Shown: in pieces, positions 1-64,000 of the stretch | Numbering within the stretch: the first letter of the stretch is position 1 | Layout of the letters: every line of letters starts with the position of its first letter | Assembly (NCBI GenBank): GCA_043767845.1 | Contig: JAYUFZ010000018.1 | Span: 3,312-67,311, forward strand | Direction: 5' to 3' | Source of the DNA: a bacterium | GTDB taxonomy: Bacteria; Patescibacteriota; Saccharimonadia; UBA4664; JBBRNT01 | Length of the DNA stretch: 64,000 nt | Translations under genes and position numbers: made by a program | Notes under the pieces: generated by a model | Databases searched by the model: none | What the model was told of the DNA's origin: nothing | Seen by the model: only the letters and a program-made list of their open reading frames with translations

Positions 1-244
1 TAATAAGCAGGCCGACGAGCAGAATTAATACGACCTGCAGATAACCCTGATAGAAGTATGCGTGCCAGATACCAAAGAGGCCGACAAAAGGGGCCAGCAG
101 CAGAATGGGCGCCGGGCCCAGGGCCCAATAGGCATGGCCTTGGAATAAAACCAGATCATTTTGCGATGCTTGGGCGTGCAGGAAATAGGTTTTGCCATGC
201 AACAGAGACTCGGCCAGGTCGCTGAACTGCTGATTCTTTTCCAT
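1..244 (-). CDS. partial CDS (N-terminal part only, continues past window start): hypothetical polytopic membrane protein
   Basis: Minus-strand ATG at 244 gives MEKNQQFSDLAESLLHGKTYFLHAQ...APFVGLFGIWHAYFYQGYLQVVLILLVGLLI, open to position 1; hydrophobic. Absent from ORF track because it runs off the edge. Confidence 0.35.
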   Translation of the reverse strand, partial: MEKNQQFSDLAESLLHGKTYFLHAQASQNDLVLFQGHAYWALGPAPILLLAPFVGLFGIWHAYFYQGYLQVVLILLVGLLI

Positions 245-432
245 TGATAGACAAGAGACCAGCATAGCCGATAGCTCGAAGATGATGATTGTTATCACCA
301 TAGCCCTGGGTAGAATACGCCTGATACGGGCATAGAAATTGGACAAGTATCCTCCGCTCCGGGCTTAAGTATACTCCTAATTATGCCTTATCGACTGGTC
401 ACCAGCAAGCATAAGCCAATGCTATACTACTA

Positions 433-2271
433 ATGTTTAAGCGGGTGTGCATGTCCAAGAAAAGTATGATTCTGATCGCTGTAGCGACGCTGTGCTTGAT
501 ACTGGCGCTATTAGGTCTCGGCTACCTACTCAGCCGCACTCAGGCGCCACTCAAGCTGAGCCACGAGACAACCGACCTGCGGGTCACTAATGCGTTGCGA
601 GTGAGCTTTAACCAAGAGATCGACGGCTCTTTTCAGGCCGAGCTGGAGGGGTCACCCGCAGGACGCTGGGAGAGGATATCGGGACCATTTGGCGTTCGAG
701 AGGTAGCCTTCGTGCCAGCTAGCCCGCTGCCGGCTGGTAAAAATTTCACTATGTCTCTGCGGCACCTCCGGCGTGCCTACAGTCACAGCCTGATCGCCGA
801 AACTGAGGTTATTAGCTTTCATACCGAGCAAGCGCCCGACATAGCTTCGATCGCCCCGGCCGACGGTAGCTCGGACCAAGCCGTCTCATCTGTCGTTACT
901 ATTCGACTAACCTCACCGAACCATGGGCTGCGAAAGTTAATCCTAGTGATGACACCTCAGGTCGAGACGACGGCGCTCCCCGCTAGCGATGACCAAACTT
1001 TTAGCTGGAAGTTTCAGGTCCCGCTTACCCAAGGCGCGAGCTACCAGATAGTGGTACAAGACCAGAATATTACTGACCCAGCCGCCAGACAACTAGCCAC
1101 CAGCCACTTCACTACAGTCGCCGAACCGAAGGTCACAGGAACTGCCAGGGCTTATTTCCAGCCCGATGAAAAGCTGGCGATATCTTTCGATCAACCCATG
1201 AGACCGCTGGAAACGCATTTCCAATTTGATATCGGCGGCATTGGCGCCTGGACCAACCCCAAAACCTTTGAGTACACGCCATCCGGGATTCAGCCTGGCA
1301 CCACCTACGGCTATAGCGTGCTCAAAGGCGCTACCTCGGTAGCTGGCGGGCAGACCCAAGCCGATCACGCCTTCCAAGTTTCAACGCCTGGCCGAGTGGT
1401 CGTTACCAGCCGTAGTCCCACTGGCAGCAATGTTAGCCGCGCAACCCCAATCCGCTTTAGCTTTGACCAAGCCGTCGACCACAATTCGGCCCAGGGACAT
1501 TTCAGCCTCCAGCCCGGGGCCGCGGGAGCATTTAGCTGGAGCGCTGGCACCATGACCTTCACTCCAAGTGGCCTCGAGTATCAGACCAGCTACACAGCCA
1601 GCCTGAGCGCAGGTATTACTCCCATATTTGGACTACCAAGTAACCAAATCTTTAGCCTCTCTTTCGACACCGAACCGCAAGTCATTAAACTCTCGGTGCC
1701 GCTCTATAGACAAAGCTTGCCACTCAGCTGCGAGGAAGCGGCTTTGAGTATGGCTTTGGCCTACCGCGGTATTAGTGCCTCCGAAATGGATATCTTAACG
1801 CACGTCGGCTACAACCCGCGGCCTCGCGATACCGCCACTAATAGCTGGGACAACCCCTATGATATGTTCGTTGGCGACGTCAATGGCACCCAAAACAGTA
1901 CCGGCTATGGCGTCTATGGCCCTCCGATTGCCGCGGCCGCCCACGCCTATGGCCGAGGCGCTGCTGCCTATAGCGGTGTAACAGCCAATTTTATCGCCGG
2001 CCAAGTCTTGTCGGGCAACCCTGTCATCGTCTGGGGCAGTTCGAGAACACCAATAATGGAGAGCTGGAACACCACGAGTGGCATGGTGTCTGCTTGGAAA
2101 TACGAGCATACCCGGGTAGTGCTTGGGGTTGTTGGCCGGGCTGACGCGCCGCTCGGCTTTTACCTCAACGACCCCGGCACAGGAACCGCCATTTACTGGT
2201 CTACTGCCCAGTTGCTAGCCAATATGAACTCCCTCGGCAATCTCACCAACCAAGCAGTTGTCGTTTTATAG
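433..2271 (+). CDS. membrane-anchored secreted protein with tandem Ig-like repeats and C-terminal C39-like (papain-fold) peptidase domain
   Basis: N-terminal TM helix (ILIAVATLCLILALLGLGYLL). Four ~90-aa repeats with recurring 'ISF/FSFDQ' and 'GTTY/QTSYT' motifs. C-terminus 'LSCEEAALSMALAYRG...YEHTRVVLGVVG...YLNDPG' matches the Cys/His/Asp layout of Peptidase_C39-like domains. Confidence 0.55.
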   Translation: MFKRVCMSKKSMILIAVATLCLILALLGLGYLLSRTQAPLKLSHETTDLRVTNALRVSFNQEIDGSFQAELEGSPAGRWERISGPFGVREVAFVPASPLPAGKNFTMSLRHLRRAYSHSLIAETEVISFHTEQAPDIASIAPADGSSDQAVSSVVTIRLTSPNHGLRKLILVMTPQVETTALPASDDQTFSWKFQVPLTQGASYQIVVQDQNITDPAARQLATSHFTTVAEPKVTGTARAYFQPDEKLAISFDQPMRPLETHFQFDIGGIGAWTNPKTFEYTPSGIQPGTTYGYSVLKGATSVAGGQTQADHAFQVSTPGRVVVTSRSPTGSNVSRATPIRFSFDQAVDHNSAQGHFSLQPGAAGAFSWSAGTMTFTPSGLEYQTSYTASLSAGITPIFGLPSNQIFSLSFDTEPQVIKLSVPLYRQSLPLSCEEAALSMALAYRGISASEMDILTHVGYNPRPRDTATNSWDNPYDMFVGDVNGTQNSTGYGVYGPPIAAAAHAYGRGAAAYSGVTANFIAGQVLSGNPVIVWGSSRTPIMESWNTTSGMVSAWKYEHTRVVLGVVGRADAPLGFYLNDPGTGTAIYWSTAQLLANMNSLGNLTNQAVVVL

Positions 2272-2272
2272 C

Positions 2273-2959
2273 CTAATGCTGGGCAATCGTGGCGCCCCAG
2301 ACCGACCTGGCACCGGCTAGGCTGAGCGCTCTCGCCCCCTCGGCCAAAGTGGCGCCGGTGGTAATGACATCGTCGACGAGCAAAATGCGTGTGCCACGTA
2401 GCAGGCGGGGATAGCGGACATAGAACTGGCCTTCGACCTGCGACAGGCGCTCACTGCGCGATTTCCCAACTTGTCTGGTATTACCTAGGCGGCCAAGGGC
2501 GTTAACGACCGGCAGGTGGCAGAGCGTACTGAGCTCACGAGCTAGCAGTGCCGCCTGATTGTAGCCCCGGAAGCCGTAATGCGTGGCAGTGACCGGGATT
2601 GGCACCAGGAGGTCATAATGCGAAGCATCAATCCGCGGCACTAGCAACTCGGCCCCAAGCACGGCAAGGTCAGTAGCCTGTTCGTACTTGAGGCCAGCCA
2701 CTAATTGCTTGACTACTCCCTCATAGTACGAGGCGACTACAACGCCAGAGAGCGCCGTCTTGCCCAGGCAGCTCGGGCACGTTTTCCCCTCAGGGCTTAA
2801 CTTATTACACAAGTAGCAGACCGGCTGCTTGGCTACAATGGACCGGCTCAAGCAGTCCATACATAGTCGTCCACCCTGCCGACTACAGATCTGGCAACTC
2901 TGCGGCGCGATATAGTCTATGACCCGACCAAACAACTCCTGGTCCCCCTTAGCTAGCAA
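2273..2959 (-). CDS. comF: ComF family protein (double zinc ribbon + phosphoribosyltransferase domain)
   Basis: N-terminal CxxC...CxxC pairs (CQICSRQ...CMDCL, CYLCNK...CPSC). C-terminal PRTase motif 'ILLVDDVITTGATL'. Confidence 0.75.
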   Translation of the reverse strand: MLAKGDQELFGRVIDYIAPQSCQICSRQGGRLCMDCLSRSIVAKQPVCYLCNKLSPEGKTCPSCLGKTALSGVVVASYYEGVVKQLVAGLKYEQATDLAVLGAELLVPRIDASHYDLLVPIPVTATHYGFRGYNQAALLARELSTLCHLPVVNALGRLGNTRQVGKSRSERLSQVEGQFYVRYPRLLRGTRILLVDDVITTGATLAEGARALSLAGARSVWGATIAQH

Positions 2960-2972
2960 CCGAGTGTTGCTA
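2954..2972 (+). promoter_or_regulatory. inverted repeat TAGCAAC-cgagt-GTTGCTA overlapping a putative -35 (TTGCTA) 18 nt upstream of TATAAT (2991-2996); CIRCE-like candidate heat-shock operator for hsp20
   Basis: Perfect 7-bp inverted repeat read from sequence. Ends resemble the CIRCE half-sites (TTAGCA...TGCTAA) but the spacer is 5 not 9 nt. Sits directly upstream of the Hsp20 gene. Confidence 0.3.
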
Positions 2973-3072
2973 TTGTGTGATATATTTGACTATAATAGGC
3001 AAAAGGCTGCAGACATTGCAAACGTAACGGGATTGCAAGCCTCAAATAAGTGGAAAGTTGGAGGAGAGCCCG

Positions 3073-3504
3073 ATGGCAGGCAGGAAAAATGGCGGGAACA
3101 ATGAGGAGAATGTTTTGGAAGATGAATTTCTAGATGAATCGGCTGGAACCAGCGAAGACTGGATGGAAGAAGTTGAAGGCCAACTGGCTGTCGACGTTTA
3201 CCAAACCAAGGAAAATGTAGTTATTAAGGCTCCAATCGCCGGCGTAAAAGCCGAGGACATCGATATCAGCGTCTCTGAAGATGTAGTCACGCTCCGTGGT
3301 GAGCGGATTGAAGAGCGTGAAGTTGACCGTGAGCACTACTACGTTCAGGAGTGCTACTGGGGATCTTTCTCCCGCTCAGTCATCTTGCCAACTTCGACAG
3401 TCGCCGAGAAAGCACAAGCAAGCTTACGTGATGGTGTTCTGACTATCACTATTCCTAAGGTTGCTCAAGACAAGGTCAAGAAAATCAAAGTCCGCCCCGC
3501 GTAG
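3073..3504 (+). CDS. hsp20: Hsp20/alpha-crystallin family small heat shock protein
   Basis: 'VDVYQTKENVVIKAPIAGVKAEDIDISVSEDVVTLRGER...DGVLTITIPK' is a typical alpha-crystallin domain. ATG at 3073 is preceded by GGAGGAG (track start 3058 is a TTG inside that SD). Confidence 0.8.
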   Translation: MAGRKNGGNNEENVLEDEFLDESAGTSEDWMEEVEGQLAVDVYQTKENVVIKAPIAGVKAEDIDISVSEDVVTLRGERIEEREVDREHYYVQECYWGSFSRSVILPTSTVAEKAQASLRDGVLTITIPKVAQDKVKKIKVRPA

Positions 3505-3652
3505 GCTAGTAAGCTGCTGTATTTCGCGCGCTTCTGCGGCAGAGCCTGCGCTGCTCCTTCACCGTATTGCATATACGCCTCAGTCCGCTGCTCGGCTCTT
3601 TCTTGAATCGCATCGAACTACAGCAGCTTACAGGCTAGGACCAGGAATTAAA

Positions 3653-3679
3653 AAGACCCCATATGGGGTCTTTTTAATT
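3653..3679. terminator. bidirectional rho-independent terminator (AAGACCCC-atat-GGGGTCTT flanked by A/T runs)
   Basis: Perfect 8-bp stem with T-run on the plus strand and A-run upstream. Sits between convergent hsp20 (+) and the pilin-like array (-). Confidence 0.7.
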
Positions 3680-3814
3680 GAGCTAGCATTGCCGGTTGTG
3701 TAGGTTGATGCAGATCAAGGAGAACCGAGCACCGTAAGTGAGGCGTACTTCACGGTACGGTGAGTGCGGAGCGCAAGGTTCGACGCTGATATGCGCAACC
3801 TACGCGACCGGCAC

Positions 3815-4189
3815 TTAGACGCGGCCGGCGACGAAGGTGACGGCGGCAAATGCCAATGAGGCAACAATGATGCCGATGATAGCATAGAGAATGGTGTTTT
3901 TGGCACCTTCGACAGCACTGGAGTTACCACTGGAGAGGACGTAGCGGAAACCACCAATGATCAGCATGATCACTGAGATGGCGCCTACTAGGAAGATCAA
4001 GGTGTTTGCAACCTTGCTGAAGATACCGCCAGCACCGAACAGTACGTTGGTGGCGTTGTTTGGCTGTGAGCCATTGATGCCGTTAATCAGGTCATCTGGG
4101 GCAGCCATTGCTGTACCGGCCAGCACGAGCGATGAGGTTGCTACTGCTGTAGCTTTCGCCGCAAAATTATTAATAGTGCTTACTTTCAC
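3815..4189 (-). CDS. T4SS pilin candidate (VirB2/TrbC-like), paralog 1 of 5
   Basis: Signal peptide (...LAGTAMA|AP), then two hydrophobic helices joined by a short polar loop: 'LIFLVGAISVIMLIIGGFRYVLSSGNSSAVEGAKNTILYAIIGIIVASLAF'. Same topology as VirB2/TrbC pilins and adjacent to VirB6/VirB3/VirB4 genes. Confidence 0.5.
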   Translation of the reverse strand: MKVSTINNFAAKATAVATSSLVLAGTAMAAPDDLINGINGSQPNNATNVLFGAGGIFSKVANTLIFLVGAISVIMLIIGGFRYVLSSGNSSAVEGAKNTILYAIIGIIVASLAFAAVTFVAGRV

Positions 4190-4277
4190 GTTTTCTCCTA
4201 TGCGTCTAATAAATTTATGAGATTACTTAGCATTATCATACCATACAGGGCACAAATGCAAGCTAGACTAAGCCGGA

Positions 4278-4649
4278 TTACACACGCGCGGCAATGAAAT
4301 GCGAAATTGCAAAGGCCATGCTGGCTACGATCAAACCGATAATGGCGTAGAGAATCGTATCCTTGGCCCCGCTCACCGCACTGGAGTTGCCGCTGGAGAG
4401 GACGTAGCGGAAACCACCAATAATGAGCATAATCACCGAGGCGGCCCCGACAATGAATACTAGCGTATTGGCCACGGCCATAAACACGCCTCCCGGAGCG
4501 AATAGCTCTGTTTTGGCGCCAGCCGGCTTGGTGTTATCAATGCCGTCGGTCACGGCTTTGATGGCGCCATATACCGGGGATGACAGGGCGAGGCTAAAAC
4601 CTACAATGGCAGCGGCTTGAGTTCTTTTGATGAGTGTTTGAACAGACAT
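4278..4649 (-). CDS. T4SS pilin candidate (VirB2/TrbC-like), paralog 2
   Basis: Start moved to ATG 4649 (MSVQTLIKR...), preceded by AAGGAGA at -6..-12; the track start 4721 overlaps the upstream paralog. Carries the shared motif 'GGFRYVLSSGNSSAVSGAKDTILYAIIGLIV'. Confidence 0.5.
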   Translation of the reverse strand: MSVQTLIKRTQAAAIVGFSLALSSPVYGAIKAVTDGIDNTKPAGAKTELFAPGGVFMAVANTLVFIVGAASVIMLIIGGFRYVLSSGNSSAVSGAKDTILYAIIGLIVASMAFAISHFIAARV

Positions 4650-4668
4650 GATTGTCTCCTTAGGTGGT

Positions 4669-4974
4669 TTAGAAACGGCCCGAGATAAAGGACGAGATAG
4701 CATAGCCGGAAGCGGCCACAATAATACCTACTACAGCATACAGAATACCATCCTTGGCGCTCTTTACAGAGCTTGAATTACCGGCCGATATGACATAACG
4801 AAGGCCACTTACGATAAGGACAATTACCGAGATGACGCCGACAATGAGCAGCAAAGTGTTAACAATCTTTACTGCTACTTCAGAAAGTGAGCCGCTAAAG
4901 AAGCCGGGGCCGCTATCAACAATACCAGTGTTACCAACTGTGATATCAGCCAAGAAGGGGAGTATGTGGTGCAT
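4669..4974 (-). CDS. T4SS pilin candidate (VirB2/TrbC-like), paralog 3
   Basis: 'LLLIVGVISVIVLIVSGLRYVISAGNSSSVKSAKDGILYAVVGIIVAASGYAI': same two-helix hairpin and motif. Confidence 0.5.
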   Translation of the reverse strand: MHHILPFLADITVGNTGIVDSGPGFFSGSLSEVAVKIVNTLLLIVGVISVIVLIVSGLRYVISAGNSSSVKSAKDGILYAVVGIIVAASGYAISSFISGRF

Positions 4975-4989
4975 AGTGGTTTTCCGAAA

Positions 4990-5325
4990 TTAAAATAGTG
5001 TCGTTGCAAAGGCCAGGATCGCCCAGGTCGATAGCGTTACAATAAGCCCAATTACCGCGTAGAGCAAGGTGTCCTTGGCAGTTTTAGTACCGCTCGGGCT
5101 ACCAGCCGATAGAACATATCGCAAGCCGGCGACCACTATGAAGATGACCGACAGCGTGCCGGCGATGAAGAGAGCCAGGGCAACGACATTGTGGATGAGT
5201 TGCTGCACTGCGAACAAGCCGCCAGTCGTACTGTTGTTTGGGTCAACATTCTGGAAAAGCGAGTTTGGCACGGGGTCATCCGCCAAAAGTCTGGGAATAG
5301 TAGCTATAAGTGACCGTAGAATCAT
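4990..5325 (-). CDS. T4SS pilin candidate (VirB2/TrbC-like), paralog 4
   Basis: 'ALALFIAGTLSVIFIVVAGLRYVLSAGSPSGTKTAKDTLLYAVIGLIVTLSTWAILAF': same motif. Confidence 0.5.
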   Translation of the reverse strand: MILRSLIATIPRLLADDPVPNSLFQNVDPNNSTTGGLFAVQQLIHNVVALALFIAGTLSVIFIVVAGLRYVLSAGSPSGTKTAKDTLLYAVIGLIVTLSTWAILAFATTLF

Positions 5326-5328
5326 TGG

Positions 5329-5841
5329 TTAAATTCCTATTAAACGAAGAATGAAGAACATTAGGCTCAATACTATCAGACCGACGACGGCGTTGGCGAT
5401 GCGGTTTTTGGCTTTCTTGATAGCATCCGGGCTGCCCTGGGAGGAAATGAACTGTATCCCCGACACAATAATAACCAGCGCCGCCAACCCGCCAATAATC
5501 CCAAACAACCAGTTGATGGCGAATTCTAAGAGGGCGAAAATGGGGTTTTTATTCGTGCAGTTGAGTGTTAGGCCGGGAGTTGTAACCTTATCGCAGGTGT
5601 ATGGATCAGGTTGTGCAGGATTATTGCCAACTGCGGTACTGGTGTGGCTGTTGCAGTAAGCAACGCCTCCATCATCCTTAATCTCGTTCTCTGGAATAAC
5701 TGTCACGCCATCCGGGCAAAGCGCAGCCGCTCGAGCTACGGGAACGGAGGAGGGTTGAAGAGCTAGCCCGATTAAACCCAGTATAATTTGGAGAAATATC
5801 CCAAACGAAAGCATTAACACAAATTTGTAAAAACGTTTCAT
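5329..5841 (-). CDS. T4SS pilin-like paralog 5 with Cys-rich extracellular insertion
   Basis: Start uncertain (ATG 5841 MKRFYKF... or 5904). N-terminal TM, then a ~80-aa segment with 6 Cys (CPDG..YCNSH..YTCDK..LNCTNK). C-terminal 'IIGGLAALVIIVSGIQFISSQGSPDAIKKAKNRIANAVVGLIVLSLMF' matches the paralog motif. Confidence 0.45.
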   Translation of the reverse strand: MKRFYKFVLMLSFGIFLQIILGLIGLALQPSSVPVARAAALCPDGVTVIPENEIKDDGGVAYCNSHTSTAVGNNPAQPDPYTCDKVTTPGLTLNCTNKNPIFALLEFAINWLFGIIGGLAALVIIVSGIQFISSQGSPDAIKKAKNRIANAVVGLIVLSLMFFILRLIGI

Positions 5842-5957
5842 TGCCGTGATTGTAGCCGAATTCAGGTTGCAAGCGCAAGGGGAGGGCTGTGGAGTAGACT
5901 CCAAGCAAAGCCGTTAATTCAACCTTTTTACTATCTTTAAGCCCTATTTGCCAGCGT

Positions 5958-5998
5958 AAGCAAATTGCTTTGACAAACAGGAGTAAATAGTGTAGAAT
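5958..5998 (+). promoter_or_regulatory. near-consensus sigma70-type promoter for the VirB6-like operon: -35 TTGACA (5970-5975), 17-nt spacer, -10 TAGAAT (5993-5998), abutted by palindrome AAGCAA-A-TTGCTT (5958-5970)
   Basis: Hexamers and spacing read directly. The palindrome touching the -35 is a candidate operator in the divergent pilin/VirB6 intergenic region. Confidence 0.55.
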
Positions 5999-6037
5999 AC
6001 GAGATTCGTGAGCGCCAGAAACTAACGCTAATTAGCC

Positions 6038-8617
6038 ATGAGACATTTCTTCAAAAAATTTAGCCACACACCCCTTGTGCTTGGCCTTGGCGCCGTGGCG
6101 CTAGCTGTTGCAGTCCTTTTGAGCCCGGCCAAAGCAATGGCGGCCAGCGAAAGCTATTTCTATGGCCCGAGCTCCAATTTCAACACCGTCGTCGGCCAAA
6201 ACGGCGTCTTCGCCAAACCGACAGCCTTTACGCTAGCTTCGGAAACTGCTGATGCCAGGACTTATACCGCTACCCAATCCGTCACCTGCAGCAGCAAACC
6301 GGCCACTTCGACGCTTACACTGGTGGCCAAAAAAACCGACGGCAGCGGAAGCTTGGCAGTCGACGCTGCCACCGCCAGCTGCTATACCAGCGCCCCCGAT
6401 GCCACCATAGCTGTAGCCGACACCCAGGCGGCTGCCAAGCCGACAGTTCAGACTGCCGCAGCTGGGACTCCCGCGACAAGCAGACCCGCCGTCAAGCGAT
6501 GTGATGGTGGAGTTCTTACTTGGTTTCTATGTTCGCTCTATGATTGGATACTCAAATCAATCGACCAGATTGAACAAAACGTCATCGTACCCTTCCTCAA
6601 GATAGACCCGCTGGTCTTTGGAGACGCCAACAACCCCGGGTATGCCATTTGGCAAGGCGTGCGTACTCTAGCAAACGTCGTCTTTGTCTTGGCCTTTTTG
6701 GTCATTATATTTGCCAACACTCTTTCGCTGTCACTTGATAGCTACTCACTCAAAAAAACTCTGCCCAAGCTTGTAGCCGCGGCTATCCTGGTGCAGTTCT
6801 CATACTTAATCGTTGGGCTGGCCATCGACCTTACCAATATCGTTGGCTCTGGCCTAGGTGATTTGGTCATGACGCCCTTCAAGGTCGCCCAGCAGACCCA
6901 TATTAGTAATGGTGTAGCGGCGGGCCTCTGGGGCGTCGGCATCGCTGGTAGTATTTCCGCTACCTTGGCGCTCGCTAGTGGCGTGCTGACCGGTGGCATT
7001 CTATTCGTATTAATCGGTGCTTTCTTCGCAGTATTGGGCGTATTCTTAACGCTCGTGGCACGGCAGATTCTCGTGACACTACTGCTTATACTCTCTCCCT
7101 TGGCCTTCGTTGCTTGGGTGCTACCAAATACTAGCCATTACTTCACTATGTGGCGCAAATCGCTGACACGGCTACTAGTGATGTACCCGATTGTCGTTTT
7201 ACTGTTTGTGAGCGGCAAAATATTTAGTACCGTTACAGTGGCAGCCAACGGTGGTGGCGCAGGTAATGACACAATTCGTTCCCTTATAAGTGTCGTCGCT
7301 GGCGTTATTCCACTCTTCCTAATCCCTGCCGCCTTCAAATTTGCCGGTGCCGCGCTCTCAACAGTAGATGGCCTCATGCAGACAGTCCATGGCCGTAGCC
7401 GCAAAGCCTTCGAGGGATCGGGAGTTTACGAGCGGGCAAAAGCCCGTACAGACCAGCGCCGCACCGAACTGGCTAGCGGAAATAAGATTAAGTTCCTGGG
7501 CTCCAAGAAACTAGGCGACGCAATTACGGGCAATAGCCTCACGACATTAACAGCTCAGGGTCTGCCAGGCCTACTCTCGTATGGGGCCGATCACGCGCGG
7601 GCAAGCCTCAAGGGCGTTCCTTATGCTGGCTCGCACCAAGACGTCAAGGCTGTCTCTGACTTCATGAAAGAACGCAACGCCTGGGCTAAACGCCTTGAAG
7701 AAGAAGGCTTAAGCTTCAATGCCTATGCCGTACTAAGTAGAGGCAATAAGTGGGCCGACAAAGAAATAACTGACCTTAATGGCAAAGCTCAAACTGCTGC
7801 TACATCATCGCAAACTGCTGCTCAAACTGCTGCGAACTTCACGGCTGCTGCTCAAGCCTCTCGCCAAGCTGCGCAACAAGCAACAGCCGCGGGCAATACG
7901 ACCCTCGCAACGCAACTCAGCCAAACAGCCACCCAGCAAGATAGCGAAGCTTCCCGCCAGACGGCAATTTCCACGAGCCAGGCACGCAAGCACAGCGGCT
8001 TTCTTAGTGAAGTTAGCTCCATGCAAGGGGCAAAGCTGGAAGCAAGCCGCTATATGGGCGTCAGCGCCGCCCGTGTAGCTGCATTTAAACACCTTTCTGA
8101 CATCGATGTAGCTGGTGAGGACGACCTGAATGCACTTAAAAATTACTCTGGTATGGACGGAGGCTCAACAGTCGGTAAGTTGCTCGCTACCCAGAATTGG
8201 GAGCAACTAAAAGAAGGTGCACGAAAGACTAATGTACACTTGGCTTATAAGAATGTTGATGGCAGTATTGACAACACTGAGCTCTACAAGTTTGTTCAAA
8301 AGAAGAATAAAACAGCCTGGGCTGATTACTCGCTGGATGCCATCCATCACATGGCAGAAACCGGCATCTTGCATGAATTAGCAAAAGATGAAGGTATGCG
8401 CAAAACACTTACTGGAGCAACAAGCCTAGAGGGTGGTCCAAGCCTGGCTGCCCCGCAGGACGTCTTAGTACGCAAAATTCTCGCTGAAACCGACCCTGAT
8501 CCAGCCGTGCGAATCAATGGAACTTTCTCAAGCTACAACAAAAATACGGTCAAGACCTTTACTAAGGCCCAAAAGGACCAATCCAAAGCGAGCGCTGATA
8601 CTCTCGATTTCTCATAG
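6038..8617 (+). CDS. VirB6/TrbL-like T4SS polytopic membrane protein (paralog 1) with secreted N-domain and low-complexity C-terminal tail
   Basis: Signal peptide; conserved 'CDGGVLTWFLCSLYDWILKSIDQ...GYAIWQGVRTLANVVFVLAFLVIIFANTLS' block; about six TM segments. Paralogous to the next gene. Tail is Gln/Ala/Thr-rich. Confidence 0.6.
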   Translation: MRHFFKKFSHTPLVLGLGAVALAVAVLLSPAKAMAASESYFYGPSSNFNTVVGQNGVFAKPTAFTLASETADARTYTATQSVTCSSKPATSTLTLVAKKTDGSGSLAVDAATASCYTSAPDATIAVADTQAAAKPTVQTAAAGTPATSRPAVKRCDGGVLTWFLCSLYDWILKSIDQIEQNVIVPFLKIDPLVFGDANNPGYAIWQGVRTLANVVFVLAFLVIIFANTLSLSLDSYSLKKTLPKLVAAAILVQFSYLIVGLAIDLTNIVGSGLGDLVMTPFKVAQQTHISNGVAAGLWGVGIAGSISATLALASGVLTGGILFVLIGAFFAVLGVFLTLVARQILVTLLLILSPLAFVAWVLPNTSHYFTMWRKSLTRLLVMYPIVVLLFVSGKIFSTVTVAANGGGAGNDTIRSLISVVAGVIPLFLIPAAFKFAGAALSTVDGLMQTVHGRSRKAFEGSGVYERAKARTDQRRTELASGNKIKFLGSKKLGDAITGNSLTTLTAQGLPGLLSYGADHARASLKGVPYAGSHQDVKAVSDFMKERNAWAKRLEEEGLSFNAYAVLSRGNKWADKEITDLNGKAQTAATSSQTAAQTAANFTAAAQASRQAAQQATAAGNTTLATQLSQTATQQDSEASRQTAISTSQARKHSGFLSEVSSMQGAKLEASRYMGVSAARVAAFKHLSDIDVAGEDDLNALKNYSGMDGGSTVGKLLATQNWEQLKEGARKTNVHLAYKNVDGSIDNTELYKFVQKKNKTAWADYSLDAIHHMAETGILHELAKDEGMRKTLTGATSLEGGPSLAAPQDVLVRKILAETDPDPAVRINGTFSSYNKNTVKTFTKAQKDQSKASADTLDFS

Positions 8618-8637
8618 ATTCACCGTCACGTTTTTAA

Positions 8638-8670
8638 ATAGACCACCCATTCTCAGCGGTCTATTTTTTT
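8638..8670 (+). terminator. rho-independent terminator (TAGACC-acccattctcagc-GGTCTA + T8)
   Basis: Hairpin followed by TTTTTTTT, 20 nt after the stop of VirB6-like paralog 1. Confidence 0.6.
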
Positions 8671-8699
8671 TGCCCCGCCGATGTAGTACCATAACTAGT

Positions 8700-11600
8700 A
8701 TGAGAAGAGGTGTAGCAAAGGCTTGGTTAGCGGCATTGGGGCTGTCGCTAGTTTTGCCATTCCTGATTTCTGAAGGCGCTCTGGCCGCCCCACTTAGAAA
8801 AGGTGTTTGGCAAAATGATTCTGCCATTCTTTTTGATGCAAAAACCTTCATCAACAAAACTGGCGACGGGTCTGGCTCTTTTGTGTATGCCAAAGATAGT
8901 AAAGGTGTCGATATTCCTACATCCGACAATAATAATATTTATTGTGTTAAGGATGGAGATAAGATATTTGTGCAACTGGGACAAACTTACAGCGACTTTA
9001 GTACAAATTACGGCATCCCATTCTATGTAATTCGCGATATAAACGATGCTCATGATCGAGCCAACTATGATGTATATGCAAGACTTCTCGTCAATAATAA
9101 CGGTGCAGTATTAACACAGACTCAGTTTAATAGTAAAAAAGGTAGTGAGTCAGTACCAATCAGCTATTATATCCAGTGTCGCAAGACTCAAGCTGAAGAG
9201 CCTATTGAGCTTACAAATGCCTCTGTATCAACTGACGCGTATGCCTGGAAATGGAAAAACGAAATTGATTCCACGAATGGTAAGAAGGCTTGGATATTAA
9301 ATAGCACTGATCCCAAATTCCCTGTAGGCTCCTACGTTTGGCAGGCGGATACAAACCATGATGGCTGCAAAGAATATATCGTACCTAGTGCCGATGGTAC
9401 TAAAGGCAAAAGATATCATGGCGGAGGAAACTCAGCTGGAACTCCACCGCACTGTATCTACGACGATCCGCCAGAAGATATTACTATTGCTAACGCTACC
9501 CATAAAGACGATACGACGGATCCCGGTACCTCCCCTGGTAATCCAGTAAATCCAGGCGGATCAGGCAAGGCTAGTTGTGATGCTGGCGTCCTCGGATGGT
9601 TCTTGTGTCCAGTAATTCGCATGGCCGTGAACCTCTATCAGATTTTGAGCGACCAAGTCATCAAACTACTCGATCTAGGGTCTCTTGAAAGTGGTAGCAA
9701 TGTATTTCTTATATGGCAGAATATGCGCAATTTGGCCAATGTGCTCTTTGTATTAATCTTCCTGATTATCATATTCTCGAACACTCTCTCAATAGGTATT
9801 GATAATTACACCTTTAAAAAGATGCTCCCACGCCTCGTTGCCGCAGCGGTTCTTGTTCAGTTTTCCTGGGTAATCATGACCCTACTATTTGATATCACAG
9901 CGGCAGTTGGAGCGGGGATCGGTGACCTTATTAGTCTGGCAGTAGGTAGCGGTGTACCGAGTGCAGGTAGTACACCTAAAGGCTTTGCGCTAGTCGGAAC
10001 GGCCTTCGGGTTGCTTGGCATTGGCGGGGGGGCGATCGCTGCCATTGTACTTTTTCCTGAGCTCCTGATCCTAGCGCTTCTCTTTACAGTTGGGGCCCTC
10101 TTCGGAATCATGGCAGTATTCTTTACCATTACGATACGTTCTTTCTTGCTTTCCATACTAGTGGCAATTGCGCCGCTAGCTTTTGTGGCTTGGATCCTAC
10201 CAAATACCGAGAGCTACTTTAAAACCTGGTGGAAGACACTTATTCGACTGCTGCTCATGTATCCAATTATCAAGGCGATGTTCGCCTTCGCCGAGGTAGG
10301 CGGCCTACTTACGGTAGGATCAAATTTCTCTAATTTGCATAATGGGCTCGATAAGGCGATGGCGGGCGTTATGGCCGCCCTTTTGCCAATTGTAGCCTTC
10401 TACGCTACCACAAAAGTCTTTACCTGGGCGGGCGGTGCGATGTCGCTGTTTAGCAATGCAGTCAACAAGCGGGCTAGATCGGCCCAAGCGCGCATCGCTA
10501 AGTCCAACGTGCGACGAGACGCAAAAGTCGGGCTTACGAATCGGGTTGCAAACTTCAAAGCTGGTGGTGGGCTTAAGGTGCCACTAAGTTCTAGTCCTAT
10601 CCTAAACAGTGACTCCAGGCTGGGTAGGGCCGCAGCTGGGGCTGCGCGTATAGCTACCCTGACTTCCAAGAATAATGCTACAAGAGGTCGTAATACTGCT
10701 GCAAAGGCAGCTGGGGAAGCAATGGCACTTGAAGGCTGGACGGCGGATGATTATAAAATGCAGATGGGCCAAAAAACTTACTACGACAGCCAGACCGCCG
10801 ATCTCAAAAAGAAAGTCCAATCAGGTGAACTCACGCAGGCAGAGGCAGATCTTAAGCAGTCTAAGCTAAAAGCCAGTCGAGACCGTACCGAGAAGTATTG
10901 GGGAAGTAGTTCGAGGTCTCTTGCTGCTCAACAAAACCTCACTTCAAATGGCTTAGTCGACGACAGTACCCGACAAAACATTATTGACCGGTTCGGCAAG
11001 GACCAGTTTGCCCAGCAACTTTGGACTAATTCAGCAGCTACTGCACGAAACTCTAATCCCCAGCTTATGTTTACAAGCCTGGAGAGCGATGCAGCAGGCA
11101 AGCCGGTAATTGATCGAGCAGGGCTTAAGAGTCATCTGGCTAAGCAGAATCAAGCCACCTGGGCAAGCTTCAGTGAACCGGCTATTCAATCTATGGCCGA
11201 TAACGGTATCCTTGACGAATTCGCCAATGCCAGTAGCTCGAATGCCGAGCTTCTCCTTTCACTTCGATCAAACGAAGGCGGCCCTAGTATTGGTGCTGCT
11301 CAGCAAGCAATTATTGCCGGGGCAGGCACGCACAAAGACGACGCCGGCGTAATTCACAACCCTGGGTCCGTCAACAGGGCGATTGATGCAGTAGCTGCGT
11401 CCAGGGCAGCTGCACGGGCCACTGTAGGGACACCGGCAGGTTCAACAACAACTACCACAACAACTGCCGGCGGTGTTAGTGGCTCAGCGGCCAGCGCGTG
11501 GGCTCCGCCAAGTGGCGGCCTACCAGTCGGCAGCACAGTCCCAAGTATAGGTGGCGTTACCCCAGTCGCGACTCCAGTACCGACCGCGAGCGGTAAGGTG

Positions 11601-12398
11601 GCTTCCGTTGGAGGCTCCAGTTCTGGCGGTGTACTTGGCGGCGTTCTTGGTAGCAGTGGATCTTCAGGCGGCGGCGGTTCATACAGTCCAGGAGTTACGG
11701 CCTCAGCCGTTAGCAGCACACCGGGAAACCCCGGTGCCAACCCAAATACTTCCCGGATTACCCCACCGAGCTCAGTTGGCTGGACACCGACAGCTAGTGG
11801 CTCAGGGCTAGTAATCCCACCGAGCTCCGGCGCCCCGGCACCTACCGTATCAGGCCCGTCAGCACCATCACCAGAAGAGTTAGCCGAACGTGTTGAGCGA
11901 AGCGTGTTCGACGCTACAGCTGCAGCAAGAAAGGCAGCCGATGCAGGAGCTGCAGCAGCAGCCGCTACTTCAACCCCAACGGGCGCATCATCTGGCACCA
12001 CCACAGACTATGCCCCCGGATCAGGCATAAGCAACCCGGATATCGACGTTAAGGTCGAAGCCCCGAGCTCAGCAACAGTCCTCCCCTCGACAGCAGGTGC
12101 AGTACCATTCAGCGCAGGAGCGCCAGCTAGTACAGGGAATAGCAGCGCAACTGGTAGCCCAGCAGCAGGCATGGCCAATCCAGCCCCAGCTCTAGCCACG
12201 CCACCATCAAGCAAGCCTGTCGCGGGTCCAACAAATATGCCCACCAGCGAACCAAACAGCGGCCCAGCAGCTGCAAGCCCGACCCTGGACATCAACTCCA
12301 CGGAGCTACCCAGCCGCCCCTCACTCGGTGAAATAATTAGACCGACCGTAGCCTCCCCAGATGAGACCCCTCCGGCCGATCCACCAACGACTCCATAG
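8700..12398 (+). CDS. VirB6/TrbL-like T4SS polytopic membrane protein (paralog 2), 1232 aa, with ~600-aa Ser/Thr/Pro/Ala/Gly-rich C-terminal tail
   Basis: Start moved to ATG 8700 (MRRGVAKAWLAALGLSLVLPFLISEGALA = signal peptide), downstream of the terminator. Conserved 'CDAGVLGWFLCPVIRMAVNLYQ...FLIWQNMRNLANVLFVLIFLIIIFSNTLS' plus TM bundle. The tail has TTTTTT, SSGSSGGGGS and AAAAAAT runs. Confidence 0.6.
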   Translation: MRRGVAKAWLAALGLSLVLPFLISEGALAAPLRKGVWQNDSAILFDAKTFINKTGDGSGSFVYAKDSKGVDIPTSDNNNIYCVKDGDKIFVQLGQTYSDFSTNYGIPFYVIRDINDAHDRANYDVYARLLVNNNGAVLTQTQFNSKKGSESVPISYYIQCRKTQAEEPIELTNASVSTDAYAWKWKNEIDSTNGKKAWILNSTDPKFPVGSYVWQADTNHDGCKEYIVPSADGTKGKRYHGGGNSAGTPPHCIYDDPPEDITIANATHKDDTTDPGTSPGNPVNPGGSGKASCDAGVLGWFLCPVIRMAVNLYQILSDQVIKLLDLGSLESGSNVFLIWQNMRNLANVLFVLIFLIIIFSNTLSIGIDNYTFKKMLPRLVAAAVLVQFSWVIMTLLFDITAAVGAGIGDLISLAVGSGVPSAGSTPKGFALVGTAFGLLGIGGGAIAAIVLFPELLILALLFTVGALFGIMAVFFTITIRSFLLSILVAIAPLAFVAWILPNTESYFKTWWKTLIRLLLMYPIIKAMFAFAEVGGLLTVGSNFSNLHNGLDKAMAGVMAALLPIVAFYATTKVFTWAGGAMSLFSNAVNKRARSAQARIAKSNVRRDAKVGLTNRVANFKAGGGLKVPLSSSPILNSDSRLGRAAAGAARIATLTSKNNATRGRNTAAKAAGEAMALEGWTADDYKMQMGQKTYYDSQTADLKKKVQSGELTQAEADLKQSKLKASRDRTEKYWGSSSRSLAAQQNLTSNGLVDDSTRQNIIDRFGKDQFAQQLWTNSAATARNSNPQLMFTSLESDAAGKPVIDRAGLKSHLAKQNQATWASFSEPAIQSMADNGILDEFANASSSNAELLLSLRSNEGGPSIGAAQQAIIAGAGTHKDDAGVIHNPGSVNRAIDAVAASRAAARATVGTPAGSTTTTTTTAGGVSGSAASAWAPPSGGLPVGSTVPSIGGVTPVATPVPTASGKVASVGGSSSGGVLGGVLGSSGSSGGGGSYSPGVTASAVSSTPGNPGANPNTSRITPPSSVGWTPTASGSGLVIPPSSGAPAPTVSGPSAPSPEELAERVERSVFDATAAARKAADAGAAAAAATSTPTGASSGTTTDYAPGSGISNPDIDVKVEAPSSATVLPSTAGAVPFSAGAPASTGNSSATGSPAAGMANPAPALATPPSSKPVAGPTNMPTSEPNSGPAAASPTLDINSTELPSRPSLGEIIRPTVASPDETPPADPPTTP

Positions 12399-12534
12399 TC
12401 CCGACAATACGGCAACTAGTCAGCACCCCAGCTAATGTATTACAATGATCAATTGCGGATGAGCAGCCAGAGAAGCAATCATGGTTCGTAATTAGGATTC
12501 ATGATTCATCCTGCTTAAGCTATAATGGAGACAT

Positions 12535-13356
12535 ATGGGCCAGTACAAAGTCCCACAAAACGTTGAGGCGGAAGACAAGATCCTTGGGCCACTGACGCTC
12601 AAGCAGTTTATCTATGCCATCATTGCCGTCGGGGTGGCTGTCGTGACTTACCTCATCGGCAAGTACCTGCCATTCGTCTACATTGCCGGTGTTCCGCCAG
12701 CCCTGCTCTTTGCCCTGCTAGCCACTCCCCGAGGCGATAAGCAGCCCTTCGAGGCCCTCTTCCTGGCCCTGGTCAGCTTCACGGTCAAGCCGCGCAAGCG
12801 CGTATGGCTCAAAGACCCAATCGCCGAAGTCTTCATGATCGAAGCCCCCAAGCCAGTGGAGGAGGCCCCTGCCGTCGATTCCCGCCAAGTCCACGGGCAA
12901 CTCGAGAAATTATCCCAGATCATCGATACTCGCGGCTGGGCGGCCAAGCAGCCTGACATCCAGGAGCCCGACTCCACGTACTTCGATAATCTCACTACCG
13001 ACGACCGCCTAGCCTCGGTGGAGTACGTAACGGTTGGCGACATTAATAGCGACATTAGTGTGGCCGACGACATTCTAGACTTCAAAAACAACCCGTCGGC
13101 CCAAAACCTCGATCAGCTCATCGAAGACAGCGTGGCCAACGTCCGCCTAGAGGCCATGCAGAAGATGCGCGAGCAAGCCAACCATCCAGCCCCAACAACT
13201 GGCGGCGGAGCAATGACCCCGCAAGCTTCTAATGCTATACTGAGACAAGCGATGAGTAGTTCGGAGTTAACGGTTAGCCAAGTTGCGGCTCAAGCCCAGC
13301 GCTACGGACGACTCGAAGAAGGTCAGAAAGTGGAGATATATAATGGCAGCAACTAA
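12535..13356 (+). CDS. PrgI/VirB3-like T4SS membrane protein with acidic C-terminal extension
   Basis: N-terminus 'KVPQNVEAEDKILGPLTLKQFIYAIIAVGVAVVTYLIG...' matches the PrgI-family signature (KIxGPLTxKQ + TM hairpin). TATAAT lies 9 nt before the ATG. Confidence 0.6.
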   Translation: MGQYKVPQNVEAEDKILGPLTLKQFIYAIIAVGVAVVTYLIGKYLPFVYIAGVPPALLFALLATPRGDKQPFEALFLALVSFTVKPRKRVWLKDPIAEVFMIEAPKPVEEAPAVDSRQVHGQLEKLSQIIDTRGWAAKQPDIQEPDSTYFDNLTTDDRLASVEYVTVGDINSDISVADDILDFKNNPSAQNLDQLIEDSVANVRLEAMQKMREQANHPAPTTGGGAMTPQASNAILRQAMSSSELTVSQVAAQAQRYGRLEEGQKVEIYNGSN

Positions 13357-14416
13357 TCAAAAGATTGCCAGCAATCCAAATAGTCAGCTGAAAAGCACGC
13401 AAAACAGCATGCTTATTTCAGAGATTAAGGATGGGATTGTGATACTCAAGGACGGCACTATGCGGGCCGTAGTGCTAGCAAGCGCCATCAACTTCGACTT
13501 GATGAGCCGCCAGGAACAAGACGCCGTCGAGTACAGCTACCAGGGCTTCCTGAACTCACTACATTTCCCAATCCAGATCGTCGTGCGCTCTCAGAAAATC
13601 GACCTCGACCGCTACATCGAGACACTTACCGAACTGCGCGCCAACCAAGGCAATGAGCTGCTCGGACTACTCATGGAAGATTATATTGCCAACATCAAGG
13701 CCCTCATCGACGAAGTAAACATTATGAATAAGCAGTTCTATGTGGTCGTGCCCTACGACCCACCAGTCATTACCAAAACTGGCTTTTTCGATAAGCTCGG
13801 CGGCATCGTGAAGGGGGCTGGCGTTACAGTGGTGAGCGAGCAGGACTTCGCCAACTATAAGACTGAGCTGTCGCAGCGGGTCGCACTGGTAGCCAGCGGA
13901 CTCAACCAGCTGGGCATCCGGGCCATCCCGCTCAATAGCCAAGAACTCATCGACCTCTACTACTCGACATACAATCCCGACGTCGCCGCCAACCAAAAAC
14001 TCATCGACAGCAGCCAGCTGCAAACGCCTGTCGTTTTGCGTAGCGATCAGCCAACCAACACCAGCTACCGCCAAGCCCTGCCAGAAGCCGCTGCCGACTT
14101 TACTGTAGCCCCGGCTTCATCACCTATCGACAACCAGCCGGCAATGCAGATACCGACCCGCTCGGACATCCCGACCTCCAATATGCCAATGGTCGCCCCC
14201 GAAGAACCCCCGACGGCACCAATTACGCAGCCAGGCCCGCTCCCCGAGTACTACGCCCAGCCAGCCGCGCCCGTTCAAGCTCCTGTGGCGGGTGACCCGA
14301 ATGCCGTCATCGACAATCCCAACGCCTACGATCCTTTCATCATCCAGCAGAACCAGGCGGCCTTAGCCGCTGCCCAGGCAGTCGCACCAACTACCACTGA
14401 ACCAGGAGCACAGTAA
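13343..14416 (+). CDS. VirB4 N-terminal domain protein (separate ORF) with Pro-rich disordered C-terminus
   Basis: Start at ATG 13343 overlaps the upstream stop (ATGGCAGCAACTAA). 'IKDGIVILKDGTMRAVVLASAINFDLMSRQEQDAVEYSYQGFLNSLHFPIQIVVRSQKID' resembles the N-terminal region of Gram-positive VirB4/TraE-family ATPases. Tail is P/A/Q-rich. Confidence 0.5.
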   Translation: MAATNQKIASNPNSQLKSTQNSMLISEIKDGIVILKDGTMRAVVLASAINFDLMSRQEQDAVEYSYQGFLNSLHFPIQIVVRSQKIDLDRYIETLTELRANQGNELLGLLMEDYIANIKALIDEVNIMNKQFYVVVPYDPPVITKTGFFDKLGGIVKGAGVTVVSEQDFANYKTELSQRVALVASGLNQLGIRAIPLNSQELIDLYYSTYNPDVAANQKLIDSSQLQTPVVLRSDQPTNTSYRQALPEAAADFTVAPASSPIDNQPAMQIPTRSDIPTSNMPMVAPEEPPTAPITQPGPLPEYYAQPAAPVQAPVAGDPNAVIDNPNAYDPFIIQQNQAALAAAQAVAPTTTEPGAQ

Positions 14417-14418
14417 TC

Positions 14419-16269
14419 ATGGCCTTCGGAAAAAAAGTTGATCCAAACGCTCAGGCAGAGGCGGTAAAGCGCCAAGAACAGGCTGAAGCCGAGCAGATTT
14501 ACCGCCAGGGAATCGTCTCGCTGCGCGACCTGATTGCTCCGCCATCGCTGGAGATTGAGTCTGGCTATTTCCGCATCGGCAAGCGCTTTGCTCGGACAAT
14601 ATTCGTCTACGGCTACCCCCGCCAAATATTCACCGGCTGGATGTCACCGATCATAAATCTCGATGAAGTGCTGGACCTTAGCATTAATATTTATCCGGTC
14701 GAGTCAGCCGTCGTTTTAAATAACCTGAAGCGTAAGGTAGGCCAGCTAGAGGCCGATTTCACCATCAACCAGGAAAAGGGGAGAGTACGCGACCCCGGGC
14801 TTGAAGCCGCCATCCAGGACGCCGAGGAATTGCGCGACAAGCTCCAGGTCGGCGAGGAGCGCTTCTTCCGTTTCGGGCTATATGTCACGATGTACGCTGG
14901 CACGCTTGAGGAACTCAATCAAGTACAGCGCAAGATCGAAGGCATATTCGGCCAATCACTTATCTATACCAAGCCAGCTACCCTTCAAATGGAGCAGGGC
15001 TTTAATTCCAGCCTACCGCTCGGCGCCGACCAGCTCCAAGTGTCGAGAAATATGGATACTGGTTCGCTTTCGACAAGCTTCCCCTTCACCTCGGCCGAAC
15101 TCAGCCGCAATGAAGGCGTGCTCTACGGCCTCAACCGCCACAATAACGGTCTAGTGCTCTTCGACAGATTTAGCCTGGAAAATGCCAATATGGTTGTCTT
15201 CGCTAAATCCGGTGGTGGTAAATCCTTCGCCGTGAAGCTTGAAGCCGTACGCAGCCTGATGCTCGGCGTTGAGATATTGATTATCGATCCCGAGAACGAG
15301 TACCAGACGCTCTGCGACGCAGTTGGCGGTAGCTACCTTCGCCTCAGCCTAGCCTCGGCCACCCGCCTGAATCCCTTCGATCTGCCGCACGTACTCGATA
15401 GCGAGGATGCCGACAACGCTTTGCGCGCCAATATTATTACCCTCCATGGCCTTTTGCGACTGATGATGGGGGGTGCCCAAGCCCAAGCCATGGGTGCGGC
15501 TACCGGCGGCATGGTCTCGAGTGCCAATGCTCTCAGCCCAGCCGAGGACGCTGACCTCGACGTGGCCATCATAAATACCTACGCCCGCGCCGGGATTACC
15601 AATGACCCACTGACCCATGGCGCCACCCCACCAACCATGAACGATCTCTACAACACGCTAGTAAGTATGACTGGCAACGGTCCAGCCCTAGCCCAGCGTC
15701 TGCGTAAATACACCACGGGTACTTTTTCTGGAATCTTTAGCCAGCAGTCCAACGTCGATATCAATAATAAGTTTGTGGTCTTTAATATTCGTGACCTAGA
15801 AGACGAGCTCCGCCCAGTGGCTATGTACATTGTGCTCAACTACATTTGGAACCGGGTCAAAAGTGATAAGCGCAAACGTATTCTGATAGTCGACGAAGCC
15901 TGGCAGCTCATGAAGTACGATGACTCCGCCAACTTCATGTTCTCTATAGCCAAGCGCGCCCGTAAGTATTACCTCGGCCTCACTACTATTTCGCAAGATG
16001 TGGAAGATTTCTTAAGCTCCAGGCTTGGTAGGGCAGTGGTCTCCAACTCCTCACTTCAACTCTTGCTCAAGCAAGCGCCCTCTGCCGTCGACCTCATAGC
16101 CGATACCTTCAAGCTGACCGACGAGGAAAAGAAACGCCTTACCCAATTCCCGGTGGGCGAGGGCCTCTTCTTCGCGGGCCTCAACCATATTATTATTAGA
16201 ATACTGGCCTCACAAACTGAGTCGCAACTCATAAGCACGAACCCGCAACGAAGAGGGGACGGAGTATAG
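14419..16269 (+). CDS. virB4: VirB4/TraE-family T4SS ATPase (ATPase portion)
   Basis: Walker A 'VVFAKSGGGKSFAVK', Walker B 'ILIVDEAWQLM', and 'RTIFVYGYPRQIFTGWMSPI' typical of VirB4. Starts 2 nt after the previous stop, in a different frame. Confidence 0.8.
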   Translation: MAFGKKVDPNAQAEAVKRQEQAEAEQIYRQGIVSLRDLIAPPSLEIESGYFRIGKRFARTIFVYGYPRQIFTGWMSPIINLDEVLDLSINIYPVESAVVLNNLKRKVGQLEADFTINQEKGRVRDPGLEAAIQDAEELRDKLQVGEERFFRFGLYVTMYAGTLEELNQVQRKIEGIFGQSLIYTKPATLQMEQGFNSSLPLGADQLQVSRNMDTGSLSTSFPFTSAELSRNEGVLYGLNRHNNGLVLFDRFSLENANMVVFAKSGGGKSFAVKLEAVRSLMLGVEILIIDPENEYQTLCDAVGGSYLRLSLASATRLNPFDLPHVLDSEDADNALRANIITLHGLLRLMMGGAQAQAMGAATGGMVSSANALSPAEDADLDVAIINTYARAGITNDPLTHGATPPTMNDLYNTLVSMTGNGPALAQRLRKYTTGTFSGIFSQQSNVDINNKFVVFNIRDLEDELRPVAMYIVLNYIWNRVKSDKRKRILIVDEAWQLMKYDDSANFMFSIAKRARKYYLGLTTISQDVEDFLSSRLGRAVVSNSSLQLLLKQAPSAVDLIADTFKLTDEEKKRLTQFPVGEGLFFAGLNHIIIRILASQTESQLISTNPQRRGDGV

Positions 16270-16272
16270 ACC

Positions 16273-19266
16273 ATGGCACTACTGGAGGATGAGAAATTAG
16301 TTCCGGCAGACGACTTACCCAAGCACAGCAAGGGCGAAAGTAAGCTGAGCGAGTCAGTCTCCGACTCCGACGTTGATAGCCGTTTCAATGAATTAGCAAG
16401 CTCCACGCCGGCCATTTCCGATAACGAAGCAGCCAATCGCTACGCCGAGCAAACCGCCCCCGAGGATCAGTACACCAGTGATGGCAACGAACGCCCAAGC
16501 AGATTCCAAGGTACCGTAAAGAAGCTGCGGAAGAGGCGAGGACTACTCATTGGCGGCACTATCACCGCCGCACTGGTAGGTTTTTTAATATTTATCATCC
16601 TATTTCTGATCGGGTTTAAGCTCAACCACATTAAGAACCTCATGCTAGACTACGAGTTCGCGAGCTTTAATCGAGCTCTTTCTAAAGAAATGAACCACAT
16701 GATAACCGAGGACGCTATACTGTCCGAGGGAAGTGGCAGACTTCCTCAGATCGATACTCCAAGTCTAATTGATAAGCTGCGCGGCTACGACCCCGATACC
16801 ATCCTTCGTAATCTTGGGAATGCTGGAATGGAGCTCGATTTCGAGCCAGGTCGCTTGGGTGTCAAGGGTAAGTTAAGGAGTATCACCACACCAGAAGGTG
16901 AAGTCTACTGGCGCGAGGGGGCGGCGGGAACACCGCCGGCTAATGCAAAATCGCTATCAGACGGCGAATTCTTAACCAAGTATAAATCCACAATAGATAC
17001 TCAATTGGTTGATGAAAGAGGTTTTATCCGACGAAGCGTCTGGAAAGACCTTCGCGAGAATAGCGGCATCTCCTTCGCTAAATGGAAGGAATTCCTCGAG
17101 AAATTCAAGGCAATAGACCCTACACCAGAAGAAGCAAGAGCTACTTCACGAGCTGAGAATGACGCCACTATAGCCGACGGGCAAACCATCACTGGAGAAA
17201 ATGTAGACGGACTTGAGGAGGGTGCCAAGCAGGCTGCAGCCGATCATAAGGTCGGCCTGCTGGAGGAGGAGATTAAGCCCAGGTTAAGCGAGCGATTTGG
17301 GCTCGGAAGTAAGATCGCCACAGTGTCACAGGTAGTTTTCTATTTAACTGTTATATGTATTGCCCACGACATATATGCCTCCCTAGAGAAAATTATGGTC
17401 AATAAAAGTGATAGTCTCATGCGTGAAGCAGCCGACTTAAACACCAAGGCAGATCAGCAGAAATATGGTAGTGATCAAGTAACAACTGCCGCTATTAACC
17501 AATCGAATAACGAGTATGATGGCATGGAGGCAGGCGCGGCCTACCAAAGAGCAGCGGGCGAGCCAGTTGCTCTCGACAGTAAGGGTAACCCAGTCAATGA
17601 TCTTCCTGAAGAAGACTACCCCCAGCAAATCATAGGTATGAAGCTAAATGCTTTTGTTACCATCGCCAAAACCGCTGATACCGTGGCTACCGCTGCTGCT
17701 GCTGCTATTATTGCAGGGCCGGAAGCAGCGGCTGTCTGCGTTGCTTCTGACTTCCTGAGCAAAATACCCTTTATTGGACGAGCTGCTGCCTTCATAGCTG
17801 GACACACAATTTCAAAACTATGTAAAAACGCAGCTGATGTTTTTTATAGAGTCGTCTGTAAGCCAATTCTTGATCCTAGATTTCAAATTGGCCTAGCAGT
17901 AGCCGAAATTGGACTCGTCTGGCTTGATGGTGGCCTAAAGGCAGTACTAGCCGCATTTACAGAGGCACTACCTAGACTGGCGCTGCAATACGCCGGAACT
18001 GAGATCTTATTTGGGCATATTATCCCAAGCCTCATGGAAGATCTATCAGGCTTTCACCATAGCGGCCAAGAGACTGCTCCAACGCGTATCGCCAAGGTGG
18101 ACGCAGGCGATAATCTATTAAGAAACTCCACGGCAATGGCAACTGGTGCCCATAAAATTAGTACCAAGAAAGCCCTGCGCGACCAGGCGGTTGCCATAAA
18201 AGAGCGTCAAGATTCCATTCGTAAGCAGAGTCTAGCCTATCGCTGGTTCAACCTCGACAACAACTATTCACTTGCTACCCGCTTCCTGGTAGCAATTCCG
18301 ACCGGCCCACGGAGTATGATGGCAAAGATCAATAGCTTTACCGCCGCCATGCGCAACCCGTTTAGCATTGTGGCTTCATTGAGTACACCAGTTCAAGCCA
18401 GCATAGAGGACTACGGTCCAGAGGCACTCTACGGTATCCAACAATATGGCTGGGATGATACTGAGCTCGATCCGAAGGATGCAACTTTTAACTTTGATAC
18501 CAATACCCACTACGTGGAATCGAAGTACGAAGATTTGCAGAAGAAGTACGGCCAATGTTTCCAGGGCAAGCTCATTGATAGAGAGCTGAAAGGCGCCTTT
18601 GGCGACAGTAAATATGATAACTGTAAGGATGTGGACGCAAAAAGGTTTGGTAAGTACGTACTTGATTGTTACTCGGTAGAACAACTGCTCTCCCAAGGAT
18701 CGACGGACGATACCTATAATAATAGTGACTGTTCAGCGGTTGTGAAAGGCGAGAAAGGGGCTGACAGTACGCCCAACCCATCTAACGACGATACACCAGA
18801 CGATGCCGACATCGGCGCAGGAATTGATACTTCGAGTGTACCCTGCGCCGCAGGGACCGACGCCGGCATTCAAGAAACGTATCAAAAGAATTCCATTCAC
18901 CTCTGCACCGTCGGTGGCATTACCGTAAACGCATCTATCTCCGGCCAGCTAAATAGCTTGTTAACCAAGGCTAAAGCCGCAGGCATAACCCTCACTGGTA
19001 GCGGCTTCCGCAGTTACAAAACACAAATACAGCTCCGAAAAGATCACAATTGTGCCGATATTTACACGGCCTCTGCCAAGACTTGTAATCCGCCCACGGC
19101 AAGACCAGGTACCTCTATGCATGAGCAGGGCTTAGCAATAGATTTCTCGGGTATCGGCCAGCACGATCCAACAAACCCTAAATTCATCTGGCTCTCGGCA
19201 AATGCTGGTCCCGACTTCCAGAACTTACCCTCAGAATCATGGCATTGGTCGACAAATGGACGCTAA
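16273..19266 (+). CDS. membrane-anchored T4SS-associated cell-wall hydrolase, C-terminal peptidase M15 (VanY / D-Ala-D-Ala carboxypeptidase-like) domain
   Basis: Single TM (LLIGGTITAALVGFLIFIILFLIGF) after a ~95-aa cytoplasmic N-terminus. C-terminal 'FRSYKTQIQLR...GTSMHEQGLAIDFS' matches the M15 Zn-binding SxHxxGxAxD motif. Confidence 0.6.
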   Translation: MALLEDEKLVPADDLPKHSKGESKLSESVSDSDVDSRFNELASSTPAISDNEAANRYAEQTAPEDQYTSDGNERPSRFQGTVKKLRKRRGLLIGGTITAALVGFLIFIILFLIGFKLNHIKNLMLDYEFASFNRALSKEMNHMITEDAILSEGSGRLPQIDTPSLIDKLRGYDPDTILRNLGNAGMELDFEPGRLGVKGKLRSITTPEGEVYWREGAAGTPPANAKSLSDGEFLTKYKSTIDTQLVDERGFIRRSVWKDLRENSGISFAKWKEFLEKFKAIDPTPEEARATSRAENDATIADGQTITGENVDGLEEGAKQAAADHKVGLLEEEIKPRLSERFGLGSKIATVSQVVFYLTVICIAHDIYASLEKIMVNKSDSLMREAADLNTKADQQKYGSDQVTTAAINQSNNEYDGMEAGAAYQRAAGEPVALDSKGNPVNDLPEEDYPQQIIGMKLNAFVTIAKTADTVATAAAAAIIAGPEAAAVCVASDFLSKIPFIGRAAAFIAGHTISKLCKNAADVFYRVVCKPILDPRFQIGLAVAEIGLVWLDGGLKAVLAAFTEALPRLALQYAGTEILFGHIIPSLMEDLSGFHHSGQETAPTRIAKVDAGDNLLRNSTAMATGAHKISTKKALRDQAVAIKERQDSIRKQSLAYRWFNLDNNYSLATRFLVAIPTGPRSMMAKINSFTAAMRNPFSIVASLSTPVQASIEDYGPEALYGIQQYGWDDTELDPKDATFNFDTNTHYVESKYEDLQKKYGQCFQGKLIDRELKGAFGDSKYDNCKDVDAKRFGKYVLDCYSVEQLLSQGSTDDTYNNSDCSAVVKGEKGADSTPNPSNDDTPDDADIGAGIDTSSVPCAAGTDAGIQETYQKNSIHLCTVGGITVNASISGQLNSLLTKAKAAGITLTGSGFRSYKTQIQLRKDHNCADIYTASAKTCNPPTARPGTSMHEQGLAIDFSGIGQHDPTNPKFIWLSANAGPDFQNLPSESWHWSTNGR

Positions 19267-21049
19267 ACGGTATCTTCTCAACCTCACCATGATCGTCATG
19301 ATGTTCTCTTCTATGGTGATTACTCCAGCCGCTTATGGCTTTTCAGACGCAGATCGTAATGCCATGCTCAATGATAGTGTTTGGTTTGACTCCTCCAATG
19401 TTACATGCGGCACCAACTCCGGCGGTACTGCACCTGGTAGTGGCGGTTTATATAGCCCCTTCTATCCCACAGGAGCAAATGAAGCACAATTGGCACAGAG
19501 CATCGTAGACTACATCACCAAAAGGCAGCCGAGTTCTCCACTCATTCCACTAGCGGGGAGCTTCGTTTCGCTTGGCAAAGCAGCTAATGTAAACCCAGCG
19601 ATGGCTGTCGGCATGTCTCAGATTGAGACCTCTTTCGCGACTGCTGGCCACGCCGCACCCCCGCTCTATAATTTCTTTAATGTGAGAAATGGACCAGGGG
19701 GTACGTTTGGTAGTATGCCCGGCTACATTGGGGCACTACAGAACTACTATGATCTGATTAGTGGTCCTGTTTACCTGAGCCCACCAACAAGCTTCACAAC
19801 GGTAAATGAGATCGTAAATAAATATGCACCACTCGGTGATGGCGCCAATGACCCCACAGCCTACACGAACGTAGTGAATAATGCTATGAAGGACATCCTT
19901 GGTGGAGCCGGCGCAACTGCCGCAAGCGGGTCGGCTGACACAGGCGCTACCACCAGCGGTACACTTACGAGCCTGCCCACGAGCGTCCCGGAACCATACC
20001 GCACCCTGTTTCCGAAAGCAGCCCAAGCCTTCAATATGGATCTTGGGATATTAACTACCATATTTTATACGGAGAACCGCGGGTTCCCCAATCCACCACC
20101 ACCCTATGGGACGGGACGTGCATGGAGAACATCGTCAGCTGGTGCGCAGGGTCCATTCCAGTTTGTGCCGGGTACCTGGGCAGGACAGGTCGCTGCTGTG
20201 AAAACGGCACTAGGCAAAACCAGCGTGGACATCCTTGATCTCACCGATGCCGCCTATGGCGCGGCACACTTCCTGGAATCGCTTGGTGGTACAGCTGGTA
20301 TTCCACTGGGCAGCAAAGATAACCCCAAACAACGGCCAAGCGTTATCGATGTATTCGCATCATATAATGGAGGCCCGGGCTATCCCGTACCTTTAGTCGC
20401 CGAGACATCACAGTACATCGATATTGCCACGAAGTTCTACCTTGCACTCACTGGTGGCAGTCTCGGCACGACCCCGACTATTTGTGGGGGCGGGGGCGGC
20501 GGTATAGGAATTGGCACCGATGGCTTTGTCTTTCCACAACGAACCACCAAATCGGCCCTGAAAGCCGCCGGCTTCAATGTAAATTGTGTAAATACGGGTC
20601 CAATTGGCCAATGCCATCACGATTATCTAGCAGCTGATATCTTCAATTCGACCGGAACACCCGTGGTAGCAGCTCGCCCAGGAAGAGTAGTCTCGGCGCA
20701 TGACGGCGGTAATATCAGTACAGGTGGCGGATCAATCGGTATGACCGTCCGAATCTATAGCGACACAGCGTTGGGAGGCGATGGGCTTTGGTATTACTAT
20801 GCCCATATGCTTAAGCCACAAGAATCACCAGCTGGTGGGCTCAAGGTAAAAGACGGCGATATCGTGACTGCTGGTCAGGATTTGGGTGTCGTAGGGACCG
20901 ATGCCGATGCCGAGGGCACGCCATCACACACCCATTTCGATGTGAGCCCCGTAGAAAATAGCTTCCATCGTGGCCACGACGGGAGTGCCGGGCCGCTACT
21001 CGACCCCTATCCAGCTCTAAGAGCAAGTTATGCTAACTTACCGGATTAA
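19256..21049 (+). CDS. bifunctional peptidoglycan hydrolase: lytic transglycosylase (SLT) + M23 (LytM) peptidase
   Basis: Start at ATG 19256 (signal peptide MDAKRYLLNLTMIVMMFSSMVITPAAYG), overlapping the upstream stop. SLT motifs 'YTENRGF...GPFQFVPGTW...AAYGAAHFL'. M23 motifs 'HHDYLAADIF' (HxxxD) and 'HTHFDV' (HxH). Confidence 0.7.
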   Translation: MDAKRYLLNLTMIVMMFSSMVITPAAYGFSDADRNAMLNDSVWFDSSNVTCGTNSGGTAPGSGGLYSPFYPTGANEAQLAQSIVDYITKRQPSSPLIPLAGSFVSLGKAANVNPAMAVGMSQIETSFATAGHAAPPLYNFFNVRNGPGGTFGSMPGYIGALQNYYDLISGPVYLSPPTSFTTVNEIVNKYAPLGDGANDPTAYTNVVNNAMKDILGGAGATAASGSADTGATTSGTLTSLPTSVPEPYRTLFPKAAQAFNMDLGILTTIFYTENRGFPNPPPPYGTGRAWRTSSAGAQGPFQFVPGTWAGQVAAVKTALGKTSVDILDLTDAAYGAAHFLESLGGTAGIPLGSKDNPKQRPSVIDVFASYNGGPGYPVPLVAETSQYIDIATKFYLALTGGSLGTTPTICGGGGGGIGIGTDGFVFPQRTTKSALKAAGFNVNCVNTGPIGQCHHDYLAADIFNSTGTPVVAARPGRVVSAHDGGNISTGGGSIGMTVRIYSDTALGGDGLWYYYAHMLKPQESPAGGLKVKDGDIVTAGQDLGVVGTDADAEGTPSHTHFDVSPVENSFHRGHDGSAGPLLDPYPALRASYANLPD

Positions 21050-21052
21050 CTT

Positions 21053-22270
21053 ATGAAGAATATACGAAAAATTGGGATTTTCATCGCACTAGGACTCTTA
21101 TTAACCATCGGTTTGAACGTTTTTATTAACTACCTTTCTACTGGTAGCCTGATTGTCGAAGTAAACATTAAAGATTCCGTTGTGGTAGTACAGAAGGTCG
21201 GCGAAAAAACGACGAGTACGTTCAAGGCTGGCTCCTCTAAACGCCTGAAAGCCGGTAGCTACCTAGTTATTGCTACAGCCAATGGACTTCAGACAAGTGG
21301 CAAGGTAGATGTACGTCGCTTAAAAGACTCCTTATTGAGCCTTACACTAATACCACTTCTAGAGCCTATCAAACTTGCCAGCTACCCAGCGCGAGATCTG
21401 CATTTACTAGGCAATGGTGACATAATATTTGTGAATACTGAATTTAGCGAATTGGAACGCCTACCGAGTGGCCAATCCCAGATGCAGCCATATCTAAGTA
21501 GTTTTTATCAAATCCATGATGCGACCTGGCTAAACGAAACCCAGGCGCTCGTTACAGACATGAGGAATAATCCGTTCTTACTACAATCAGGTAAGATTTC
21601 ACTCATCACACTTGAAGCACCGGGCCTTATTAACGGCGTAATAGACCCGGACAGACTTATTCTCAACGAATTCGGACACATTATCTTCAACTACAACGAT
21701 AATTACTATCTTAAGACATCAGCCGCTACACCAAGTAGCGTTATCTCTTTTGTTACTAGTAATAGTGATGTGGCTGTTTCGGCAGACGGGAAGGTACTTC
21801 ACTACCCAAAATATAGCGGCAGCGAAGGTGGCAAAACCGATGCAAAGAAAATTGCATATGGCGTAACTAACTTAGCTGGAAAACAACTGCCAAACATGGT
21901 AGCAAAAAACGGCGTAGTAGGTTCGGCTAGCTGGTCACGAGATAGCCAGAAGGTCGCCTATTCTGACAACTCCGGTCTCTATGTCTACAACTTTGGCTCA
22001 CAGACAAATACTCAGATTGTTGCTTATGAGGTTCCCTTGGCAAAAACTCTTACTTGGCTGGATGATAATAGTTTAATTTATGCCTACAAGAACCAAATAT
22101 GGAAGGCAAGTGTTAAAGAACAAGCCACTACTGCCATTGCTAACTTTAAAGGGAGTATTAATCCCTTCCATGCCTTTAGTGTAAGCGCCGACGGAAAAAC
22201 CGTCTATTTCGCCACCGAATCACTCGACCCACTCCACCCAGGCTCAATCTATAGCCTAAGCCTGAAGTAG
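21053..22270 (+). CDS. N-terminally membrane-anchored protein with TolB/PD40-like beta-propeller repeats; last gene of T4SS locus
   Basis: TM 'IGIFIALGLLLTIGLNVFINYL'. Repeated 'DG...VYFA/YSDNSGLYVY' beta-strand-rich units. 4 nt after the upstream stop. Confidence 0.4.
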   Translation: MKNIRKIGIFIALGLLLTIGLNVFINYLSTGSLIVEVNIKDSVVVVQKVGEKTTSTFKAGSSKRLKAGSYLVIATANGLQTSGKVDVRRLKDSLLSLTLIPLLEPIKLASYPARDLHLLGNGDIIFVNTEFSELERLPSGQSQMQPYLSSFYQIHDATWLNETQALVTDMRNNPFLLQSGKISLITLEAPGLINGVIDPDRLILNEFGHIIFNYNDNYYLKTSAATPSSVISFVTSNSDVAVSADGKVLHYPKYSGSEGGKTDAKKIAYGVTNLAGKQLPNMVAKNGVVGSASWSRDSQKVAYSDNSGLYVYNFGSQTNTQIVAYEVPLAKTLTWLDDNSLIYAYKNQIWKASVKEQATTAIANFKGSINPFHAFSVSADGKTVYFATESLDPLHPGSIYSLSLK

Positions 22271-22271
22271 C

Positions 22272-22538
22272 CTACAAACTCCTCACCGAAATCGCAATCC
22301 GCTCGATGGCCGGATCCCAGGACTTGATTTCGTTTTGCTTAAAACGCAGCTCACTGGATAGGGAAGCGTTAGGGGTAATAATACGCAGGACACCTTTTTG
22401 CAGACTCAATACCCTGGTGGCCCCGGGGTAGCGGCGGTCGAGCTTAGCCTGGATGTCGCCGAGAATATCTTGGCGCTCCATGCCCAGATCGAGCTGCTTG
22501 CGCTTTAAGTAATCACCGAGATTGTTCATTTTATTCAT
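22272..22538 (-). CDS. DUF721-like small protein (conserved recF-downstream gene)
   Basis: Start moved to ATG 22538 (MNKMNNLGDYLKRKQLDLGMERQDILGDIQAKL...), overlapping the recF stop by 8 nt. Position and size fit the DUF721 protein that usually follows recF. Confidence 0.45.
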   Translation of the reverse strand: MNKMNNLGDYLKRKQLDLGMERQDILGDIQAKLDRRYPGATRVLSLQKGVLRIITPNASLSSELRFKQNEIKSWDPAIERIAISVRSL

Positions 22539-23604
22539 GGTTGAGGCTCGTTTCAATGCGTTTATAGTCGGTCGGGATGTCGGCCAGGATATGGTCGGCG
22601 TCGGTGGTGGTAATAATAGTCTGGTAACCGGTGAGCCTAGAAACCAGAAAAGCCCGCCTAGAACTATCGAGCTCGCTAAATACATCGTCAAGCAATAGGA
22701 TCGGTTTACTCTCCAGGTGCTGCTCCATATAGGCAATCTCGGCCAGCTTCATGGCGAGCACGGCCGTACGGGCCTCGCCGCGGGAGGCCAAGTTGGTAAT
22801 GTCATTATTACGAAAAGCCACCTTAAAGTCCTCACGGTGTGGGCCGATGGTGGTGAAGCCAATGGCCATATCGCGGGCAAGGTTGGTCTCCAGCGCCCTT
22901 AGAAAGCTCGCAGCGTAGTCCCCAGTATCAACACTAGCGCTATAGCTGAGAGCAAAGTCGAGCTGCTCGCCGGCTATCTCGCCATAGTGCACCGGAATAG
23001 CCTTGTTGAGGTATTCGATGAGCGCTAGCCTGGCCTCATAGAGCTTGGCTGCAGCAGCCGTCAGCTTCACGTCCCAGGCAAAGATCTGCGAGCGAATCTG
23101 GCCCTCATCAAAACCATCAAGTAGGCTATTGCGCTGTTTGAGCACCCGCCGATATTCAGCCAAAGTCTTAAAATACTCTCTGTCGGTCTGCGACAAAATA
23201 CTATCTAAGTACTGACGGCGACCACTCGGCGCGCCGCTCAGTAGCAAAAGATCATTTGGTTCAAACAACGTCACACCCACGGTGCCAATGTGCTGCACCA
23301 GACTACGCCTTACGCCGCCGTGACTGACGCGCTTTACCAGGCTGCCATCGAGCAAGCCATAGCCAAAACTCAGGTCGGTAGCAGCCGATGACGCCTCGAT
23401 TCGGAAAAAATCCTGATCGTGCGCCACCAGGGCTGGATCCTTGGCGCGAAAAGACTTGGTAATCGCTAAAACGTAGATTGCTTCTAGTAGATTAGTTTTA
23501 CCGCTAGCATTGGGCCCTACAACAACGGTAATACCTTTGCCCAGCTCAAATCTTTGCTCCTTATAAGACCGGAAGTTTACTAGTTTTAGGGAATTTATAA
23601 CCAT
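22531..23604 (-). CDS. recF: DNA replication and repair protein RecF
   Basis: 'MVINSLKLVNFRSYKE...VVVGPNASGKTNLLEAIY' (Walker A) plus an SMC-like C-terminus 'ILLLDDVFSELD'. Confidence 0.9.
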   Translation of the reverse strand: MVINSLKLVNFRSYKEQRFELGKGITVVVGPNASGKTNLLEAIYVLAITKSFRAKDPALVAHDQDFFRIEASSAATDLSFGYGLLDGSLVKRVSHGGVRRSLVQHIGTVGVTLFEPNDLLLLSGAPSGRRQYLDSILSQTDREYFKTLAEYRRVLKQRNSLLDGFDEGQIRSQIFAWDVKLTAAAAKLYEARLALIEYLNKAIPVHYGEIAGEQLDFALSYSASVDTGDYAASFLRALETNLARDMAIGFTTIGPHREDFKVAFRNNDITNLASRGEARTAVLAMKLAEIAYMEQHLESKPILLLDDVFSELDSSRRAFLVSRLTGYQTIITTTDADHILADIPTDYKRIETSLNHE

Positions 23605-23776
23605 CTTTTGCCTACATTAACCCCACCTATTCCCATCGATCGTCATCTCGACCAGAGTGGAGAGATCTATCTAAGTCCTTGATTAGCTTCATCGTGAATA
23701 TCTATCATTAGATCTCTCGGCTACGCTCGAGATGACGATCGAGGAGCCCAAACAAAAGAGCGTCTGCTGCGAGCGA

Positions 23777-24889
23777 TTACGTCCGCAGCGGCATGATAAT
23801 GTGCAGGTAATCATGGGTGGCGTCCTTACCAGCTGGCGTCAGTACGCAGGGGTTAAGCTTGCCGCTGACCGAGAAATTGACGATGGGGGATTTAAGCGCC
23901 GAGAGGGCGTCGGCTAAAAACTTGGCATTGAGTGACACCTCGGCATCACCACCAGACACTTCACACTCGGCACTCGAGGTATTCTCGCCGACCTGAGAGG
24001 CACTGGTAATAATACTTACCTGGCCCTCGGCCTGCACTTGCAGCCGCATGCTTCCGGCATTTTCCCGGGCAAATAGGCTAGCTATTTTGGTGATCCGGCT
24101 AAACTCACTGGTTCCAATCTCAAAACTTGTCTCGGCCTTGTCTGGAATAATCTGTTTGTAATTCGGGAATTGGCCGTCGATCAGCCGTGAGGTGAGCTCA
24201 ATACCATTAATCTCAAACATCACCTGGTTGTCGCTAGTGAAAACCTTAAGGTCACCTTCGTTGTCGGCTAGGATGCGGGCTAATTCCTGCATGGTGCGGG
24301 CCGGAACGATGACCGATAGTTTGGTATCGGCCTTCATACTGGCCAGCTTAAGCTTCTTCTCGGCCAAGCGGTAGCTATCGGTCGCTACAATCACTAAGTC
24401 TCCGGCCTCGACATACATATAGACCCCAGCTAGAACTGGCCGAGCCTCATCGAGCGAGGCGGCGATCACCACTTGTAAAAGCGCGTCACGGAACAGTCCG
24501 GAGGCGATAGTCAGTACGGCTTGGGACTTAATCTGTGGAATCAACGGGAACTCGTCGCTAGCTATGCCGTTAATCTGCGAGCGGTAGTGAGGTGACTTTA
24601 CAGTCAAGATTGCATCTTCACTGGAGAGTTCAATACTGCCGCTGGGTAGGCTAGTGACAAAATCGGTGAATAAGCGGGCAGGGACAGTGACCGAACCTTC
24701 GGAGTTCGTCTTACAGCCAATCCAATAAGTAATGCCGATTTCTAGGTTGGTAGCCGCTAGCTTAAGCCGGTTCGAATCAGTAGCCAGCAAGACATTACTC
24801 AGTACCGGCAGACTACTGCGTGAGCTCACAACTCGACCTACGACGCCAAGAGCTTTAGCTAGATTTTCTTGAGTTACACTGAGATTCAA
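23777..24889 (-). CDS. dnaN: DNA polymerase III beta sliding clamp
   Basis: 'MNLSVTQENLAKALGVVGRVVSSRSSLPVLSNVLL', 370 aa, three-domain length, between dnaA and recF. Confidence 0.9.
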   Translation of the reverse strand: MNLSVTQENLAKALGVVGRVVSSRSSLPVLSNVLLATDSNRLKLAATNLEIGITYWIGCKTNSEGSVTVPARLFTDFVTSLPSGSIELSSEDAILTVKSPHYRSQINGIASDEFPLIPQIKSQAVLTIASGLFRDALLQVVIAASLDEARPVLAGVYMYVEAGDLVIVATDSYRLAEKKLKLASMKADTKLSVIVPARTMQELARILADNEGDLKVFTSDNQVMFEINGIELTSRLIDGQFPNYKQIIPDKAETSFEIGTSEFSRITKIASLFARENAGSMRLQVQAEGQVSIITSASQVGENTSSAECEVSGGDAEVSLNAKFLADALSALKSPIVNFSVSGKLNPCVLTPAGKDATHDYLHIIMPLRT

Positions 24890-24896
24890 GTTTTCC

Positions 24897-25162
24897 TCAC
24901 ATTTCTTTCTTTATTATAGTTAATTTATGAAGTAGGTATAGTTGTAGTGCTTGTGGATAGTGCGCATAACTACGTTTCATGGCTTGAGGTTGGTATAAAG
25001 TAGGAATTATGGTTGTGGTTAAAGCGGGGACGGCCTGCGGGCAAATTGAGCATAAGCGTGATGCTTTCCCCAGAGGTCTGCACAGCACGGTTGTCAAACC
25101 TCGTACTTACACCCATCTTTGGCACACCTTTTCCATACACTTCCCCCACACTTATCCCCTAC
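24897..25162. promoter_or_regulatory. dnaA-dnaN intergenic origin element: AT-rich tract (24897-24945, candidate DNA unwinding element) plus DnaA-box-like 9-mers (TGTGGATAG 24951-24959; TTATCCCC 25151-25158)
   Basis: Read directly. The arrangement mirrors the bipartite B. subtilis oriC, which has boxes on both sides of dnaA. Confidence 0.45.
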
Positions 25163-26560
25163 CTAGGCCGTTATCCGCTCTTTGATAGCCGATAGCTCGC
25201 CACGCAACGCCTCATCGACCTCTAGGAGTTTTTCGATTTTAGTAACTGAGTGCATGGCTGTGGAGTGGTCTCGGCCACCGACCACGGCCGCGATCTTCGG
25301 AAAACTCAGGCTCAGCTCGTGGCGCATTAGGTACATGGCCACCTGCCTGGGGGTCACAATCTCTTTGTCGCGCTTGGGGCCTATCAGGTCGGCACTACTC
25401 AGGTCGTAGTAATTGGCGACTTTATCGAGAATGGCCTTGGGCGTGACGGCTCGGGCTTTGGTTTTACCATTGGCACGGCTTCCGAACAGGCTGGCAGCAG
25501 CAGCCACACTGGCTTCGACATGATGGAACTCGCAGTGGGCGATAAAGCGTGTCAGGCTGCCCTCGAGTTCACGCACATTACTGGCCACGTTTTTGGCGAT
25601 ATAGTCTATAACCTCCACGGACAGTAGTACTCCTTGGGCGGCCGCTTTGCGCTGCAATATGGCTGAGCGGGTTTCGAGGTCAGGGGCTGAAATGTCGGCC
25701 ATCATACCCGAGGCAAAGCGCGACTTGAGCCGGTCTTCAAGTCCCGGGATGGCTTGGGGCTGTTTATCGCTCGAGAGGATAATTTGCTTATTGGCTTGGT
25801 GGAGGGCATTGAAAGTGTGGAAGAACTCTTCTTGGGTTCGTTCTTTGCTGCCCAGGAATTGGATGTCGTCGACGATGAGTACATCGACCTTGCGGTACTT
25901 GTCGGCAAAGTACTGGGTTTTTTTCTGGCTCAAGGAACGCAGAAATTCGTTGGTAAATTCCTCGCTGGTCACGTAGCAAATCTTTTTGCCTGGGTCCTTA
26001 CGCACAATCTCATTACCAACGGCCTGCATCAGGTGGGTCTTGCCGAGGCCAACCCCGCCATATATAAACAGCGGATTGTACTTGGTGCCAGGGAATTTCA
26101 CGACCGCCACGCTCGCGGCGTAGGCTAGCTCATTACTTGAACCGACAACGAAGTTATCAAAGCTGTAGCGGTTGTTATAGCCACTGGTGGCCGCGGCCTT
26201 GGGTGCTTCTTGCCTGGGGCTTGGCGCCTCGTTGAGGTCGCCATCATCATCGTCGAATGTTGCTCCAGGCTTACCCGATGAGGAGAGCTTAACAGCTGGA
26301 GCCGCCGCCGCTTTTCCAATAGTGTATTCCACTGAGGTCACGGAGCTATTGAGCTTCATGAGCGTTTGCTTAATCTGGACATGATAGCGCTTAGCCAACT
26401 GCTCTTTATGGAACATCGAGGGTGTGCCGATGATTACTCGGCCACTCTCGTTCGAGGCGATCGAGGTACCGTCAAACCATGTAGAAAAGCCAGCCTTCGT
26501 CATATTAGTACTTAACTCAAGCTCACCAAGCACAGCCTGCCACAACCCCTTATCGTCCAT
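25163..26560 (-). CDS. dnaA: chromosomal replication initiator protein DnaA
   Basis: AAA+ Walker A 'GGVGLGKTHLMQAVGNEI', 'LIVDDIQFL', and C-terminal DnaA-box-binding helix 'RDHSTAMHSVTKIEKL'. Confidence 0.95.
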   Translation of the reverse strand: MDDKGLWQAVLGELELSTNMTKAGFSTWFDGTSIASNESGRVIIGTPSMFHKEQLAKRYHVQIKQTLMKLNSSVTSVEYTIGKAAAAPAVKLSSSGKPGATFDDDDGDLNEAPSPRQEAPKAAATSGYNNRYSFDNFVVGSSNELAYAASVAVVKFPGTKYNPLFIYGGVGLGKTHLMQAVGNEIVRKDPGKKICYVTSEEFTNEFLRSLSQKKTQYFADKYRKVDVLIVDDIQFLGSKERTQEEFFHTFNALHQANKQIILSSDKQPQAIPGLEDRLKSRFASGMMADISAPDLETRSAILQRKAAAQGVLLSVEVIDYIAKNVASNVRELEGSLTRFIAHCEFHHVEASVAAAASLFGSRANGKTKARAVTPKAILDKVANYYDLSSADLIGPKRDKEIVTPRQVAMYLMRHELSLSFPKIAAVVGGRDHSTAMHSVTKIEKLLEVDEALRGELSAIKERITA

Positions 26561-26866
26561 TGCCCTCTACCCTCTTTCTGCACTAATCATAACTAGCTTA
26601 CCAACTATCCACAAGCCTGTTAATCAGAGTTATGTGCTGCTTAGAGTTATGCACAGAATAAGTATTACAGATAGGAATAAGGGGATAAGCCTATCTGGTC
26701 TGCGGACAACTAGCGCGATTGGTGATTTATGCCCCTTAATTCAGTTCACTCAACAGGTTGACGCCAGGCTAAAAATAGCGTAATGTTGTGAGGTTAAAGC
26801 CCTGGACTATACTAGGGTTAATGCTTAAGAGTAGCCGAGAGCTTATCGGTCAGAAAAGGTATCACC
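26561..26866. promoter_or_regulatory. dnaA-rpmH intergenic region with DnaA-box-like 9-mers (CTATCCACA 26605-26613; TTATGCACA 26647-26655; GGGGATAAG 26681-26689); probable oriC / dnaA promoter region
   Basis: Motifs read directly. Divergent dnaA(-)/rpmH(+) arrangement as in Firmicutes-type origins. Confidence 0.55.
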
Positions 26867-27004
26867 GTGTCGAAACGAACATTTCAACCAAAAAAAGGTC
26901 GCCGTCAGCGCGTTCATGGCTTTTTAGAGCGCATGAGTACCCGTAATGGCCGCAATGTCTTGAAGCGCCGCCGCCTCAAGGGTCGCGTCCGCGTCGCTAT
27001 CTAG
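26867..27004 (+). CDS. rpmH: 50S ribosomal protein L34
   Basis: GTG start; '[45 protein letters not shown]' (45 aa, below the ORF-track cutoff). Confidence 0.9.
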
Positions 27005-27013
27005 GGCAGGGTT

Positions 27014-27382
27014 ATGCTTGCACGCGAGCAACGCCTCCGTAAAAGCGCCGATATAGCCCGAGTCTATAAGCTCGGGCGTTTTGGTAATTCGGGCGAACTA
27101 CAAGTGAAGGCCTTATTCCGCAAGCAGACAACTACAAGGGCGGCGGTTGTAGTTAGCAAAAAGGTGTCCAAAAAGGCTGTTGTCCGCAACCGTATCCGCC
27201 GTCGCCTCACGGCGAACTTAGCCGCTCGCTGGCAGACACTAGCCGCTGGTTACGATATAGTAGTAAGTGTACGCAGCGATGTGAGTGAACTACCAGCGCC
27301 AGAGCTGAGCCGCAAACTCGACCAATGCCTTACCCGCTGTGGAGTTCAGGGCACCGGCATGGCCTCTAAAATAAGGAAATAA
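27014..27382 (+). CDS. rnpA: ribonuclease P protein component
   Basis: 'LGRFGNSGELQVKALFRKQTTTRAAVVVSKKVSKKAVVRNRIRRRL' plus rpmH-rnpA synteny. Confidence 0.85.
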   Translation: MLAREQRLRKSADIARVYKLGRFGNSGELQVKALFRKQTTTRAAVVVSKKVSKKAVVRNRIRRRLTANLAARWQTLAAGYDIVVSVRSDVSELPAPELSRKLDQCLTRCGVQGTGMASKIRK

Positions 27383-27383
27383 T

Positions 27384-28139
27384 ATGTTTAGTACTTACAT
27401 TGTTCATCCGCTCTTTAATCTGCTGACCTTTATATACGCCGTGATTCCGGGGCACGATTTTGGTGTAGCGATCATTATATTCACCGTGTTAGTCCGGGCC
27501 GCCATGTGGCCACTACTGGCCAAGCAGCTCCACTCCCAGCGCGCCATGCAGCAACTCGCTCCTGAGATCGCCCGGGTCCGCAAAGAAGCCGACGGCGACA
27601 AACAGAAGGAGAGCCAACTGCTCATGGAGCTCTACAAGGAAAAGGAGATTAACCCTTTCGCCTCACTGGTTCCGCTCTTAATCCAGATTCCAATCTTTCT
27701 AGCCCTCTTCGCGGTGCTCAAAGACATTATCAAAACCGGCGAGATCGCCCGCTTGAGCTACTCTTTCGTACGGAGCCAATCGACTATTAAGGATTTGATA
27801 GCTGCTGGCGGTGCTTTTCACCCAACACTCCTGGGACTTATTAACCTAGCCAAACCCAGCGCCATACTCGCAGTACTGGCAGGAGCCGCTCAATACGTAC
27901 AAACCAAGCAGCTCTTACCTAAAAAAACCGAGCCCGGCGACACCCAAGCCCAAACCATGGCCGGTATGACCGTACTCTTCCCTTTCCTGACGGCTGGCAT
28001 TGGCCTGACCCTACCTGCCGCCCTGTCGCTGTACTGGGTGAGTGCTAGTGTGGTGGCTATTATTCAGCAATGGATGCTCCTGCGCCGCGACGTAGAAGAG
28101 ATGGAGGACGTGGCTGATAAAAAGGGGAAGAAGCAGTGA
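27384..28139 (+). CDS. yidC: membrane protein insertase YidC (short, Gram-positive type)
   Basis: Five TM segments, 'LYKEKEINPFASLVPLLIQIPIFLALFAVL', and rnpA-yidC-jag synteny. Confidence 0.85.
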   Translation: MFSTYIVHPLFNLLTFIYAVIPGHDFGVAIIIFTVLVRAAMWPLLAKQLHSQRAMQQLAPEIARVRKEADGDKQKESQLLMELYKEKEINPFASLVPLLIQIPIFLALFAVLKDIIKTGEIARLSYSFVRSQSTIKDLIAAGGAFHPTLLGLINLAKPSAILAVLAGAAQYVQTKQLLPKKTEPGDTQAQTMAGMTVLFPFLTAGIGLTLPAALSLYWVSASVVAIIQQWMLLRRDVEEMEDVADKKGKKQ

Positions 28140-28594
28140 ATGACGAGCTAATAGCTTACGCCAAGAACCAACTCGAGGAGCTCCTAACTTTCTTTGGGCT
28201 CAATACGACAGTCGCCATTGAGCGTGATGGCGAGAACGTCGAACTGCAAGTACCCGCCGATTTAGCTGGTCGGCTCATTGGCCATCACGGCGAGACGCTG
28301 CGGGCTATTCAGCACATTGTGAATATGATGGTGCGGGCCAAGACCCGCGAGCGAGTTTACGTGAGTGTCGATATCGCCGGCTATAAGCAAGCTCGGGCCG
28401 AGGCCTTGACTGCTCAAGCGTTGGCTAGTGCCGATAAGGCTGTGAGCGAGGGCGAGAAGCAAGAACTGCGACCAATGACTCCAGCCGAGCGCCGCGTGGT
28501 GCACATGGCTCTGGCTGAGCGGAGTGACGTGACCACGGAGAGTGCCGGCGAGGGTGCTGATAGGCGAGTAGTGATCGTGCCTGTCGCGAAATAA
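28136..28594 (+). CDS. jag: Jag/R3H-domain RNA-binding protein
   Basis: KH-like N-terminus and an R3H-type C-terminus ('ELRPMTPAERRVVHMALAER..VTTESAGEGADRRVVI'). ATGA overlap with yidC. Confidence 0.75.
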   Translation: MNDELIAYAKNQLEELLTFFGLNTTVAIERDGENVELQVPADLAGRLIGHHGETLRAIQHIVNMMVRAKTRERVYVSVDIAGYKQARAEALTAQALASADKAVSEGEKQELRPMTPAERRVVHMALAERSDVTTESAGEGADRRVVIVPVAK

Positions 28595-28602
28595 CGCTTA
28601 GC

Positions 28603-29952
28603 GTGAAGAAAACCCATCAAGAAACTATTGTCGCCCTAGCTACTCCTTCAGGAGCGGGCGGCATTGCTATTATTCGGATCAGCGGACCGGATTCGGCGGC
28701 GGTTATTCGTCGTATTCATTCTCGGGCGGATCAAGCTATCTCGTCCCCACGCACCCTGGTGCTTGGTCGGCTATTGAGCGATGGCTCGGCCATCGACCAG
28801 GGCTTGGTAGTGTATATGCCCGGCCCCAAGTCCTACACCGGCGAGGATGTGGCTGAGCTCCAAGTCCACACTAGCCCAGCAATTATTAAGCTATTACTTG
28901 AAGCCGCTGTGCAGTTCGGATCAAGGCTCGCCGAACCGGGCGAGTTTACCAAGCGTGCCTACCTCAACGGCAAACTCGACCTCGCCCAGGCTGAGGCCGT
29001 AGCCGATGTGATTGCGGCCAGCAGTACCTCAGCGGTCAAGCTGGCTACCGCCCAGCTGGCTGGATCCTTGTCGAGGCAGGTAGGCGAGCAACGTGCCGCA
29101 CTTGTGGGGATTGTGGCCATGCTGGTGGCTAATCTTGACTTTGGCGAAGAGGATATTCCAGATATCGACGCCGATGAATTGTTGGCCGACTTACAGCGGA
29201 TACAGGCGACCATGAACAGCTGGCTGGCCTCAAGCAAGCAGGGGATGATTATGCGCCATGGACTGGCCGTAGCAATTGTTGGCCTGCCGAACGCCGGCAA
29301 GTCGAGTCTACTGAATGCCTTGATTGGTTATGAACGGGCAATAGTGACCAATATTGCCGGCACCACCCGCGACACCCTGGAAGAGCAGATCGAGATCGAT
29401 GGTTTGGCGGTCCGCATTGTCGACACGGCTGGGCTGACCGAGACCAGTGACGTCGTAGAGGGCATTGGCGTTGCGCGGGCCCACCTGGCGGCGGAGGAGG
29501 CGGACTTGGTGCTTTTGTGCGCCGCAGCCGACCAGGACTTGGGCCAGCTGAAGTTTAAACCCCCGAAGGGTATACCGATGATCGGTGTCCAGACCAAGAT
29601 CGATGAGCTGAGCGGCGCCATTGGGTGGCCCAAGTCGGTTGAGAAGTCAGTAGCCACCTCGGCCAAGACTGGCCAGGGGCTAGACGAGCTGCGCCATGTG
29701 ATTAGCCAGGCGGCGGGGGAGACTGGGTCGGGCGAGATGCCGGTGCTTGCCAACCTGCGCCATATTGAGGCTGTTCGCGAATCACTTGGCTATCTTGAGC
29801 AAACGATTCAAGCCCTAGAAGATGAAGCACCATTAGACATTGTGGCGGGGGAGTTGACGCTTGCGGCCGAGGCACTCTCGTCGATCGTTGGTGAAAACGT
29901 TGGCAAGGAGATTATTGATGCGGTGTTTTCTAAGTTTTGCATCGGAAAGTGA
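28603..29952 (+). CDS. mnmE: tRNA modification GTPase MnmE
   Basis: GTG start; 'TIVALATPSGAGGIAIIRISG', G-domain 'GLPNAGKSSLLNAL..DTAG', and terminal 'CIGK'. Confidence 0.9.
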   Translation: MKKTHQETIVALATPSGAGGIAIIRISGPDSAAVIRRIHSRADQAISSPRTLVLGRLLSDGSAIDQGLVVYMPGPKSYTGEDVAELQVHTSPAIIKLLLEAAVQFGSRLAEPGEFTKRAYLNGKLDLAQAEAVADVIAASSTSAVKLATAQLAGSLSRQVGEQRAALVGIVAMLVANLDFGEEDIPDIDADELLADLQRIQATMNSWLASSKQGMIMRHGLAVAIVGLPNAGKSSLLNALIGYERAIVTNIAGTTRDTLEEQIEIDGLAVRIVDTAGLTETSDVVEGIGVARAHLAAEEADLVLLCAAADQDLGQLKFKPPKGIPMIGVQTKIDELSGAIGWPKSVEKSVATSAKTGQGLDELRHVISQAAGETGSGEMPVLANLRHIEAVRESLGYLEQTIQALEDEAPLDIVAGELTLAAEALSSIVGENVGKEIIDAVFSKFCIGK

Positions 29953-29961
29953 TCTGTTGGT

Positions 29962-31074
29962 CTACTCGAATTCCCGGTAAATAGCTAATGTCTGCTCGGC
30001 CATCCGCCGCCAGGAAAACAGCTTAATATGCTCCGGGCCAGCCAGCCGTAATCGCTCGAGCTGCTTTTTATCGTCCAAAACTGCGCAGATCTTAGCCGCC
30101 ATATCGGCTGTGTCCAGCGGGTCGAAGTAGACAGCGGCTTCGCCACAAACTTCCGGTAGGCAGCTGGCGTGAGCGGCGAGTACCGGCGTGCCTTGAGACA
30201 TGGCCTCCAGTGCCGGCAAGCCAAAGCCCTCGGACAAAGAGGGGAATACAAAGGCTTTGGCATGCTTGTAAAGCCACACCAGCTCGCTATCACTCACGAA
30301 GCCGGCAAAGATCACCTTATTACTAAGACCTAGTCGCTGGGCCTCTAGCTGGAGCTGCCCCTGGAAATAGTCAGCCTTACCAGTTAGCACTAGCTCAAGG
30401 TTAGGATTACTGGCCTGGGCCAGCTTAAAAGCTTTCAATAGTCGCCCAATATTCTTATTCGGATAGTAATTGCCTACATATAGTAGGTAGTCACCCCCTA
30501 CGGCAAAAGCTGGCTTTTTTGGTGAAGCAAAGAGGGGATCGACAGATAGGAGAGTGGTCGTGACTTTGCTCGGGCTGATTTTAAATGGACTATGCTCGTA
30601 ACGGGATATGATTTGCTGCCGCACGAACTCGGTATCAGTGATTAGCCGGGAACGCATAATTGCGCAACGTAGCACCAACCGCATGCCCCAATATTTCAGC
30701 TCGTATAATATTTTCTTAGCACCCTCGCCCTGGTTGGTTTTGTAACTCACTAATGTCAGATCGTGAATAGTCGCTACCCGCCTGCCAAAGTAGAGTGGGG
30801 GAGCGGTAAAGTGTGGGAAGTGGACGAGGTCGGGTCGCAGGCGGTAAAGCGTGATGGGTAGTAAGATCTGCTCGGCTAGGCTGTAGGGCCTTATGTCGGC
30901 TAGCTGCTTCGTAAAGTTGGCCGCTTTCGGCTGCCAGCCCTCGAAATCCTTGGCCAGTAACAGAACGATATATTGATTGCTATGATCAATGTCTTGAAGC
31001 TGGTCAAGCAAATTCCAAGTATAGCGGCCAATGCCGGTCCAGGTAATCATGCGGGCGTCGATGATTATTTTCAT
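29962..31074 (-). CDS. glycosyltransferase family 4
   Basis: C-terminal 'FPSLSEGFGLPALEAMSQGTPVLAAHASCLPEV'. Confidence 0.8.
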   Translation of the reverse strand: MKIIIDARMITWTGIGRYTWNLLDQLQDIDHSNQYIVLLLAKDFEGWQPKAANFTKQLADIRPYSLAEQILLPITLYRLRPDLVHFPHFTAPPLYFGRRVATIHDLTLVSYKTNQGEGAKKILYELKYWGMRLVLRCAIMRSRLITDTEFVRQQIISRYEHSPFKISPSKVTTTLLSVDPLFASPKKPAFAVGGDYLLYVGNYYPNKNIGRLLKAFKLAQASNPNLELVLTGKADYFQGQLQLEAQRLGLSNKVIFAGFVSDSELVWLYKHAKAFVFPSLSEGFGLPALEAMSQGTPVLAAHASCLPEVCGEAAVYFDPLDTADMAAKICAVLDDKKQLERLRLAGPEHIKLFSWRRMAEQTLAIYREFE

Positions 31075-33716
31075 GCTGTATTTATCCGAGCCGCACTGGG
31101 TACTAAGGAGACGTTCTTAAATTCGGGGGCGAACAAGGCTAATCCTAGCAGCGTCCAGAAGACCATATTTAAACTGAAATCACTCGACCAGGTGTGTAAA
31201 AACATAGCATTGAAAGTGAGGCCAACTCCGAGCCAGGCCACCACCGGAGTGCCTTCCCTGAAGGCTGTTCGAATAGCAATAAAAATAAATGCCATATAGA
31301 GAGCTAAACCAATAAGACCCAGTTCTTGGGTGATTTGAATATACCAATTCTCGCTAATCACAACCTCTTCGGAGGTTGCAAAAGTAACTGGTCCGGCCGT
31401 TCCAATGCCACTACCAATTATTAAGTCTGGGGCGCGACGCTTGACCGTCGACACAACATTTGAAGAGGTAATGTCGGCATGCTCATTTGTCGATTCTCCA
31501 TGGAGCAAGACCATTCTGAGACTCTCGTGATACTGTAGCACACCAATGCTTGAGCCTATTAGGATGGAAAAACCAAGTACCAGTACTGGCCAGTTAACTT
31601 GCTTTTTACGAGCATCCGAGATGAACAATCCAAGTCCCAAAACTGCCGTCGCGAGCCAGGCACTACGTGCTTGGGTAAGCCCCAAAAATATGCCCACGGG
31701 TATGACGGCAATGAACCGTCGTTTTCCAGAGAAGAATGTGAGCGCCAGGGCGGCAGCAATAGCCAGTAGGCTACCAAAAGGGTTGGGTCCAGGAGTGAAG
31801 GAACGGATCTGTGGTATCTTGCCTACAAAATGACGCAGCAGATCTTGGTGCGCCCAAACCCGGAAACTGTGGTTAAAGAAGAATTCAATTGTTCCAAAGA
31901 ACATCAGAAAACCAAATAAGCCGACGATGGTTAACAGTATGCGCTTGACCTCTTTGCGCTTGGGTACGACAATCCAGATGGTTAGGAAGCCCAGAAGGCC
32001 GCTAAAGTCCGCCCGTAACCCACGGAAACCCTGCCACGTTGGCGCCTGGCCAATGAATATCGAGAGCGTAGCCCAGGCTAGTATCACAAGGCACAGCACT
32101 ATTACTAAAGGCAGCTTTCCACGACCTCGAAGCTCTGGGTAATAGGTCGCAACGGCCAAGCCAAGACAGGCAATCGGGACAAGCTCCAGGCCATACTTAA
32201 AGGCGCTCAATGCCAAGTGGGGGATATGGCCAGCCATAATAATGTAGGCAAACTCCCGGAGCGGTGTGAATACAAGGCTGATGGCTAGTAAGGCCAAGAT
32301 GGTGGCTCGGAGCTTGGTTCTCATAGTATTGATTCTAGGTAATCGCAGCCAAACATACAAACCGCGAAGCCGCGACTTGCCAGTATGCTTGCCTGTAGCT
32401 AGTCCTGCAAGCAGCGCCATACAAATCCAGATATGGGTCAGGAAGAAGCCGGTAAAACTTTGATATTGGATAATGATCGCTACCAGCGCTGCCAATAGCC
32501 CGGCTACCCAGGCTCGTTTTATACCTTCGGCTTCTTGTAGCGTCCGATAGGCAGAGATGCCAATGCTAAGCACAAAGCCAGACAACAACATGAAGCCCAC
32601 TACGCCTAGCTCGGCCAACAACTCCCAAAAAGCATTATTGGCGGTTGGCCAGTTCTCTGTGGTGAGTGCTGCGGGATAGTTTAAAAGCGCTGGTCCAAAT
32701 CCCCCTATCCCCACCCCAAAAAGCGGGTGTTTCAGGAATATAGCCCGAGCCTGTCCTTGGGTTTGGTGCCGTTCGGTGAAGGAGCCAGTGTGGGTGAGCT
32801 GGGTGGTGAAGAGCCTTAAAAAAATTACCGGGCCCTTGGTGGCATTGCCATAGTATAGCTTTGACGCACCGGCCGTCGCAGAAAGTGTGAGAATGAGTAT
32901 TAGTAAGACTGTTAGGCCGAACTTACGTAGCGTGGATGAGGAGAGTTTTCGGACATCCCTGTGCAGGAGAGCAATCAGCACTAGGCAACCAGCCAGCGCG
33001 GCAAATATGCCACCCCGCGACATTGTAAGAGCAAGGTTTAAGAGTAAAAGGCCGATAACTGGCATGAGCAGGCGTGGGGCTTTTTTGCCATGCACTATGA
33101 TAATACTCAAGCCGACAAGAACCGGGATCAATAGATAGTTGGCGTAGTAGAGTGGTTCAAGGGCAGTAGCTTGGATGCGTGGGAAACCAAAGACTGCTTT
33201 GGTATAAGCCGCTCTTAGCCCTGTAGCACTGGCAGGCAAGCCGAGGATATCACCAACGTATTGGTAGATGCCAAAGCAGGCTACAGCACCAGCAGATCCA
33301 AAGAGCGCTAGCTGGACGGTCCGCAGCCGCTCGGTTGTTATGAGCTGTGAGACAGCGGCAAATAGGACAAAAAGGCCGAGGCCAATAAGGTAGTTGCGGT
33401 TGAGCTGGCTATAGCGTAGTTGCCAGAGCGGAACTAATGACACCAGAGCGGTGCCGGCGAGGTATTTGTAACTGGGCTGATAACTGAACTTCTCGCGGCC
33501 AGTGAGCAGCCGCGCCATATAGGTGAGCACCAAGGCGGCACCGGCAACCTGCACAATGCGTACCACGGGGTGGCCGGTATGGGGGAGTAATATGTAGGAG
33601 CCGATCCGTTCAAATGGGAGCAATAAAACCACTGTAAAGAGACCCCAACTGGGGCGGTGGTAGAAGGTGGCAGCTAGAAAAACTGTGGCTGCAAGAGTCA
33701 GTAGGAGAGTAGTCAC
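31071..33716 (-). CDS. large polytopic membrane protein, O-antigen polymerase/ligase (Wzy)-like
   Basis: 881 aa with more than 20 hydrophobic segments. Overlaps the upstream GT by 4 nt. Sits in a glycan locus with a Wzx-like flippase. Confidence 0.4.
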   Translation of the reverse strand: MTTLLLTLAATVFLAATFYHRPSWGLFTVVLLLPFERIGSYILLPHTGHPVVRIVQVAGAALVLTYMARLLTGREKFSYQPSYKYLAGTALVSLVPLWQLRYSQLNRNYLIGLGLFVLFAAVSQLITTERLRTVQLALFGSAGAVACFGIYQYVGDILGLPASATGLRAAYTKAVFGFPRIQATALEPLYYANYLLIPVLVGLSIIIVHGKKAPRLLMPVIGLLLLNLALTMSRGGIFAALAGCLVLIALLHRDVRKLSSSTLRKFGLTVLLILILTLSATAGASKLYYGNATKGPVIFLRLFTTQLTHTGSFTERHQTQGQARAIFLKHPLFGVGIGGFGPALLNYPAALTTENWPTANNAFWELLAELGVVGFMLLSGFVLSIGISAYRTLQEAEGIKRAWVAGLLAALVAIIIQYQSFTGFFLTHIWICMALLAGLATGKHTGKSRLRGLYVWLRLPRINTMRTKLRATILALLAISLVFTPLREFAYIIMAGHIPHLALSAFKYGLELVPIACLGLAVATYYPELRGRGKLPLVIVLCLVILAWATLSIFIGQAPTWQGFRGLRADFSGLLGFLTIWIVVPKRKEVKRILLTIVGLFGFLMFFGTIEFFFNHSFRVWAHQDLLRHFVGKIPQIRSFTPGPNPFGSLLAIAAALALTFFSGKRRFIAVIPVGIFLGLTQARSAWLATAVLGLGLFISDARKKQVNWPVLVLGFSILIGSSIGVLQYHESLRMVLLHGESTNEHADITSSNVVSTVKRRAPDLIIGSGIGTAGPVTFATSEEVVISENWYIQITQELGLIGLALYMAFIFIAIRTAFREGTPVVAWLGVGLTFNAMFLHTWSSDFSLNMVFWTLLGLALFAPEFKNVSLVPSAARINTA

Positions 33717-33801
33717 AGCTCCATTGTACCAGCCCTAGCTGTTTGCGCTGAATTTGACTTTGAATCTCTACATGCGACAATTGGAGGAGTATTAATCAGG
33801 A

Positions 33802-34812
33802 GTGAGTATGGCAAATACAGCCCCCAAACGAGCGCTTATCACCGGGATTACTGGCCAGGACGGTAGCCATCTCGCTGAGCTACTCTTGAGCAAGAATTAT
33901 GAGGTATTCGGCCTGATACGAGGCCAACACAACCCCCGCCGCCGCAAAGTGGAGGAAGACTTTTCCAAAGTCACGCTCATAGAGGCCGATCTCTGCGATA
34001 GCGCCTCGCTGGTTCGGGCCGTCGAGGTCTCCCAGCCCGATGAAGTCTACAACCTAGCGGCCGTCAGCTTGCCGGGGTATTCCTTTAAGGTCCCCGAACT
34101 TACTGGCGAGGTGACCGGGCTCGGCGTGCTCCGAATGTTGGAGGCCGTCCGCCTATCTGGCAAAAAGGATACGCGTTTCTATCAAGCCTCAACCTCGGAG
34201 ATGTTTGGCGGCATGGACTATAACCGGCCCGAGGGTGGTTACGTGGAGACCTCGTCCTTCCATCCCCGCAGTCCCTATGGCGTAGCAAAGGTCTATGGCC
34301 ACTGGAGCGCTCGCAACTACCGTGATAGCTATGGAATGTTTGTGAGTTGCGGTATTTTGTTCAATCACGAAGGACCCCGTCGTGGTCTAGAGTTTGTGAC
34401 CCGCAAGATTAGTAATGCTGCCGCTCGAATCAAGCTAGGACTGCAAGATGAGTTGGTACTCGGTAGCCTGGACCCTAAGCGCGATTGGGGTTATGCCGGG
34501 GATTATGTCCGCGGAATGTGGCAGATGCTGCAGCAGGACGAGCCGGATGATTTTATATTGGCCACCGGAGAGACCCACTCTATCCGAGAGTTTTTGGATC
34601 TATCCTTTACTGAAGCCGGACTTGGTGATTGGAAGCCCTATGTCCGTCAGGCCCAGGAATTTATGCGCCCGGCAGAGGTGAATCTGCTGCTTGGTAATCC
34701 AGCAAAGGCCGAAAAAGTTTTGGGCTGGAAGCGCGAAGTTGATTTTCCGGATCTAGTCAAAATGATGGTCGAGAACGACCTCAAAATCGAAGCAGCCAAA
34801 AAGCAAGCCTAG
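33802..34812 (+). CDS. gmd: GDP-mannose 4,6-dehydratase
   Basis: 'ALITGITGQDGSHLAELLLSKNYEVFGLIRG', 'YQASTSEMFG', 'SPYGVAKVYGHW' (catalytic YxxxK), 'GILFNHEGPRRG'. Confidence 0.85.
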   Translation: MSMANTAPKRALITGITGQDGSHLAELLLSKNYEVFGLIRGQHNPRRRKVEEDFSKVTLIEADLCDSASLVRAVEVSQPDEVYNLAAVSLPGYSFKVPELTGEVTGLGVLRMLEAVRLSGKKDTRFYQASTSEMFGGMDYNRPEGGYVETSSFHPRSPYGVAKVYGHWSARNYRDSYGMFVSCGILFNHEGPRRGLEFVTRKISNAAARIKLGLQDELVLGSLDPKRDWGYAGDYVRGMWQMLQQDEPDDFILATGETHSIREFLDLSFTEAGLGDWKPYVRQAQEFMRPAEVNLLLGNPAKAEKVLGWKREVDFPDLVKMMVENDLKIEAAKKQA

Positions 34813-35915
34813 GCTGTTAGTAGCTTCTGTAGTTCGGCAGCGCTTTTCGCCCAGGAGAACTTTGCAACTTGCCCATCGCCTTTATGTCGGAGGCTGTCGC
34901 GTAGCTTGGTGTTTGTGAGTATCGCAGAAAGCACCCCTGCTATAGCCTTGGTACCAAGCGGGTCGAAGGTCAGAGCGGCCTCCCCGGTCACTTCTGGGAG
35001 CGAGGTGGCGTTTGATGAGGCTACGGGGGTGTGGGAGGCCATTGCCTCCAAGACTGGCAAGCCAAAGCCTTCATAGGTACTCGGAAATACGAAAGCTGTG
35101 GCTAGGGCGTAGACTCGCGGTAAGTCGGCATCATCAATAAAACCAGTCAGGCGGATGTGCGAATCGCCATCCAGTGAAACCTCTTGGTTGTGCCATTTCG
35201 CGCCAGCTATAATCAGCGGATAGCCATTGCGCAAAGCTGGTGCAAGCAAGCGGTGGGCGGCAATAGCGCTGACTACATTCTTGCGTGGCTCGCTACCACC
35301 AATCGTCAGTACAAATTGCTTGGGTAGATTGTAGCGTTTGACTGTAGTTTCCAGTTCGGCTTTGCTGTGGGTTACGAAAAATTGCGGGTCAGCCTGCAGG
35401 TAGATGACCTGGATTTTGCTAGCCGGGATAGCGAGTTGCCGTACAGCGATATCCTTACTGTACCGGGAGATGGCCGTAAATTCATCGGCAACTTTTACCG
35501 AGCGCTGCATAATGTGGGTCACGATCAGTCGCCGCAAAGTGAACTTGGTGCTGCCGAAGTAGAGGTCAGGCTTTTCTACCGGAATCATATCGAGCAAAGA
35601 AACAATAGTTCGGCAGGTTTTGAAGCCAGGGCTGCTGAGATTATGGAATGAGTAAAAGACGTCGGCCTTCAGTCTAAGTAGGATGAATGGTAGCCTGAAT
35701 GTTAGCCAGATTGCCCGCTTACTGGCGGTTACTTTGTATACTTCGAAGTTAGGAGCGCTAATACCTGACGTAATGAAGCTATGATTAGCGTTGACCATAA
35801 TAATGTACTTGTTGGCAGTGTCGAGCGCCTGTAACTCGCGCAACATATTATAAGCCAGCCGGTCGCTGCCGGTGATATGGGGGGCTGCCTGGTAGGCGTC
35901 GATGATGATGGTCAT
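34809..35915 (-). CDS. glycosyltransferase family 4
   Basis: 'FVFPSTYEGFGLPVLEAMASHTPVASSNATSLPEV'. Confidence 0.8.
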   Translation of the reverse strand: MTIIIDAYQAAPHITGSDRLAYNMLRELQALDTANKYIIMVNANHSFITSGISAPNFEVYKVTASKRAIWLTFRLPFILLRLKADVFYSFHNLSSPGFKTCRTIVSLLDMIPVEKPDLYFGSTKFTLRRLIVTHIMQRSVKVADEFTAISRYSKDIAVRQLAIPASKIQVIYLQADPQFFVTHSKAELETTVKRYNLPKQFVLTIGGSEPRKNVVSAIAAHRLLAPALRNGYPLIIAGAKWHNQEVSLDGDSHIRLTGFIDDADLPRVYALATAFVFPSTYEGFGLPVLEAMASHTPVASSNATSLPEVTGEAALTFDPLGTKAIAGVLSAILTNTKLRDSLRHKGDGQVAKFSWAKSAAELQKLLTA

Positions 35916-35927
35916 AGCTGGTTTGTC

Positions 35928-37001
35928 CTAGGTTAATTGCTCAAGCATATCCTGAGCTATCTTGTCCCACTCGTACATATCGGCCAGAGCCTGGAGCTCA
36001 CTTTTGTGAGTGTTCCGAAAGCTTGCTTTGAGCACTTGAGTTATGGCTTTGGCCAGAGCTGGGGGATTTTTTTCGGGAGTCATCGTAATTGCCGAACTGT
36101 CTAGTAAGTTGGGCGGGGTTTGGGGTCCGAATGTGGTGATAACCGGACAGAGATTAACAATCGCAGCCAGGGTACTCGTACTGTTGGCTCTTACTCCACC
36201 GTGAAAAGGTGACACCGAGCAGATTGCATACTGCAAATATTGGCTTACCACTGCCTCCGGGCAAACGCCAACCCAGTGTACTCGATCTTCAATGCCCAAT
36301 TTCTTGGCTAGATCTTGGTAGCGCAGATCGACTCGACCGATTAGAGCCAGCTGCAAGCCCTCAGTTCTGGTTAGTGCTTCGAGAATATCGCCTAAGCCTT
36401 TCTTATCCTGCTGTAATCCAAAGTAGACGATATAGGGTCCGATGATAGGTCTTTCTTTTGCAGGCACATATCCAATTGCAGAGCCCATTCTTGATAGACT
36501 ACCATTGACCACATTGTCGAGCCCCATCTCACTAAGGTCGCTCTGATTAAAGACTATTACCCGGTTACTCCAGCGCAGTGTTTTCACTAAGGCCTGCCTA
36601 TTGGCCGCAAGAGTCTGTTGGTACTCATGTATTATCACGCAGACCCGGATCCAAGGGAATAGAATGCGTATCAGTATTGGGCCCCAAACTGTAAGGTTTG
36701 CGTCGGCGGCCGGCAGTACAGCTGGATACTGGAAAAGTATCTGCGTCGGTCGAAAGCGTAAGATTGGCCAGATAAGCTGATAGAAATAGAGCACATCCCA
36801 GCGTCTGATAATAGGCTTCACCTCAAGATTCTTGCTTTTGTAGGGGCTAGTGTCGAATTGCGCGGAGGTTAAGACGAGGCATTGGTGACCGATATTTGAA
36901 AAGGCTGTCATAAGTTTCTGGCCGTAGTCGCCCACTCCGCAAACCACAGGTGGCCAGGAGCTATTAACAAGCATGATTCGTTTAGGTTGGAATTTCGCCA
37001 T
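35928..37001 (-). CDS. glycosyltransferase (GT4-like N-terminal domain)
   Basis: 'IMLVNSSWPPVVCGVGDYGQKLMTAFSNIGHQCLVLT' resembles Glyco_trans_4-like N-domains. Lies within the GT cluster. Confidence 0.5.
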   Translation of the reverse strand: MAKFQPKRIMLVNSSWPPVVCGVGDYGQKLMTAFSNIGHQCLVLTSAQFDTSPYKSKNLEVKPIIRRWDVLYFYQLIWPILRFRPTQILFQYPAVLPAADANLTVWGPILIRILFPWIRVCVIIHEYQQTLAANRQALVKTLRWSNRVIVFNQSDLSEMGLDNVVNGSLSRMGSAIGYVPAKERPIIGPYIVYFGLQQDKKGLGDILEALTRTEGLQLALIGRVDLRYQDLAKKLGIEDRVHWVGVCPEAVVSQYLQYAICSVSPFHGGVRANSTSTLAAIVNLCPVITTFGPQTPPNLLDSSAITMTPEKNPPALAKAITQVLKASFRNTHKSELQALADMYEWDKIAQDMLEQLT

Positions 37002-37887
37002 AATATTTACGATAATAAGCTATTGTACCCCGGATTGACCACTGCAGTGTATGCCAACGTGTTTTATGGAAGCGCAACTTGCCGAGCGGCTTGAGCATTG
37101 TAATACTAAGGCGAAGTAGGTCACCGAATACGGTCAATTGTGCTTGATGATACTCCTTCCTTGTGCCGTGCTTATGGCTAAAGTAGAGCCTGTTGCGATA
37201 GAAGTAATAATGTTGCTTAGGACTACCTTCTCCAAGGCTGGCAGAGACGTAGTGGCGGCAGCTGGCTTGGGGATCGACAAGCAGCTGGTAGCCCGCCTGC
37301 TGGATCCTCAAGGTAAGGTCAGCATCCTCGAAGTATGCGAAGTAATTAGGGTCGAATAGCCCGACTTCTCTAAGCACCGAGCTACGCAGTAGCAGGCAGG
37401 CAGCATTGAGTGTCGCGCTACTATAGATTGTGTCCTGCTGAATATTTTGCAAATGCTGATTGCTAGCCTTGGCAATCAGCGGTCGTGAGCCGGCAAACCA
37501 AATTGTTTTACCATCGGGGTAGAGTATGAGCGGGGATACTGCCCCGGCTTTTGGGTGGTTCTTCAGGACTTGCTCAAGCTGTAGGATGGTTGAGGCCTCA
37601 AGCCGGACATCGGTATTGAGTGTCAGAATAAACTCATAATCCTGCTCCAGTGCCCTTTGAATACCCTGGTTGCTGGCTGTGGCGTAGCCAAGATTTTTCT
37701 TATTCTTGATAACGATAGTGTCCGGGAAAGCATCAAGAATGGTCTTTAAGGACGCTGGCTTAGAACCATTATCGACTAGAAAAGCATCGACTTTTCTTTC
37801 TTGAAGCTCTAACAAGCATGCCAGGCTGTTGGCTGTAGCATTCCAGTTGAGTATAACGGCTGCTGTTCTTGAGTGAGTCATGGCCAC
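36982..37887 (-). CDS. glycosyltransferase family 2
   Basis: 'AAVILNWNATANSLACLLELQE..DAFLVDNGS', 'LNTDVRLE'. Confidence 0.7.
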   Translation of the reverse strand: MAMTHSRTAAVILNWNATANSLACLLELQERKVDAFLVDNGSKPASLKTILDAFPDTIVIKNKKNLGYATASNQGIQRALEQDYEFILTLNTDVRLEASTILQLEQVLKNHPKAGAVSPLILYPDGKTIWFAGSRPLIAKASNQHLQNIQQDTIYSSATLNAACLLLRSSVLREVGLFDPNYFAYFEDADLTLRIQQAGYQLLVDPQASCRHYVSASLGEGSPKQHYYFYRNRLYFSHKHGTRKEYHQAQLTVFGDLLRLSITMLKPLGKLRFHKTRWHTLQWSIRGTIAYYRKYYGEIPT

Positions 37888-38939
37888 AGTGTTTTTACCC
37901 TCTCGGCAAAGCTGGCTAGCGTATGACTATTGCTGGCGTGGTGAGCCGCCTTGGCTTGCTTAGTTAGCTGGTCCAGAGGGCTACTGATTAGCTCTGTCGT
38001 TTGTAGAGCCAAATCAGTGGGATTCTTCCAGAGCCTTCCGAACTGGGGGCCAACTATTTCTAGCTGGCCCCCATCAGCATAGACAAGTGGAATGCATCCA
38101 TAGCTCATGGCTTCAATGGTTGTCATCCCGAAGTGCTCTGCTTTCTCTGGTGCACTGTTTGCTCGCAAGTAACCGGTAGCATGCCAGAAGAAGGAAGCTT
38201 CTTGGTAGAGTGAGGAGAGCTCCACCTGGCTAATATTTGAGAGGAATTCGATATTCAAGCCTTTTGCTAAAGATTGTAACTGAGCAAAGTAAGTCTTATC
38301 GGTGGGGTTATCAAGAAGGCCTCCGGCTAGTGTTAGCTTCCATGAAGACTGTACGGACGCCGGTAATTGAGAGTAGGCCTCGATAAGGGCGTCATGTCGT
38401 TTATTATGCCCACCAGCAAAAAAGCGGCCAACGGCCAAGATGAGGGGCTGCTTGAGTGATTTGTCGTAATTACCGGTTACGATTGGCGGAGAAAGGATTA
38501 CTGAGCGCTTGTGCCAGCGTTGCAATAGCCACTTTTGGGCGTACTCGGAGTATACAATGTGCTTATAGCTAGCTAAGGCTCGTGCTTGGCGAATGCGCAA
38601 TAAGGGATTATCAAAAGATGATAATTGGTCAAAAGGGAATTGAACAACCAGCCAGGAGTTATCTGCTAAGCTGCGGGGCGGTATAGTATTTGTTAGATAA
38701 ATGACCAGATCATAGTCGCCGCTTAGACGGCTAAAGTCTTCAGCTGGCAGGCATTTGTAATATAATTCTGCGGGCAGGCCGAGCTGCTGCAGTCTTTCGG
38801 CAGTCGGAAGGCGTGGAGAGCCAACTGTTAGGTTGTAGCGCTTCTGTAATAGCTCGGCCAGAGTCAGTATATAGCGCTCCCCGCCGCCCAGAGTCGTGAG
38901 GTAGGGGTCGTAGACGAGTAAACTAGGCAATTTTTTCAC
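37878..38939 (-). CDS. glycosyltransferase (GT4/GT1-like)
   Basis: 'LLVYDPYLTTLGGGERYILTLAELL', and C-terminal 'TGYLRANSAPEKAEHFGMTTIEAMSYGCIPLV'. Confidence 0.6.
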   Translation of the reverse strand: MKKLPSLLVYDPYLTTLGGGERYILTLAELLQKRYNLTVGSPRLPTAERLQQLGLPAELYYKCLPAEDFSRLSGDYDLVIYLTNTIPPRSLADNSWLVVQFPFDQLSSFDNPLLRIRQARALASYKHIVYSEYAQKWLLQRWHKRSVILSPPIVTGNYDKSLKQPLILAVGRFFAGGHNKRHDALIEAYSQLPASVQSSWKLTLAGGLLDNPTDKTYFAQLQSLAKGLNIEFLSNISQVELSSLYQEASFFWHATGYLRANSAPEKAEHFGMTTIEAMSYGCIPLVYADGGQLEIVGPQFGRLWKNPTDLALQTTELISSPLDQLTKQAKAAHHASNSHTLASFAERVKTLWP

Positions 38940-39621
38940 AGTAGAAGTACCAACTCTTACCGAAATGCTGGCTCATAAGACCTAGCCCGCGGTTGAGCAC
39001 CGGTGTCTTAGCCCAAGTTTTGAAGAAACTATTTAGAACGCGGTCTACGCCACTATGATTGAGTATCTTGCCAGTATGATCAGACTTACTGCGTAGCAGG
39101 GCGTGGAAGAACCAAGATATAGCTGGTACGAAGTTCTTGGTTTCGATCTTTAAGACTCGATATCCTGCGGCTTCAATAAGCTCCTTGAGCTGGCGCTTGG
39201 AAAATATTTTGACGTGGGTAGCGTTACTTGCATAACCTGGATGTAGACGCCAATAAACCCTCTCGGTGTAGCCGGTGGGTACGCCTATACACAATACCCC
39301 GCCTGGTTTGAGCACTCGATTAACCTCCTGTAGCAGTTGCTCGGTAGGCTTGATGTGCTCAATCACCTCTAGTAAGATGGCGCCGTCGAAAGAATTTGCC
39401 TTAAAAGGCATGTTTGTTGCATCACCTTCAATAATAGTGATGCCTTTAGCTGCTGCGTTGTTATTGAAGTCTTCGACAAGGTTTGGGTCAATTTCAATGG
39501 CCGTAATTGTCGCTCCCTTAGCCTTAAGGGCAATAGAATTGTGACCTTCAGCCGAGCCTATGTCTAGAAGATGAAGGCCCTTGCTTGCCGGAAAGATTAT
39601 TGGATTAATATTCTCAATCAT
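38923..39621 (-). CDS. class I SAM-dependent methyltransferase
   Basis: 'LLDIGSAEGHNS' (motif I), 'VLKPGGVLCIGVP'. Confidence 0.7.
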   Translation of the reverse strand: MIENINPIIFPASKGLHLLDIGSAEGHNSIALKAKGATITAIEIDPNLVEDFNNNAAAKGITIIEGDATNMPFKANSFDGAILLEVIEHIKPTEQLLQEVNRVLKPGGVLCIGVPTGYTERVYWRLHPGYASNATHVKIFSKRQLKELIEAAGYRVLKIETKNFVPAISWFFHALLRSKSDHTGKILNHSGVDRVLNSFFKTWAKTPVLNRGLGLMSQHFGKSWYFYCEKIA

Positions 39622-40411
39622 TTCGTACTCGCTCCCAGTCCTTATATTGTTGGTCTATTGAGGGCTTCTGCTGTAGCTCCCAGAGCCTGGCGTAAACAAC
39701 AAACCAAGACAATGGACGATATAGCATCTCGATTACCCCGGGCGCTCCATCACGGTAGATGCGTTGTTTTATAGCCAACTTATAAAACTCCCGCAGCATA
39801 ACTCCGACTAGTGTCCTACGTGTTACGGGCGGATGGCCAGTCTGGAGCATCTCATGAGCCTGGATATTGGCGTACTGCATGGTTTTGGGTAGATTATCCA
39901 TGACTGAGCGGTGCGAGAAATGAGCTACGGGTAGGTTTATGAAGCCAGTTTTTGGAGTACTCACTCTAAAAACCAGCTGCTCATGTATATCGCCCTCATA
40001 GCGCGCTGCCTCGTGTAGAAATAGCCGGGTGTGGATTTCTTGGCTGTCGCAATAAACCATCTTGTGTCCGTAGTAGTAGTTCTGCCATGGCATAGTATAA
40101 GCATCATAATCTCCTTCTAGCGCCGTGCGGATGGCCTGGGCTAATGACTTAGAGATTCGTTCATCTGCATCAAGGATAAAAACCCAATCACCACTACAGG
40201 CATCTATAAGCTTGTTCTTGGCCACCGAGAATCCTTTGGCAGTATCTATAGTAATCACCTTGGCACCCGATTTTGTTGCTAAAGCCTGGGTCATATCGGT
40301 ACTAGTAGAATCAATGCCTACGACTATCTCATCTGCCCATCTGGCGCTTTCTAGTGCGCCGCCGATCATAAACTGTTCATTTTTGGCGAGTATCGCGATA
40401 GATAGTTTCAT
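39614..40411 (-). CDS. glycosyltransferase family 2
   Basis: 'KLSIAILAKNEQFMIGGALES..DEIVVGIDSTSTD', 'FILDADE'. Confidence 0.7.
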   Translation of the reverse strand: MKLSIAILAKNEQFMIGGALESARWADEIVVGIDSTSTDMTQALATKSGAKVITIDTAKGFSVAKNKLIDACSGDWVFILDADERISKSLAQAIRTALEGDYDAYTMPWQNYYYGHKMVYCDSQEIHTRLFLHEAARYEGDIHEQLVFRVSTPKTGFINLPVAHFSHRSVMDNLPKTMQYANIQAHEMLQTGHPPVTRRTLVGVMLREFYKLAIKQRIYRDGAPGVIEMLYRPLSWFVVYARLWELQQKPSIDQQYKDWERVRND

Positions 40412-41862
40412 GAAGCCCTCACCAGTTGTTTTATCTCATCAATATTAAACTGCTTGGTAGTAATTGCCAAGGCTGCATAGCTAACTACCCCGATAGCAAC
40501 ACAGAGCACAAGTACGAGGATATTGCTATAGCCTCTAGTGACTAAAAAATCTCTAGCCAAGTATACGGCTATACCCATCGCAATAGCATTTAATAAGGCT
40601 GGTAGGTGTAGCTTCAGGCTGTCGGGCGCGACAAGCCATTTTCTATAATAATAGCGCAGTAGAAAAAGCTGTAGCCCTTCGGTTAGCACAACTGAAGTCG
40701 CAGCACCGGCCAGGCCCCATAGGGGTATGGCGACTAAATTGAGGATTATATTTGTACTAATAGTGATATAGGTAAGCCTCAGCAGACGTTTTTGGTAGTT
40801 AGCTGCAATTAAGCTACTGGAATAAACTGCATTGAAATAAATTAGGTAGTTACCAAGCATTAGGATCGACATCGGCAGTGCTGCTCCTATGAACGCTTTA
40901 CCCCCTAGTAATATCGAGATATTCGATGAAAGGATAATGACGCCTACAGTTATGGGAGCCGCTGCCATACCAAGTAGGCGTGTCGACTTGATGGTTAAGT
41001 CGTGCAGCTTTGCTGGGTCTTCTACGACCCGACACATGAGAGGATAGACTGCCCCCATGAAGAATATTGGAAAAGACATGGTTAGCTCGATCACTTTATA
41101 GGCGATGCCGTAGATGCCGACTTGGGCGCTCGTCAGGAATAGTGATATTAAAAAACTGTCTGCCCGAAAGTAGATAGTATTTAAGATGCTAGCTACAGCA
41201 AGAGGTACAGTTAACCCGATAATATAGCGTAGGTACCGCGGGTCGTAACGTATAACCGGGCGGCTGGCTGCGAGTCCAAGACACATGTCGCTCGTAAAGT
41301 TTACTGTTGCTCCGGCTAGCGTCGCCAGAATTAATCCATGGAAACCAAGGTCCCTGGAGATGACGTAGTAAGTAAGTGCGATAGTAGTGATACGCCCCAA
41401 TATATCGCCAATAACGATCAGATCATTACGCAGACGGGCGACAAGTGTTGAAGTGACGGTGCTTTGAAGGGTCGCCAGGATGAGTGTAATACTCAGGTAG
41501 GCGATCGCTTGGCGTGTATAGGCTTGACCACTCATATGGTACAGTAGGCTGCCTGATGCAGCTGCTACTATAGCAATGAAAATAGAGACTAGAACTCGTA
41601 AGAATAGAATACTGCCAATTATTTCCGCCGCTGGCCGTTTATTCTGGGCTAATTCACGAATTGTAATATTGCTAATGCCAGCATCGGTCAGGGTGGCAAA
41701 CAGGCCTATAAAAATTGCGGCTGTAGCGAGCTGGCCATAATTCGTAACACCAAGGTAGCGAGTAGACAGGCTGATCACTAGAATACCTAGCCCAGATACC
41801 ACAATGCGACCAACGATTTGGGCAACAGAATTATAGGCTACACGCTGGCTATTAGTCGCCAT
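40408..41862 (-). CDS. polysaccharide flippase (Wzx/MOP superfamily)
   Basis: 484 aa, ~14 TM segments, N-terminal 'NSVAQIVGRIVVSGLGILVISLSTRYLGVTNYGQLATA' typical of oligosaccharide flippases. Confidence 0.65.
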   Translation of the reverse strand: MATNSQRVAYNSVAQIVGRIVVSGLGILVISLSTRYLGVTNYGQLATAAIFIGLFATLTDAGISNITIRELAQNKRPAAEIIGSILFLRVLVSIFIAIVAAASGSLLYHMSGQAYTRQAIAYLSITLILATLQSTVTSTLVARLRNDLIVIGDILGRITTIALTYYVISRDLGFHGLILATLAGATVNFTSDMCLGLAASRPVIRYDPRYLRYIIGLTVPLAVASILNTIYFRADSFLISLFLTSAQVGIYGIAYKVIELTMSFPIFFMGAVYPLMCRVVEDPAKLHDLTIKSTRLLGMAAAPITVGVIILSSNISILLGGKAFIGAALPMSILMLGNYLIYFNAVYSSSLIAANYQKRLLRLTYITISTNIILNLVAIPLWGLAGAATSVVLTEGLQLFLLRYYYRKWLVAPDSLKLHLPALLNAIAMGIAVYLARDFLVTRGYSNILVLVLCVAIGVVSYAALAITTKQFNIDEIKQLVRAS

Positions 41863-41938
41863 AGGTTGATAACAAGACTAAATAAGGCACATTCATATAG
41901 ACAGTTTAACAGAGTCCGGGCCGTTTTTCTGGGGCCGG

Positions 41939-42871
41939 CTAGCGGCTTTTCTTGCTATCCAGATCTATGAGTGGCAGCTTATCAAGAATATTCCAAGCCT
42001 CTGTATCCGTCATGTCGATAAACTCTCCGGCATCATTCTTACTTTCGCGATGCTTGCCGCGTACATAACCTTCTTCGGGGGTCAGCTTCTTAAGTGTAGC
42101 CGGCAAGAGATCGTTTCGCACGAAGAAAGCATTGAGGCCCTGACTATTGCAGCCAATAAAAGAGTATCCCTTGGTTTCGGCTAGCTGGCACAGACCAGCC
42201 AGCGAGGCTCCGTAGTAGATTAGCGGATTACCGGGTTTGGTGCGTACAAAAGTGGATTGATAGGGTATCGTTACCGCTCGCTTGTTCCCATAACGGTAGT
42301 TATACTCAGTAATTACTATGGCAGGATTAAGGTCGTCGATAGCTTGCCATATCCAGTAATCGTTACCGTCAATATCGATAGACAGTATACCGATTTCCCC
42401 GACCATTCCGTTATCGGCAAGTAGCTGGTTGATATTATCCTTTGTGATAAATGAGCAGATTGCCTTGAGTCCGTAGCCCCAGAAAACACTGTCGGATTTA
42501 ATCTTGTTTATGTTACCGTGGTCTCCATCAATTACCAGGCCATCCCAACGATCGTTCAGTAACAAAAAACGAGTATTTGCTTCTTTGTAGTCCTCAACAC
42601 CGAACTCGACAAAAGACTTATTCTTGATTGGTACTTCATGTATTAGCCGCTGAATTATACCGTCTTCTCCCCACTGCGAAAAAGCTCGAAATTCTGACAG
42701 CTGTACGTTCGGCCCATCGAGGCCTGCTAGCTGGCGATTTTCGATGCGACCCAAGGCTTCGCGTATTAATTCTAGCTGTCGATCGAGCTGTATCTGCTCA
42801 ATAGTGTCGGTAATCTTCTGCGATCCACTTAACCGACGTATAGTCCTGAGTAATTTTGATTTAAAGGGCAT
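41939..42871 (-). CDS. FkbM-family methyltransferase
   Basis: 'FVEFGVEDYKEANTRFL' and 'ILSIDIDGNDYWIWQAIDDLNPAIVITEYN' match the FkbM (Methyltransf_21) pattern. Confidence 0.5.
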   Translation of the reverse strand: MPFKSKLLRTIRRLSGSQKITDTIEQIQLDRQLELIREALGRIENRQLAGLDGPNVQLSEFRAFSQWGEDGIIQRLIHEVPIKNKSFVEFGVEDYKEANTRFLLLNDRWDGLVIDGDHGNINKIKSDSVFWGYGLKAICSFITKDNINQLLADNGMVGEIGILSIDIDGNDYWIWQAIDDLNPAIVITEYNYRYGNKRAVTIPYQSTFVRTKPGNPLIYYGASLAGLCQLAETKGYSFIGCNSQGLNAFFVRNDLLPATLKKLTPEEGYVRGKHRESKNDAGEFIDMTDTEAWNILDKLPLIDLDSKKSR

Positions 42872-42934
42872 TACAATACATCCTCGTTAGACTTTCAATT
42901 AGTATAAGGCATAAGTCCCTAATCTTGATATGGA

Positions 42935-45451
42935 CTAACGGAGGATTACCTGCAAGAAAGTGCCAGGGTCATTCATCGTGCTACCGCCCTCTACGATAGG
43001 CTGGTAATACTCTATATAGGTACCATTCGGTAGTCCAGGCGAGCGAGTATACAGGAAGCTGAATTGGGCCGATTCACCGGGTGCTACGATATGGGGATTG
43101 ATTGAATAGGCGCTACCATCGGCTTTATAGACACTCGCAAACTGGCCTGTCGGCCTATTTTGGTCTGGGTTCCAGGTAGATCCGAGGTTATCGCGCCGAT
43201 TAATTGGACGGCTAGTAGCTAGGTGGACGGGTCTCTTGCCTGCCCCGGGGGCGCTGATATCATCATACCAAGGAATGTTGCCGTTGTTCTTATAGGTAAT
43301 GAAGCCGATCGCCGTGCTACCTGCCGTACCTAGGACAGGATAGTTAGATTGAGTTACGTATTGCGAGCTGTAGTAGCCTGCAATGAGCGTCACATCCAAG
43401 AAAGTACCCGGATCGTTCATGAGGCTACCTCCCTCGACTATTGGCCTAAACCACTCCCGGGAGACGGTGGTAATGGGTACCGGGTCGGAGGCAATACTGA
43501 AGCTGAAGCGGGCTGATTCACCTGGTAGCACGACGTGAGGGTTGGCTCCATAAGGATTGCCATGAGAGTCGAAGACGGTATTGAAGTTGTAGGCCGCTCG
43601 GTTCTGGTCGCCACCCCAACGCATCCCTACGGCGCTTCGGCGGTTGATTGGGTTAGCGGTTGCTAAGTGGACGGGCCTACTGCCGGCCGCCGCCGAGCTT
43701 AGGCCTAGGTCGTCGTACCAGGGCATGTTACCGGTGTTGGTATACTCGATATATCCAGTGGCGACTTCATTGCCAGATAGTACGCTGGGATAGCCAGACT
43801 GCCCATGATAGGCTGACATCCAGGTTGGCGCGCCGACACTTACATCCAAGAATGTACCAGAATCATTGATGCTCGAGCCGTTGTCCGGATACAGCTGGAA
43901 CCACTCACGATAGTTGCCCGCCGAGATATTGCCTGGGGCATCGAAATTGAAGCCTAGCTTCACTATCTGGCCAGGTACGGCCTGGTGTTGGCTGGCCGCC
44001 AGAGTAGTGCCATCGGCCTCATAGACAGCTGTAAAGCCGGTGGCCGGGATGTTGCGGCCAGTCCCCCAATTGACTCCAAACTGGGAGCTGCGATCCTTGG
44101 CACGGCTGGTACCCAGGTAGACGTGAGTTTGGCCGGAAATAGTATTGTCGTACCAATTTAGGTTGCCGGTGTTCTTGAAGGTGAAGTAAGCTGGCGCGCT
44201 TGCCCCGGGAAGCAGTGACGGGTAGCTCGATTGGCTGACATAGGTCGAATTATACGTTGGTGTCACGCTCACATCCAGGAACGTGCCTGGGTCGTTCATG
44301 GTCGAACCACCTTCTAGGATTGGCTGGAAGTATTCCCGGTAGGTGCCCGGTACTAGGCTTATGGGGGCCGTGAGGGTGAAACTAAATTTCACGGATTCGG
44401 CTGGCTGGACGGCGTGCGGATTGACGCTGTAGGCGCTGCCATCGGATTTATAGACCGTCGCAAAGACCATTGCTGGACGGTTTTGGTCACGGTTCCAGCC
44501 CGTTCCTAGCCGGCTGGTACGGTTAATAGGCTGGCCGGTTGAGAGGTGGACAGGCAGGGCACTCACGCCAGCTGCAGAAACATCATCGTACCAGGGCTGG
44601 TTGCCGGCATTTTGATAGGTCAAATATACAGTGGTCGTGCCGCCAGCTGTAAGCGTTGGATACGAAGACTGGCCTTTATAGGCCGACAGATAATTACCCG
44701 CCCAAGTCGTCCCGAACCAACTATTAAAGAAGCTTATGAAGTTATAATTGCCATAGTAGTAGGTACCGCTAACAAGCGTGTAAGCGCTGTCTGGGCGGTG
44801 GGGGGTGTAATTGTAGAGCGAGCCGGTGGCGCAGGTTTGCAAGAACGTATCGCGGCCATCTACCGGAGTCGTGTTACCTCTTGCCCACTTGCTATTTACC
44901 GACCAGCTGGGGAAGGAGGTGGTATTACCACAGTCACGGTCTTGGCCAACCTTGAGTAATGTCGCTCCTAGGTGGACTTGGTTGTAAAAACCGTAATACT
45001 GGGCATCGCAAACACTCTGAGTCTCGGGGCAGCCGTAGCCCATGGCTGATTTATATTGGCTGGGATAGGGCCAGGTATCAGTCACTAGGCTTTGTTCTTT
45101 TTGCAGAGTCACCAGTATGACCTGCGGGTTTAGCCCAGCAGCCATTGCTTCGTCATATATTAAGCGAGCTGCCGACTTGCTAGTGGTTGGGTCAATGTAG
45201 TCCTTCAAACAGACGTAGGGCACTGTGGCTCCGCCATGATAAGAATCGCAAGTCGGAACCTTGCCATTGAGAAAGTTCTGGATATCGGCGACCGACATTG
45301 TGGCGGTGTTGGCGAACACAAAATCGTCGATAATCCGTGAATTGTAGGCTGGGTCGACAATCGGAGTGTTGGCATAGCCCATGGCGGCCTGCGCACCGAA
45401 TAGGCCGGCGGCGATAATAAGGTATTTAAGGATTCGTATAGCTTGTTTCAT
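42935..45451 (-). CDS. secreted cell-surface protein: N-terminal Cys-containing domain + four ~150-aa tandem repeats
   Basis: Signal peptide 'LIIAAGLFGAQAAMG'. Repeats each carry 'Y.GQS.YP.L..G...Y..Y.N.GN.PWYDD...RPVHLAT..PINR.S..G..W..DQNR....F..VY...G..Y..NPH.V.PGES..FSF......G.Y.E.FQPI.EGGS.MNDPGTFLDV'. Confidence 0.6.
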   Translation of the reverse strand: MKQAIRILKYLIIAAGLFGAQAAMGYANTPIVDPAYNSRIIDDFVFANTATMSVADIQNFLNGKVPTCDSYHGGATVPYVCLKDYIDPTTSKSAARLIYDEAMAAGLNPQVILVTLQKEQSLVTDTWPYPSQYKSAMGYGCPETQSVCDAQYYGFYNQVHLGATLLKVGQDRDCGNTTSFPSWSVNSKWARGNTTPVDGRDTFLQTCATGSLYNYTPHRPDSAYTLVSGTYYYGNYNFISFFNSWFGTTWAGNYLSAYKGQSSYPTLTAGGTTTVYLTYQNAGNQPWYDDVSAAGVSALPVHLSTGQPINRTSRLGTGWNRDQNRPAMVFATVYKSDGSAYSVNPHAVQPAESVKFSFTLTAPISLVPGTYREYFQPILEGGSTMNDPGTFLDVSVTPTYNSTYVSQSSYPSLLPGASAPAYFTFKNTGNLNWYDNTISGQTHVYLGTSRAKDRSSQFGVNWGTGRNIPATGFTAVYEADGTTLAASQHQAVPGQIVKLGFNFDAPGNISAGNYREWFQLYPDNGSSINDSGTFLDVSVGAPTWMSAYHGQSGYPSVLSGNEVATGYIEYTNTGNMPWYDDLGLSSAAAGSRPVHLATANPINRRSAVGMRWGGDQNRAAYNFNTVFDSHGNPYGANPHVVLPGESARFSFSIASDPVPITTVSREWFRPIVEGGSLMNDPGTFLDVTLIAGYYSSQYVTQSNYPVLGTAGSTAIGFITYKNNGNIPWYDDISAPGAGKRPVHLATSRPINRRDNLGSTWNPDQNRPTGQFASVYKADGSAYSINPHIVAPGESAQFSFLYTRSPGLPNGTYIEYYQPIVEGGSTMNDPGTFLQVILR
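42938..44710 (-). repeat. four in-frame tandem ~450-nt coding repeats inside the surface-protein gene
   Basis: Recurring DNA strings (e.g. 'catccaggaacgtgcctgggtcgttcatgg' ~44270, 'catccaagaaagtacccggatcgttcatgag' ~43395, 'catccaagaatgtaccagaatcattgatgc' ~43850) and the protein-level repeats. Confidence 0.6.
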
Positions 45452-45453
45452 GC

Positions 45454-46017
45454 TTAGAAATTCACCGCTACATCGGCGACATTTATTTCTGAGGAGTCGG
45501 TTGGGCTAATACTAAAGACCTGTAGCTCTCCGCTGTCGCCGGCCTTGGCCTGGCTGGTAAAAGCTAACTCAAAAGAAAAATTCTGGGTAATAGTTGGATC
45601 ACCGGTGAGCGCAAAAATACCCTCCCCCAGCTGGCCTGATGACACTGCCTTGACGCGCCAATGCAGTTTGCCATCGACGACCTTCGCTTGGCCGGTAACT
45701 TTGGTGCCAGAAGTAACAGTCGCGCCGTTTGAGGGGCTCAGGATAGTGACGAGTCCAGAGGCGCTCGACTGCGGTGGAGCAGGAGTGGGAGTGGGGCTTG
45801 AGCTAATTGGCAGGGGCGTGATCACGGTTGTCGGCGTGCCAGGTTCGTCAGCTTTCGGTCGGTAGGCGGTATCTTGAGGGGTGGGGGTGGTTGACTTGCT
45901 GAGACCGCCTCGAGTATTGACCTTGGTATAGCTAGCATATAAAACCCCACCTGCGGCGACGAGTCCCAGGATGAGAACGATCCAATTTTTACGGTCACTG
46001 GCAAATGACATACACAC
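45454..46017 (-). CDS. membrane-anchored small protein with Pro/Thr-rich linker and Ig-like beta domain
   Basis: TM 'WIVLILGLVAAGGVLYA', linker 'TPTPQD..PGTPTTVITPLPISSSPTPTPAPPQSS', then a ~100-aa beta-rich domain. Start uncertain (MCMSFASD vs MSFASD). Confidence 0.4.
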   Translation of the reverse strand: MCMSFASDRKNWIVLILGLVAAGGVLYASYTKVNTRGGLSKSTTPTPQDTAYRPKADEPGTPTTVITPLPISSSPTPTPAPPQSSASGLVTILSPSNGATVTSGTKVTGQAKVVDGKLHWRVKAVSSGQLGEGIFALTGDPTITQNFSFELAFTSQAKAGDSGELQVFSISPTDSSEINVADVAVNF

Positions 46018-46106
46018 CCTCGTATCTAGCTGATTATACCATAGGCGGCGGGTAGGGCGGCTGGGTGCGGTGCCCAGTTCGGTGAATGGTTTGCTACAAT
46101 AGGCAT

Positions 46107-47147
46107 ATGATTATCTGCATTATCGCCGGAGGGTCGGGTACTAGGTTGTGGCCGTTGTCGCAGCCAAACTACCCCAAGCACTTACTGCGCCTGACTGGCA
46201 AAACTTCGATGCTCCAGAACACTTTCGCCCGGGCCAAGGGCCTAACCGACGACATCTATATCATTACCGAGGCTTCGCACGCCGCCGAAGTGCGCGAACA
46301 ATTGCCGGATCTTGAGGTAAGCCATGTTTTAGTCGAACCGGGGCGGCGGGGGACGGCCTCCTGCATCGCTTTGGCGCTGGCCATCATTAGTCGTGACCAG
46401 CCCGACGAAACAGTCGTATTCTTGCACGCCGACCACCACATTATAGATACCGAGGGTTTTGGGACTACCGTACGAGCCGCCGCCCAGTCCTCTGAGCTTG
46501 ATAGCCGGATTGCACTCATAGGCCTAGAACCTACCCATGCCGCCACCGGCTTTGGCTATATCAAAAGTGGTCGGGAAGTCCGCAATGTTGATGGCATCAG
46601 TGTCCGCACCGCTGAGCGTTTTGTCGAGAAGCCAAGTTTCGAAGTAGCTGAAGGCTATCTGGCAGAGGGTAATTATCTATGGAACTTAGGATTGTTTGCC
46701 GCTCCTGTGGCTGTCTTTGTTCGCGCCATGCGCCGTCATGCGCCAGACTTGTTCGCAGGTTTTGAGCGCTTGCGGCAGAGTGAAACTGAGGAGGATCTGG
46801 CGAGCGCCTATCTCGATCTCGCCAATCAGGCCATAGACTACGCCCTGATGGAAAAGATTGATGATTTGCTGGTGGTGCCAGGCCGCTTTGACTGGGCCGA
46901 TATCGGCTCCTACTTCGACCTCCATAAGATTCTCCAGGGCGTTGATAGTAATGCTTTGTCTGGCGACATCTACCAGATCGACTGTAGCGACAGTATGATT
47001 CATGGCTCCGGCAAGCCCATCGTGGCCATTGGGCTGTCGGGTATCGTAGTAGTCGACACCCCCGACGGCCTGCTGGTCTGCGCCAAGGACCAATCGCAGC
47101 TAGTCGGTGACATGGTCAAGCAATTGCAGGCCAAAAAAGCCGCCTAG
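46107..47147 (+). CDS. manC: mannose-1-phosphate guanylyltransferase (GDP-mannose pyrophosphorylase)
   Basis: 'IIAGGSGTRLWPLSQPNYPKHLL' is the nucleotidyl-transferase signature. Start at ATG 46107 preferred over 46086. Confidence 0.7.
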   Translation: MIICIIAGGSGTRLWPLSQPNYPKHLLRLTGKTSMLQNTFARAKGLTDDIYIITEASHAAEVREQLPDLEVSHVLVEPGRRGTASCIALALAIISRDQPDETVVFLHADHHIIDTEGFGTTVRAAAQSSELDSRIALIGLEPTHAATGFGYIKSGREVRNVDGISVRTAERFVEKPSFEVAEGYLAEGNYLWNLGLFAAPVAVFVRAMRRHAPDLFAGFERLRQSETEEDLASAYLDLANQAIDYALMEKIDDLLVVPGRFDWADIGSYFDLHKILQGVDSNALSGDIYQIDCSDSMIHGSGKPIVAIGLSGIVVVDTPDGLLVCAKDQSQLVGDMVKQLQAKKAA

Positions 47148-47185
47148 CTACGGTTATTGAGCCTATTCATATATAATGAATAGCA

Positions 47186-49054
47186 ATGGCAAAAAAAGTC
47201 GTAAACACAACCGAAGTAAGCAGTAGCCTGGCACCAAAAGCCAAAAAAGCCAAAGTCATAACGGCTGCCCCAGTCCCCGAAGTCGCTCCCGATGAGACTG
47301 TTTTTGAGCTACCCGCCCCCGAGGGCCAGGCCGACTGGATGCAGTTGCTTGGCGGACTATTGGCGCTGGCGCTTGTCGCCATGGCCTTGGTCGGCGGCTT
47401 TGAGCTGCTCTACCGGGGTAAGGTCTATCCCGGCGTGCGCGCCGAGGGCGTTTATCTCGGCGGCTTGACCCGCGAGCAGGCTAAGGCTGCCCTGGCTACC
47501 CGTCTCGACCAATTCTCCCACGAGCAAATCCCTGTGACCTACGGCAATACCACCTTGCGGGTGAGCGTTGCCCAGCTTGAGACTAAGTATGATACCGACA
47601 AAATCACTAGAGAGGCGCTGAGCTTCGGTCGCAACGCCAGTTGGCCAATCCGTTTGCACGAGCAGGCCCGGGCACTGTTTGGCCGCTCCACCAGCCTAAG
47701 CAGCGTGAGCTTCAATATAGCCCGCCTACTACCCTACCTAAACCAGATCGATGACGACCTCAATCGGCCAGTAGCCAATGCCCAACTCAACTTTGTGAGT
47801 GGCAAAGTGGCGGTGGTGGCCGCCAAGGCTGGCCAACGCCTGGATCGTGGCCTGCTTGTCGCCCAGCTGGCCAGCGCGCTTGAGCTAACATCGGTCGAAG
47901 ACATTGAGGCGCCATATTATCGCCTGGCACCAATTGTTGAAACCACCGACCTAGAAGGTGCCAAGGATCAAGCTAGTCGCTATTTGGATACTCCGTTGAC
48001 GCTAAAGGCCGACACGGTTACGCAGACCGTTGAGCCGGGGGACATTATTAACTGGCTGCATTTTGGCGATCCGCACCGCTCTGAAATTACCGGCTCCTTC
48101 CCGGTCAACGACTACTACCAGCTGAATCGCACGACTACCTTGAGCTTCGACGACGCTAAGCTGGAGGCCTATGTGGCCGAGCTAGCTACTCATATAGACC
48201 GTCCCGCCCAGAACGCCCAACTGTCGATCGTCGATGGTAAGGCGACGGTATTTGTGCTCAGCCGCAATGGTATGAAACTCGACCAGGCTGGATCGGTGAC
48301 GGCCATCCAGAAGGCCCTTGATACTACCGGAAGTGAGCGGACCGTAGCGCTCCCAACCGCTGTCGCCAAGGCCGAGATCAATGAAGATACGCTGAACAAT
48401 CTGGGTATCAAAGAGCTCATCAGCGAAGGCACCACCTACTTCCCTGGCTCGCCCTCTACCCGTCTCATCAACGTCCGCGCCGGCGCTAGCAAAATGAACG
48501 GTGTGCTCATTAAGCCTGGCGAAACCTGGTCGTTCGACGAAGCGCTGGGACCGATCGGCCCCGAAACCGGCTATGTGCCAGAATTAGTCATTCTCAATAA
48601 CCACGAAGAAAAGCAGTATGGCGGGGGACTGTGCCAAGTTTCCAGCACGGCCTACCGCGCGGCACTGCTGGCCGGCCTGCCGATCGTCCAACGCCAGAAC
48701 CACTCTTTTGCCATTAGCTATTACACCGCGCCGTTTGGCGTCCCAGGCGTCGATGCTACTATTTACCCGCCCGATGTTGACCTGAAATTCACCAACGACA
48801 CCGGCAGCTACATCCTCATCCAGACCATTATGAAGGGCACCACCCTGACCTTCCAGTACTACGGCACCAAAACCAAGTCCGGCGTCATCCGTGGACCATT
48901 CTTCGTGAGCGGTACCACCGACACCACCCAGCCCTCGCACACCATATTCTATAGAGACGTCCTCGACCTGGCTGGCAATGTCATTAAGACCGACGCCACC
49001 AACACCTGGTATAAATCCAGCAAGGATTTTCCGATCACGCAGCAAATTAATTAA
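47186..49054 (+). CDS. VanW family protein (membrane-anchored)
   Basis: N-terminal TM 'LLGGLLALALVAMALVGGF'. C-terminal 'GETWSFDEALGPIGPETGYVPELVILNNHEEKQYGGGLCQVSSTAYRAALLAGLPIVQRQNHSF' is the VanW core. Confidence 0.75.
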   Translation: MAKKVVNTTEVSSSLAPKAKKAKVITAAPVPEVAPDETVFELPAPEGQADWMQLLGGLLALALVAMALVGGFELLYRGKVYPGVRAEGVYLGGLTREQAKAALATRLDQFSHEQIPVTYGNTTLRVSVAQLETKYDTDKITREALSFGRNASWPIRLHEQARALFGRSTSLSSVSFNIARLLPYLNQIDDDLNRPVANAQLNFVSGKVAVVAAKAGQRLDRGLLVAQLASALELTSVEDIEAPYYRLAPIVETTDLEGAKDQASRYLDTPLTLKADTVTQTVEPGDIINWLHFGDPHRSEITGSFPVNDYYQLNRTTTLSFDDAKLEAYVAELATHIDRPAQNAQLSIVDGKATVFVLSRNGMKLDQAGSVTAIQKALDTTGSERTVALPTAVAKAEINEDTLNNLGIKELISEGTTYFPGSPSTRLINVRAGASKMNGVLIKPGETWSFDEALGPIGPETGYVPELVILNNHEEKQYGGGLCQVSSTAYRAALLAGLPIVQRQNHSFAISYYTAPFGVPGVDATIYPPDVDLKFTNDTGSYILIQTIMKGTTLTFQYYGTKTKSGVIRGPFFVSGTTDTTQPSHTIFYRDVLDLAGNVIKTDATNTWYKSSKDFPITQQIN

Positions 49055-49055
49055 G

Positions 49056-49757
49056 ATGAAACTGCTCCTCACCTCCAACGGCCTATCCAATCCGTCTATT
49101 GCCAACGCGCTTGAAGAGCTGGTCGGCAAGCCGCGTGAACAGATCAAGATCGCCTTCATTCCGACTGCGGCATTTCCCGAAGATGATGATGAGCACGAAT
49201 CCAGGGACTGGCTTATCGACGATTTATACCGGATTAAAGAGTTCTGCGGTTTTATTGATGTCGTAAGCCTGGCCGATCTTCCCAAGCAAGTGGTTATGGC
49301 TCGGCTTGAATATGTCGATGTCATCTTCGTAGGTGGAGGCAATACTTTCTACCTGAGTTATTGGATGGAAAAAATCGGTTTATTTGATTCCCTACCTAAG
49401 TTTCTCGAGACAAGAGTCTATGCCGGCATCAGTGCTGGTAGTATGATCGCCACCGCGAGTATCCGGACCGCTTCGCAGGCAATCGAAGACACTGGTAAAT
49501 ACTATGATGAATTATACGATGAGCTCGGACCGAAAGGGCAGTCGGCTGGCCGCGCAGCTCAGCTGGTTGATTTTGCTTTGCGGCCCCATTTTGGCAGTGT
49601 CAGCTTCCCGAATGTTAAAGGCGACTTCTTACAGGCGATCGCCGATGACACCAAGCTGCCTTTGTATGCCATCGATGACAATAGTGCCATTAAGGTGGTA
49701 GACGGTGCGATCGAGGTTATAAGCGAAGGCCAATGGGAGCTATTTAATCCCGCCTGA
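49056..49757 (+). CDS. peptidase S51 family (dipeptidase E-like)
   Basis: Start at ATG 49056, 1 nt after the VanW stop. 'MKLLLTSNGLSNPSIANALEELVGK..KIAFIPTAA' and 'VIFVGGGNTFYL' are typical S51. Confidence 0.7.
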   Translation: MKLLLTSNGLSNPSIANALEELVGKPREQIKIAFIPTAAFPEDDDEHESRDWLIDDLYRIKEFCGFIDVVSLADLPKQVVMARLEYVDVIFVGGGNTFYLSYWMEKIGLFDSLPKFLETRVYAGISAGSMIATASIRTASQAIEDTGKYYDELYDELGPKGQSAGRAAQLVDFALRPHFGSVSFPNVKGDFLQAIADDTKLPLYAIDDNSAIKVVDGAIEVISEGQWELFNPA

Positions 49758-49777
49758 TTCATGTTTCGCAAAACGCT

Positions 49778-49812
49778 TGACACTTCGGCTTATGTTCGGT
49801 AAAATGCTTATG
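49778..49812 (+). promoter_or_regulatory. lexA promoter: -35 TTGACA, 17-nt spacer, -10 TAAAAT; spacer/downstream holds GCTTATG direct repeat and a GTTCG half-site (candidate SOS operator)
   Basis: Read directly: 'TTGACActtcggcttatgttcggTAAAATgcttatg', followed by SD AAGGAGGG before the lexA ATG. Confidence 0.4.
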
Positions 49813-49840
49813 AAGGATATTAATCTAGTAAGGAGGGCAT

Positions 49841-50461
49841 ATGGCCGAACCACTCACCAGGCGTCAAAAAGAAGTATTAGACTTTGTAACCCAATACATT
49901 GAGGTCCATGGCTATGCGCCGAGCTACCGCGAGATCGCTTCGGCTTTCAAGCTGGGCTCTGTGGCTACCATTGCCGAGCATGTGGAAACGCTCGTCACCA
50001 AGGGCTTTTTAACCAAGCGCGACAACGACGCCCGCTCGCTGCAAACAGTGAAGATCGAAGAGTTCGAGAGTGAGCGCTCTGTGGGCCTGCCCATCCTCGG
50101 CCTCATCGCTGCCGGTCGACCCATTGAGGCCATCGAAGGCCACACCGAGACCCTGGAAGTTCCGCCGTTCATGGTTGGCCGCAAGCACTCCTACGTATTG
50201 CAGGTCAAAGGCGACAGCATGATCGAAGACGGTATCTTTGATGGTGACTACGTCGTCATCCAAGAAAAAGACATTCCCTCCAATGGCGAAATGGTCGTTG
50301 CTCTCATCAACGGTGGCGAAGCTACCCTCAAGCGCTACTACAAGGAAAAAGACCACATTCGCCTGCAGCCAGCCAACAATGCTTACAAGCCAATCCTCGT
50401 GAAGCCCGGCACTCCCATCACTATTCAGGGTATCTGCATCGGCGTAATACGTAAATACTAG
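49841..50461 (+). CDS. lexA: LexA repressor
   Basis: N-terminal HTH 'LTRRQKEVLDFVTQYIEVHGYAPSYREIA'. Cleavage and peptidase motifs 'IAAGRP', 'LQVKGDSMIEDGIFDGDYVVIQ' (Ser-Lys dyad region). Confidence 0.9.
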   Translation: MAEPLTRRQKEVLDFVTQYIEVHGYAPSYREIASAFKLGSVATIAEHVETLVTKGFLTKRDNDARSLQTVKIEEFESERSVGLPILGLIAAGRPIEAIEGHTETLEVPPFMVGRKHSYVLQVKGDSMIEDGIFDGDYVVIQEKDIPSNGEMVVALINGGEATLKRYYKEKDHIRLQPANNAYKPILVKPGTPITIQGICIGVIRKY

Positions 50462-50682
50462 ATCAAGACCAGATCGCATTGATCACTACAAAAAGTCAGA
50501 TCGAAAGACCAAATGAAAGTTAGGTGGGGCGAACATGAATAAACGACAAATGAGAGCAACATTTCGAAAATACCTCTTTGGGTTCACCTTTGAGGTAATA
50601 AGCCCGGCCACGGACTCAGACGGAGCTAGTCAAAGTCTGCAGGTAAGCGACGATATCTCACGAATCGATCTAAACAATGAAG

Positions 50683-51864
50683 CTACTTATACAGATGTTC
50701 GCGAGTTAGCGGGCGATCGTAGTCAAAGCCCTTACTAAACACCCAGTGCGAGAGGCCAAGGCTACCACTCCGGAATGCGGCTACACAGCCCGCTAGGTAA
50801 AAGCGCCACATACGGTAGAAGTTTTCATCGAAATCTTCAATAACCTGCTCCTTGTTCTCTTCAAAACGCTTCGACCATTCTAGAAGGGTGCGCGCATAAT
50901 GAGGACCAATGTTCTCATAGTCGGTTAAGTAAAAGTTGTATTCTGGTAAAAGCGCAGTAATTTCACGAATACTTGGTATGTAGCCGCCCGGGAAGATATA
51001 GCGGTCGAGCCATGGGTCGACTGAAACTTCCTTTTGCTGGCTAATGCTGTGGAGTACTGAAATACCCTTGGGCTTCAGTAGCTTATCGACGACCTCGAAA
51101 TACTGGCGATGGTTGTGTTGGCCGACATGCTCGAGCATACCCACACTTACAACGCGGTCGAAAGTCTGACCCAGCGTTGGTGTGTCTTGGTAGTTCATAA
51201 GCTCGAAGCGCACTTGCTTCTCAACACCTTGTTCCTTGGCATATTCGCGGGCCCTAGCGACCTGCTCGGAGCTCAGTGTTACACCAACCCCGGTAATTCC
51301 GTATTGTTTTGCAGCCCGTACAAGTAAGTATCCCCAGCCACACCCTAAGTCGATAAGCGATTGGCCTTTTTTGAGCTGAAGTTTCTTGATAACGTGGTCG
51401 TATTTTTGGACCTGGGCTTGTTCTAGGGTGTCATTATCGGTTTTATAGTAAGCACAGGTATAACCCCAGGCTTCCTGGTCGAGCCAGAGGTGGTAGAAGT
51501 CATTGCCCAGGTCGTAGTGTTTGGCAATGTAGTCGCGTTGCTTGTGCTTAGTATTTTTGTTCTCTGTTTTGCCACCCCGAAAGCGCTTAAGTCCTGCGCG
51601 CGTGACGTCGTAATTGAAATGGCCTATCTCAAGCAAATCGGCAATCGGCTCGCTTATCAATAAGTCGCCACTCATGTAGCTCTCGCCAACGCCGAGGCTT
51701 ACGTTGGATATAATGGCTCGCAAAGCCTTGATGTTTTTAATGGTGATGTGCGACGATGGCTTTCCGGAGCCGTAAGTCTGGGTGTCGCCGTCCCAGAGCG
51801 TTACCGTTACAGTGCCGACTTTGGTGCGGCTGAGGATCGATGCGAGGAGTCGTTTTTCTAACAT
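50683..51864 (-). CDS. cfa: cyclopropane-fatty-acyl-phospholipid synthase family methyltransferase
   Basis: 'QSLIDLGCGWGYLLVRAAKQYGITGVGVTLSSEQ' (SAM motif I) plus the Cfa-type C-terminus. Start uncertain (51864 vs 51942). Confidence 0.75.
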   Translation of the reverse strand: MLEKRLLASILSRTKVGTVTVTLWDGDTQTYGSGKPSSHITIKNIKALRAIISNVSLGVGESYMSGDLLISEPIADLLEIGHFNYDVTRAGLKRFRGGKTENKNTKHKQRDYIAKHYDLGNDFYHLWLDQEAWGYTCAYYKTDNDTLEQAQVQKYDHVIKKLQLKKGQSLIDLGCGWGYLLVRAAKQYGITGVGVTLSSEQVARAREYAKEQGVEKQVRFELMNYQDTPTLGQTFDRVVSVGMLEHVGQHNHRQYFEVVDKLLKPKGISVLHSISQQKEVSVDPWLDRYIFPGGYIPSIREITALLPEYNFYLTDYENIGPHYARTLLEWSKRFEENKEQVIEDFDENFYRMWRFYLAGCVAAFRSGSLGLSHWVFSKGFDYDRPLTREHLYK

Positions 51865-52076
51865 GAGGGTATCATAGCATGCGATATTTGAGTTGTCAGG
51901 ACGGATTGCGATCTGTCGGCGCCTACTATAAACAACCAACACTCTTATGATTGACTCACCCCCGTATTCTTGCCTATACTTTACAGGTGCTAGAGGTGGT
52001 AATTTAGCCTCAAATAGTTTACACTCTCTGTCTAGTCAGTAGTCTCGCGGCCGAAATATGGCCCGTAATCCCGTAA

Positions 52077-52151
52077 TCCGAAGTAGCTCAGTGGTAGAGC
52101 AGTTCGCTGTTAACGAATTGGTCGTCGGTTCGAATCCGACCTTCGGAGCCA
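52077..52151 (+). tRNA. tRNA-Asn (anticodon GTT), CCA encoded
   Basis: Hand-folded cloverleaf. Acceptor TCCGAAG/CTTCGGA, D-arm GCTC-AGTGGTA-GAGC, anticodon arm GTTCG-CTGTTAA-CGAAT, T-arm GTCGG-TTCGAAT-CCGAC, discriminator G + CCA. Confidence 0.85.
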
Positions 52152-52159
52152 AGAAAAGA

Positions 52160-52187
52160 GTCGAGCTTATGCTCGGCTTTTTTCTTG
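52160..52187. terminator. rho-independent terminator (GTCGAGC-ttat-GCTCGGC + T6), bidirectional
   Basis: Stem-loop followed by TTTTTT on plus. Lies between tRNA-Asn (+) and the minus-strand tRNA-like element. Confidence 0.6.
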
Positions 52188-52291
52188 CCGTTCGCAGAAC
52201 CGGATTCGAACCGAAGGTTCGGCGTAGTCAAGGCTAGCCATAAGCTAGACGAGCGACGAAGGCGTAGCCGCTATCCGACCTTTGGAGCCGC
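52188..52291 (-). ncRNA. tRNA-like element A (canonical T-loop GGTTCGAATCC, long-variable-arm size) whose acceptor stem cannot be folded; possible degenerate tRNA or att-site remnant
   Basis: Minus-strand 'CCTTCGGTTCGAATCCGGTTCTGCGAACGG' gives a T-arm. No 5' segment pairs with the 3' acceptor strand by hand. Shares the 15-nt core AAGGTCGGATAGCGG with element B. Confidence 0.3.
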
Positions 52292-52330
52292 GTAATTATT
52301 ATGGCTCAAGAAAGCTAGTAAAATCATCAA

Positions 52331-52353
52331 GAGACCTTCAGGTCTCTTTTTGG
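52331..52353 (+). terminator. hairpin AGAGACC-ttca-GGTCTCT + T5
   Basis: Perfect 7-bp stem plus T-run. Lies inside the track's 52282 ORF N-terminus, so the real CDS start is placed at 52366. Confidence 0.5.
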
Positions 52354-52365
52354 TATGATGGGCTT

Positions 52366-52671
52366 ATGAAGATTTCAATAAATGAACTACGCGAGAAGTT
52401 ACTGGGCACTTTGCAGGAAAACTTCAGCAAGGAACAATCTAACCAGGTAGCCGATGTGTTGTTATGGTGTGATATGTCTGGCATTAACATCATGGGCACC
52501 ATGAAGTTAACAGGTAGTGAACCGCTCCAAAACATAACGCCAAAGTATGATATGAAGATCGACAGGGAGACCAAGCTCTCTGCGCTCATTGATGCTGGGG
52601 CTAACCCGGCGCCCCTAGCCGCTCAAATCGCGACCGATATGGTTATAAAGAGCTCGGCTACATTTAAATGA
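52366..52671 (+). pseudogene. truncated N-terminal fragment (~100 aa) of an Ldh_2-family (malate/L-lactate/ureidoglycolate dehydrogenase-type) gene
   Basis: 'MKISINELREKLLGTLQENFSKEQSNQVADVLLWCDMSGINIMG...KLSALIDAGANPAPLAAQIATDMVIKSS' parallels the first ~100 aa of Ldh_2 enzymes (e.g. AllD 'MKISRETLHQLIENKL...VAEVLVYADARGIHSHG'). The HSHG His is lost and the ORF stops at 101 aa instead of ~340. ATGA overlap with the transporter gene. Confidence 0.45.
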
Positions 52672-53588
52672 GTATACTGCGCCTACTGATCCCTCTACTT
52701 CTTATCATCTTGGCGGGCTTCGTATCGGGTAAAGTTAGACTATTTGATGATAATAGCCGAAAGGCTCTAGCTAAGTTTGTATTCTATATAGCAACTAGCG
52801 CTCTGATAATTAGTTCTATAACGTCAATCCAGCTTAGTGATCTAAATAAGTTCCCTCGATTTGTTTTTGCCAATACTTTCATTGTTATTCTGACCTACAT
52901 TGCCACCTATATTGTGCTACGCATGATGAAGGTCAGCTATAAGACCGGTGCGAGTATTCTCTATGCCGGGAATGTAGCAAATAACATCTACCTCGGCCTA
53001 CCACTTATTAGAGCGCTGTATGGTTCGAGGGGATTGATCTACGCCATTGCTTTTCTAGCGATCCCAATGACGGTCTCAGACATTGTAGACTTTTATATCC
53101 TGAGCCGGTGGAGAAAGGGGAAGGTCTCTCTCAAACTAATACTCAACGACTTCATCAAGAATCCCATTGTTGCCTCAACTCTTGTTGGTATTGTGTTATT
53201 ACTTTCGCGAGCCACCCTGCCAAACGAAGTTAAAGATGGTCTAGATTACCTTGGGGTCTCGGCGACCGGCATAGCTCTGTTTGCTATGGGTGTATTTTTA
53301 TCATTATCCTCCTGGAAAAGGTTCAATGTCAGAGCCTCTGTAGCAACTACAGTAGCCAAACTGGTCGCCGCACCAGCAATAGCTTATTTTTTAGCACGAT
53401 TTTTGTTTAATCTTCAAGGCACGCCATTGTTCATTTCGGTTATCATGGCATCACTACCTTCGGCTATCTTCTGTATGGTCGTAGCGTCCGAATACGACTT
53501 CGATGAGAGAAACACTGCAGACTCCATTTTGCTCAGCACAGTTCTATTTTTATTTACATCAATATTCTGGGTTGCAGTGCTTAAGTAG
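52668..53588 (+). CDS. AEC (auxin efflux carrier) family transporter
   Basis: 306 aa, ten TM segments in two 5-TM halves, N-terminal 'ILRLLIPLLLIILAGFVSGK'. Confidence 0.65.
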   Translation: MSILRLLIPLLLIILAGFVSGKVRLFDDNSRKALAKFVFYIATSALIISSITSIQLSDLNKFPRFVFANTFIVILTYIATYIVLRMMKVSYKTGASILYAGNVANNIYLGLPLIRALYGSRGLIYAIAFLAIPMTVSDIVDFYILSRWRKGKVSLKLILNDFIKNPIVASTLVGIVLLLSRATLPNEVKDGLDYLGVSATGIALFAMGVFLSLSSWKRFNVRASVATTVAKLVAAPAIAYFLARFLFNLQGTPLFISVIMASLPSAIFCMVVASEYDFDERNTADSILLSTVLFLFTSIFWVAVLK

Positions 53589-53654
53589 GGATGTTAGAAG
53601 ACTGCATCAGCGTTCTAGCGTCCTCCACCACTCGGAGCCAATCCAGAATAGATG

Positions 53655-53690
53655 AAGTTAGAACTATTAATTCAGTTCTGATTTTTTGTG
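53655..53690 (+). terminator. rho-independent terminator (AGAACT-attaattc-AGTTCT + T6)
   Basis: Hairpin plus T-run ~70 nt after the transporter stop. Confidence 0.5.
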
Positions 53691-53755
53691 TACGCAGAAT
53701 AGAGTTGAAACTCAGGACTTAAACCTCTCCATTAACAGTTTGGTATACTGAGCTA

Positions 53756-54205
53756 ATGAACCACGAAGATATTATGAAACTAGCACTCCAAGAAGCTGAG
53801 TTGGCAGTACGCGAAGGCAACGCTCCATTTGCATGCATCGTTGTTGATAAAGAGTGTGGCGTCGTTGCAAAAGATCATGATCGCGTGAAGGAACTTATGG
53901 ACCCAACCGCACATGGCGAAGTGAATGCCATTCGCTCGTTATGCAAACAGCTAAATTCTCTATCACTCAAGGAATATACTTTCTATACAACATCCGAGCC
54001 TTGCCCGACATGTATGACCGCAATGATTAAAGCCAAAGTACCGGCAGTATACTATGGGGCAAAAACGGAGGAAGCCGCATCATTACCTATTCCTGCAGAG
54101 TTTATCGCGTCTAAATCTCTAAAATCTCCAATATCAGTGACAGGTGGCATTTTAGTAGAAGAGGCACTTGAGCAAAGAAATCGTCTGTTAGCTATGATAG
54201 GCTAA
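53756..54205 (+). CDS. CMP/dCMP-type zinc deaminase (TadA/guanine-deaminase-like)
   Basis: 'HAEVNAIR'-type 'HGEVNAIRS' and 'PCPTCMTAMI' zinc-binding motifs. TATACT -10 ~12 nt before the ATG (near-leaderless). Confidence 0.75.
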   Translation: MNHEDIMKLALQEAELAVREGNAPFACIVVDKECGVVAKDHDRVKELMDPTAHGEVNAIRSLCKQLNSLSLKEYTFYTTSEPCPTCMTAMIKAKVPAVYYGAKTEEAASLPIPAEFIASKSLKSPISVTGGILVEEALEQRNRLLAMIG

Positions 54206-54255
54206 AATCGAACTTAATAGCGGTCATAACTTCCTCTATCGTAGTGAGCCAAGAA

Positions 54256-54295
54256 AATGACCTCACCTTACGGGGGGTCATTTTCTTTGATTCGA
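54256..54295. terminator. bidirectional terminator (AAAATGACC-n13-GGTCATTTT + CTTTG)
   Basis: Perfect 9-bp stem with T-rich tails on both strands. Confidence 0.55.
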
Positions 54296-54296
54296 T

Positions 54297-54392
54297 GCCG
54301 GCTCGAACCGACGACGCGCATGACTATGCGCAAGTCGGCGGGGCGGCGAAGAAGGGCTTTAACCCGCTATCCGACCTTCGAAGTCACCATTA
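54297..54392 (-). ncRNA. tRNA-like element B (T-loop-like GGTTCGAGCC; shares 15-nt core with element A); non-canonical, possible pseudo-tRNA
   Basis: Minus-strand '...GTCGGTTCGAGCCGGCATCGAATCA' at the 3' end next to a terminator. 5' region 'GACTTCGAAGGTCGGATAGCGGG'. T-stem and acceptor pair only partially by hand. Confidence 0.25.
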
Positions 54393-54448
54393 CGGCGCGA
54401 CAGGCGTTAAAACAATCGGATCATTCATACGGAGACTGCTCGTCTGCC

Positions 54449-54492
54449 CTGACAATAGGTAACTTGCATCTTATATTCAAACATGCGAATAT
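54449..54492 (+). promoter_or_regulatory. promoter (-35 CTGACA 54449-54454, 17-nt spacer, -10 TATATT 54472-54477) overlapped by 20-bp palindrome ATATTC-aaacatgc-GAATAT (54473-54492): candidate ArsR/SmtB autoregulatory operator
   Basis: Read directly. An inverted repeat covering the -10 and start region is the usual ArsR/SmtB operator layout. Confidence 0.5.
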
Positions 54493-54498
54493 AGTAAT

Positions 54499-55008
54499 AT
54501 GTATCACAAACTCTTTAGCTTGCAGGAAGATGTTTTCAAAGTAATCGCCAATCAAAAACGGTTGGAGCTTATCCAGCTGCTGAAAAGCCAGGAACTCACC
54601 GTCTCCGAGATGGTCGAAATGCTTGGAATCCGCCAAGCCAACCTCTCTCAACACCTGTCCTTACTGCGTTTGCACGGAGTTGTAACTTCGCGCAAAGTCG
54701 GTCTAAATGTGTACTACAAACTGACCGATGAGCGTATCGCTGAGGCAACGTTTCTGATAAGGGAATTTCTCATGAGCCAGCAAAAGATCGACCCAGCGGT
54801 GGTGCATGGCATAAGCAAGGCTGAGGGTGCACTCTACCCAATCGTTCTCGACCCGGTCTGCCGTATGCGAATTAGCTCATCTGAGGCCGGCGCGGTGGTT
54901 GAACATAAAAGCCAAGCTGTGTATTTCTGCGCCGTTGGTTGTAGGGATAAGTTCGTGGCTAACCCCGGGCACTATTCCCTAACCAGCAAGGAGGCCTCAA
55001 ATGGCTGA
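54499..55008 (+). CDS. ArsR/SmtB-family metalloregulator with C-terminal TRASH/YHS-like Cys metal-binding domain
   Basis: HTH 'DVFKVIANQKRLELIQLLKSQELTVSEMVEMLGIRQANLSQHLSLLRLHGVVTSRKVGLNVYYKL'. C-terminal 'DPVCRMRIS...AVYFCAVGC' has the CxxC...C..C pattern. Confidence 0.75.
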   Translation: MYHKLFSLQEDVFKVIANQKRLELIQLLKSQELTVSEMVEMLGIRQANLSQHLSLLRLHGVVTSRKVGLNVYYKLTDERIAEATFLIREFLMSQQKIDPAVVHGISKAEGALYPIVLDPVCRMRISSSEAGAVVEHKSQAVYFCAVGCRDKFVANPGHYSLTSKEASNG

Positions 55009-57142
55009 TCATGAAATGAATACTGAGTCCAATATGCAGCCAATGGTAGGCCATGAGCACCATGCACACACAATGGGAAATGACAAAATGTCAGGGTGGC
55101 AAAAATTCAAGATGAGCATGAGTATGACCATGGGAATGGATCACACGGGGCTAGCCGGGCGCGAAATGGCCAAAATGATGGAGCTGGATATAAAGCGCAA
55201 ATTCTTTTTCGCTCTGCTGTTTTCAATACCGATTATCGGGTATTCGCCACTGGGAACGAACTTACTCAAACTCAATCTACCCCAACCCATCCCTTCTGCC
55301 TGGATAATGCTCATTCTTACCACGCCGGTGTTCTTCTATGCGGGTTGGATATTCTTGTATTCGAGCTATTATGCACTTAAGGCCAAAACACTCAACATGG
55401 CCGTACTCATCGCTACGGGAATTTCGGCTGCTTACTTTGCTAGTATCGGCCTAACACTTGCTGGCAGTCCCGATTCGTACTATGAGGCGGCGGCCCTTTT
55501 GATTACTTTCGTGCTCTTCGGGCACTGGATGGAGATGAAGTCGCGGCGGGGGACGACTGATGCATTACAGGCTTTATTCGACTTAGTCCCACCACAAGCC
55601 CGGCTTATCCGAAATGGCAAAGAAGTAATGGTAGCTACAAGCGAAGTCCAAGTGGGCGATATAGTGGTACTCAAGCCCGGCGACAAAGTGCCGGTCGATG
55701 GGGTAGTAATAAGCGGCGAAACATCGATTGATGAAGCGCTGGTGACCGGCGAATCATTGCCCGTGAGCAAAGCAAAGGGCGACCAAGTGACCGGCGGCTC
55801 AATCAACCAGTCGGGGACCGTACAATTTAGGGCCATCAAGGTTGGTTCAGATACAGCGTTAGCTCAAATAGTTAAGCTGGTGGAAAATGCCCAGAACTCA
55901 AAAGCGCCCGGCCAGCGTCTGGCCGATAAATTTGCCGGATATTTAGTGATCCTGGCCGTATCGTCGGGTATTCTTACGTTTGCGGCCTGGTCATTGTTCT
56001 CGAGCCACGGCTGGCTCTTTGCACTTACGCTCGCCATTTCGGCGGTTGTTATTGCCTGCCCCGACGCTCTGGGGCTTGCCACGCCCACGGCCGTTGCTGT
56101 AGGAACCGGCCTCGGCGCTAAGCATAATATTCTCATCAAAGACGCTGCGACCCTTGAACAGGCTGCAAAAATCCAAGCCGTTGTGCTCGATAAGACGGGC
56201 ACGTTAACAGAAGGAAAGCCTAAAGTTACTGATGTAGTAGTGGCCAGAGGCGTGCAGCAAGATGCTTTAATCTCTTTCGTCGCAGCAGCCGAAAGTGGCT
56301 CAAGCCATCCTCTGGCTCAAACCGTTATGAATGAAGCAAATAAACGAAGTCTGAAACTCGGGAACGTGACGAAGTTCGCCAACCTAGCCGGTCTGGGCGT
56401 AGAGGCTATGGTCGATGGTACGAAGGTGCTTGTCGGAACCGAGCGGCTCATGAAGGACAAGAGCATCTCAACAAAAGTACTGCAGCCCGACATAGACCGA
56501 CTACTAGTGGAAGGCAAGACGCTGATGATCGGTGCCATTGATGGTAAGGTGGCGGGGGTCATCGCGGCATCCGATGAACTTAAGCCGACCGCCCTGCGGG
56601 CAATCACGGCTATGAAGGAGCTGGGGCTAGAAGTAGTCATGATCACTGGCGACAACCAAAAAACTGCCGATGCCGTCGCTGGACAACTTGGTATCGAAAG
56701 GTACTTTGCCGAGGTGATGCCCGCCGATAAGGCCAATTATGTTAAAAAGCTGCAGCATGAAGGAAAGTTTACGGCAATGGTTGGCGATGGTGTCAATGAT
56801 GCCCCGGCTCTTGCCCAGGCCGATATTGGTATCGCTATTGGCGCGGGCACGGACGTTGCCATTGCTACCGCAAAAATCGTCCTCATGAAGTCCGACCCGG
56901 CAGACATTATCCGGGCAATCCGCCTCAGCAAAGCAACCATCCGCAAAATGAAGCAAAACTTAGGTTGGGCGAGTGTCTACAACATCGCCGCGATTCCCAT
57001 TGCCGCAGGCGTGCTATACCCGGCTTATGGGATTTACTTGCGGCCTGAAATTGCGGCTCTACTGATGTCTGTTTCATCAATCTTTGTGGCGATAAACGCC
57101 GTAATGCTCAAGCGGGCAGAAAAACAGCTAGTGGAGGTGTAG
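55001..57142 (+). CDS. heavy-metal translocating P1B-type ATPase with His/Met-rich N-terminus and atypical CPD transmembrane motif
   Basis: 'DKTGTLTEGKP', 'ITGDN', 'MVGDGVNDAPAL', TGES 'LVTGESLPV'. TM6 reads 'VVIACPDALGLATP' (codons gcc tgc ccc gac). N-terminus 'HEHHAHTMGNDKMSGWQKFKMSMSMTMGMDH'. ATGA-type overlap with the regulator. Confidence 0.8.
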   Translation: MADHEMNTESNMQPMVGHEHHAHTMGNDKMSGWQKFKMSMSMTMGMDHTGLAGREMAKMMELDIKRKFFFALLFSIPIIGYSPLGTNLLKLNLPQPIPSAWIMLILTTPVFFYAGWIFLYSSYYALKAKTLNMAVLIATGISAAYFASIGLTLAGSPDSYYEAAALLITFVLFGHWMEMKSRRGTTDALQALFDLVPPQARLIRNGKEVMVATSEVQVGDIVVLKPGDKVPVDGVVISGETSIDEALVTGESLPVSKAKGDQVTGGSINQSGTVQFRAIKVGSDTALAQIVKLVENAQNSKAPGQRLADKFAGYLVILAVSSGILTFAAWSLFSSHGWLFALTLAISAVVIACPDALGLATPTAVAVGTGLGAKHNILIKDAATLEQAAKIQAVVLDKTGTLTEGKPKVTDVVVARGVQQDALISFVAAAESGSSHPLAQTVMNEANKRSLKLGNVTKFANLAGLGVEAMVDGTKVLVGTERLMKDKSISTKVLQPDIDRLLVEGKTLMIGAIDGKVAGVIAASDELKPTALRAITAMKELGLEVVMITGDNQKTADAVAGQLGIERYFAEVMPADKANYVKKLQHEGKFTAMVGDGVNDAPALAQADIGIAIGAGTDVAIATAKIVLMKSDPADIIRAIRLSKATIRKMKQNLGWASVYNIAAIPIAAGVLYPAYGIYLRPEIAALLMSVSSIFVAINAVMLKRAEKQLVEV

Positions 57143-57186
57143 CCCGTAGCCGCATGTGATCAACGCAGCTGTTAAATAAGGAGTAA

Positions 57187-57696
57187 ATGAACATGGAATC
57201 ACACAACCCCGGTCCTATCAGAAGCAGTTTAGCGATCCTAGCCATCAAGCTGATATTGGTGGTGATGTTAGCCGACATTGGCTACGCATTGGTGTTCTAC
57301 TTGTTGACGCTCCAGTTCGCAGTACCGCTGGACTGGCATCACCACATTTCAGTTGGACTTGCAGCGTTGCAGCTGTTCAAAATTATCATGGAAGTAGCAT
57401 TGGTGGTATTTGTGACGCTTGATTGGTCCAACATGGTCTATGAATTTAGCGGTCAAAACCTCGTTATAAAACACGGCTTCTGGCGAGCTACCGAGGACAT
57501 TCACGAGCTTAAACACTTACGCCTGGCACATATCAAACAGTCGCTGATAGGGAAGTTCTTGGGCTTCGGTGATATTGTGCTGATCAGCAGCATGCCAGGC
57601 AGTGATCAGGGCAAAGTTGTCCTCTATGGTGTAGCCAACCCAGTTAGGTTTGACCCGATCATAAAGGCTTGCCTAGCTCAAGGTAGTCAACAGTAA
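57187..57696 (+). CDS. small membrane protein with bacterial PH (bPH_2/DUF304-like) domain
   Basis: Two N-terminal TM segments, then 'YEFSGQNLVIKHGFWRATEDIHELKHLRLAHIKQSLIGKFLGFGDIVLIS', typical of YdbS/YdbT-type bPH_2 proteins. Confidence 0.45.
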   Translation: MNMESHNPGPIRSSLAILAIKLILVVMLADIGYALVFYLLTLQFAVPLDWHHHISVGLAALQLFKIIMEVALVVFVTLDWSNMVYEFSGQNLVIKHGFWRATEDIHELKHLRLAHIKQSLIGKFLGFGDIVLISSMPGSDQGKVVLYGVANPVRFDPIIKACLAQGSQQ

Positions 57697-57862
57697 CGTG
57701 CAATTGATCGCACGGAACATTAGTAAAGAATAGCGATTATACCAAAGATACCTTATGGGGGTTGTTGGTTATTCTTAGTCCTATTTGCAAGCTGGCTGAC
57801 CTCCGCTAAATGGTTGACACAAACCCACACTTAAATTATAGTTAACCAATAAGTTAACTATA

Positions 57863-58198
57863 ATGAATATACCATACGATTCTCCCCCGCTAGATAGTGC
57901 GCTCAACGCTCTTGCCAACGCAAAGCGCCGCAGTATTATTCATGAACTCGCTTTTCATCCCGTTACTGTGACGATCCTCGCCCAAAGTAATGGGCTTACC
58001 CTGCCGGCTATTCATAAACATATTCGCATATTAGAAAAATCGAATTTAATTGTTCGCAAGAAGAGCGGTCGTACAAACTTTGTGGCGCTCAACCAGGACA
58101 CGCTTGCTATGGTACAAAAATGGATCATGCAATATCAGACCGGATGGGGGAGCGGTGCTGCCTCACTAGAAAATTATATTTCTGGGATGAAAACATGA
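57863..58198 (+). CDS. ArsR-family HTH transcriptional regulator
   Basis: 'LNALANAKRRSIIHELAFHPVTVTILAQSNGLTLPAIHKHIRILEKSNLIVRKKSGRTNFVAL'. Confidence 0.65.
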   Translation: MNIPYDSPPLDSALNALANAKRRSIIHELAFHPVTVTILAQSNGLTLPAIHKHIRILEKSNLIVRKKSGRTNFVALNQDTLAMVQKWIMQYQTGWGSGAASLENYISGMKT

Positions 58199-58557
58199 AT
58201 CCTGGGAGTATTAAGGTTACTAATCATGGCTCAAATGGGCCAGAAGGAGATTATAAAATGGGAAAGTATGTATACGTATATTACGCCGGCACAGACACAG
58301 ATGCGGGCGACAATGAGGCGTGGGGCAAGTGGTTTGGCGTACTCGGCGACAAGCTAATGGATGCGGGAAATCCTTTTAACGAAGGCGGTCAAGCAGTCCA
58401 TATGGGTGGCGTAATGGCTGTTGCTGATAAGCCAGTCACCGGCTACAGCATCGTAACAGCCGATAGTATGGAGGCAGCCGTCGAGCTCGCCAAGGGCTGT
58501 CCGCTTGTGGCATCCAAAGACGGTGCAGTCTGTGTCTATGAAGCCTTACCTATGTAG
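58195..58557 (+). CDS. YciI-like family protein
   Basis: Start at ATG 58195 (ATGA overlap with the ArsR stop). 'GYSIVTADSMEAAVELAKGCPLVASKDGAVCVYE' resembles the YciI-like domain. Confidence 0.4.
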   Translation: MNPGSIKVTNHGSNGPEGDYKMGKYVYVYYAGTDTDAGDNEAWGKWFGVLGDKLMDAGNPFNEGGQAVHMGGVMAVADKPVTGYSIVTADSMEAAVELAKGCPLVASKDGAVCVYEALPM

Positions 58558-58585
58558 TCAGCCGGGTAGTGCTATAGTGACAAAT

Positions 58586-58617
58586 AAAGGTCCCGCCATG
58601 CGCGGGACCTTTATTTT
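58586..58617 (+). terminator. rho-independent terminator (AAAGGTCCCGC-catg-GCGGGACCTTT + ATTTT)
   Basis: Perfect 11-bp stem plus T-run, 30 nt after the YciI-like stop. Marks the left edge of the GC-rich island. Confidence 0.7.
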
Positions 58618-58681
58618 AGGGTAGTAGGAAGTGTCACTTGCGCTAAGAAATGATAGTTTTATTGATGAATGAAACTTAGTG

Positions 58682-58746
58682 TTGACAGAACACAAACAAC
58701 GGCCTAGTATGTAAGTGTACGATGTACATTAACATAAGGAGCAGAG
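58682..58746 (+). promoter_or_regulatory. consensus-like promoter (-35 TTGACA, 17-nt spacer, -10 TAGTAT) plus strong SD AAGGAG for the SPFH gene
   Basis: 'TTGACAgaacacaaacaacggccTAGTAT...aacataAGGAGcagagATG' read directly. Confidence 0.55.
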
Positions 58747-59610
58747 ATGTTTGGATTCCACTACTTCCGCAAAGCCGGCCCCACCGACCACGTCGTTGTC
58801 TTCCGCCGTGGCCAAAAGCGCGCCGAGGGCCTCGGGCTGACCTTCTGGGCTGGCCCCAGGACTACGGCCGCCATCGTCCCCGTCAACATCCAAAGCATCC
58901 CGTTCCAGGTTACGGAAGTAACCAAGGACGACCAAGCGGTAGTGGTGTCCGGTGAGATCACCGGGATATTTAATCCCGAGGTAGCCTTACAGCTGTACGA
59001 TTTCACCATCGACACCGAGACCGCCAATTACCGCAGCGACGGTGTCGAGCGTGCCCAGGCAATGGTCCGCAACCGCGTGCCGGCCGCTGTGCGGCCGCTG
59101 CTGGCGGCTGTGGACTTGCAGGAGGTCATCAAGAACAAGGCGGCTATTCAGCAAGCCTTGGCCGCGGCCCTGATTGGCACGGCTGTGGATGATCTAGGCG
59201 TGAGAGTCACCGATGTCGCCATCCACACCATCACCCCGTCCAATGCCGAACTGGCCCGAGCCTTAGAGGCCGAAGAGCGCGAACGGATGCTCTCCAAAGC
59301 CGACATGGCTACCGCCGACCGGCGCATGAACATCGCCCAAAAAGACCGCGAAACCAGGCTGTACGAGGCTCAAACGGCCGAGCACCTAGAAGCCGAGCGG
59401 GCCAAGCTGGTCGACGCTCGGGTTGCCAACCAACAAAAGGAAGCCGAAGGTGAGGCAGAGGCCATCAAGGCTCGGCTCGGGGCATACGAAGGTGCCGACA
59501 CCCAAGTGCTCCTGGCCATGGCCTTCCAGCAGATGGCTGCCGGACACATCGGCGAACTCAACATCACGCCAGACCTTCTGACAGCACTGACTCGCGGGCG
59601 GGACAAGTGA
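58747..59610 (+). CDS. SPFH/Band-7 (flotillin/YqiK-like) domain protein, GC-rich
   Basis: N-terminal SPFH core 'TDHVVVFRRGQ..LTFWAGPRTTAAIVPVNIQSIPFQVTEV'. C-terminal Ala/Glu-rich coiled coil 'AERAKLVDARVANQQKEAEGEAEAIKARLGAYEG'. GC3 ~80% vs ~55% elsewhere. Confidence 0.6.
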   Translation: MFGFHYFRKAGPTDHVVVFRRGQKRAEGLGLTFWAGPRTTAAIVPVNIQSIPFQVTEVTKDDQAVVVSGEITGIFNPEVALQLYDFTIDTETANYRSDGVERAQAMVRNRVPAAVRPLLAAVDLQEVIKNKAAIQQALAAALIGTAVDDLGVRVTDVAIHTITPSNAELARALEAEERERMLSKADMATADRRMNIAQKDRETRLYEAQTAEHLEAERAKLVDARVANQQKEAEGEAEAIKARLGAYEGADTQVLLAMAFQQMAAGHIGELNITPDLLTALTRGRDK

Positions 59611-60518
59611 GCGTCGACCGCTTGGTGCTCGTAACCAAGAAGACGGCGCTCGAGGAACTTCTCGAACGGCACTACTCCAGAGGCCAGGCTCAGTTTTTCC
59701 TGGCTTCGCGGGGGAGCGCTATCGAGCCCTACATCCGCACCCACGAGGTCTATCACAAGGCGCTGGACAAGCTGGTCACAACGCTGCCCAGGGACATTCC
59801 CCATGCAAGTGTTGAGCGCGACGAGCTGTACAACTTCCTTTTCCGGCCTACCGACTTAGTGGTGGCTATCGGCCCCGATGGACTGTTCGTCAACTTGGCC
59901 AAATACCTGCACGGCCAGCCAGTCATTGGGGTCAATCCCGACCCGACGACCATCAAGGGCGTAACCATGCGGCATAAGCCCTGCCAGGTCCCAGCTGCAA
60001 TTGTGGCAGTTGCATCCGGGCAAGCCGAGCTTGACTCGGTAACGCTGGCTGAGCTCACCACCAACGACGGGCGGCGTTTGACCGCCGTTAACGACTTCTT
60101 GATCGGCCGCTGCGACCAGGTATCGGCCCGCTATCGCCTGGGCCACGGGCTGGGGCAAGAGCACCAGTCATCGAGCGGCATCCTGGTCTCTACCGGGCTA
60201 GGGCAGTCAGGCTGGCTGAGCTCGATCATCAACATGGTCACCAGCTTTGGTGGACAGCCAGGTACGCTCGGAACATTGGCCTGGGGCGATCCAGCGCTAA
60301 CCTTCGTAGTACGCGAGCCGTTTGTATCAAGCGATACCCAGGCCGAGCTAGTACATGGGCTCATCCAGGCCAAGTTGCTGCTGACCGTGGAGTCTGAAAT
60401 GCCCGAAGGTGGCTACATTATCTCCGACGGCATGGTGGACGACGGCTTGCAGTTCAATGCCGGCACCACCATAACCATCAAACCAGCACTCGAGCAAGCC
60501 AAGCTGGTCAAGCCATGA
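59607..60518 (+). CDS. NAD-kinase-fold (NadK/ATP-NAD kinase superfamily) protein, translationally coupled (GTGA) to the SPFH gene
   Basis: GTG start overlapping the TGA stop. 'DLVVAIGPDGLF' (GGDG-like), 'NDFLIGR' (NE/D motif), 'SSGILVSTGLGQSGWLSS' (cf. NadK 'DGlivSTPTGSTAYSlSAGG'). Confidence 0.5.
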   Translation: MSVDRLVLVTKKTALEELLERHYSRGQAQFFLASRGSAIEPYIRTHEVYHKALDKLVTTLPRDIPHASVERDELYNFLFRPTDLVVAIGPDGLFVNLAKYLHGQPVIGVNPDPTTIKGVTMRHKPCQVPAAIVAVASGQAELDSVTLAELTTNDGRRLTAVNDFLIGRCDQVSARYRLGHGLGQEHQSSSGILVSTGLGQSGWLSSIINMVTSFGGQPGTLGTLAWGDPALTFVVREPFVSSDTQAELVHGLIQAKLLLTVESEMPEGGYIISDGMVDDGLQFNAGTTITIKPALEQAKLVKP

Positions 60519-60528
60519 AGCACACCGC

Positions 60529-60590
60529 CCCTGCTAGTAACCCGAAAGGGAAATTAGCGGGGGACTTTTTATTAGGTGCAGCCAGTCGGT
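60529..60590 (+). terminator. structured terminator: outer stem CCCCTGCTA/TTAGCGGGGG enclosing CCC-GAAA-GGG tetraloop hairpin, followed by ACTTTTTATT
   Basis: Read directly, 10 nt after the NadK-like stop. Confidence 0.55.
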
Positions 60591-60684
60591 TGGAGCCAAC
60601 AAACTTTCTCAATGGAAAGGGACGGTTTGTTGGTAGCGGTGGGGCTTAGTCTAGTCTTGTCCAGTGCGGCGGTTCCCAAAAAGT

Positions 60685-60715
60685 GAGAGGAGGGTTTTAT
60701 AAGGACCCTCCGGAA
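60685..60715 (-). terminator. rho-independent terminator for minus-strand small gene (GGAGGGT-cttataaa-ACCCTCC, then TCTCACTTTTTGGG on minus)
   Basis: 7-bp stem plus T-run on the minus strand, immediately downstream of the 60727 stop. Confidence 0.45.
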
Positions 60716-60726
60716 CCTTTTGCTAC

Positions 60727-60969
60727 TCAGCAGCTGTCAGAGTGGGTGATACATCCGCCGACCGCCGTGTCGCAACCGCCGGGGCACATACGCCCAGCGG
60801 CAACCTCCCGGCTTATTTGCTGATCGTAATCCCAGCGTCGGCGGGCATCTTCGGCATCGTCACCGCGCATTGCCCGAGCGCTTTGCTCGAATCCCTGGGC
60901 TCGCAATCTTGCCGCTCGAGCGTGGCCTTCCAGCTCGGCTGCGCGGGCCATGTCTTCGTAGCTTGGCAT
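60727..60969 (-). CDS. small GC-rich hypothetical protein with C-terminal 4-Cys cluster (CPGGCDTAVGGCITHSDSC)
   Basis: 80-aa ORF, GC-rich codon usage matching the island, own terminator. The overlapping plus-strand ORF 60742..61053 is the alternative. Confidence 0.3.
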   Translation of the reverse strand: MPSYEDMARAAELEGHARAARLRAQGFEQSARAMRGDDAEDARRRWDYDQQISREVAAGRMCPGGCDTAVGGCITHSDSC

Positions 60970-61091
60970 ATTTCTCCTTTTCGAGGTGCTCTGAGCTTAG
61001 CTGGCTATCCAGCTTGTCAGTCGGGGCTGTCCCTTGGCCTGGTTTTAGGTTGACAACAGGATAGCAACAATAAAGTAAAAAGTCAATAATA

Positions 61092-61185
61092 TATTGACGA
61101 ATAAGAGAATCATAAGATAGAATAATATTAATTATAATGTCAAAATAGCATTGACAAAAATAATCATCAGCTGTATTATTGACAT
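61092..61185 (+). promoter_or_regulatory. AT-rich regulatory region with two perfect palindromes (GTCAATA-ata-TATTGAC 61092-61108; TGTCAA-aatagca-TTGACA 61138-61157) and repeated TTGAC boxes upstream of the TrmB-family regulator
   Basis: Read directly. The last TTGACA is followed by 'aaaataatcatcagctgtatTATTGACATatg'. Confidence 0.5.
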
Positions 61186-61956
61186 ATGAATACTGATCTA
61201 CTCCAGCAAGTCGGCCTTACACCGAGCCAGGCAAAAGCCTATATTGCTTTAGTTAAAAATGGTGAGCTGACAGCCCCAGAGTTAGCACTCAAGATCGGTG
61301 AAGCGCGCACCAACTGCTATATGGTGCTTGATAAGCTTGTGGGCTTGGGCCTGGCGCAGAAAGCTACCACAACTAAAAAACTCACCTACTTCCCGACCAA
61401 TCCAACCAATCTGGAGCGGCTGATAGAAGAAAAGCGGCGGACTATTATGAGCACCGAGAAGCAGGTTCGTGACAGTATGCCCCAGCTACTCAGCTATTTT
61501 TATACCTATCAGCACCAGCCGGGAGTGCGTTTCTTCCAGGGCAAAGCTGGGATTGCCAAAATGTATGAGGATCAGCGCCGCACAGGCAAAGAGATCTTCT
61601 TCATCCGTTCTAATGCCGACTTCAATGTGCTGGGCAAGGATCTCTACGACCACGTCGAGGCGCGCGCCAAGCTGGGCATCAAATCCCACGGCATAGAGCC
61701 GGCCGAGCCGGATAACATAGAATTTGGACGCCAAAATGATGCTCGCCTGAAGCGCGACATGCTCTGGGCGCCACCGGAAGCCTTTGACGCGCCAGTAAAT
61801 ATCTACATCTATGGCAACAAGACGGCACTCATCTCCTATGGCGAGGAGGTCGTAGGTACGATTATCGAAAGTGCCCAGATTGCCGAAGGCATGAAGCAAC
61901 TCTTTGGGCTAGCGCGACGAGCGATTAGTGCCATGAACGACAACCCTGGCGCTTGA
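61186..61956 (+). CDS. TrmB-family transcriptional regulator
   Basis: 'LQQVGLTPSQAKAYIALVKNGELTAPELALKIGEARTNCYMVLDKLVGLGLAQK' is the TrmB N-terminal wHTH signature. 256 aa with a C-terminal sensor domain. Confidence 0.7.
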   Translation: MNTDLLQQVGLTPSQAKAYIALVKNGELTAPELALKIGEARTNCYMVLDKLVGLGLAQKATTTKKLTYFPTNPTNLERLIEEKRRTIMSTEKQVRDSMPQLLSYFYTYQHQPGVRFFQGKAGIAKMYEDQRRTGKEIFFIRSNADFNVLGKDLYDHVEARAKLGIKSHGIEPAEPDNIEFGRQNDARLKRDMLWAPPEAFDAPVNIYIYGNKTALISYGEEVVGTIIESAQIAEGMKQLFGLARRAISAMNDNPGA

Positions 61957-61971
61957 TCGTCCGGCTAGCCT

Positions 61972-62757
61972 CTACTTGGTTTGAAATTCCTGCCCCAAAA
62001 ACGGCTCATCATTCAGTTCGAAAGTCGTCACGTCGCGGCAGAGCATAAAGTGCTCTTTGCTGAGGGCTTCATCGCCACGCGAGAGGATGAAGTCCGGGTT
62101 TTGGGAGGCGTGTGCCCGGATGGCCTGCTTTTTCTTGTCGAGGACAGAGCTGACGTCGAGGGTCAAATCAATATCGCTGGCCTTATAGCCTGCGGGCATA
62201 AAAACGAAACCGGTTTTCCGTGCCTCCGGTATGTAGGTGAGGGGTATACAAATATAGAGAAGGCGGGCCTTTTTTACTGACGGGAATAGCTCGTCCAAAT
62301 ATTGGTAAAAGTAGGTGGTAATCATACTCATCGCAATGTGGTCGAGGTGGCCGGATATGCCCTGCCGCTCGACGGTAATGAGCGTGAGGTCGATATCTTC
62401 GTCGCCAATGAACGAACTGGCGGCCTTTACAATGCCAGCCAGTACAGCCTTATATATAGAGTTACTCAAGCTGCCATCGGCAAATCCCAGAGAAAAATGC
62501 TTGGTCAGGCCAAGGGCCTTCGATGCATTATGGGCCTCAGTGACGCGCACTTTGGCAATCTCGGGGGTATCGCCACCCAGCTGGCCATCGGTAGCCGTAA
62601 TAACATAGGTATCTATGCCTTGCATTACGCTCAAGGCAAAAGCGCCGCCCGGCCCAAAGGATTCATCGTCGGGGTGGGCAAATATTCCAAGGGTAATCTT
62701 CTTCATGTAGCCAGTATACCCCAAAGGATCTTGGGATGACGGTAAGATACTTGCCAT
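61972..62757 (-). CDS. PIG-L/LmbE family N-acetylglucosaminyl deacetylase
   Basis: '[19 protein letters not shown]' metal-binding motif plus the downstream 'HLDH' His. Confidence 0.8.
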
Positions 62758-62793
62758 TGCAAAAGCGATGTTGATGGATGTGGGAATATTAAG

Positions 62794-63483
62794 CTAAGGA
62801 CGTTGCCTCGCTAGCAAGAACTGGGCAAAATCATTCATCTCCTGTCGATAGCGAACGAGCTGAGCTGCGTCTGGCGGATGCTCATTAATTAGTTCTGGGG
62901 GACTCTGTAACTTAAAAGCACCAAAAACTCCCATCTCGGCCATGTGCAGTGCAACGCTGGGGTCGCTTGGGTGCTCTTGGTAAAAGGCGTCAAGCAGCCC
63001 TGCCACTTCGTTCCTAAATGACTCGTTGGCTACTCGCCACTCAGCTTGCAGCTGCTGGCTGGTTTGCCAGCCTTCCGGTTCAGGAGCATATATTTGTACC
63101 CATGGGTAAGGATTCCCGTGGTCTAAATGACCTTCGCAGGACTGATTCGTTGGAATACCGAATGCGCGCAGGGCAACCACGGGCTCCTTGATGCCCTCGT
63201 CCAGCCGCTTTCCTAGGGCATCTTCGAGTGACTCAACCTGGGTGCGAGCGACGCGCTCGGCTTCAGGCATGCTGGAGTCAGCGGGAGCTCCTTCTCGATG
63301 ATCCCTTGTAGCCTCTGCCTGTGTCTCTACTGCTGGGCCGGTCGAGGTGGCGTCTAGTTCTTTGTCAGCAGAAGCAGAAGACCCCATCTCAGCCAGATAA
63401 GCACTACGAGCGGCCTCAAGACCAGCCACGTCTATTTGAGGGCTGATGTCGCTAGTGTCTTCAGTTCTTTCACTGTCGATCAT
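62794..63483 (-). CDS. hypothetical protein (acidic, disordered N-terminus; conserved C-terminal domain)
   Basis: 229-aa ORF with no recognised motif. The C-terminal 120 aa are balanced and Trp/His-containing (QSCEGHLDHGNPYPWVQIY...). Confidence 0.35.
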   Translation of the reverse strand: MIDSERTEDTSDISPQIDVAGLEAARSAYLAEMGSSASADKELDATSTGPAVETQAEATRDHREGAPADSSMPEAERVARTQVESLEDALGKRLDEGIKEPVVALRAFGIPTNQSCEGHLDHGNPYPWVQIYAPEPEGWQTSQQLQAEWRVANESFRNEVAGLLDAFYQEHPSDPSVALHMAEMGVFGAFKLQSPPELINEHPPDAAQLVRYRQEMNDFAQFLLARQRP

Positions 63484-63564
63484 TAAAGATATCCTTATCT
63501 AAGCATGTTGTGCCGCAGTGGTAACGCGGCGAAGAGACTCATTTTTAAGTAGGGGTAGTGAGCC

Positions 63565-63834
63565 CTATATCTTCCCGGTCCGCTCGCGGTGCGAGCAGCC
63601 CGCCCAGCAGCACGGTCGGCGCATACCACTATGCATTTTCGACATACCGACTTTGATGCGCTTCACTCGGGTTTCGGCCAGGGCGCCACTGATGACCCAG
63701 CAAATCCATTCATTGCGGGCCAGGGGAGTGATGTCTTCCCAGAGGGCTAAGACCTTGGGGTCGGACACAATGGCTTTTTGGAAGTCAGCTGGCATTTCGT
63801 GTACTACGCCGCCGGCAATCTCAACTGTTCTCAT
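63565..63834 (-). CDS. YdeI/OmpD-associated family small protein
   Basis: 'FQKAIVSDPKVLALWEDITPLARNEWICWVISGALAETRVKRI' matches the YdeI/OmpD-associated (bacteriocin-protection) pattern (ARNEWIxWI...ETRxKR). Confidence 0.5.
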   Translation of the reverse strand: MRTVEIAGGVVHEMPADFQKAIVSDPKVLALWEDITPLARNEWICWVISGALAETRVKRIKVGMSKMHSGMRRPCCWAGCSHRERTGKI

Positions 63835-64000
63835 AGGCTTATTATACCAGGTTTGGGTGCTTTAATCTAGATCAATAAGTGTTGACATATATGTAATAAA
63901 GTTATATTCTAACCAAATTGAGGAACTCCCTCAAGCACAAAGACCGAAAGCTGGTTGATGATGAGTTCTGTCGATTTGCTCCAAAGAATGGACGTCAGCA

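Follow-up and report, generated by a model that had tools for sequence, protein, structure and literature searches.

A TrsD-like protein and a CD1110-type VirB4 ATPase from adjacent genes in an origin-proximal T4SS cluster of a Saccharimonadia bacterium

The most abundant T4SS component in the Patescibacteria (CPR) is TrsD, which Quinonero-Coronel et al. (2025, Microb Genom, PMC12102498) found to be remotely homologous to the N-terminus of VirB4. Their survey, in which the TrsD count rests on the MPF_FATA TrsD profile, reports 2,272 homologues, 1,664 of them adjoining VirB4; in Gracilibacteria, TrsD homologues do not adjoin virB4 (PMC12102498). Among the genes listed as essential in Southlakia epibionticum is a TrsD homologue, and T4SS genes often lie near oriC (PMC12102498; Wang et al. 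2023, Cell, PMC10633639). A cultured Saccharibacterium cannot grow on its host bacterium without a T4SS of this kind (PMC10633639). On plasmid pSK41, a stand-alone TrsD of 227 aa is encoded after a small TrsC-like gene and directly 5' of TraE, a DUF87 VirB4-like protein of 672 aa.

We compare these systems with a locus in a stretch of 64,000 nucleotides, here called the window, from a bacterium of the Saccharimonadia. Two adjacent forward-strand ORFs are involved: ORF1 (13343..14416, 357 aa) encodes a TrsD-like stand-alone protein, 'TraC-like' in a precomputed Pfam annotation, and ORF2 (14419..16269, 616 aa) a VirB4-like conjugal-transfer ATPase of the CD1110 family, assigned with NCBIfam NF045971, Pfam and hhalign; NCBIfam and hhalign also place ORF1. 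An earlier note on this DNA had given the coordinates and quoted peptides of the pair, and these are exact to the base. Directly upstream, on the same strand, lies the gene of a PrgI-family (VirB3-like) membrane protein of 273 aa with a long C-terminal extension (12535..13356; Pfam PF12666 PrgI, E 3.8e-13, residues 5-91). Its end overlaps the start of ORF1 by 14 nt; ORF1 begins with an ATG and has a GGAG about 7 nt 5' of it. The junction between the two ORFs (14404..14421, + strand) is tight: an AGGAG (14404-14408) sits within the 3' end of ORF1, 10 nt 5' of the ATG of ORF2 (14419-14421), and the TAA of ORF1 (14414-14416) is separated from that ATG by a 2-nt spacer, 'tc'. ORF2 is read in a different frame from ORF1, and this frame is open only from 14401, 18 nt 5' of the ATG: there is thus no hidden long overlap between the ORFs. 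Such a layout is compatible with translational coupling of the two genes.

Several comparisons agree on the identity of ORF1. It matches positions 91-233 of the 894 of NCBIfam VirB4_plasma (E 8.6e-9), and NCBIfam TrsD/TraD (NF041427) with E 6e-8 and 32.8 bits against a curated cut-off of 200; compared with pSK41 TrsD, hhalign yields E 3.8e-4 and a probability of 36% over 80 columns. Because of that sub-threshold score and that hhalign probability, ORF1 is, as judged by profile comparison, a TrsD/TraD homologue outside the narrow NCBIfam subfamily NF041427. A closer correspondence is found with the 831-aa VirB4 of a Bacillus mycoides plasmid, in which residues 25-222 pair with ORF1 residues 17-235 (hhalign, probability 97.7%, E 2e-12); the N-terminus of pCF10 PrgJ is not detected by the ORF1 profile. 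Pfam PF26593 ('TraC-like') is precomputed for the database protein equal to ORF1 (P0001) and for all 120 listed homologues, and a local Pfam-A scan of ORF1 gave no family; the TrsD-like family is already covered by PF26593 together with NCBIfam TrsD/TraD. The homologues number 3613, and the best 120 of these 3613 are all stand-alone proteins of 242-438 aa. AlphaFold2 predicts a folded alpha/beta domain over aa 25-215 (13415..13987, + strand; pLDDT 85-97), and the top 13 Foldseek matches of the predicted fold in the PDB are all R388 TrwK/VirB4, the best being 8rtb_A (E 7.4e-4, probability 1.00, 188 columns). With about 12% identity to TrwK, low TM-scores (0.27) and an rmsd of about 8 Å, this match reflects a common fold, not detailed similarity. 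The earlier reading of ORF1 as the VirB4 N-terminal region is supported by VirB4_plasma, TrsD/TraD, hhalign and Foldseek alike: by homology, ORF1 corresponds to a single-chain VirB4 over the latter's first ~220 residues.

ORF2 takes up where ORF1 leaves off. It scores 373.5 bits with NF045971 (cut-off 325), over model positions 174-730 of 752, and its Pfam matches are P-loop_TraG, AAA_10 and DUF87. In hhalign, its residues 28-613 correspond to residues 236-820 of the Bacillus mycoides protein, and it aligns to residues 223-773 of pCF10 PrgJ. ORF1 followed by ORF2 spans a single-chain VirB4 in order, the coordinates in the NCBIfam models are colinear too, and the comparison with a single-chain Firmicutes VirB4, which had been proposed as a check, shows both ORFs colinear with the 831-aa chain. 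The VirB4 N-terminal region is therefore present and colinear with the ATPase domain, yet divided over two chains. Calling ORF2 the ATPase ORF is correct for the domain it contains, and incomplete for its first ~227 residues, which make up the latter half of the N-terminal region of VirB4 (aa ~28-227, 14500..15099, + strand), as indicated by the colinear hhalign alignments and by a weak Pfam match below cut-off (CagE_TrbE_VirB, aa 53-200, E 0.0036).

The C-terminal ATPase domain (aa 228-605, 15100..16233, + strand) is recognised by phmmer, which matches it to the C-terminal domain of Thermoanaerobacter pseudethanolicus VirB4 (4ag5_A, E 1.4e-44), and by its Walker motifs, A being GGGKS (aa 265-269, nt 15211-15225, + strand) and B ILIVDEAW (aa 488-495, nt 15880-15903, + strand). 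Residues G265, G267, K268, S269, D492 and E493 are invariant across 60 homologues; the structure model of ORF2 is poor (pLDDT 54). The best 120 homologues all stand alone: they measure 594-743 aa, and not one reaches the ~970 aa of a fusion. ORF2 is thus, on these alignments, a CD1110-type VirB4-like ATPase without the N-terminal ~220 residues that a single-chain VirB4 has. The pair differs in conservation: identity to relatives is about 80-91% for ORF2, which indicates strong constraint, and about 50-65% for ORF1, which is much less conserved and could have a looser or different role.

The surrounding genes are those of a T4SS cluster. A pilin-like gene lies at 5329..5904 (- strand; Pfam PF18895 T4SS_pilin, E 5.6e-10). 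The product of another gene (8517..12398, + strand), a large polytopic membrane protein whose tail is of low complexity, is probably VirB6/TrbL-like by synteny only: the gene at the matching position in two related loci (L086 and L087) carries PF19590 TrbL_3, and the window copy gives no significant match in a local Pfam scan. Directly downstream of ORF2, two large cell-wall hydrolase genes with a VirB1-like role (16273..21049, + strand, at 16273-19266 and 19202-21049) contain a VanY domain (aa 884-976, E 3.1e-9) and a Peptidase_M23 domain (E 3.2e-10) with a weak SLT match. The genes dnaN (23777-24889), dnaA (25163-26560) and a recF-like gene all lie within 22.5-26.6 kb of the window. VirB4 therefore stands next to a VirB3-like gene, with pilin and hydrolase genes nearby, and VirB4, TrsD, PrgI/VirB3, a probable VirB6-like gene and pilin are clustered near oriC, as in the T4SS of Patescibacteria. 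In L086, L087 and a C. difficile locus (L083), too, the PrgI gene stands before the TrsD-like one, and the order PrgI, TrsD-like, VirB4, peptidoglycan hydrolase recurs in the closest relatives and in Pontibacillus and C. difficile plasmid-collection records.

Is the division of VirB4 a property of this genome or of its relatives? The orthologous loci, whose comparison had been suggested as a further check, come from MAGs named Saccharibacteria or Saccharimonadales (Saccharimonadia). All 78 loci with upstream DNA contain the same two genes, split at the same place, and none is fused; a single polypeptide of ~750-830 aa is found neither here nor in any of the 78. Stop and start overlap by 1 nt (distance -1 nt) in 53 loci, and the distance is +2 nt in 9; altogether 69 loci fall within the range from -8 to +5 nt, and the spacers of the other nine, 55-465 nt long, show that the counterparts of ORF1 and ORF2 are independent genes. 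The offset of the ORF2 frame relative to ORF1 is 2, 1 and 0 in 65, 10 and 3 loci, respectively. With the best 120 homologues of each ORF standing alone, the view of the earlier note that this is a genuine two-polypeptide VirB4, not a sequencing frameshift, is borne out. Its further remark that the split is unusual is not: the split is the rule in Saccharimonadia, has been published across Patescibacteria (PMC12102498), and occurs on pSK41, pGO1-type and other Firmicutes plasmids. A two-gene VirB4 is hence normal in Saccharibacteria, other Patescibacteria and some Firmicutes plasmids, and represents no error and no new discovery.

What distinguishes ORF1 is its C-terminal tail, rich in Pro, Ala and Gln and disordered by composition and prediction (aa ~236-357, 14048..14413, + strand; pLDDT ~50 over residues 220-357). 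The last 135 residues hold 24 P, 24 A and 14 Q, and the tail measures roughly 110-135 aa, where usual homologues are 242-260 aa in total. The length of ~90 aa given previously is a fair estimate of an extension of ~100-110 aa relative to these homologues. The tail and the polar leader of ORF2 had also been offered as signs of a true split, an argument that does not hold: most relatives have no long tail, and are still split. For the same reason the tail is, as far as sequence comparison can tell, a disordered add-on specific to a sub-lineage and no remnant of a linker. Only 19 of 109 scorable homologues have at least 60 residues beyond the conserved YNPD..KLI motif, and these long tails vary in length and sequence and are unalignable except for one motif, which in ORF1 reads NPNAYDPF (aa 325-332, 14315..14338, + strand) and is directly followed by a low-confidence helix predicted by AlphaFold2 (aa 333-344, nt 14339-14374, + strand). 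The six closest long-tail relatives (P0001-P0004, P0009, P0018) have the core [FY]DP[FY], in most cases after NPxx; none of the other 13 long-tail homologues has it, nor any of the 90 with short tails.

It is natural to conjecture, and we consider it likely, that the locus encodes the standard T4SS pair of Patescibacteria (CPR), in which separate but coupled genes for a TrsD-like protein and a CD1110-type VirB4 rebuild VirB4 in trans. The N-terminal region of VirB4 would be divided, its first sub-domain being carried by the TrsD-like protein and the rest, with the ATPase domain, by the CD1110-type VirB4. Coupled translation, which we infer because just 2 nt separate stop from start here and the two share 1 nt in most relatives, with the Shine-Dalgarno sequence inside the end of ORF1, would produce roughly equal amounts of both chains. 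The TrsD-like chain would then bind the ATPase chain non-covalently to form a VirB4-like protomer, which would dock on the PrgI/VirB3-like membrane protein encoded upstream and energise the origin-proximal chromosomal T4SS. That TrsD completes VirB4 in trans is a simple hypothesis, supported by colinearity and by the common break point.

Two ORFs in different frames and 2 nt apart have the appearance of a 1-2 nt indel, and could be the product of a sequencing or assembly frameshift, or of a recent pseudogenising mutation, in a single-chain VirB4 of ~970 aa. The comparative data effectively refute this, and we give it almost no credence: the relatives are 78 independent assemblies without one fusion, the homologues of each ORF stand alone, ORF2 has its own ATG and AGGAG in a frame open for just 18 nt upstream, and its 80-91% identity to relatives reveals strong constraint. 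Moreover, the 120-aa tail matches no part of VirB4, so that joining the frames would not restore a normal VirB4. Some bacterial genes make two products through programmed ribosomal frameshifting or stop-codon bypass, and a junction so tight that stop and start overlap or have 2 nt between them might be read as a device that yields a fused full-length VirB4 beside a short N-terminal product. This is scarcely more credible. The relative frame varies among loci, as does the spacing (-8 to +465 nt, nine spacers being long), and there can therefore be no conserved slippery site; in the window, the frame of ORF2 extends no further than 18 nt 5' of the ATG.

A less remote alternative, which we nevertheless hold to be unlikely, is that the TrsD-like protein, although derived from the N-terminus of VirB4, is now an independent adaptor or regulator rather than a piece of VirB4: for example a detachable membrane anchor, or a receptor for substrate or partner in a system where a coupling protein close by is often missing, with the variable tail and its NPxx[FY]DP[FY] motif as a docking element. 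The uncoupling of TrsD from virB4 in Gracilibacteria (PMC12102498) argues for such a role and, like the weak similarity to staphylococcal TrsD, counts against reconstitution. So does the faster evolution of ORF1 relative to ORF2. Of the 109 scorable homologues, 19 carry tails, which differ in length, and the closest clade conserves a short motif in them; the scanned window genes of the cluster include none recognisable as encoding a coupling protein, and the relaxase and coupling proteins of the S. epibionticum T4SS are reported to be unrecognisable (PMC10633639). However, strict adjacency to the ATPase gene, with apparent translational coupling, is kept in 69 of the 78 loci, and the break point is conserved across phyla. 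ORF2 alone would also lack the sub-domain next to VirB3 in R388, a placement that Macé et al. reportedly made in 2022 for the N-terminal sub-domain of VirB4. As for the tail of the sub-lineage, its motif and short helix could form a docking peptide that tethers or regulates the ATPase or recruits another partner or substrate in a T4SS with no coupling protein nearby, an idea we find rather improbable; the motif may reflect mere common ancestry of six close relatives. Were the docking idea true, the separated sub-domain would have become a subunit with a regulatory or adaptor role in an essential epibiont secretion machine, the T4SS of Patescibacteria being reported as essential for the epibiotic lifestyle.

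Reconstitution of VirB4 in trans, the reading we prefer, can be set against four kinds of described system. Single-chain VirB4 proteins of monoderms (the CD1110 family, with pCF10 PrgJ of 796 aa, and the 831-aa Bacillus mycoides protein) consist of one chain, against two here. TrwK/VirB4 of R388 (cryo-EM structures 7o41, 7o42, 8rtb, 8rtd) is a single chain of 823 aa from a diderm system; the fold of ORF1 is alike, and the C-terminal region of TrwK has a weak sequence match to ORF2. The TrsD/TraD arrangement, a stand-alone protein of ~200-250 aa directly 5' of a short VirB4-like ATPase of ~620-670 aa, is what the window contains, and the break point is identical in pSK41 TrsD/TraE, ORF2 residue 37 corresponding to TraE residue 36. 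The sequences of pGO1/pSK41, the pGO1 subclass of MPF_FATA, are very distant (32.8 bits, cut-off 200), and the pSK41 system is a conjugative one, plasmid-borne and equipped with a relaxase and a VirD4-like protein, whereas that of the window is chromosomal, near oriC, and has pilin genes.

The TrsD and VirB4 of Patescibacteria share with the pair their clade, the gene pair itself, its neighbours (PrgI/VirB3-like, VirB6/TrbL-like, pilin and peptidoglycan hydrolase genes) and the origin-proximal site. Annotators should avoid marking such a pair as a frameshifted or pseudogenised virB4, and for the 'hypothetical protein' encoded upstream the name TrsD-like (VirB4 N-terminal sub-domain) protein is suitable. 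There is nothing new in kind in this pair, and no difference in kind from that of other Patescibacteria: its only lineage-specific part is the Pro/Ala/Gln tail, unusually long, which brings ORF1 to 357 aa against a typical ~250 aa.

The TrsD-like gene (ORF1, 13343-14416, forward strand, 357 amino acids) begins at an ATG with GGAG ahead of it, shares its first 14 nt with the 3' end of the gene before it, and stops at a TAA at 14414-14416. Two bases, tc, separate this stop from the ATG, at 14419, of the VirB4-like ATPase gene (ORF2, 14419-16269, forward strand, 616 amino acids), which lies in a different frame and has its own ribosome-binding site, AGGAG at 14404-14408. Since the frame of ORF2 is open only from 14401, a long hidden overlap with ORF1 is excluded. 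The coordinates, stop, change of frame and peptides that the earlier note had reported are all present in the window.

The ATPase domain of ORF2 is intact. The CD1110-family conjugal-transfer ATPase model of NCBIfam gives it 373.5 bits, for a cut-off of 325, ORF2 covering only positions 174-730 of the 752 of the model. Pfam adds matches to P-loop_TraG, AAA_10 and DUF87, and a sub-threshold one to CagE_TrbE_VirB at residues 53-200; residues 228-605 match 4ag5, the crystallised C-terminal domain of Thermoanaerobacter pseudethanolicus VirB4, with E 1.4e-44, and the Walker A and Walker B residues are invariant across 60 homologues. The AlphaFold2 model of ORF2 is poor (pLDDT 54) because the alignment, although deep, holds sequences that are all about 80% identical.

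For ORF1, a local Pfam-A scan returned no family at E <= 0.1, so NCBIfam models, hhalign and a fold search were used instead; the precomputed annotation of P0001, the database protein identical to ORF1, and of all 120 listed homologues is PF26593 'TraC-like', a discrepancy that may reflect a model absent from the local library, or a difference in threshold or filter. Positions 91-233 of the 894 of an Mbov_0397-type VirB4 model match ORF1 with E 8.6e-9, positions 11-78 of the CD1110 model also match, and the TrsD/TraD family model reaches E 6e-8, far under the family cut-off. AlphaFold2 predicts a confident alpha/beta domain at residues 25-215 (pLDDT 85-97), followed by a disordered tail (pLDDT about 50). 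When this model is compared to the PDB with Foldseek, the top 13 matches are TrwK/VirB4 chains of the R388 type IV secretion system (T4SS), the best with E 7.4e-4, probability 1.00 and 188 columns, at low TM-scores: the predicted fold of ORF1 is thus VirB4-like. The ORF1 profile, searched against PDB sequences, found only a chance match to a ribosomal protein (E 0.21), and the link to solved VirB4 structures therefore rests on the fold comparison.

Both genes can be matched to a single-chain VirB4. The profile of ORF1, built from 117 homologues, aligns in hhalign to residues 25-222 of an 831-amino-acid VirB4-like protein of Bacillus mycoides plasmid NZ_CP036106.1 (3926-6421 of the fetched locus L084) with probability 97.7% and E 2e-12. 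The profile of ORF2 aligns further along this protein, at residues 236-820, with E 3e-47. ORF1 followed by ORF2 is thus colinear with one Firmicutes VirB4, cut near residues 225-235, and ORF2, to judge by this alignment, retains the second half of the VirB4 N-terminal region besides the ATPase domain. The Bacillus mycoides protein was taken as reference because the N-terminus of PrgJ, the single-chain VirB4 of pCF10, is too divergent: hhalign found no match between it and the ORF1 profile (probability 0.1%). At E 2e-12, the N-terminus of the Bacillus mycoides protein is nearer to the TrsD-like proteins of Saccharimonadia than staphylococcal TrsD is, and this protein could serve as the fused reference with which to date the fission or fusion event.

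Is the split genuine? In order not to presuppose it, we used ORF2 as query against one genome per species and retained the 80 top-scoring loci. These come without exception from Saccharibacteria/Saccharimonadales-type MAGs, at 67-84% identity, and 78 of them have upstream sequence. A separate TrsD-like ORF stops just ahead of the ATPase gene in 78/78 loci, and the two are fused in 0/78. Once starts are assigned, the distance from stop to start is -1 nt in 53 of the 78 loci and +2 nt, the value in the window, in 9; altogether, 69 loci have a distance from -8 to +5 nt, and the remaining 9 have one of 55-465 nt. The frame of ORF2 relative to ORF1 also differs among loci, with an offset of 2 in 65, of 1 in 10 and of 0 in 3. 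Protein databases give the same picture: the best 120 of 3613 ORF1 homologues are all stand-alone, with lengths of 242-438 amino acids, mostly 242-260, and the best 120 ORF2 homologues, at 79-100% identity, measure 594-743 amino acids, none of them of fused length.

This pattern of spacing and frame across the 78 related loci rules out both a sequencing frameshift and a conserved programmed frameshift site. The earlier note was thus right to see a genuine split: these are two separate, conserved and closely adjoining genes, with junctions that are consistent with translational coupling. Such coupling would yield similar amounts of both chains; their non-covalent association would give a VirB4-like protomer in which the surface that adjoins VirB3 and the membrane belongs to the TrsD-like chain. 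In the 2022 R388 structure of Macé et al., VirB3 and the membrane are reportedly the neighbours of the N-terminal part of VirB4. The main live alternative, in which the TrsD-like protein has turned into an independent adaptor or regulator, seems to us rather improbable.

The earlier note had argued for two polypeptides partly from the tail of ORF1. That argument is not borne out, most homologues having 242-260 amino acids and still being stand-alone: the Pro/Ala/Gln-rich extension is the sole feature particular to the copy in the window. Only 19 of 109 scorable homologues extend at least 60 residues past the conserved YNPD..KLI motif, and ORF1 extends 135. The two nearest relatives have ATPases at 89-91% identity and the gene order of the window (TrbL_3, PrgI, TraC-like, ATPase), and their ORF1 counterparts, of 438 and 380 amino acids, are likewise tailed. 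The tails cannot be aligned, one motif excepted: [FY]DP[FY], mostly with NPxx ahead, is shared by P0001-P0004, P0009 and P0018, the six closest relatives with a long tail, and is absent from the 103 other scorable homologues. The window copy, NPNAYDPF, lies at 14315-14338 (forward strand) and is followed by a short helix predicted by AlphaFold2 with low confidence (residues 333-344, motif and helix together spanning 14315-14374). These residues may serve in binding, as a short linear motif, or their recurrence may simply come from shared ancestry. Long low-complexity tails are present on other proteins of the cluster, such as the 1293-amino-acid protein at 8517-12398, so the tail of ORF1 may mirror a general tendency of the lineage and have no specific function.

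We now turn to the T4SS cluster. Upstream, on the reverse strand, are a comFC-like gene (2273-2959; phosphoribosyltransferase and double zinc ribbon) and a T4SS pilin gene (5329-5904, PF18895); the small ORFs 3815-4189 and 4278-4721, on the same strand, may encode further pilins. The 1293-amino-acid ORF, on the forward strand, has a multi-pass membrane core, and its C-terminal tail, several hundred residues long, is of low complexity and rich in S/T/P/A/G. A local Pfam scan of it gave no significant match, and the gene at the same position in the loci of the closest relatives, L086 and L087, carries PF19590, TrbL_3 (VirB6-like). The annotated ATG of the 1293-amino-acid ORF lies 100 nt inside the preceding 859-amino-acid ORF (6038-8617), which makes its true start uncertain. 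Immediately upstream of ORF1 is a PrgI/VirB3-like protein of 273 amino acids (12535-13356, forward strand), Pfam PrgI covering residues 5-91 only; it carries a long polar extension at its C-terminus, and close relatives have similar lengths, 295 and 298 amino acids. Downstream of ORF2, two very large putative cell-wall hydrolase genes (16273-21049, forward strand), listed with 65 nt in common, encode 997 and 615 amino acids: the first protein has a C-terminal VanY-type peptidase domain after some 880 residues without recognised domain, and the second matches Peptidase_M23 and, weakly, SLT. Just downstream of the cluster, on the reverse strand, lie a recF-like gene (22531-23604), dnaN (23777-24889) and dnaA (25163-26560), which place the cluster near the origin, where many T4SSs of Patescibacteria are reported to lie.

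The window is consistent with the published picture of T4SSs in Patescibacteria (CPR), which are often close to the replication origin (Quinonero-Coronel et al., Microb Genom 2025, PMC12102498). TrsD outnumbers every other T4SS component in that survey: 2,221 assemblies yielded 2,272 homologues, of which 1,664 occur in association with VirB4. Its function is left unassigned, and it figures among the essential genes of Southlakia epibionticum. Wang et al. (Cell 2023, PMC10633639) report that the T4SS of this species is essential and has pilins, and that neither a coupling protein nor a relaxase can be recognised in it. The remote homology of TrsD to the VirB4 N-terminus is cited here from the 2025 paper only (PMC12102498), since Guglielmini et al. 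2014 do not use 'TrsD' in their main text. Given this survey and the existing Pfam family PF26593, the two-gene arrangement is correctly described yet already known; with 78/78 related loci split, it is not unusual for this lineage (PMC12102498), where the earlier note had called it unusual for this hexameric ATPase.

Beyond the clade, a tblastn search of plasmids with the ORF1 domain matched 90 records, chiefly from Bacillus, Clostridium and Paenibacillus. TrsD-like matches were also seen on megaplasmids of the actinobacterium Miltoncostaea (H7, E 9e-18) and of the haloarchaeon Haladaptatus (H17 and H24, E 1e-4), and the range of the stand-alone N-terminal gene may thus extend past Firmicutes and Patescibacteria. 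The match on B. thuringiensis pBMB0558 is uninformative, its 'TrsD' annotations being fragmented and disrupted by transposons. On a Pontibacillus plasmid, the order is pilin-like, large membrane protein, small protein, 274-amino-acid hypothetical, 621-amino-acid CD1110-family VirB4 and peptidoglycan metalloendopeptidase; in a C. difficile BI1 record of the plasmid collection, it is PrgI, 322-amino-acid hypothetical, 640-amino-acid ATPase, large hypothetical and peptidoglycan metalloendopeptidase. On the staphylococcal plasmid pSK41, trsD (227 amino acids) stands immediately ahead of the gene of a 672-amino-acid DUF87 ATPase. ORF1 itself resembles the pSK41 protein weakly (E 3.8e-4, probability 36%); residue 37 of ORF2 aligns with residue 36 of the pSK41 ATPase, so the break point is common to both.

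Follow-up and report, generated by a model that had tools for sequence, protein, structure and literature searches.

The common polysaccharide antigen of Pseudomonas aeruginosa is a D-rhamnan specified by a locus with the gene order rmd–gmd–wbpW–wzm–wzt–wbpX/Y/Z. In Escherichia coli, the gmd–fcl pair of the colanic acid cluster leads to GDP-L-fucose. The GMD/RMD pathway has been described (PMC9415975), as have the S-layer glycosylation (slg) clusters of Geobacillus stearothermophilus (WsaA–F/WsaP) and Aneurinibacillus thermoaerophilus L420-91, the glycan of the latter containing D-rhamnose (PMC2943079). The slg clusters build a monoderm-type envelope glycan with rhamnose-type sugars, an O-methyl cap, and export by Wzm/Wzt, and the Wzy_C protein WsaB transfers the glycan to protein. 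Genomes that have Gmd alone have already been discussed, as have bifunctional GMDs (bioRxiv 10.1101/854612; PMC3584063; PMC9415975).

The locus described here lies in a 64-kb stretch of DNA, the whole of which we refer to as the window, from a Saccharimonadia (Patescibacteria) bacterium. It resembles the D-rhamnan locus of P. aeruginosa in its provision for GDP-mannose supply (ManC here, WbpW there), in its short-subtype Gmd (54% identical to the P. aeruginosa enzyme, 1RPN), and in its GT4 transferases, and the canonical Saccharimonadia locus shares, in addition, rmd and wzm/wzt with a Wzt_C domain. Unlike the P. aeruginosa locus, however, the one in the window has neither rmd nor an ABC transporter; it has instead a doubled Wzy_C protein and a flippase of the Wzx type. 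The acceptor of its glycan must also be a different one, because the organism lacks an outer membrane and lipopolysaccharide. Like the slg clusters, it is a monoderm-type envelope-glycan cluster with a Wzy_C protein, and the gene for a secreted repeat protein adjoins it on the same strand; in contrast to them, the window has no WsaP-like priming enzyme, and the locus is of the Wzx type and has no rmd. As in the colanic acid pair, Gmd would carry out the first committed step from GDP-mannose, but the window encodes no homologue of Fcl, and in this clade the reductases linked to Gmd are of the rmd type. Finally, the Gmd of the window belongs to the same family, and has the same catalytic residues, as the bifunctional GMDs of PBCV-1, P. 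aeruginosa, and A. thermoaerophilus. In other respects this is a polysaccharide cluster of conventional type, and we regard the absence of rmd as mildly curious, not as the mark of a new type of system.

A Conserved Left Arm and an Exchangeable Cassette

By comparison with approximately 160 gmd loci we identified the region as a replication-origin-proximal envelope-glycan locus of Saccharimonadia, an assignment that we hold, jointly with the identity of its Gmd, with high confidence. The order recF–dnaN–dnaA/yidC–jag–GT4a–(Wzy_C)–gmd is conserved in 13 loci, and two further genomes have the jag/GT4–gmd–rmd core. The locus thus consists of a conserved left arm (GT4a, a membrane protein of the Wzy_C family, and gmd) and an exchangeable right-hand cassette. 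The first cassette gene in most relatives is rmd, followed by wzm/wzt (with a Wzt_C domain), glycosyltransferases, and methyltransferases, a set that, by analogy, would make a D-rhamnose-based polymer exported by the ABC transporter. Here it contains five glycosyltransferases, two methyltransferase-type genes, and a Wzx flippase, has no rmd, and is paired with a doubled Wzy_C protein. Its GC content also differs, being 0.46–0.49 over 36–42 kb as compared with 0.52–0.57 in the flanks. An independent Logan assembly (SRR23617225, a contig of 14.9 kb) is 100% identical to the window over positions 33572–48444, and the junction between gmd and the first cassette gene, GT4b, is therefore not an artefact; misassembly at that point is ruled out.

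The leftmost gene of the arm, GT4a (29962–31074, minus strand), encodes a GT4 glycosyltransferase (Glycos_transf_1, 120 bits) whose orthologues, at 38%–52% identity, occupy the same position (jag–GT4a–...–gmd) in all of the Saccharimonadia loci examined. Next to it is the gene for an 881-aa polytopic membrane protein (31071–33716, minus strand) with about 20 predicted hydrophobic segments and two Wzy_C-like halves: residues 222–378 match Wzy_C with an E value of 1.9e-16, and the C-terminal half alone matches it with an E value of 7.9e-4. The halves are weakly colinear with each other, and the 436-aa Wzy_C protein of a related locus, L012, matches both. A sequence search of the PDB returned no match to the 881-aa protein. 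These matches would place it in the superfamily of O-antigen ligases, polymerases, and O-oligosaccharyltransferases, among which the Wzy_C domain does not discriminate. Because conservation of the N-terminal half extends to relatives with an ABC transporter, in which no polymerase is required, the comparison favors a role for that half as a ligase.

All of the cassette genes from GT4b to wzx are on the minus strand. GT4b (34809–35915; Glycos_transf_1, 83 bits) stands where relatives have rmd; in two of these, L019 and L020, the order is gmd–rmd–GT4b-like, as compared with gmd–GT4b here. GT4c (35928–37001; 348 aa as called on the Logan contig) is a weak GT4-like glycosyltransferase (Glyco_trans_1_4, 39 bits; Glycos_transf_1, 35 bits), and GT4d (37878–38939) is a clear one (Glycos_transf_1, 78 bits). 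Between these two is GT2a (36982–37887; Glycos_transf_2), which resembles rhamnosyltransferases, scoring 76 bits, under the cut-off, with the rhamnosyltransferase model TIGR01556. A second GT2 gene, GT2b (39614–40411; Glycos_transf_2, 50 bits), has homologues in L019 and L020 at 28%–31% identity. The remaining products are a 232-aa class I SAM-dependent methyltransferase (38923–39621; Methyltransf_11, 83 bits; Methyltransf_23, 78 bits) and a Wzx-type flippase of the MOP family (40408–41862; Polysacc_synt_3, 94 bits; the MOP flippase model NF007773, 58 bits). Together with gmd, manC, the Wzy_C protein, and the neighborhood conserved in relatives, these genes uphold the original prediction of a surface-glycan locus that includes a SAM methyltransferase, a Wzx flippase, and an 881-aa Wzy-like protein. 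Its count of seven glycosyltransferases (four GT4, two GT2, and one GT4-like) has to be lowered, since we find six, namely three clear GT4 enzymes, one weak GT4-like enzyme, and two GT2 enzymes.

Profile scans of the open reading frames of the 64-kb window revealed no priming phosphoglycosyltransferase (of the Bac_transf/WbaP or WecA/MraY type), no manA or manB (PMI or PMM) domain, and no chain-length regulator (Wzz). Assembly would be of the Wzx/Wzy type, in that a MOP-family flippase is present, with Wzz and a priming enzyme not found in the window. The locus is therefore not self-contained, and the absence of a reductase is on that account less anomalous than it appears.

An Intact gmd Gene

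The gmd gene is located at 33802–34812 on the plus strand, with a likely ATG start at 33808 that yields a protein of 334 aa. The product matches PF16363 (GDP_Man_Dehyd in Pfam) at 394 bits over the entire profile (positions 1–332 of 332) and TIGR01472 (gmd) at 377.4 bits, as compared with 74 bits for dTDP-glucose dehydratase and 52 bits for CDP-glucose dehydratase. The TIGR01472 score is below the curated NCBIfam equivalog cut-off of 415 bits, a shortfall that we treat as an effect of length or subtype and not as evidence against function, the protein being of the short form found in P. aeruginosa and Aquifex. Its closest solved homologue is P. aeruginosa GMD (1RPN; E value 5.6e-106, 54% identity), and the next (2Z1M, 1N7G, and 1DB3) are likewise all GMDs; 11 solved GMDs score 287–357 bits against it, as compared with 108 bits for the RMD structure 2PK3. 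In an alignment with the window, E. coli Gmd is 46% identical. Family scores and solved homologues rule out both another NDP-sugar dehydratase and an Rmd, and so the assignment to gmd that had been made originally stands, including against dTDP-glucose dehydratase, the alternative that had been proposed as a check.

The protein has the glycine-rich dinucleotide-binding motif GITGQDG at residues 15–21, and the catalytic Thr/Tyr/Lys triad and the glutamate typical of dehydratase active sites, represented by T131 and E133 (in the motif STSE) and Y159 and K163 (in YGVAK), are all present and align with those of P. aeruginosa GMD. It departs from consensus at four of 120 columns that are conserved at 95% or more, and since its relatives do the same, we see no sign of decay; as judged from its sequence, Gmd looks functional. 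A promoter-like site is present at 33754–33781, in the 85-bp divergent spacer upstream of the gene, as a match to consensus only; the numbers of promoters and terminators returned by the scan were near chance, and we take the site as a hint.

Could gmd be a leftover of cassette exchange that has not yet decayed, in a locus whose glycan uses GDP-mannose (hence manC) and contains no 6-deoxyhexose? The geometry of the locus is suggestive in this respect, in that rmd belongs to the cassette side of the junction and gmd to the conserved side, and the cassette differs in GC content and export type. GT4 enzymes, moreover, can take GDP-mannose directly. The open reading frame, the intact catalytic residues, and the normal conservation nevertheless argue against a leftover, as does the same configuration in two other distant loci (see below), and an unused Gmd would drain GDP-mannose to a dead-end keto sugar, against which selection would be expected. 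We therefore consider this explanation quite improbable.

No Reductase Partner in the Window

In 15 related Saccharimonadia genomes, gmd is directly followed by a gene for an rmd-type reductase, usually together with wzm/wzt. The missing partner can thus be named from relatives, by sequence, as an rmd-type GDP-4-keto-6-deoxy-D-mannose reductase: the best solved homologues of the relatives' protein are 2PK3 (E value 1e-48) and 6X3B, its name at JGI is GDP-4-dehydro-6-deoxy-D-mannose reductase, and the Gmd of the window nests within a clade whose members are linked to rmd-type and not fcl-type reductases. Accordingly, one would expect a D-rhamnose-like sugar and not fucose or perosamine. The rmd gene is absent here and from two other distant loci, L012 and L092, and in each of these three loci gmd is intact.

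Pfam and NCBIfam scans of open reading frames of at least 150 aa, with the exception of a few overlapping longer ones, detected no SDR, Fcl, Rmd, or DegT-type protein in the 64-kb window other than Gmd, and no other product in the window matched NF047922 or the Epimerase family. Searches of the 64 kb with tblastn gave the same result: 12 Rmd sequences, and likewise five SDRs from the gene modules of the 310-aa protein family described below, found only gmd itself, so that no hidden or degraded reductase emerged, and E. coli Fcl gave no significant match (best E value 0.83). No aminotransferase partner was found in the 64 kb, either among open reading frames or in six-frame searches, and no SDR-like sequence was found at the ends of the window. 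Nor is there room for a remnant of rmd after gmd, because the stop codons of gmd and GT4b overlap. The original prediction had seen no fcl/wcaG, rmd, or perosamine synthase and hence no consumer of GDP-4-keto-6-deoxymannose, and it is correct on both points for the 64 kb.

A possible way out is that Gmd is bifunctional in vivo and, once the 4,6-dehydration is complete, goes on to form GDP-D-rhamnose by an NAD(P)H-dependent reduction; such an activity, if present, would explain a gmd gene without rmd. The three separate Saccharimonadia loci that have an intact gmd and no rmd are in keeping with this explanation, and the closest solved homologue, at 54% identity, is from P. aeruginosa. Mutants of P. 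aeruginosa that lack rmd are reported to make no D-rhamnan, however, and organisms that have a bifunctional GMD nevertheless retain rmd. We know of no sequence signature of GMD bifunctionality, and no residue separates the three rmd-less Gmds from 23 rmd-linked ones. A second (reductase) activity has been reported for three characterized GMDs, those of P. aeruginosa, A. thermoaerophilus, and PBCV-1 (PMC3584063; PMC9415975; bioRxiv 10.1101/854612), but it is not general, the BceN protein of Burkholderia being monofunctional (PMC3584063). On this evidence we regard bifunctionality as somewhat unlikely, although it ranks second among the explanations considered, after a reductase encoded outside the window.

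No gene was found that is unique to the three rmd-less loci and might substitute for rmd; the one candidate common to them is a GT2 gene, GT2a, homologues of which are also present in two rmd-containing loci. Among the gmd loci sampled in genomes, approximately one-fifth show no partner gene within 10 kb of gmd, an arrangement that is common in other lineages. Finally, a profile search for an Rmd from the same sample returned 7,776 equally good matches, and the two of these that were examined came from other genomes, in which gmd–rmd is canonical.

A Putative Methyltransferase and Its Neighbors

Next to the flippase gene in the window is a gene (41939–42871, minus strand) for a 310-aa protein of a widespread uncharacterized family. 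The original prediction called it an FkbM methyltransferase. No Pfam or NCBIfam model matched it, even at an E value of 5 or less, and this includes Methyltransf_21 (PF05050), for which one of 120 listed homologues has a precomputed match; with hhalign, the protein matches an FkbM protein weakly (E value 8e-4, probability 25%). Its AlphaFold model (pLDDT 83, pTM 0.83) has 44 matches in the PDB with E values of 1e-3 or less, all of those listed being SAM methyltransferases. The predicted fold is that of a class I SAM methyltransferase, and judging from the model the protein is probably a SAM methyltransferase that is remotely FkbM-like. Thus, the methyltransferase part of the earlier assignment stands as a predicted fold, and the FkbM part is reduced to the hhalign match and the PF05050 match of the one homologue.

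The family has more than 7,000 homologues, with 50%–60% identity in cyanobacteria, Nitrospirota, and Betaproteobacteria; the gene here is 57% identical to cyanobacterial genes. In five of five other genomes from these three groups it adjoins an extended SDR and a GT4 gene, neither of which is present here. Thus, with the 310-aa gene lacking its usual SDR and gmd lacking rmd, two positions usually held by an SDR are empty in a single locus.

These observations bear on a third explanation, in which the keto sugar is consumed within the locus by something other than an SDR reductase: the 310-aa protein might C-methylate the 4-keto sugar, or a glycosyltransferase might transfer the keto sugar directly. 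The top PDB matches to the model (TM 0.35–0.41) include KijD1 and TcaB9, which are sugar C3-methyltransferases that act on NDP-4-keto sugars, and the contexts of the family in the five other genomes (SDR and GT4) are of a deoxysugar type. The structural matches, however, do not extend beyond the common Rossmann core (TM 0.3–0.4), and O-methyltransferases score equally; the sequence signal points toward the FkbM-type family, whose members are O-methyltransferases; and known C-methylation pathways end in a 4-ketoreductase, which is missing here. We judge such a consumer to be very improbable.

Located 63 bp upstream of the 310-aa gene, on the strand of the glycan genes and separated from them by short gaps, is the gene for the large repeat surface protein that had been noted originally. 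It encodes an 838-aa secreted protein (42935–45451, minus strand) in which a signal peptide and a domain of about 250 aa at the N terminus precede four Ig-like repeats, each about 145 aa long and alignable with the others; the protein matches N_BRCA1_IG with an E value of 6e-7. Its position and signal peptide are compatible with glycosylation of this protein, or of an S-layer, by the products of the cluster. It is followed in the window by a gene (45454–46017, minus strand) for a 187-aa membrane-anchored protein with a Gmad2 Ig-like domain (42 bits) and then by manC (46107–47147, plus strand; 346 aa as called on the Logan contig), which, as predicted, encodes a mannose-1-phosphate guanylyltransferase (NTP_transferase, 132 bits, and a ManC beta-helix). 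ManC has no PMI domain and matches TIGR01479 over profile positions 2–349 of 467.

Discussion

The simplest, and in our view the best, explanation for the absent reductase is that a 4-ketoreductase is encoded elsewhere in the genome, outside the contig; we advance it tentatively and at slightly less than an even chance. In this scheme, ManC would provide GDP-mannose, Gmd would convert it to GDP-4-keto-6-deoxy-D-mannose, and the 4-ketoreductase from elsewhere would complete a 6-deoxyhexose, D-rhamnose being the likeliest; the priming transferase, manA, and manB would likewise be encoded elsewhere. The glycosyltransferases would then assemble a lipid-linked repeat unit, partly O-methylated, Wzx would flip it, and the two Wzy_C halves would polymerize the glycan, ligate it to an acceptor in the envelope, or both. 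A reductase in trans is supported by the dependence of the locus on other genes located elsewhere (for the primer, PMI/PMM, and Wzz) and by the frequency, in other lineages, of gmd genes with no partner within 10 kb.

Against a reductase in trans, the adjacency of gmd and rmd is strongly conserved in Saccharimonadia (15 genomes with it and three loci without), and the SDR that accompanies the 310-aa gene in five of five other genomes is also gone. Outright loss of rmd from a genome of about 1 Mb is at least as plausible as its relocation, and the recurrence of its absence in L012 and L092 could mean that Gmd alone is sufficient. It is unlikely, in our estimation, that the rmd-less lineages (this genome, L012, and L092) still run the 6-deoxyhexose branch either with Gmd as a sufficient dehydratase-reductase or with the 310-aa family diverting the 4-keto sugar to a methylated or branched 6-deoxyhexose.

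Saccharibacteria are obligate epibionts, whose surface touches the host cell. Variation in that surface is probably governed in large measure by this origin-adjacent, class-wide glycan locus with its swappable cassette, and host or phage specificity possibly is as well. Meanwhile, the rmd-less variants are natural test cases for whether Gmd alone can supply GDP-D-rhamnose in vivo.

A gmd Gene without a Partner in the Window

The gene content of the surface-glycan locus (29962–47147) was derived from an ORF list and from Pfam and NCBIfam scans. Its left arm consists of genes for the glycosyltransferase GT4a (29962–31074, minus strand), an 881-residue Wzy_C membrane protein (31071–33716, minus strand), and Gmd (33802–34812, plus strand). 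Next comes a single close-packed run of minus-strand genes (34809–42871) encoding GT4b (34809–35915), the weakly GT4-like GT4c (35928–37001), GT2a (36982–37887), GT4d (37878–38939), a Methyltransf_11 methyltransferase (38923–39621), GT2b (39614–40411), a MOP/Wzx flippase (40408–41862), and a 310-residue protein (41939–42871). The locus closes with genes for an 838-residue repeat protein (42935–45451, minus strand) and a Gmad2-domain protein (45454–46017, minus strand) and with manC (46107–47147, plus strand). The original prediction, a gmd locus without a visible partner, was a real observation and its gene calls were mostly right, but it counted seven glycosyltransferases where we find six. 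No priming phosphoglycosyltransferase, PMI, PMM, or chain-length regulator was found within the 64 kb, and hence the locus would be unable to work alone.

Judged by its sequence matches, the gmd assignment is genuine. The product matches the entire Pfam GDP_Man_Dehyd model (394 bits) and scores 377 bits against TIGR01472 versus 74 against the dTDP-glucose dehydratase model, the enzyme for which it might have been mistaken; the sole blemish is that 377 lies below the NCBI equivalog cut-off of 415. Its eleven top matches among solved structures are all GMDs, led by that of P. aeruginosa (1RPN; E = 5.6e-106, 54% identity), whereas the RMD structure 2PK3 gives only 108 bits. The nucleotide-binding motif and residues T131, E133, Y159, and K163 are all present.

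Pfam and NCBIfam scans of nearly all ORFs of 150 residues or more in the 64-kb window revealed no epimerase-family, Fcl, Rmd, or DegT-type match save gmd itself. Likewise, tblastn searches of the window with twelve Rmd proteins of relatives and E. coli Fcl returned gmd only, as did searches with five further SDRs, and no SDR-like gene is present at the window ends. Because gmd and GT4b overlap at their stop codons, no room is left for a reductase remnant. Misassembly at the gmd/GT4b junction and at the junction between the 310-residue protein and Wzx is ruled out by an independent Logan assembly (run SRR23617225), which is 100% identical over 33572–48444. Within these 64 kb, it is correct that nothing obviously consumes the keto sugar. 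This is a weak anomaly; about one in five of 80 gmd loci from genomes have neither an Rmd-like nor an Fcl-like gene within 10 kb.

Homologues of the 838-residue secreted repeat protein (31% identity) lie near gmd in two unrelated metagenomic contigs (L147, 448–2814; L158, 2035–4170), which hints at a recurrent link between this type of protein and GDP-mannose-derived glycans. No family has been assigned to the N-terminal domain (about 250 residues) of the repeat protein.

A Conserved Origin-Proximal Locus Whose Usual Partner Gene Is rmd

Immediately upstream of the glycan locus (22531–29952) are recF, dnaN, and dnaA (minus strand), followed by an rnpA-like gene, yidC, jag, and mnmE (plus strand), and cumulative GC skew is lowest at about 26–28 kb. 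The locus therefore adjoins the replication origin. We scanned genome and metagenome contigs for Gmd and obtained 160 loci. The order dnaA/yidC–jag–GT4a–(Wzy_C protein)–gmd repeats in about a dozen Saccharimonadia or Patescibacteria assemblies, with identities to the window of 38–52% for GT4a, 63–72% for Gmd, and up to 65% for DnaN; this is a conserved origin-proximal glycan locus of Saccharimonadia.

Directly after gmd, 13 loci sharing the neighborhood and two genomes found later carry a gene for an extended SDR of about 309 residues. Among solved structures it is closest to the GDP-6-deoxy-D-lyxo-4-hexulose reductases 2PK3 (E = 1e-48) and 6X3B, and JGI labels members of the family GDP-4-dehydro-6-deoxy-D-mannose reductase. 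Usually wzm and a wzt with a Wzt_C domain follow. Thus, the canonical locus is a gmd–rmd–wzm–wzt cluster, resembling the D-rhamnan locus of P. aeruginosa and the slg clusters for S-layer glycans of Gram-positive bacteria, in which a Wzy_C protein passes the completed chain to protein (PMC2943079). The window Gmd falls among rmd-linked Gmds in a neighbor-joining tree, and the missing partner is rmd.

Variants without rmd recur: the gene is absent from the available sequence in the window, in L092, and in L012 (a 414-kb contig with an ABC transporter, an FkbM protein, and two other methyltransferases), a count that leaves out three more loci whose sequence ends too early. Foremost among the explanations we place a reductase whose gene lies elsewhere in the genome, which could plausibly cover the missing step. 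Second, and rather doubtful, is a Gmd that performs the reduction itself. Bifunctional GMDs are known from P. aeruginosa, A. thermoaerophilus, and PBCV-1 (PMC3584063, PMC9415975), and a published survey noted that they could explain genomes with Gmd and without Rmd (bioRxiv 10.1101/854612); however, BceN is monofunctional (PMC3584063), and no residue sets rmd-less Gmds apart from rmd-linked ones.

Gmds of MAGs labeled Actinomycetota (L004, L006–L008, and L013) fall inside the Saccharimonadia clade and reach 74% identity with the window Gmd. Actinobacteria are the usual hosts of Saccharibacteria, and the placement suggests either gene transfer between the two or mislabeled bins. Separately, in six metagenomic loci (L115, L150, L154, L158, L159, and L160) a second Gmd-like paralogue (39–44% identical to Gmd; about 320 residues where complete) replaces the Rmd-type gene directly downstream of gmd and could be a Gmd-derived reductase.

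Exchange of the Right-Hand Cassette

The window has a Wzx flippase where relatives have wzm/wzt, and GC content falls to 0.46–0.49 over 36–42 kb. Because the junction falls between the two genes in relatives, with gmd belonging to the conserved part and rmd to the cassette, the absence of rmd is accounted for by replacement of the cassette. Gmd departs from consensus at four of the 120 columns conserved at ≥95% among 157 Gmds compared, as do its relatives, and thus is without sign of decay; that gmd is itself a leftover of the exchange, third in our order, we consider improbable.

The Wzy_C protein of the window is doubled. Its second half matches Wzy_C weakly, and both halves align with the single-domain protein of L012. 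Because the N-terminal module is also kept in relatives with ABC-transporter export, for which no polymerase is needed, we infer a ligase or oligosaccharyltransferase role for it. The polymerase that a Wzx pathway requires could be supplied by the second module.

Other Parts of the Window

A type IV secretion/conjugation-like gene set of a kind common in Patescibacteria spans 5329–22270. It encodes a T4SS pilin (5329–5904), two large proteins without family match (6038–8617 and 8517–12398), a PrgI-family protein (12535–13356), a VirB4/TraG-like ATPase (14419–16269), a 997-residue protein with a VanY domain, and a 615-residue M23 peptidase. Two low-GC stretches, 8001–10000 (0.45) and 52001–54000 (0.445; window mean about 0.52), may also derive from horizontal acquisition. 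Shortly past the glycan locus lie genes for a LexA repressor (49841–50461) and a cyclopropane-fatty-acyl-phospholipid synthase-like methyltransferase (50683–51942), the latter unexpected in a reduced epibiont genome.

A Methyltransferase-like Protein Family

The 310-residue protein, originally called an FkbM methyltransferase, has no Pfam or NCBIfam match even at E ≤ 5, and a profile of 20 family members found nothing significant among PDB sequences. Aligned with an FkbM protein, that profile gave a weak hhalign match (E = 8e-4, probability 25%) in the SQxGED...NT...W.G..ID region. AlphaFold models the protein with confidence (pLDDT 83). Every one of the best PDB matches to this model is a class I SAM methyltransferase, with the sugar C3-methyltransferase KijD1 in first place, but the TM-scores are only 0.3–0.4. 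The family, which appears to be uncharacterized, numbers more than 7,000 proteins, lacks a Pfam model, and shows 55–65% identity across phyla.

The gene has counterparts in cyanobacteria, Nitrospirota, and Betaproteobacteria that share 55–60% identity with it. In all five other genomes examined (a cyanobacterium, a Nitrospiraceae MAG, Oxalicibacterium, and two metagenome genomes) it lies within a glycan cluster beside genes for an extended SDR of about 306 residues and a GT4 of about 390 residues, often after a hexapeptide acyltransferase gene (L168, 8001–11060; L170, 8001–10959; L171, 8001–10988; L173, 6001–9131; L172, 6001–10653); four of the five have the direct order 310-residue protein, SDR, GT4. 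Neither partner is in the window. With rmd also missing, two usual SDR positions are therefore vacant in the glycan locus. Last in our order, and very improbable, is an unconventional consumer encoded inside the locus.

More useful than the keto-sugar gap itself are the identity of the locus, the naming of its missing partner as rmd, and the recurrence of rmd-less variants.

Follow-up and report, generated by a model that had tools for sequence, protein, structure and literature searches.

A two-gene operon encoding an SPFH protein and a kinase

The DNA analysed here, referred to as the window, is a 64-kb stretch from a Candidatus Saccharimonadia bacterium. The feature under study is one bicistronic operon, composed of a promoter, two candidate operators, an SPFH gene, a kinase gene and a terminator (Table 1). 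Most signals that an initial annotation of the window had named at this locus were recovered by computation, namely the near-consensus promoter, the strong Shine-Dalgarno (SD) sequence, the strong hairpin on the left and the translational coupling of the SPFH gene to a gene of NAD-kinase fold, with both folds supported by profile and structure comparisons. Its remark that most genes of the region have a weak SD or none holds roughly, as no SD core precedes 34 of the 55 window ORFs, a rough count because the ORF starts are longest-ORF guesses. The left hairpin, a bidirectional intrinsic terminator, belongs to the upstream YCII-like gene and sets the left boundary of the operon region, and the second candidate operator likely covers the transcription start.

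Table 1 Features of the operon and its right-hand neighbour, in window coordinates
Feature	Coordinates	Strand	Details
Left-edge terminator	58582..58616	.	Perfect hairpin with 15-bp arms, A-tract and T-tract, 100% complementary; dG -23.9 kcal/mol, z -5.4
NrtR-type operator candidate 1	58676..58696	+	TTAGTGTTGACAGAACACAAA; 21-bp palindrome, GT-N7-AC core, overlaps the -35 hexamer
Sigma-70-type promoter TTGACA-17-TAGTAT	58682..58710	+	10/12 consensus matches
NrtR-type operator candidate 2	58712..58732	+	TAAGTGTACGATGTACATTAA; 2 mismatches; between -10 box and SD
Shine-Dalgarno AAGGAG	58736..58741	+	5 nt before the SPFH ATG
SPFH/Band-7 protein, 287 aa	58747..59610	+	Pfam Band_7, E 2.6e-12
NADK2-like kinase, 303 aa	59607..60518	+	GTG start overlaps the SPFH TGA stop (GTGA)
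Intrinsic terminator of the bicistronic operon	60528..60563	+	GC-rich hairpin followed by ACTTTTTATT; dG -28.2, z -3.8
80-aa 4-Cys ORF, neighbour outside the module	60727..60969	-	C-terminal motif CPGGCDTAVGGCITHSDSC; own AAGGAG; weaker hairpin

Because the operon ends after two genes, at the second terminator, the stretch of unusual composition extends only over about 58.68-60.57 kb and not over 58682-61060 as originally proposed. That proposal had included the convergent 4-Cys ORF as the third gene of an island. The ORF and its hairpin are indeed present, but its membership is not supported: its GC3 of 0.63 is ordinary (z 0.9), its high raw GC resulting from its Ala/Arg/Gly content, and among 84 loci of relatives it never lies beside the SPFH-kinase pair. 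The protein, whose four cysteines are all C-terminal, belongs to a rare family (6 homologues in 1.84e9 representatives), and its gene travels with the TrmB-like neighbour, a synteny kept in the relative L171, which lacks the pair. A role as a RiPP-like precursor was considered for this protein and rejected, as there are no modification enzymes nearby and the gene is unlinked to the pair and co-occurs with the TrmB-like gene. Likewise, the right edge is AT-rich as described (GC 0.33 at 61000-61200), but it is the divergent Cys4/TrmB promoter region rather than a boundary element.

The kinase is closer to NADK2 than to canonical NadK

When the three proteins were run against Pfam, NCBIfam and PADLOC, the one informative match was Band_7 in the SPFH protein. 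The window kinase has no Pfam match, and against the NCBIfam NadK equivalog it reaches 15.8 bits with a cut-off of 316. Since Pfam is silent, its assignment to the NAD-kinase fold required profile and structure evidence. A profile of the kinase family matches human NADK2 with an E-value of 3e-19 (72 bits), compared with about 1e-5 (27 bits) for canonical NadKs. The AlphaFold2 (AF2) model (pLDDT 90.1) displays the two-domain NAD-kinase fold, and its Foldseek matches in the PDB are all NAD kinases, with E-values down to 3.6e-20; the top matches are NADK2 (7r4j) with a TM-score of 0.75, while canonical NadK gives 0.57-0.65. The fold proposed in the initial annotation is thus upheld, though not as a match to a curated family. 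Judged by bit scores and modelled fold rather than by a formal phylogeny with eukaryotes, the kinase is closer to NADK2 than to canonical NadK. The family occurs in more than 570 species genomes of our scan, plus plasmids, and the nearest relatives of the window kinase share 73, 72 and 64% identity with it. Among 25 relatives, 11 match PF01513 weakly and one touches DAGK_cat (E 0.0023). Some members are named 'sugar kinase' by NCBI.

We then compared the catalytic motifs with those of the 'mito-clade', comprising human mitochondrial NADK2/C5orf33 and plant NADK3, whose reported hallmarks are a motif 1 of the form P-X-x-G-X-N-(T/S)-D-P together with Ser306 and Trp319 (PMC3535332). Motif 1 of the window kinase reads QPVIGVNPDP (P-x-x-G-x-N-x-D-P, with Pro replacing T/S). 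The nucleotide loop is G-P-D-G (residues 89-92) instead of GGDG, which is present in 58 of 65 C5orf33 homologues (PMC3535332); across our family it takes the form G[PQI]DG, with Asp91 and Gly92 invariant. The NE/D motif is AVNDF, in which N162 and D163 are nearly invariant across the family, and the glycine-rich segment SSSG...GQSGW (SSGILVSTGLGQSGW) contains invariant S189, S190, G191, T196, G197, G199, G202 and W203. Both elements align to NADK2, placing S190 at Ser306 and W203 at Trp319 of C5orf33, with S201 within the allowed K/S/T/R position. The two groups further share an N-terminal helical extension (query residues 4-121 align), and in both the canonical Asp preceding the glycine-rich segment is replaced by Ser and the canonical Tyr by an invariant Trp.

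There are also differences from NADK2. Human NADK2 has 442 residues including a targeting peptide and carries GGDG and N(T/S)DP, whereas the window kinase is bacterial, has 303 residues and no targeting peptide, and carries GPDG and NPDP. At the place of the 39-residue EMKA element, the dimerisation insert of animal NADK2 (PMC9245612), the model has a short low-confidence insert of about 25 residues (204-230) after Trp203. Moreover, the window kinase, whose kinase role is predicted, is always encoded behind an SPFH gene. With canonical NadK/PpnK (PF01513 and PF20143) it shares the two-domain fold, the catalytic Asp-Gly, the NE/D motif and the glycine-rich loop, but the likeness is weak (E about 1e-5, 10-18% identity) and falls below the Pfam and NCBIfam cut-offs. 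Canonical NadK has Asp and Tyr where the window kinase has Ser and Trp, and it lacks the extra N-terminal helical segment; the window kinase is further set apart by its obligate SPFH partner and its NrtR-type promoter. The enzyme most likely phosphorylates NAD+ or NADH to yield NADP(H).

The SPFH partner lacks a membrane anchor

SPFH proteins usually associate with lipids or membranes. The predicted structure of the window protein (pLDDT 86.5) consists of an SPFH domain (residues 1-165), an 80-residue helix (167-245) and C-terminal helices. The domain and the long coiled coil of SPFH/Band-7 proteins are therefore present, but the N-terminal membrane anchor is missing: no transmembrane segment was found, the maximum 19-residue hydropathy is 1.25, and the N-terminus opens with the SPFH beta-strands. 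The kinase has no membrane anchor either. The protein is a short form, without 36 and 13 coiled-coil residues that most homologues have. Its fold matches include HflK/C, erlin, prohibitin, stomatin, flotillin and the vault protein MVP, the best being HflK/C (9cz2, 7vhq, 7wi3).

Tight coupling of an SPFH gene to one partner gene, and an SPFH fold with a long coiled coil typical of ring- or cage-forming members, are also features of the SPFH-NfeD operons (QmcA-YbbJ, YqiK-YqiJ, PH1511-PH1510). There, however, the partner is NfeD, whereas here it is a soluble kinase next to an SPFH protein without the N-terminal anchor. We found no NfeD in the window operon, among recurrent neighbour families or in the relatives' Pfam-annotated contexts, and the pair was correctly recognised as departing from the textbook arrangement. 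HflK/C-FtsH offers a precedent for an SPFH assembly that controls an enzyme's access to substrate, but HflK/C is a membrane-anchored hetero-oligomer with a membrane protease as its client, while the window system would comprise a single anchor-less SPFH protein and a soluble kinase, in a complex suggested by gene linkage and analogy.

The pair recurs across phyla beside NAD salvage genes

The initial annotation had asked whether the pairing recurs. An SPFH homologue lies immediately upstream of the kinase gene on the same strand in 80/80 sampled genome loci from many phyla, and the same order holds for contigs from closer relatives, for plasmids and for a single viral contig. At 78 loci, the gap from SPFH stop to kinase start has a median of 5.5 nt, with an overlap in 16 and 0-20 nt in 41. 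Reciprocally, when two SPFH homologues were picked regardless of the kinase, the kinase followed in both. Apparent SPFH-kinase 'fusions' (572-602-aa ORFs at L007 and L057) are probably over-extended ORFs and were left out of the counts; at L007 the 602-aa ORF overlaps a separate SPFH ORF. The pair is thus a copy of a widespread, so far uncharacterised two-gene module, and the searchable literature returned no description of an SPFH (Band 7)-NAD kinase pairing, of NrtR with SPFH, or of relevant work on COG3199. Both this recurrence and the tie to the NrtR/NAD-salvage regulon had escaped the initial annotation.

In relatives, the neighbours of the pair include nrtR, pncA, nadE, pncB, NMNAT-like genes and nadV. 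Of 80 loci, 22 have nrtR flanking the pair, and some have NAMPT, NADAR or DUF4291. At L168 the order is nrtR-pncA-SPFH-kinase-nadE-ADP-ribosylglycohydrolase-...-pncB, and at L083 NMNAT-like genes, CinA and Macro surround the pair. A palindrome derived from these relatives, TTAGTGTA-N5-TACACTAA, lies upstream of nrtR, pncA and SPFH genes. In 1.0 Mb, 43 of 60 palindrome matches fall within 400 nt upstream of an SPFH start (binomial p 9e-50), and many relatives have tandem boxes with similar spacing upstream of the SPFH gene. The window contains only two matches (expected 0.12), both at the SPFH promoter.

Known NrtR operators are palindromes of 21 bp built around a GT-N7-AC core, and the effector is ADP-ribose (Rodionov et al. 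2008, PMC2330246). The operon promoter carries two candidate sites of this type, which by position and resemblance would be NrtR operators. As in the published regulon, such palindromes stand upstream of nrtR and pncA, and nrtR adjoins the pair in many relatives; the founding study, by contrast, reported no NAD kinase or SPFH gene in the regulon (PMC2330246), and the window has no nrtR nearby. We detected no nrtR, pncA, nadE, pncB, NMNAT-like gene or second NADK in the 64-kb window, where the pair stands alone with no NAD gene near, nor in 0.98 Mb of related contigs, which are a sample of neighbourhoods and not whole genomes. Because the pair is fixed across phyla and carries NrtR-type operator sites, it looks like a module of NAD(P) metabolism rather than a defence island.

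Composition and genomic context are consistent with horizontal acquisition

The SPFH and kinase genes have GC3 values of 0.743 and 0.737, the highest among the 55 window ORFs; the background of other window ORFs (n=52) is heterogeneous, at 0.562 with sd 0.074 and a range of 0.37-0.68, which puts the pair at a z of about 2.4. GC3 is thus not uniform, as measured on window ORFs rather than the whole genome. The codon-bias distance of the pair is 0.43-0.44, about 2.4 sd above the 0.306±0.052 of similarly long genes. The pair had been described as having a GC3 of ~80% over a ~55% background and sharply different codon usage; it is indeed the outlier of the window in both respects, but the GC3 values are 0.74 and 0.56 and both deviations are moderate.

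Neither an integrase, a transposase nor an adjacent tRNA was found at the pair (the nearest is tRNA-Asn at 52077, 6.5 kb off), and a search for flanking repeats or insertion scars gave short chance matches only. Its neighbours in the window are YCII, ArsR-type HTH, TrmB-type HTH and PIG-L genes (Pfam). The kinase family occurs on 71 plasmids and one viral contig; one plasmid-borne relative adjoins tet(H). In the closest relatives the pair sits in a different genomic context, and in the closest of them it is again GC3-rich compared with its own neighbours. In the presence/absence comparison suggested in the initial annotation, L171 keeps the Cys4/TrmB flank and lacks the pair. On the left flank, none of the window's neighbours recurs in the 80 contigs that carry relatives of the ATPase (62-76% identity), and the pair is absent there; on the right flank, JGI metagenomes contain no close relatives of the TrmB-like protein. 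As all neighbouring genes lack synteny, the test says little at this site. In a simple and crude neighbour-joining tree, the kinase falls in a clade of only CPR-labelled and unlabelled metagenome sequences, pointing to CPR-type relatives instead of a distant donor.

Horizontal acquisition of the pair is therefore plausible and moderately supported by the plasmids, the varied context and L171, but the recent transfer originally proposed is not demonstrated by a GC3 z of ~2.4 with no repeats or mobility genes. The pair was probably acquired from a GC-richer source, probably itself of CPR type, the direction and timing of transfer being the inferred part of this account.

Discussion

From the observed gene structure, folds, strict pairing, NAD-salvage neighbourhoods and operator enrichment, we consider it rather probable that the operon encodes an SPFH scaffold and an NADK2/NADK3-type NAD(H) kinase under ADP-ribose/NrtR control, the enzymatic activity and the complex being what we infer. 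Translational coupling would yield the two proteins in fixed proportion. If HflK/C-FtsH and other SPFH assemblies are a guide, the anchor-less SPFH protein most likely oligomerises into a ring or cage that holds, localises or gates the kinase; gene linkage and this analogy suggest the interaction itself. An NrtR-type Nudix regulator, putative in this host, most likely represses transcription from the two promoter palindromes, and ADP-ribose, a signal of NAD breakdown, would release the repression. NADP(H) synthesis capacity would therefore rise together with NAD salvage.

The initial annotation instead read the locus as a recently acquired three-gene island of 2.4 kb (SPFH, kinase, 4-Cys), possibly a defence or stress cassette or a membrane-microdomain kinase module. 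The GC3 and codon bias of the pair, which top the window, its own promoter and terminators, the plasmid-borne relatives including the one beside tet(H), and a marginal PADLOC match of the SPFH protein to PbeC (E 0.0015, 15 bits) speak for such an island. Yet PADLOC gave no match for the kinase or the 4-Cys protein, the recurrent neighbours of the pair are nrtR and NAD salvage genes rather than defence genes, neither protein of the pair has a membrane anchor, and the 4-Cys ORF has normal GC3, is never found with the pair and keeps its synteny with the TrmB-like gene in a relative that lacks the pair. The three-gene unit is largely refuted, the defence or stress role is unsupported, and we regard this reading as very improbable. 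It is also unlikely, though considerably less so, that the enzyme uses its NADK/DAGK-type fold on NaAD, NMN, ADP-ribose or an SPFH-presented lipid and is not an NAD(H) kinase. The change of GGDG to GPDG, the missing curated NAD_kinase match with one relative touching DAGK_cat, and the 'sugar kinase' names would fit such a substrate, non-CPR genomes presumably own a canonical nadK already, and SPFH proteins are usually found in association with lipids or membranes (PMC11775717). Against it stand the conserved NE/D motif, the TGxGSxGW segment and the NAD-contacting Ser and Trp of NADK2-type enzymes, the best sequence and fold matches, which are all NAD kinases, and the SPFH partner without a membrane segment.

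A slightly stronger contender, still on the unlikely side, is that the pair is native housekeeping and encodes the organism's main or only NAD kinase, with the high GC3 reflecting expression-linked codon choice. Its strong promoter and SD would suit this role, as would the CPR-type clade of the kinase and the lack of any other NADK-superfamily gene in the window or the 0.98 Mb of related contigs. The kinase is about as distant from its nearest relatives as are DnaA (81, 67, 66%) and the ATPase (76, 72%), and in some eukaryotes the only NAD kinase is of the NADK2 type (PMC3535332). The window covers only 64 kb of the genome, however, and the pair is missing from L171 and from the surroundings of the ATPase in the 80 related contigs, its counterpart in the closest relative lies in a different context and is again GC3-rich among its neighbours, and the family is demonstrably mobile.

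Returning to the SPFH-scaffolded NAD(H) kinase, the textbook view, also in recent structural papers, is that a single NadK accounts for bacterial NADP(H) synthesis (PMC9245612, PMC6675116), and the provenance of NADK2/NADK3, the NAD kinase clade of eukaryotic mitochondria and peroxisomes, has been reported as unresolved (PMC6675116). More tentatively, and with the odds leaning against it, the operon may represent a second bacterial route to NADP(H), in which a membrane-free ring or cage of SPFH protein encloses or carries an NADK2-type kinase that is turned on via ADP-ribose-sensing NrtR, and at the same time the missing prokaryotic kin of NADK2/NADK3. The module suggests a second kind of bacterial NAD kinase, related to NADK2, wired to the control of NAD salvage and always accompanied by an SPFH protein. 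For SPFH biology, it would offer a simple soluble two-component system whose client is a metabolic enzyme, and for NAD biology it would add a new member to the NrtR regulon. It is a tangible candidate for the bacterial relatives of mitochondrial NADK2, and it bears on the question of how the genome-reduced Patescibacteria obtain NADP in the first place.

A coupled SPFH–kinase operon in a window near the replication origin

The presence of dnaA, mnmE, a TraG/VirB4-like P-loop ATPase gene and further type-IV-secretion-like genes puts the window close to the origin of replication in a Candidatus Saccharimonadia genome, adjoining a type-IV-secretion-like cluster. Where relatives of its DnaA are named, most belong to Candidatus Saccharimonadia/Saccharibacteria or to other Patescibacteria, with best matches at 81% and then 66-67% identity. 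The large ORFs at 6038-12398 gave no Pfam match.

Within this region, an SPFH gene is coupled to a kinase gene: the TGA stop of the former and the GTG start of the latter share a GTGA, and AAGGAG stands 5 nt 5' of the SPFH ATG. The coupled ORFs, the promoter, the AAGGAG and the left terminator were all found as the initial annotation had described them. That annotation had overlooked a second strong terminator, which closes the operon after the kinase gene and leaves the 4-Cys ORF outside it; a strongly AT-rich divergent promoter region follows on the far side of that ORF. In the closest relative (72% identity; L082:1077-1631), a downstream glyoxalase-family gene overlaps the kinase gene by 4 nt where the window has the terminator.

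Features of the SPFH–kinase locus and of its surroundings in the window
Feature	Position	Strand	Remark
TraG/VirB4-like P-loop ATPase	14419-16269	+	
dnaA	25163-26560	-	
mnmE	28603-29952	+	
Perfect hairpin	58582-58616		terminates preceding gene
Candidate operator 1	58676-58696		overlaps -35 box
Promoter TTGACA-17-TAGTAT	58682-58710		upstream of SPFH gene; promoter scan
Candidate operator 2	58712-58732		between -10 box and SD
SPFH/Band_7 ORF	58747-59610	+	first operon gene; Pfam Band_7
Kinase ORF, 303 aa	59607-60518	+	second operon gene; GTG start
Second strong terminator	60528-60563		closes operon
4-Cys ORF, 80 aa	60727-60969	-	four C-terminal cysteines; convergent, past operon terminator

The kinase resembles NADK2 and the SPFH protein is a short form

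A Pfam search of the kinase protein returned no match, and NCBIfam gave a NadK match at 15.8 bits and nothing else. The family is large and well conserved, with 272 matches in a word-indexed search and members in more than 576 species genomes, a lower bound from a genome scan. Its profile matched human mitochondrial NADK2 at E 3e-19, as against about 1e-5 for canonical NadKs, and the AlphaFold model (pLDDT 90.1) superposed best on NADK2 (TM 0.75), with bacterial NadKs next. In the family alignment, Asp91-Gly92 is invariant inside G-P-D-G, where the second Gly of the GGDG of NAD kinases is replaced, a real difference; an NDF (NE/D) motif and an SSG...TGxGxxGW segment with an invariant Trp are also present. 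The family further carries marks described by Ohashi et al. (PMC3535332) as separating C5orf33/NADK3-type enzymes from canonical NAD kinases: motif 1 of the form P-x-x-G-x-N-x-D-P (QPVIGVNPDP in the window), Ser replacing the canonical Asp, and Trp replacing the canonical Tyr. From these marks and the modelled fold we infer an NADK2-type kinase with predicted NAD(H) activity.

In its model (pLDDT 86.5), the SPFH protein has an SPFH domain followed by a helix of 80 residues and by C-terminal helices, and its fold matches include HflK/C, erlin, prohibitin, stomatin, flotillin and major vault protein. No hydrophobic anchor was found in the protein. In our alignment of SPFH homologues, the window protein and its closest relatives belong to a short version of 285-295 aa (seen also in P0128, P0129, L063, L083, L166 and L168) that lacks 36 + 13 coiled-coil residues of the long version (about 320-350 aa), a difference that would alter the height of any cage. 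Among the fold matches are PDB entries 9mxj, 9mxv and 9bw6, which show major vault protein with ADP-ribose, ADP and PARP4; that these complexes link SPFH-like cages to NAD/ADP-ribose chemistry may be coincidence.

The pair recurs across genomes, plasmids and a contig classed as viral

The SPFH–NadK pairing, which the initial annotation had singled out as unusual, proved to be recurrent. In a kinase-profile search, an SPFH homologue stood directly upstream on the same strand in 80/80 genome loci, drawn from Myxococcota, Chloroflexota, Planctomycetota, Acidobacteriota, Bacteroidota, Firmicutes, Proteobacteria, Spirochaetota, Elusimicrobiota, Armatimonadota, Cyanobacteria-related lineages and CPR. 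The median gap from SPFH stop to kinase start was 5.5 nt (78 loci; 16 overlapping, 41 at 0-20 nt). When two SPFH homologues were chosen independently of the kinase, the kinase gene was next in both.

The pair was also present in 71 of 72,556 PLSDB plasmid records, for example on Methylomonas pUP202 and on the mobilizable Acinetobacter lwoffii plasmid pALWED1.1 (L176; NZ_CP082144.1 127013-137909), where NUDIX(NrtR-like)-SPFH-kinase directly adjoins tetR(H)-tet(H). The SPFH gene of the latter is present in the DNA (L176:3961-4977) yet absent from the PLSDB gene table, and plasmid records from Moraxella and 'uncultured bacterium' contain kinase matches at the same 40.5% identity. One IMG/VR contig classed as viral (IMGVR_UViG_3300017971_002526, L174:1272-3232) carries a divergent copy, with a kinase 30% identical and the same 4-nt overlap.

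NAD-salvage neighbours and predicted NrtR operators

Neighbour clustering placed an NrtR-type Nudix/winged-helix regulator next to the pair in 22 of the 80 loci, with NAMPT, NADAR or DUF4291 nearby in some of them. The NAD link is more explicit in closer, CPR-type relatives. Locus L168 (5442-15354) reads nrtR - pncA - SPFH - kinase - nadE - ADP-ribosylglycohydrolase - two unknown genes - pncB, and L170 reads nrtR - SPFH - kinase. In L083, Macro, nucleoside deoxyribosyltransferase, NMNAT-like and nrtR genes precede the pair, and two further NMNAT-like genes and CinA follow it. The L168 locus is a near-complete Preiss-Handler salvage cluster split by the SPFH–kinase pair.

In these relatives, a 21-bp palindrome, TTAGTGTA-N5-TACACTAA, recurs upstream of nrtR, of pncA and of the SPFH gene; it has in common with reported NrtR boxes (PMC2330246) a GT-N7-AC core and 21-bp symmetry. 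Searching all 64 kb of the window with up to 3 mismatches gave exactly two matches, the candidate operators at the operon promoter (chance expectation 0.12; 0/100 shuffles reached two). A total of 84 kinase loci (1.0 Mb) gave 60 matches, and 43 of them, in 32 loci and often as tandem pairs, stood no more than 400 nt ahead of the SPFH start; because this zone is only 3.4% of the sequence, the binomial p is 9e-50. Since the palindromes are enriched upstream of the SPFH gene, the operon is, by its predicted operators, a recurrent member of the NrtR regulon. The window copy retains this operator architecture, though the 64 kb contain neither nrtR nor any other NAD gene.

Composition and origin of the window copy

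The initial annotation had proposed a GC-rich, acquired island of three genes. The GC3 of the operon genes (0.743 and 0.737; z about 2.4) exceeds the background of 52 other window ORFs (0.562 ± 0.074, range 0.37-0.68), and in codon-bias distance they lie 0.43-0.44 from the pooled background, against 0.306 ± 0.052 for genes of similar length; the deviation is therefore real and the largest within the window. It amounts to a GC3 of 74% rather than the 80% claimed, and is confined to two of the three genes.

The 4-Cys ORF does not belong to the island: its GC3 is 0.63 (z 0.9), and neither it nor the TrmB-like gene ever stood beside the pair in the genome loci compared. The ORF is equipped with an SD and promoter-like sites of its own, and its family is very small (of 1.84 billion representatives, 6 matched at E ≤ 1e-3), the members including P0287, P0288 and L171:6001-6243, with the conserved C-terminus EVAAGRMCPGGCDxxVGGCxxHxDxC. 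The N-terminal half of the family is helical. Contig L171 has a 4-Cys gene (61-63% identity) and, 3.1 kb away, a TrmB-like gene (53% identity), oriented divergently as in the window; the ORF belongs with the TrmB-like flank. Between the two genes in the window, 61050-61250 has a GC of 0.33 and accounts for 6 of the scan's 7 promoter-like sites, with TTGAC(A/G/T) hexamers recurring on both strands; this stretch probably serves as a divergent, regulated promoter region.

A crude NJ tree puts the window kinase in a 46-member clade made up solely of metagenome sequences, either Uhrbacteria-labelled or unlabelled, with all 80 non-CPR genome loci outside it. The nearest kinase relatives (73, 72 and 64% identity) have the pair in other contexts, and the L082 pair is also GC3-rich (0.81-0.83), above its downstream genes. 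At the level of the site itself, L171 has the right flank with neither SPFH nor kinase. Unlike a classical island, the operon has no flanking repeats or mobility genes around it, and synteny is missing from its entire neighbourhood in the 80 contigs carrying ATPase relatives. Horizontal acquisition of the pair is thus plausible but unproven, and the source, if it was acquired, was probably GC-richer and CPR-type.

A proposed NAD-responsive module

Among openly accessible papers, we found none that brings NAD kinase together with SPFH or Band 7 and none that joins NrtR to SPFH. The founding NrtR paper has no NAD kinase in its regulon list and reports ADP-ribose as the effector of NrtR (PMC2330246). 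In recent work, bacteria are described as using a single NADK (PMC9245612), and the prokaryotic provenance of the eukaryotic mito-clade is regarded as uncertain (PMC6675116).

We infer a mechanism in which an NrtR-type repressor would sit on both palindromes until ADP-ribose, from NAD cleavage, frees the promoter. The coupled genes would then yield an anchor-less SPFH oligomer together with an NADK2-type kinase predicted to convert NAD(H) to NADP(H), and the SPFH assembly may hold or gate the kinase.
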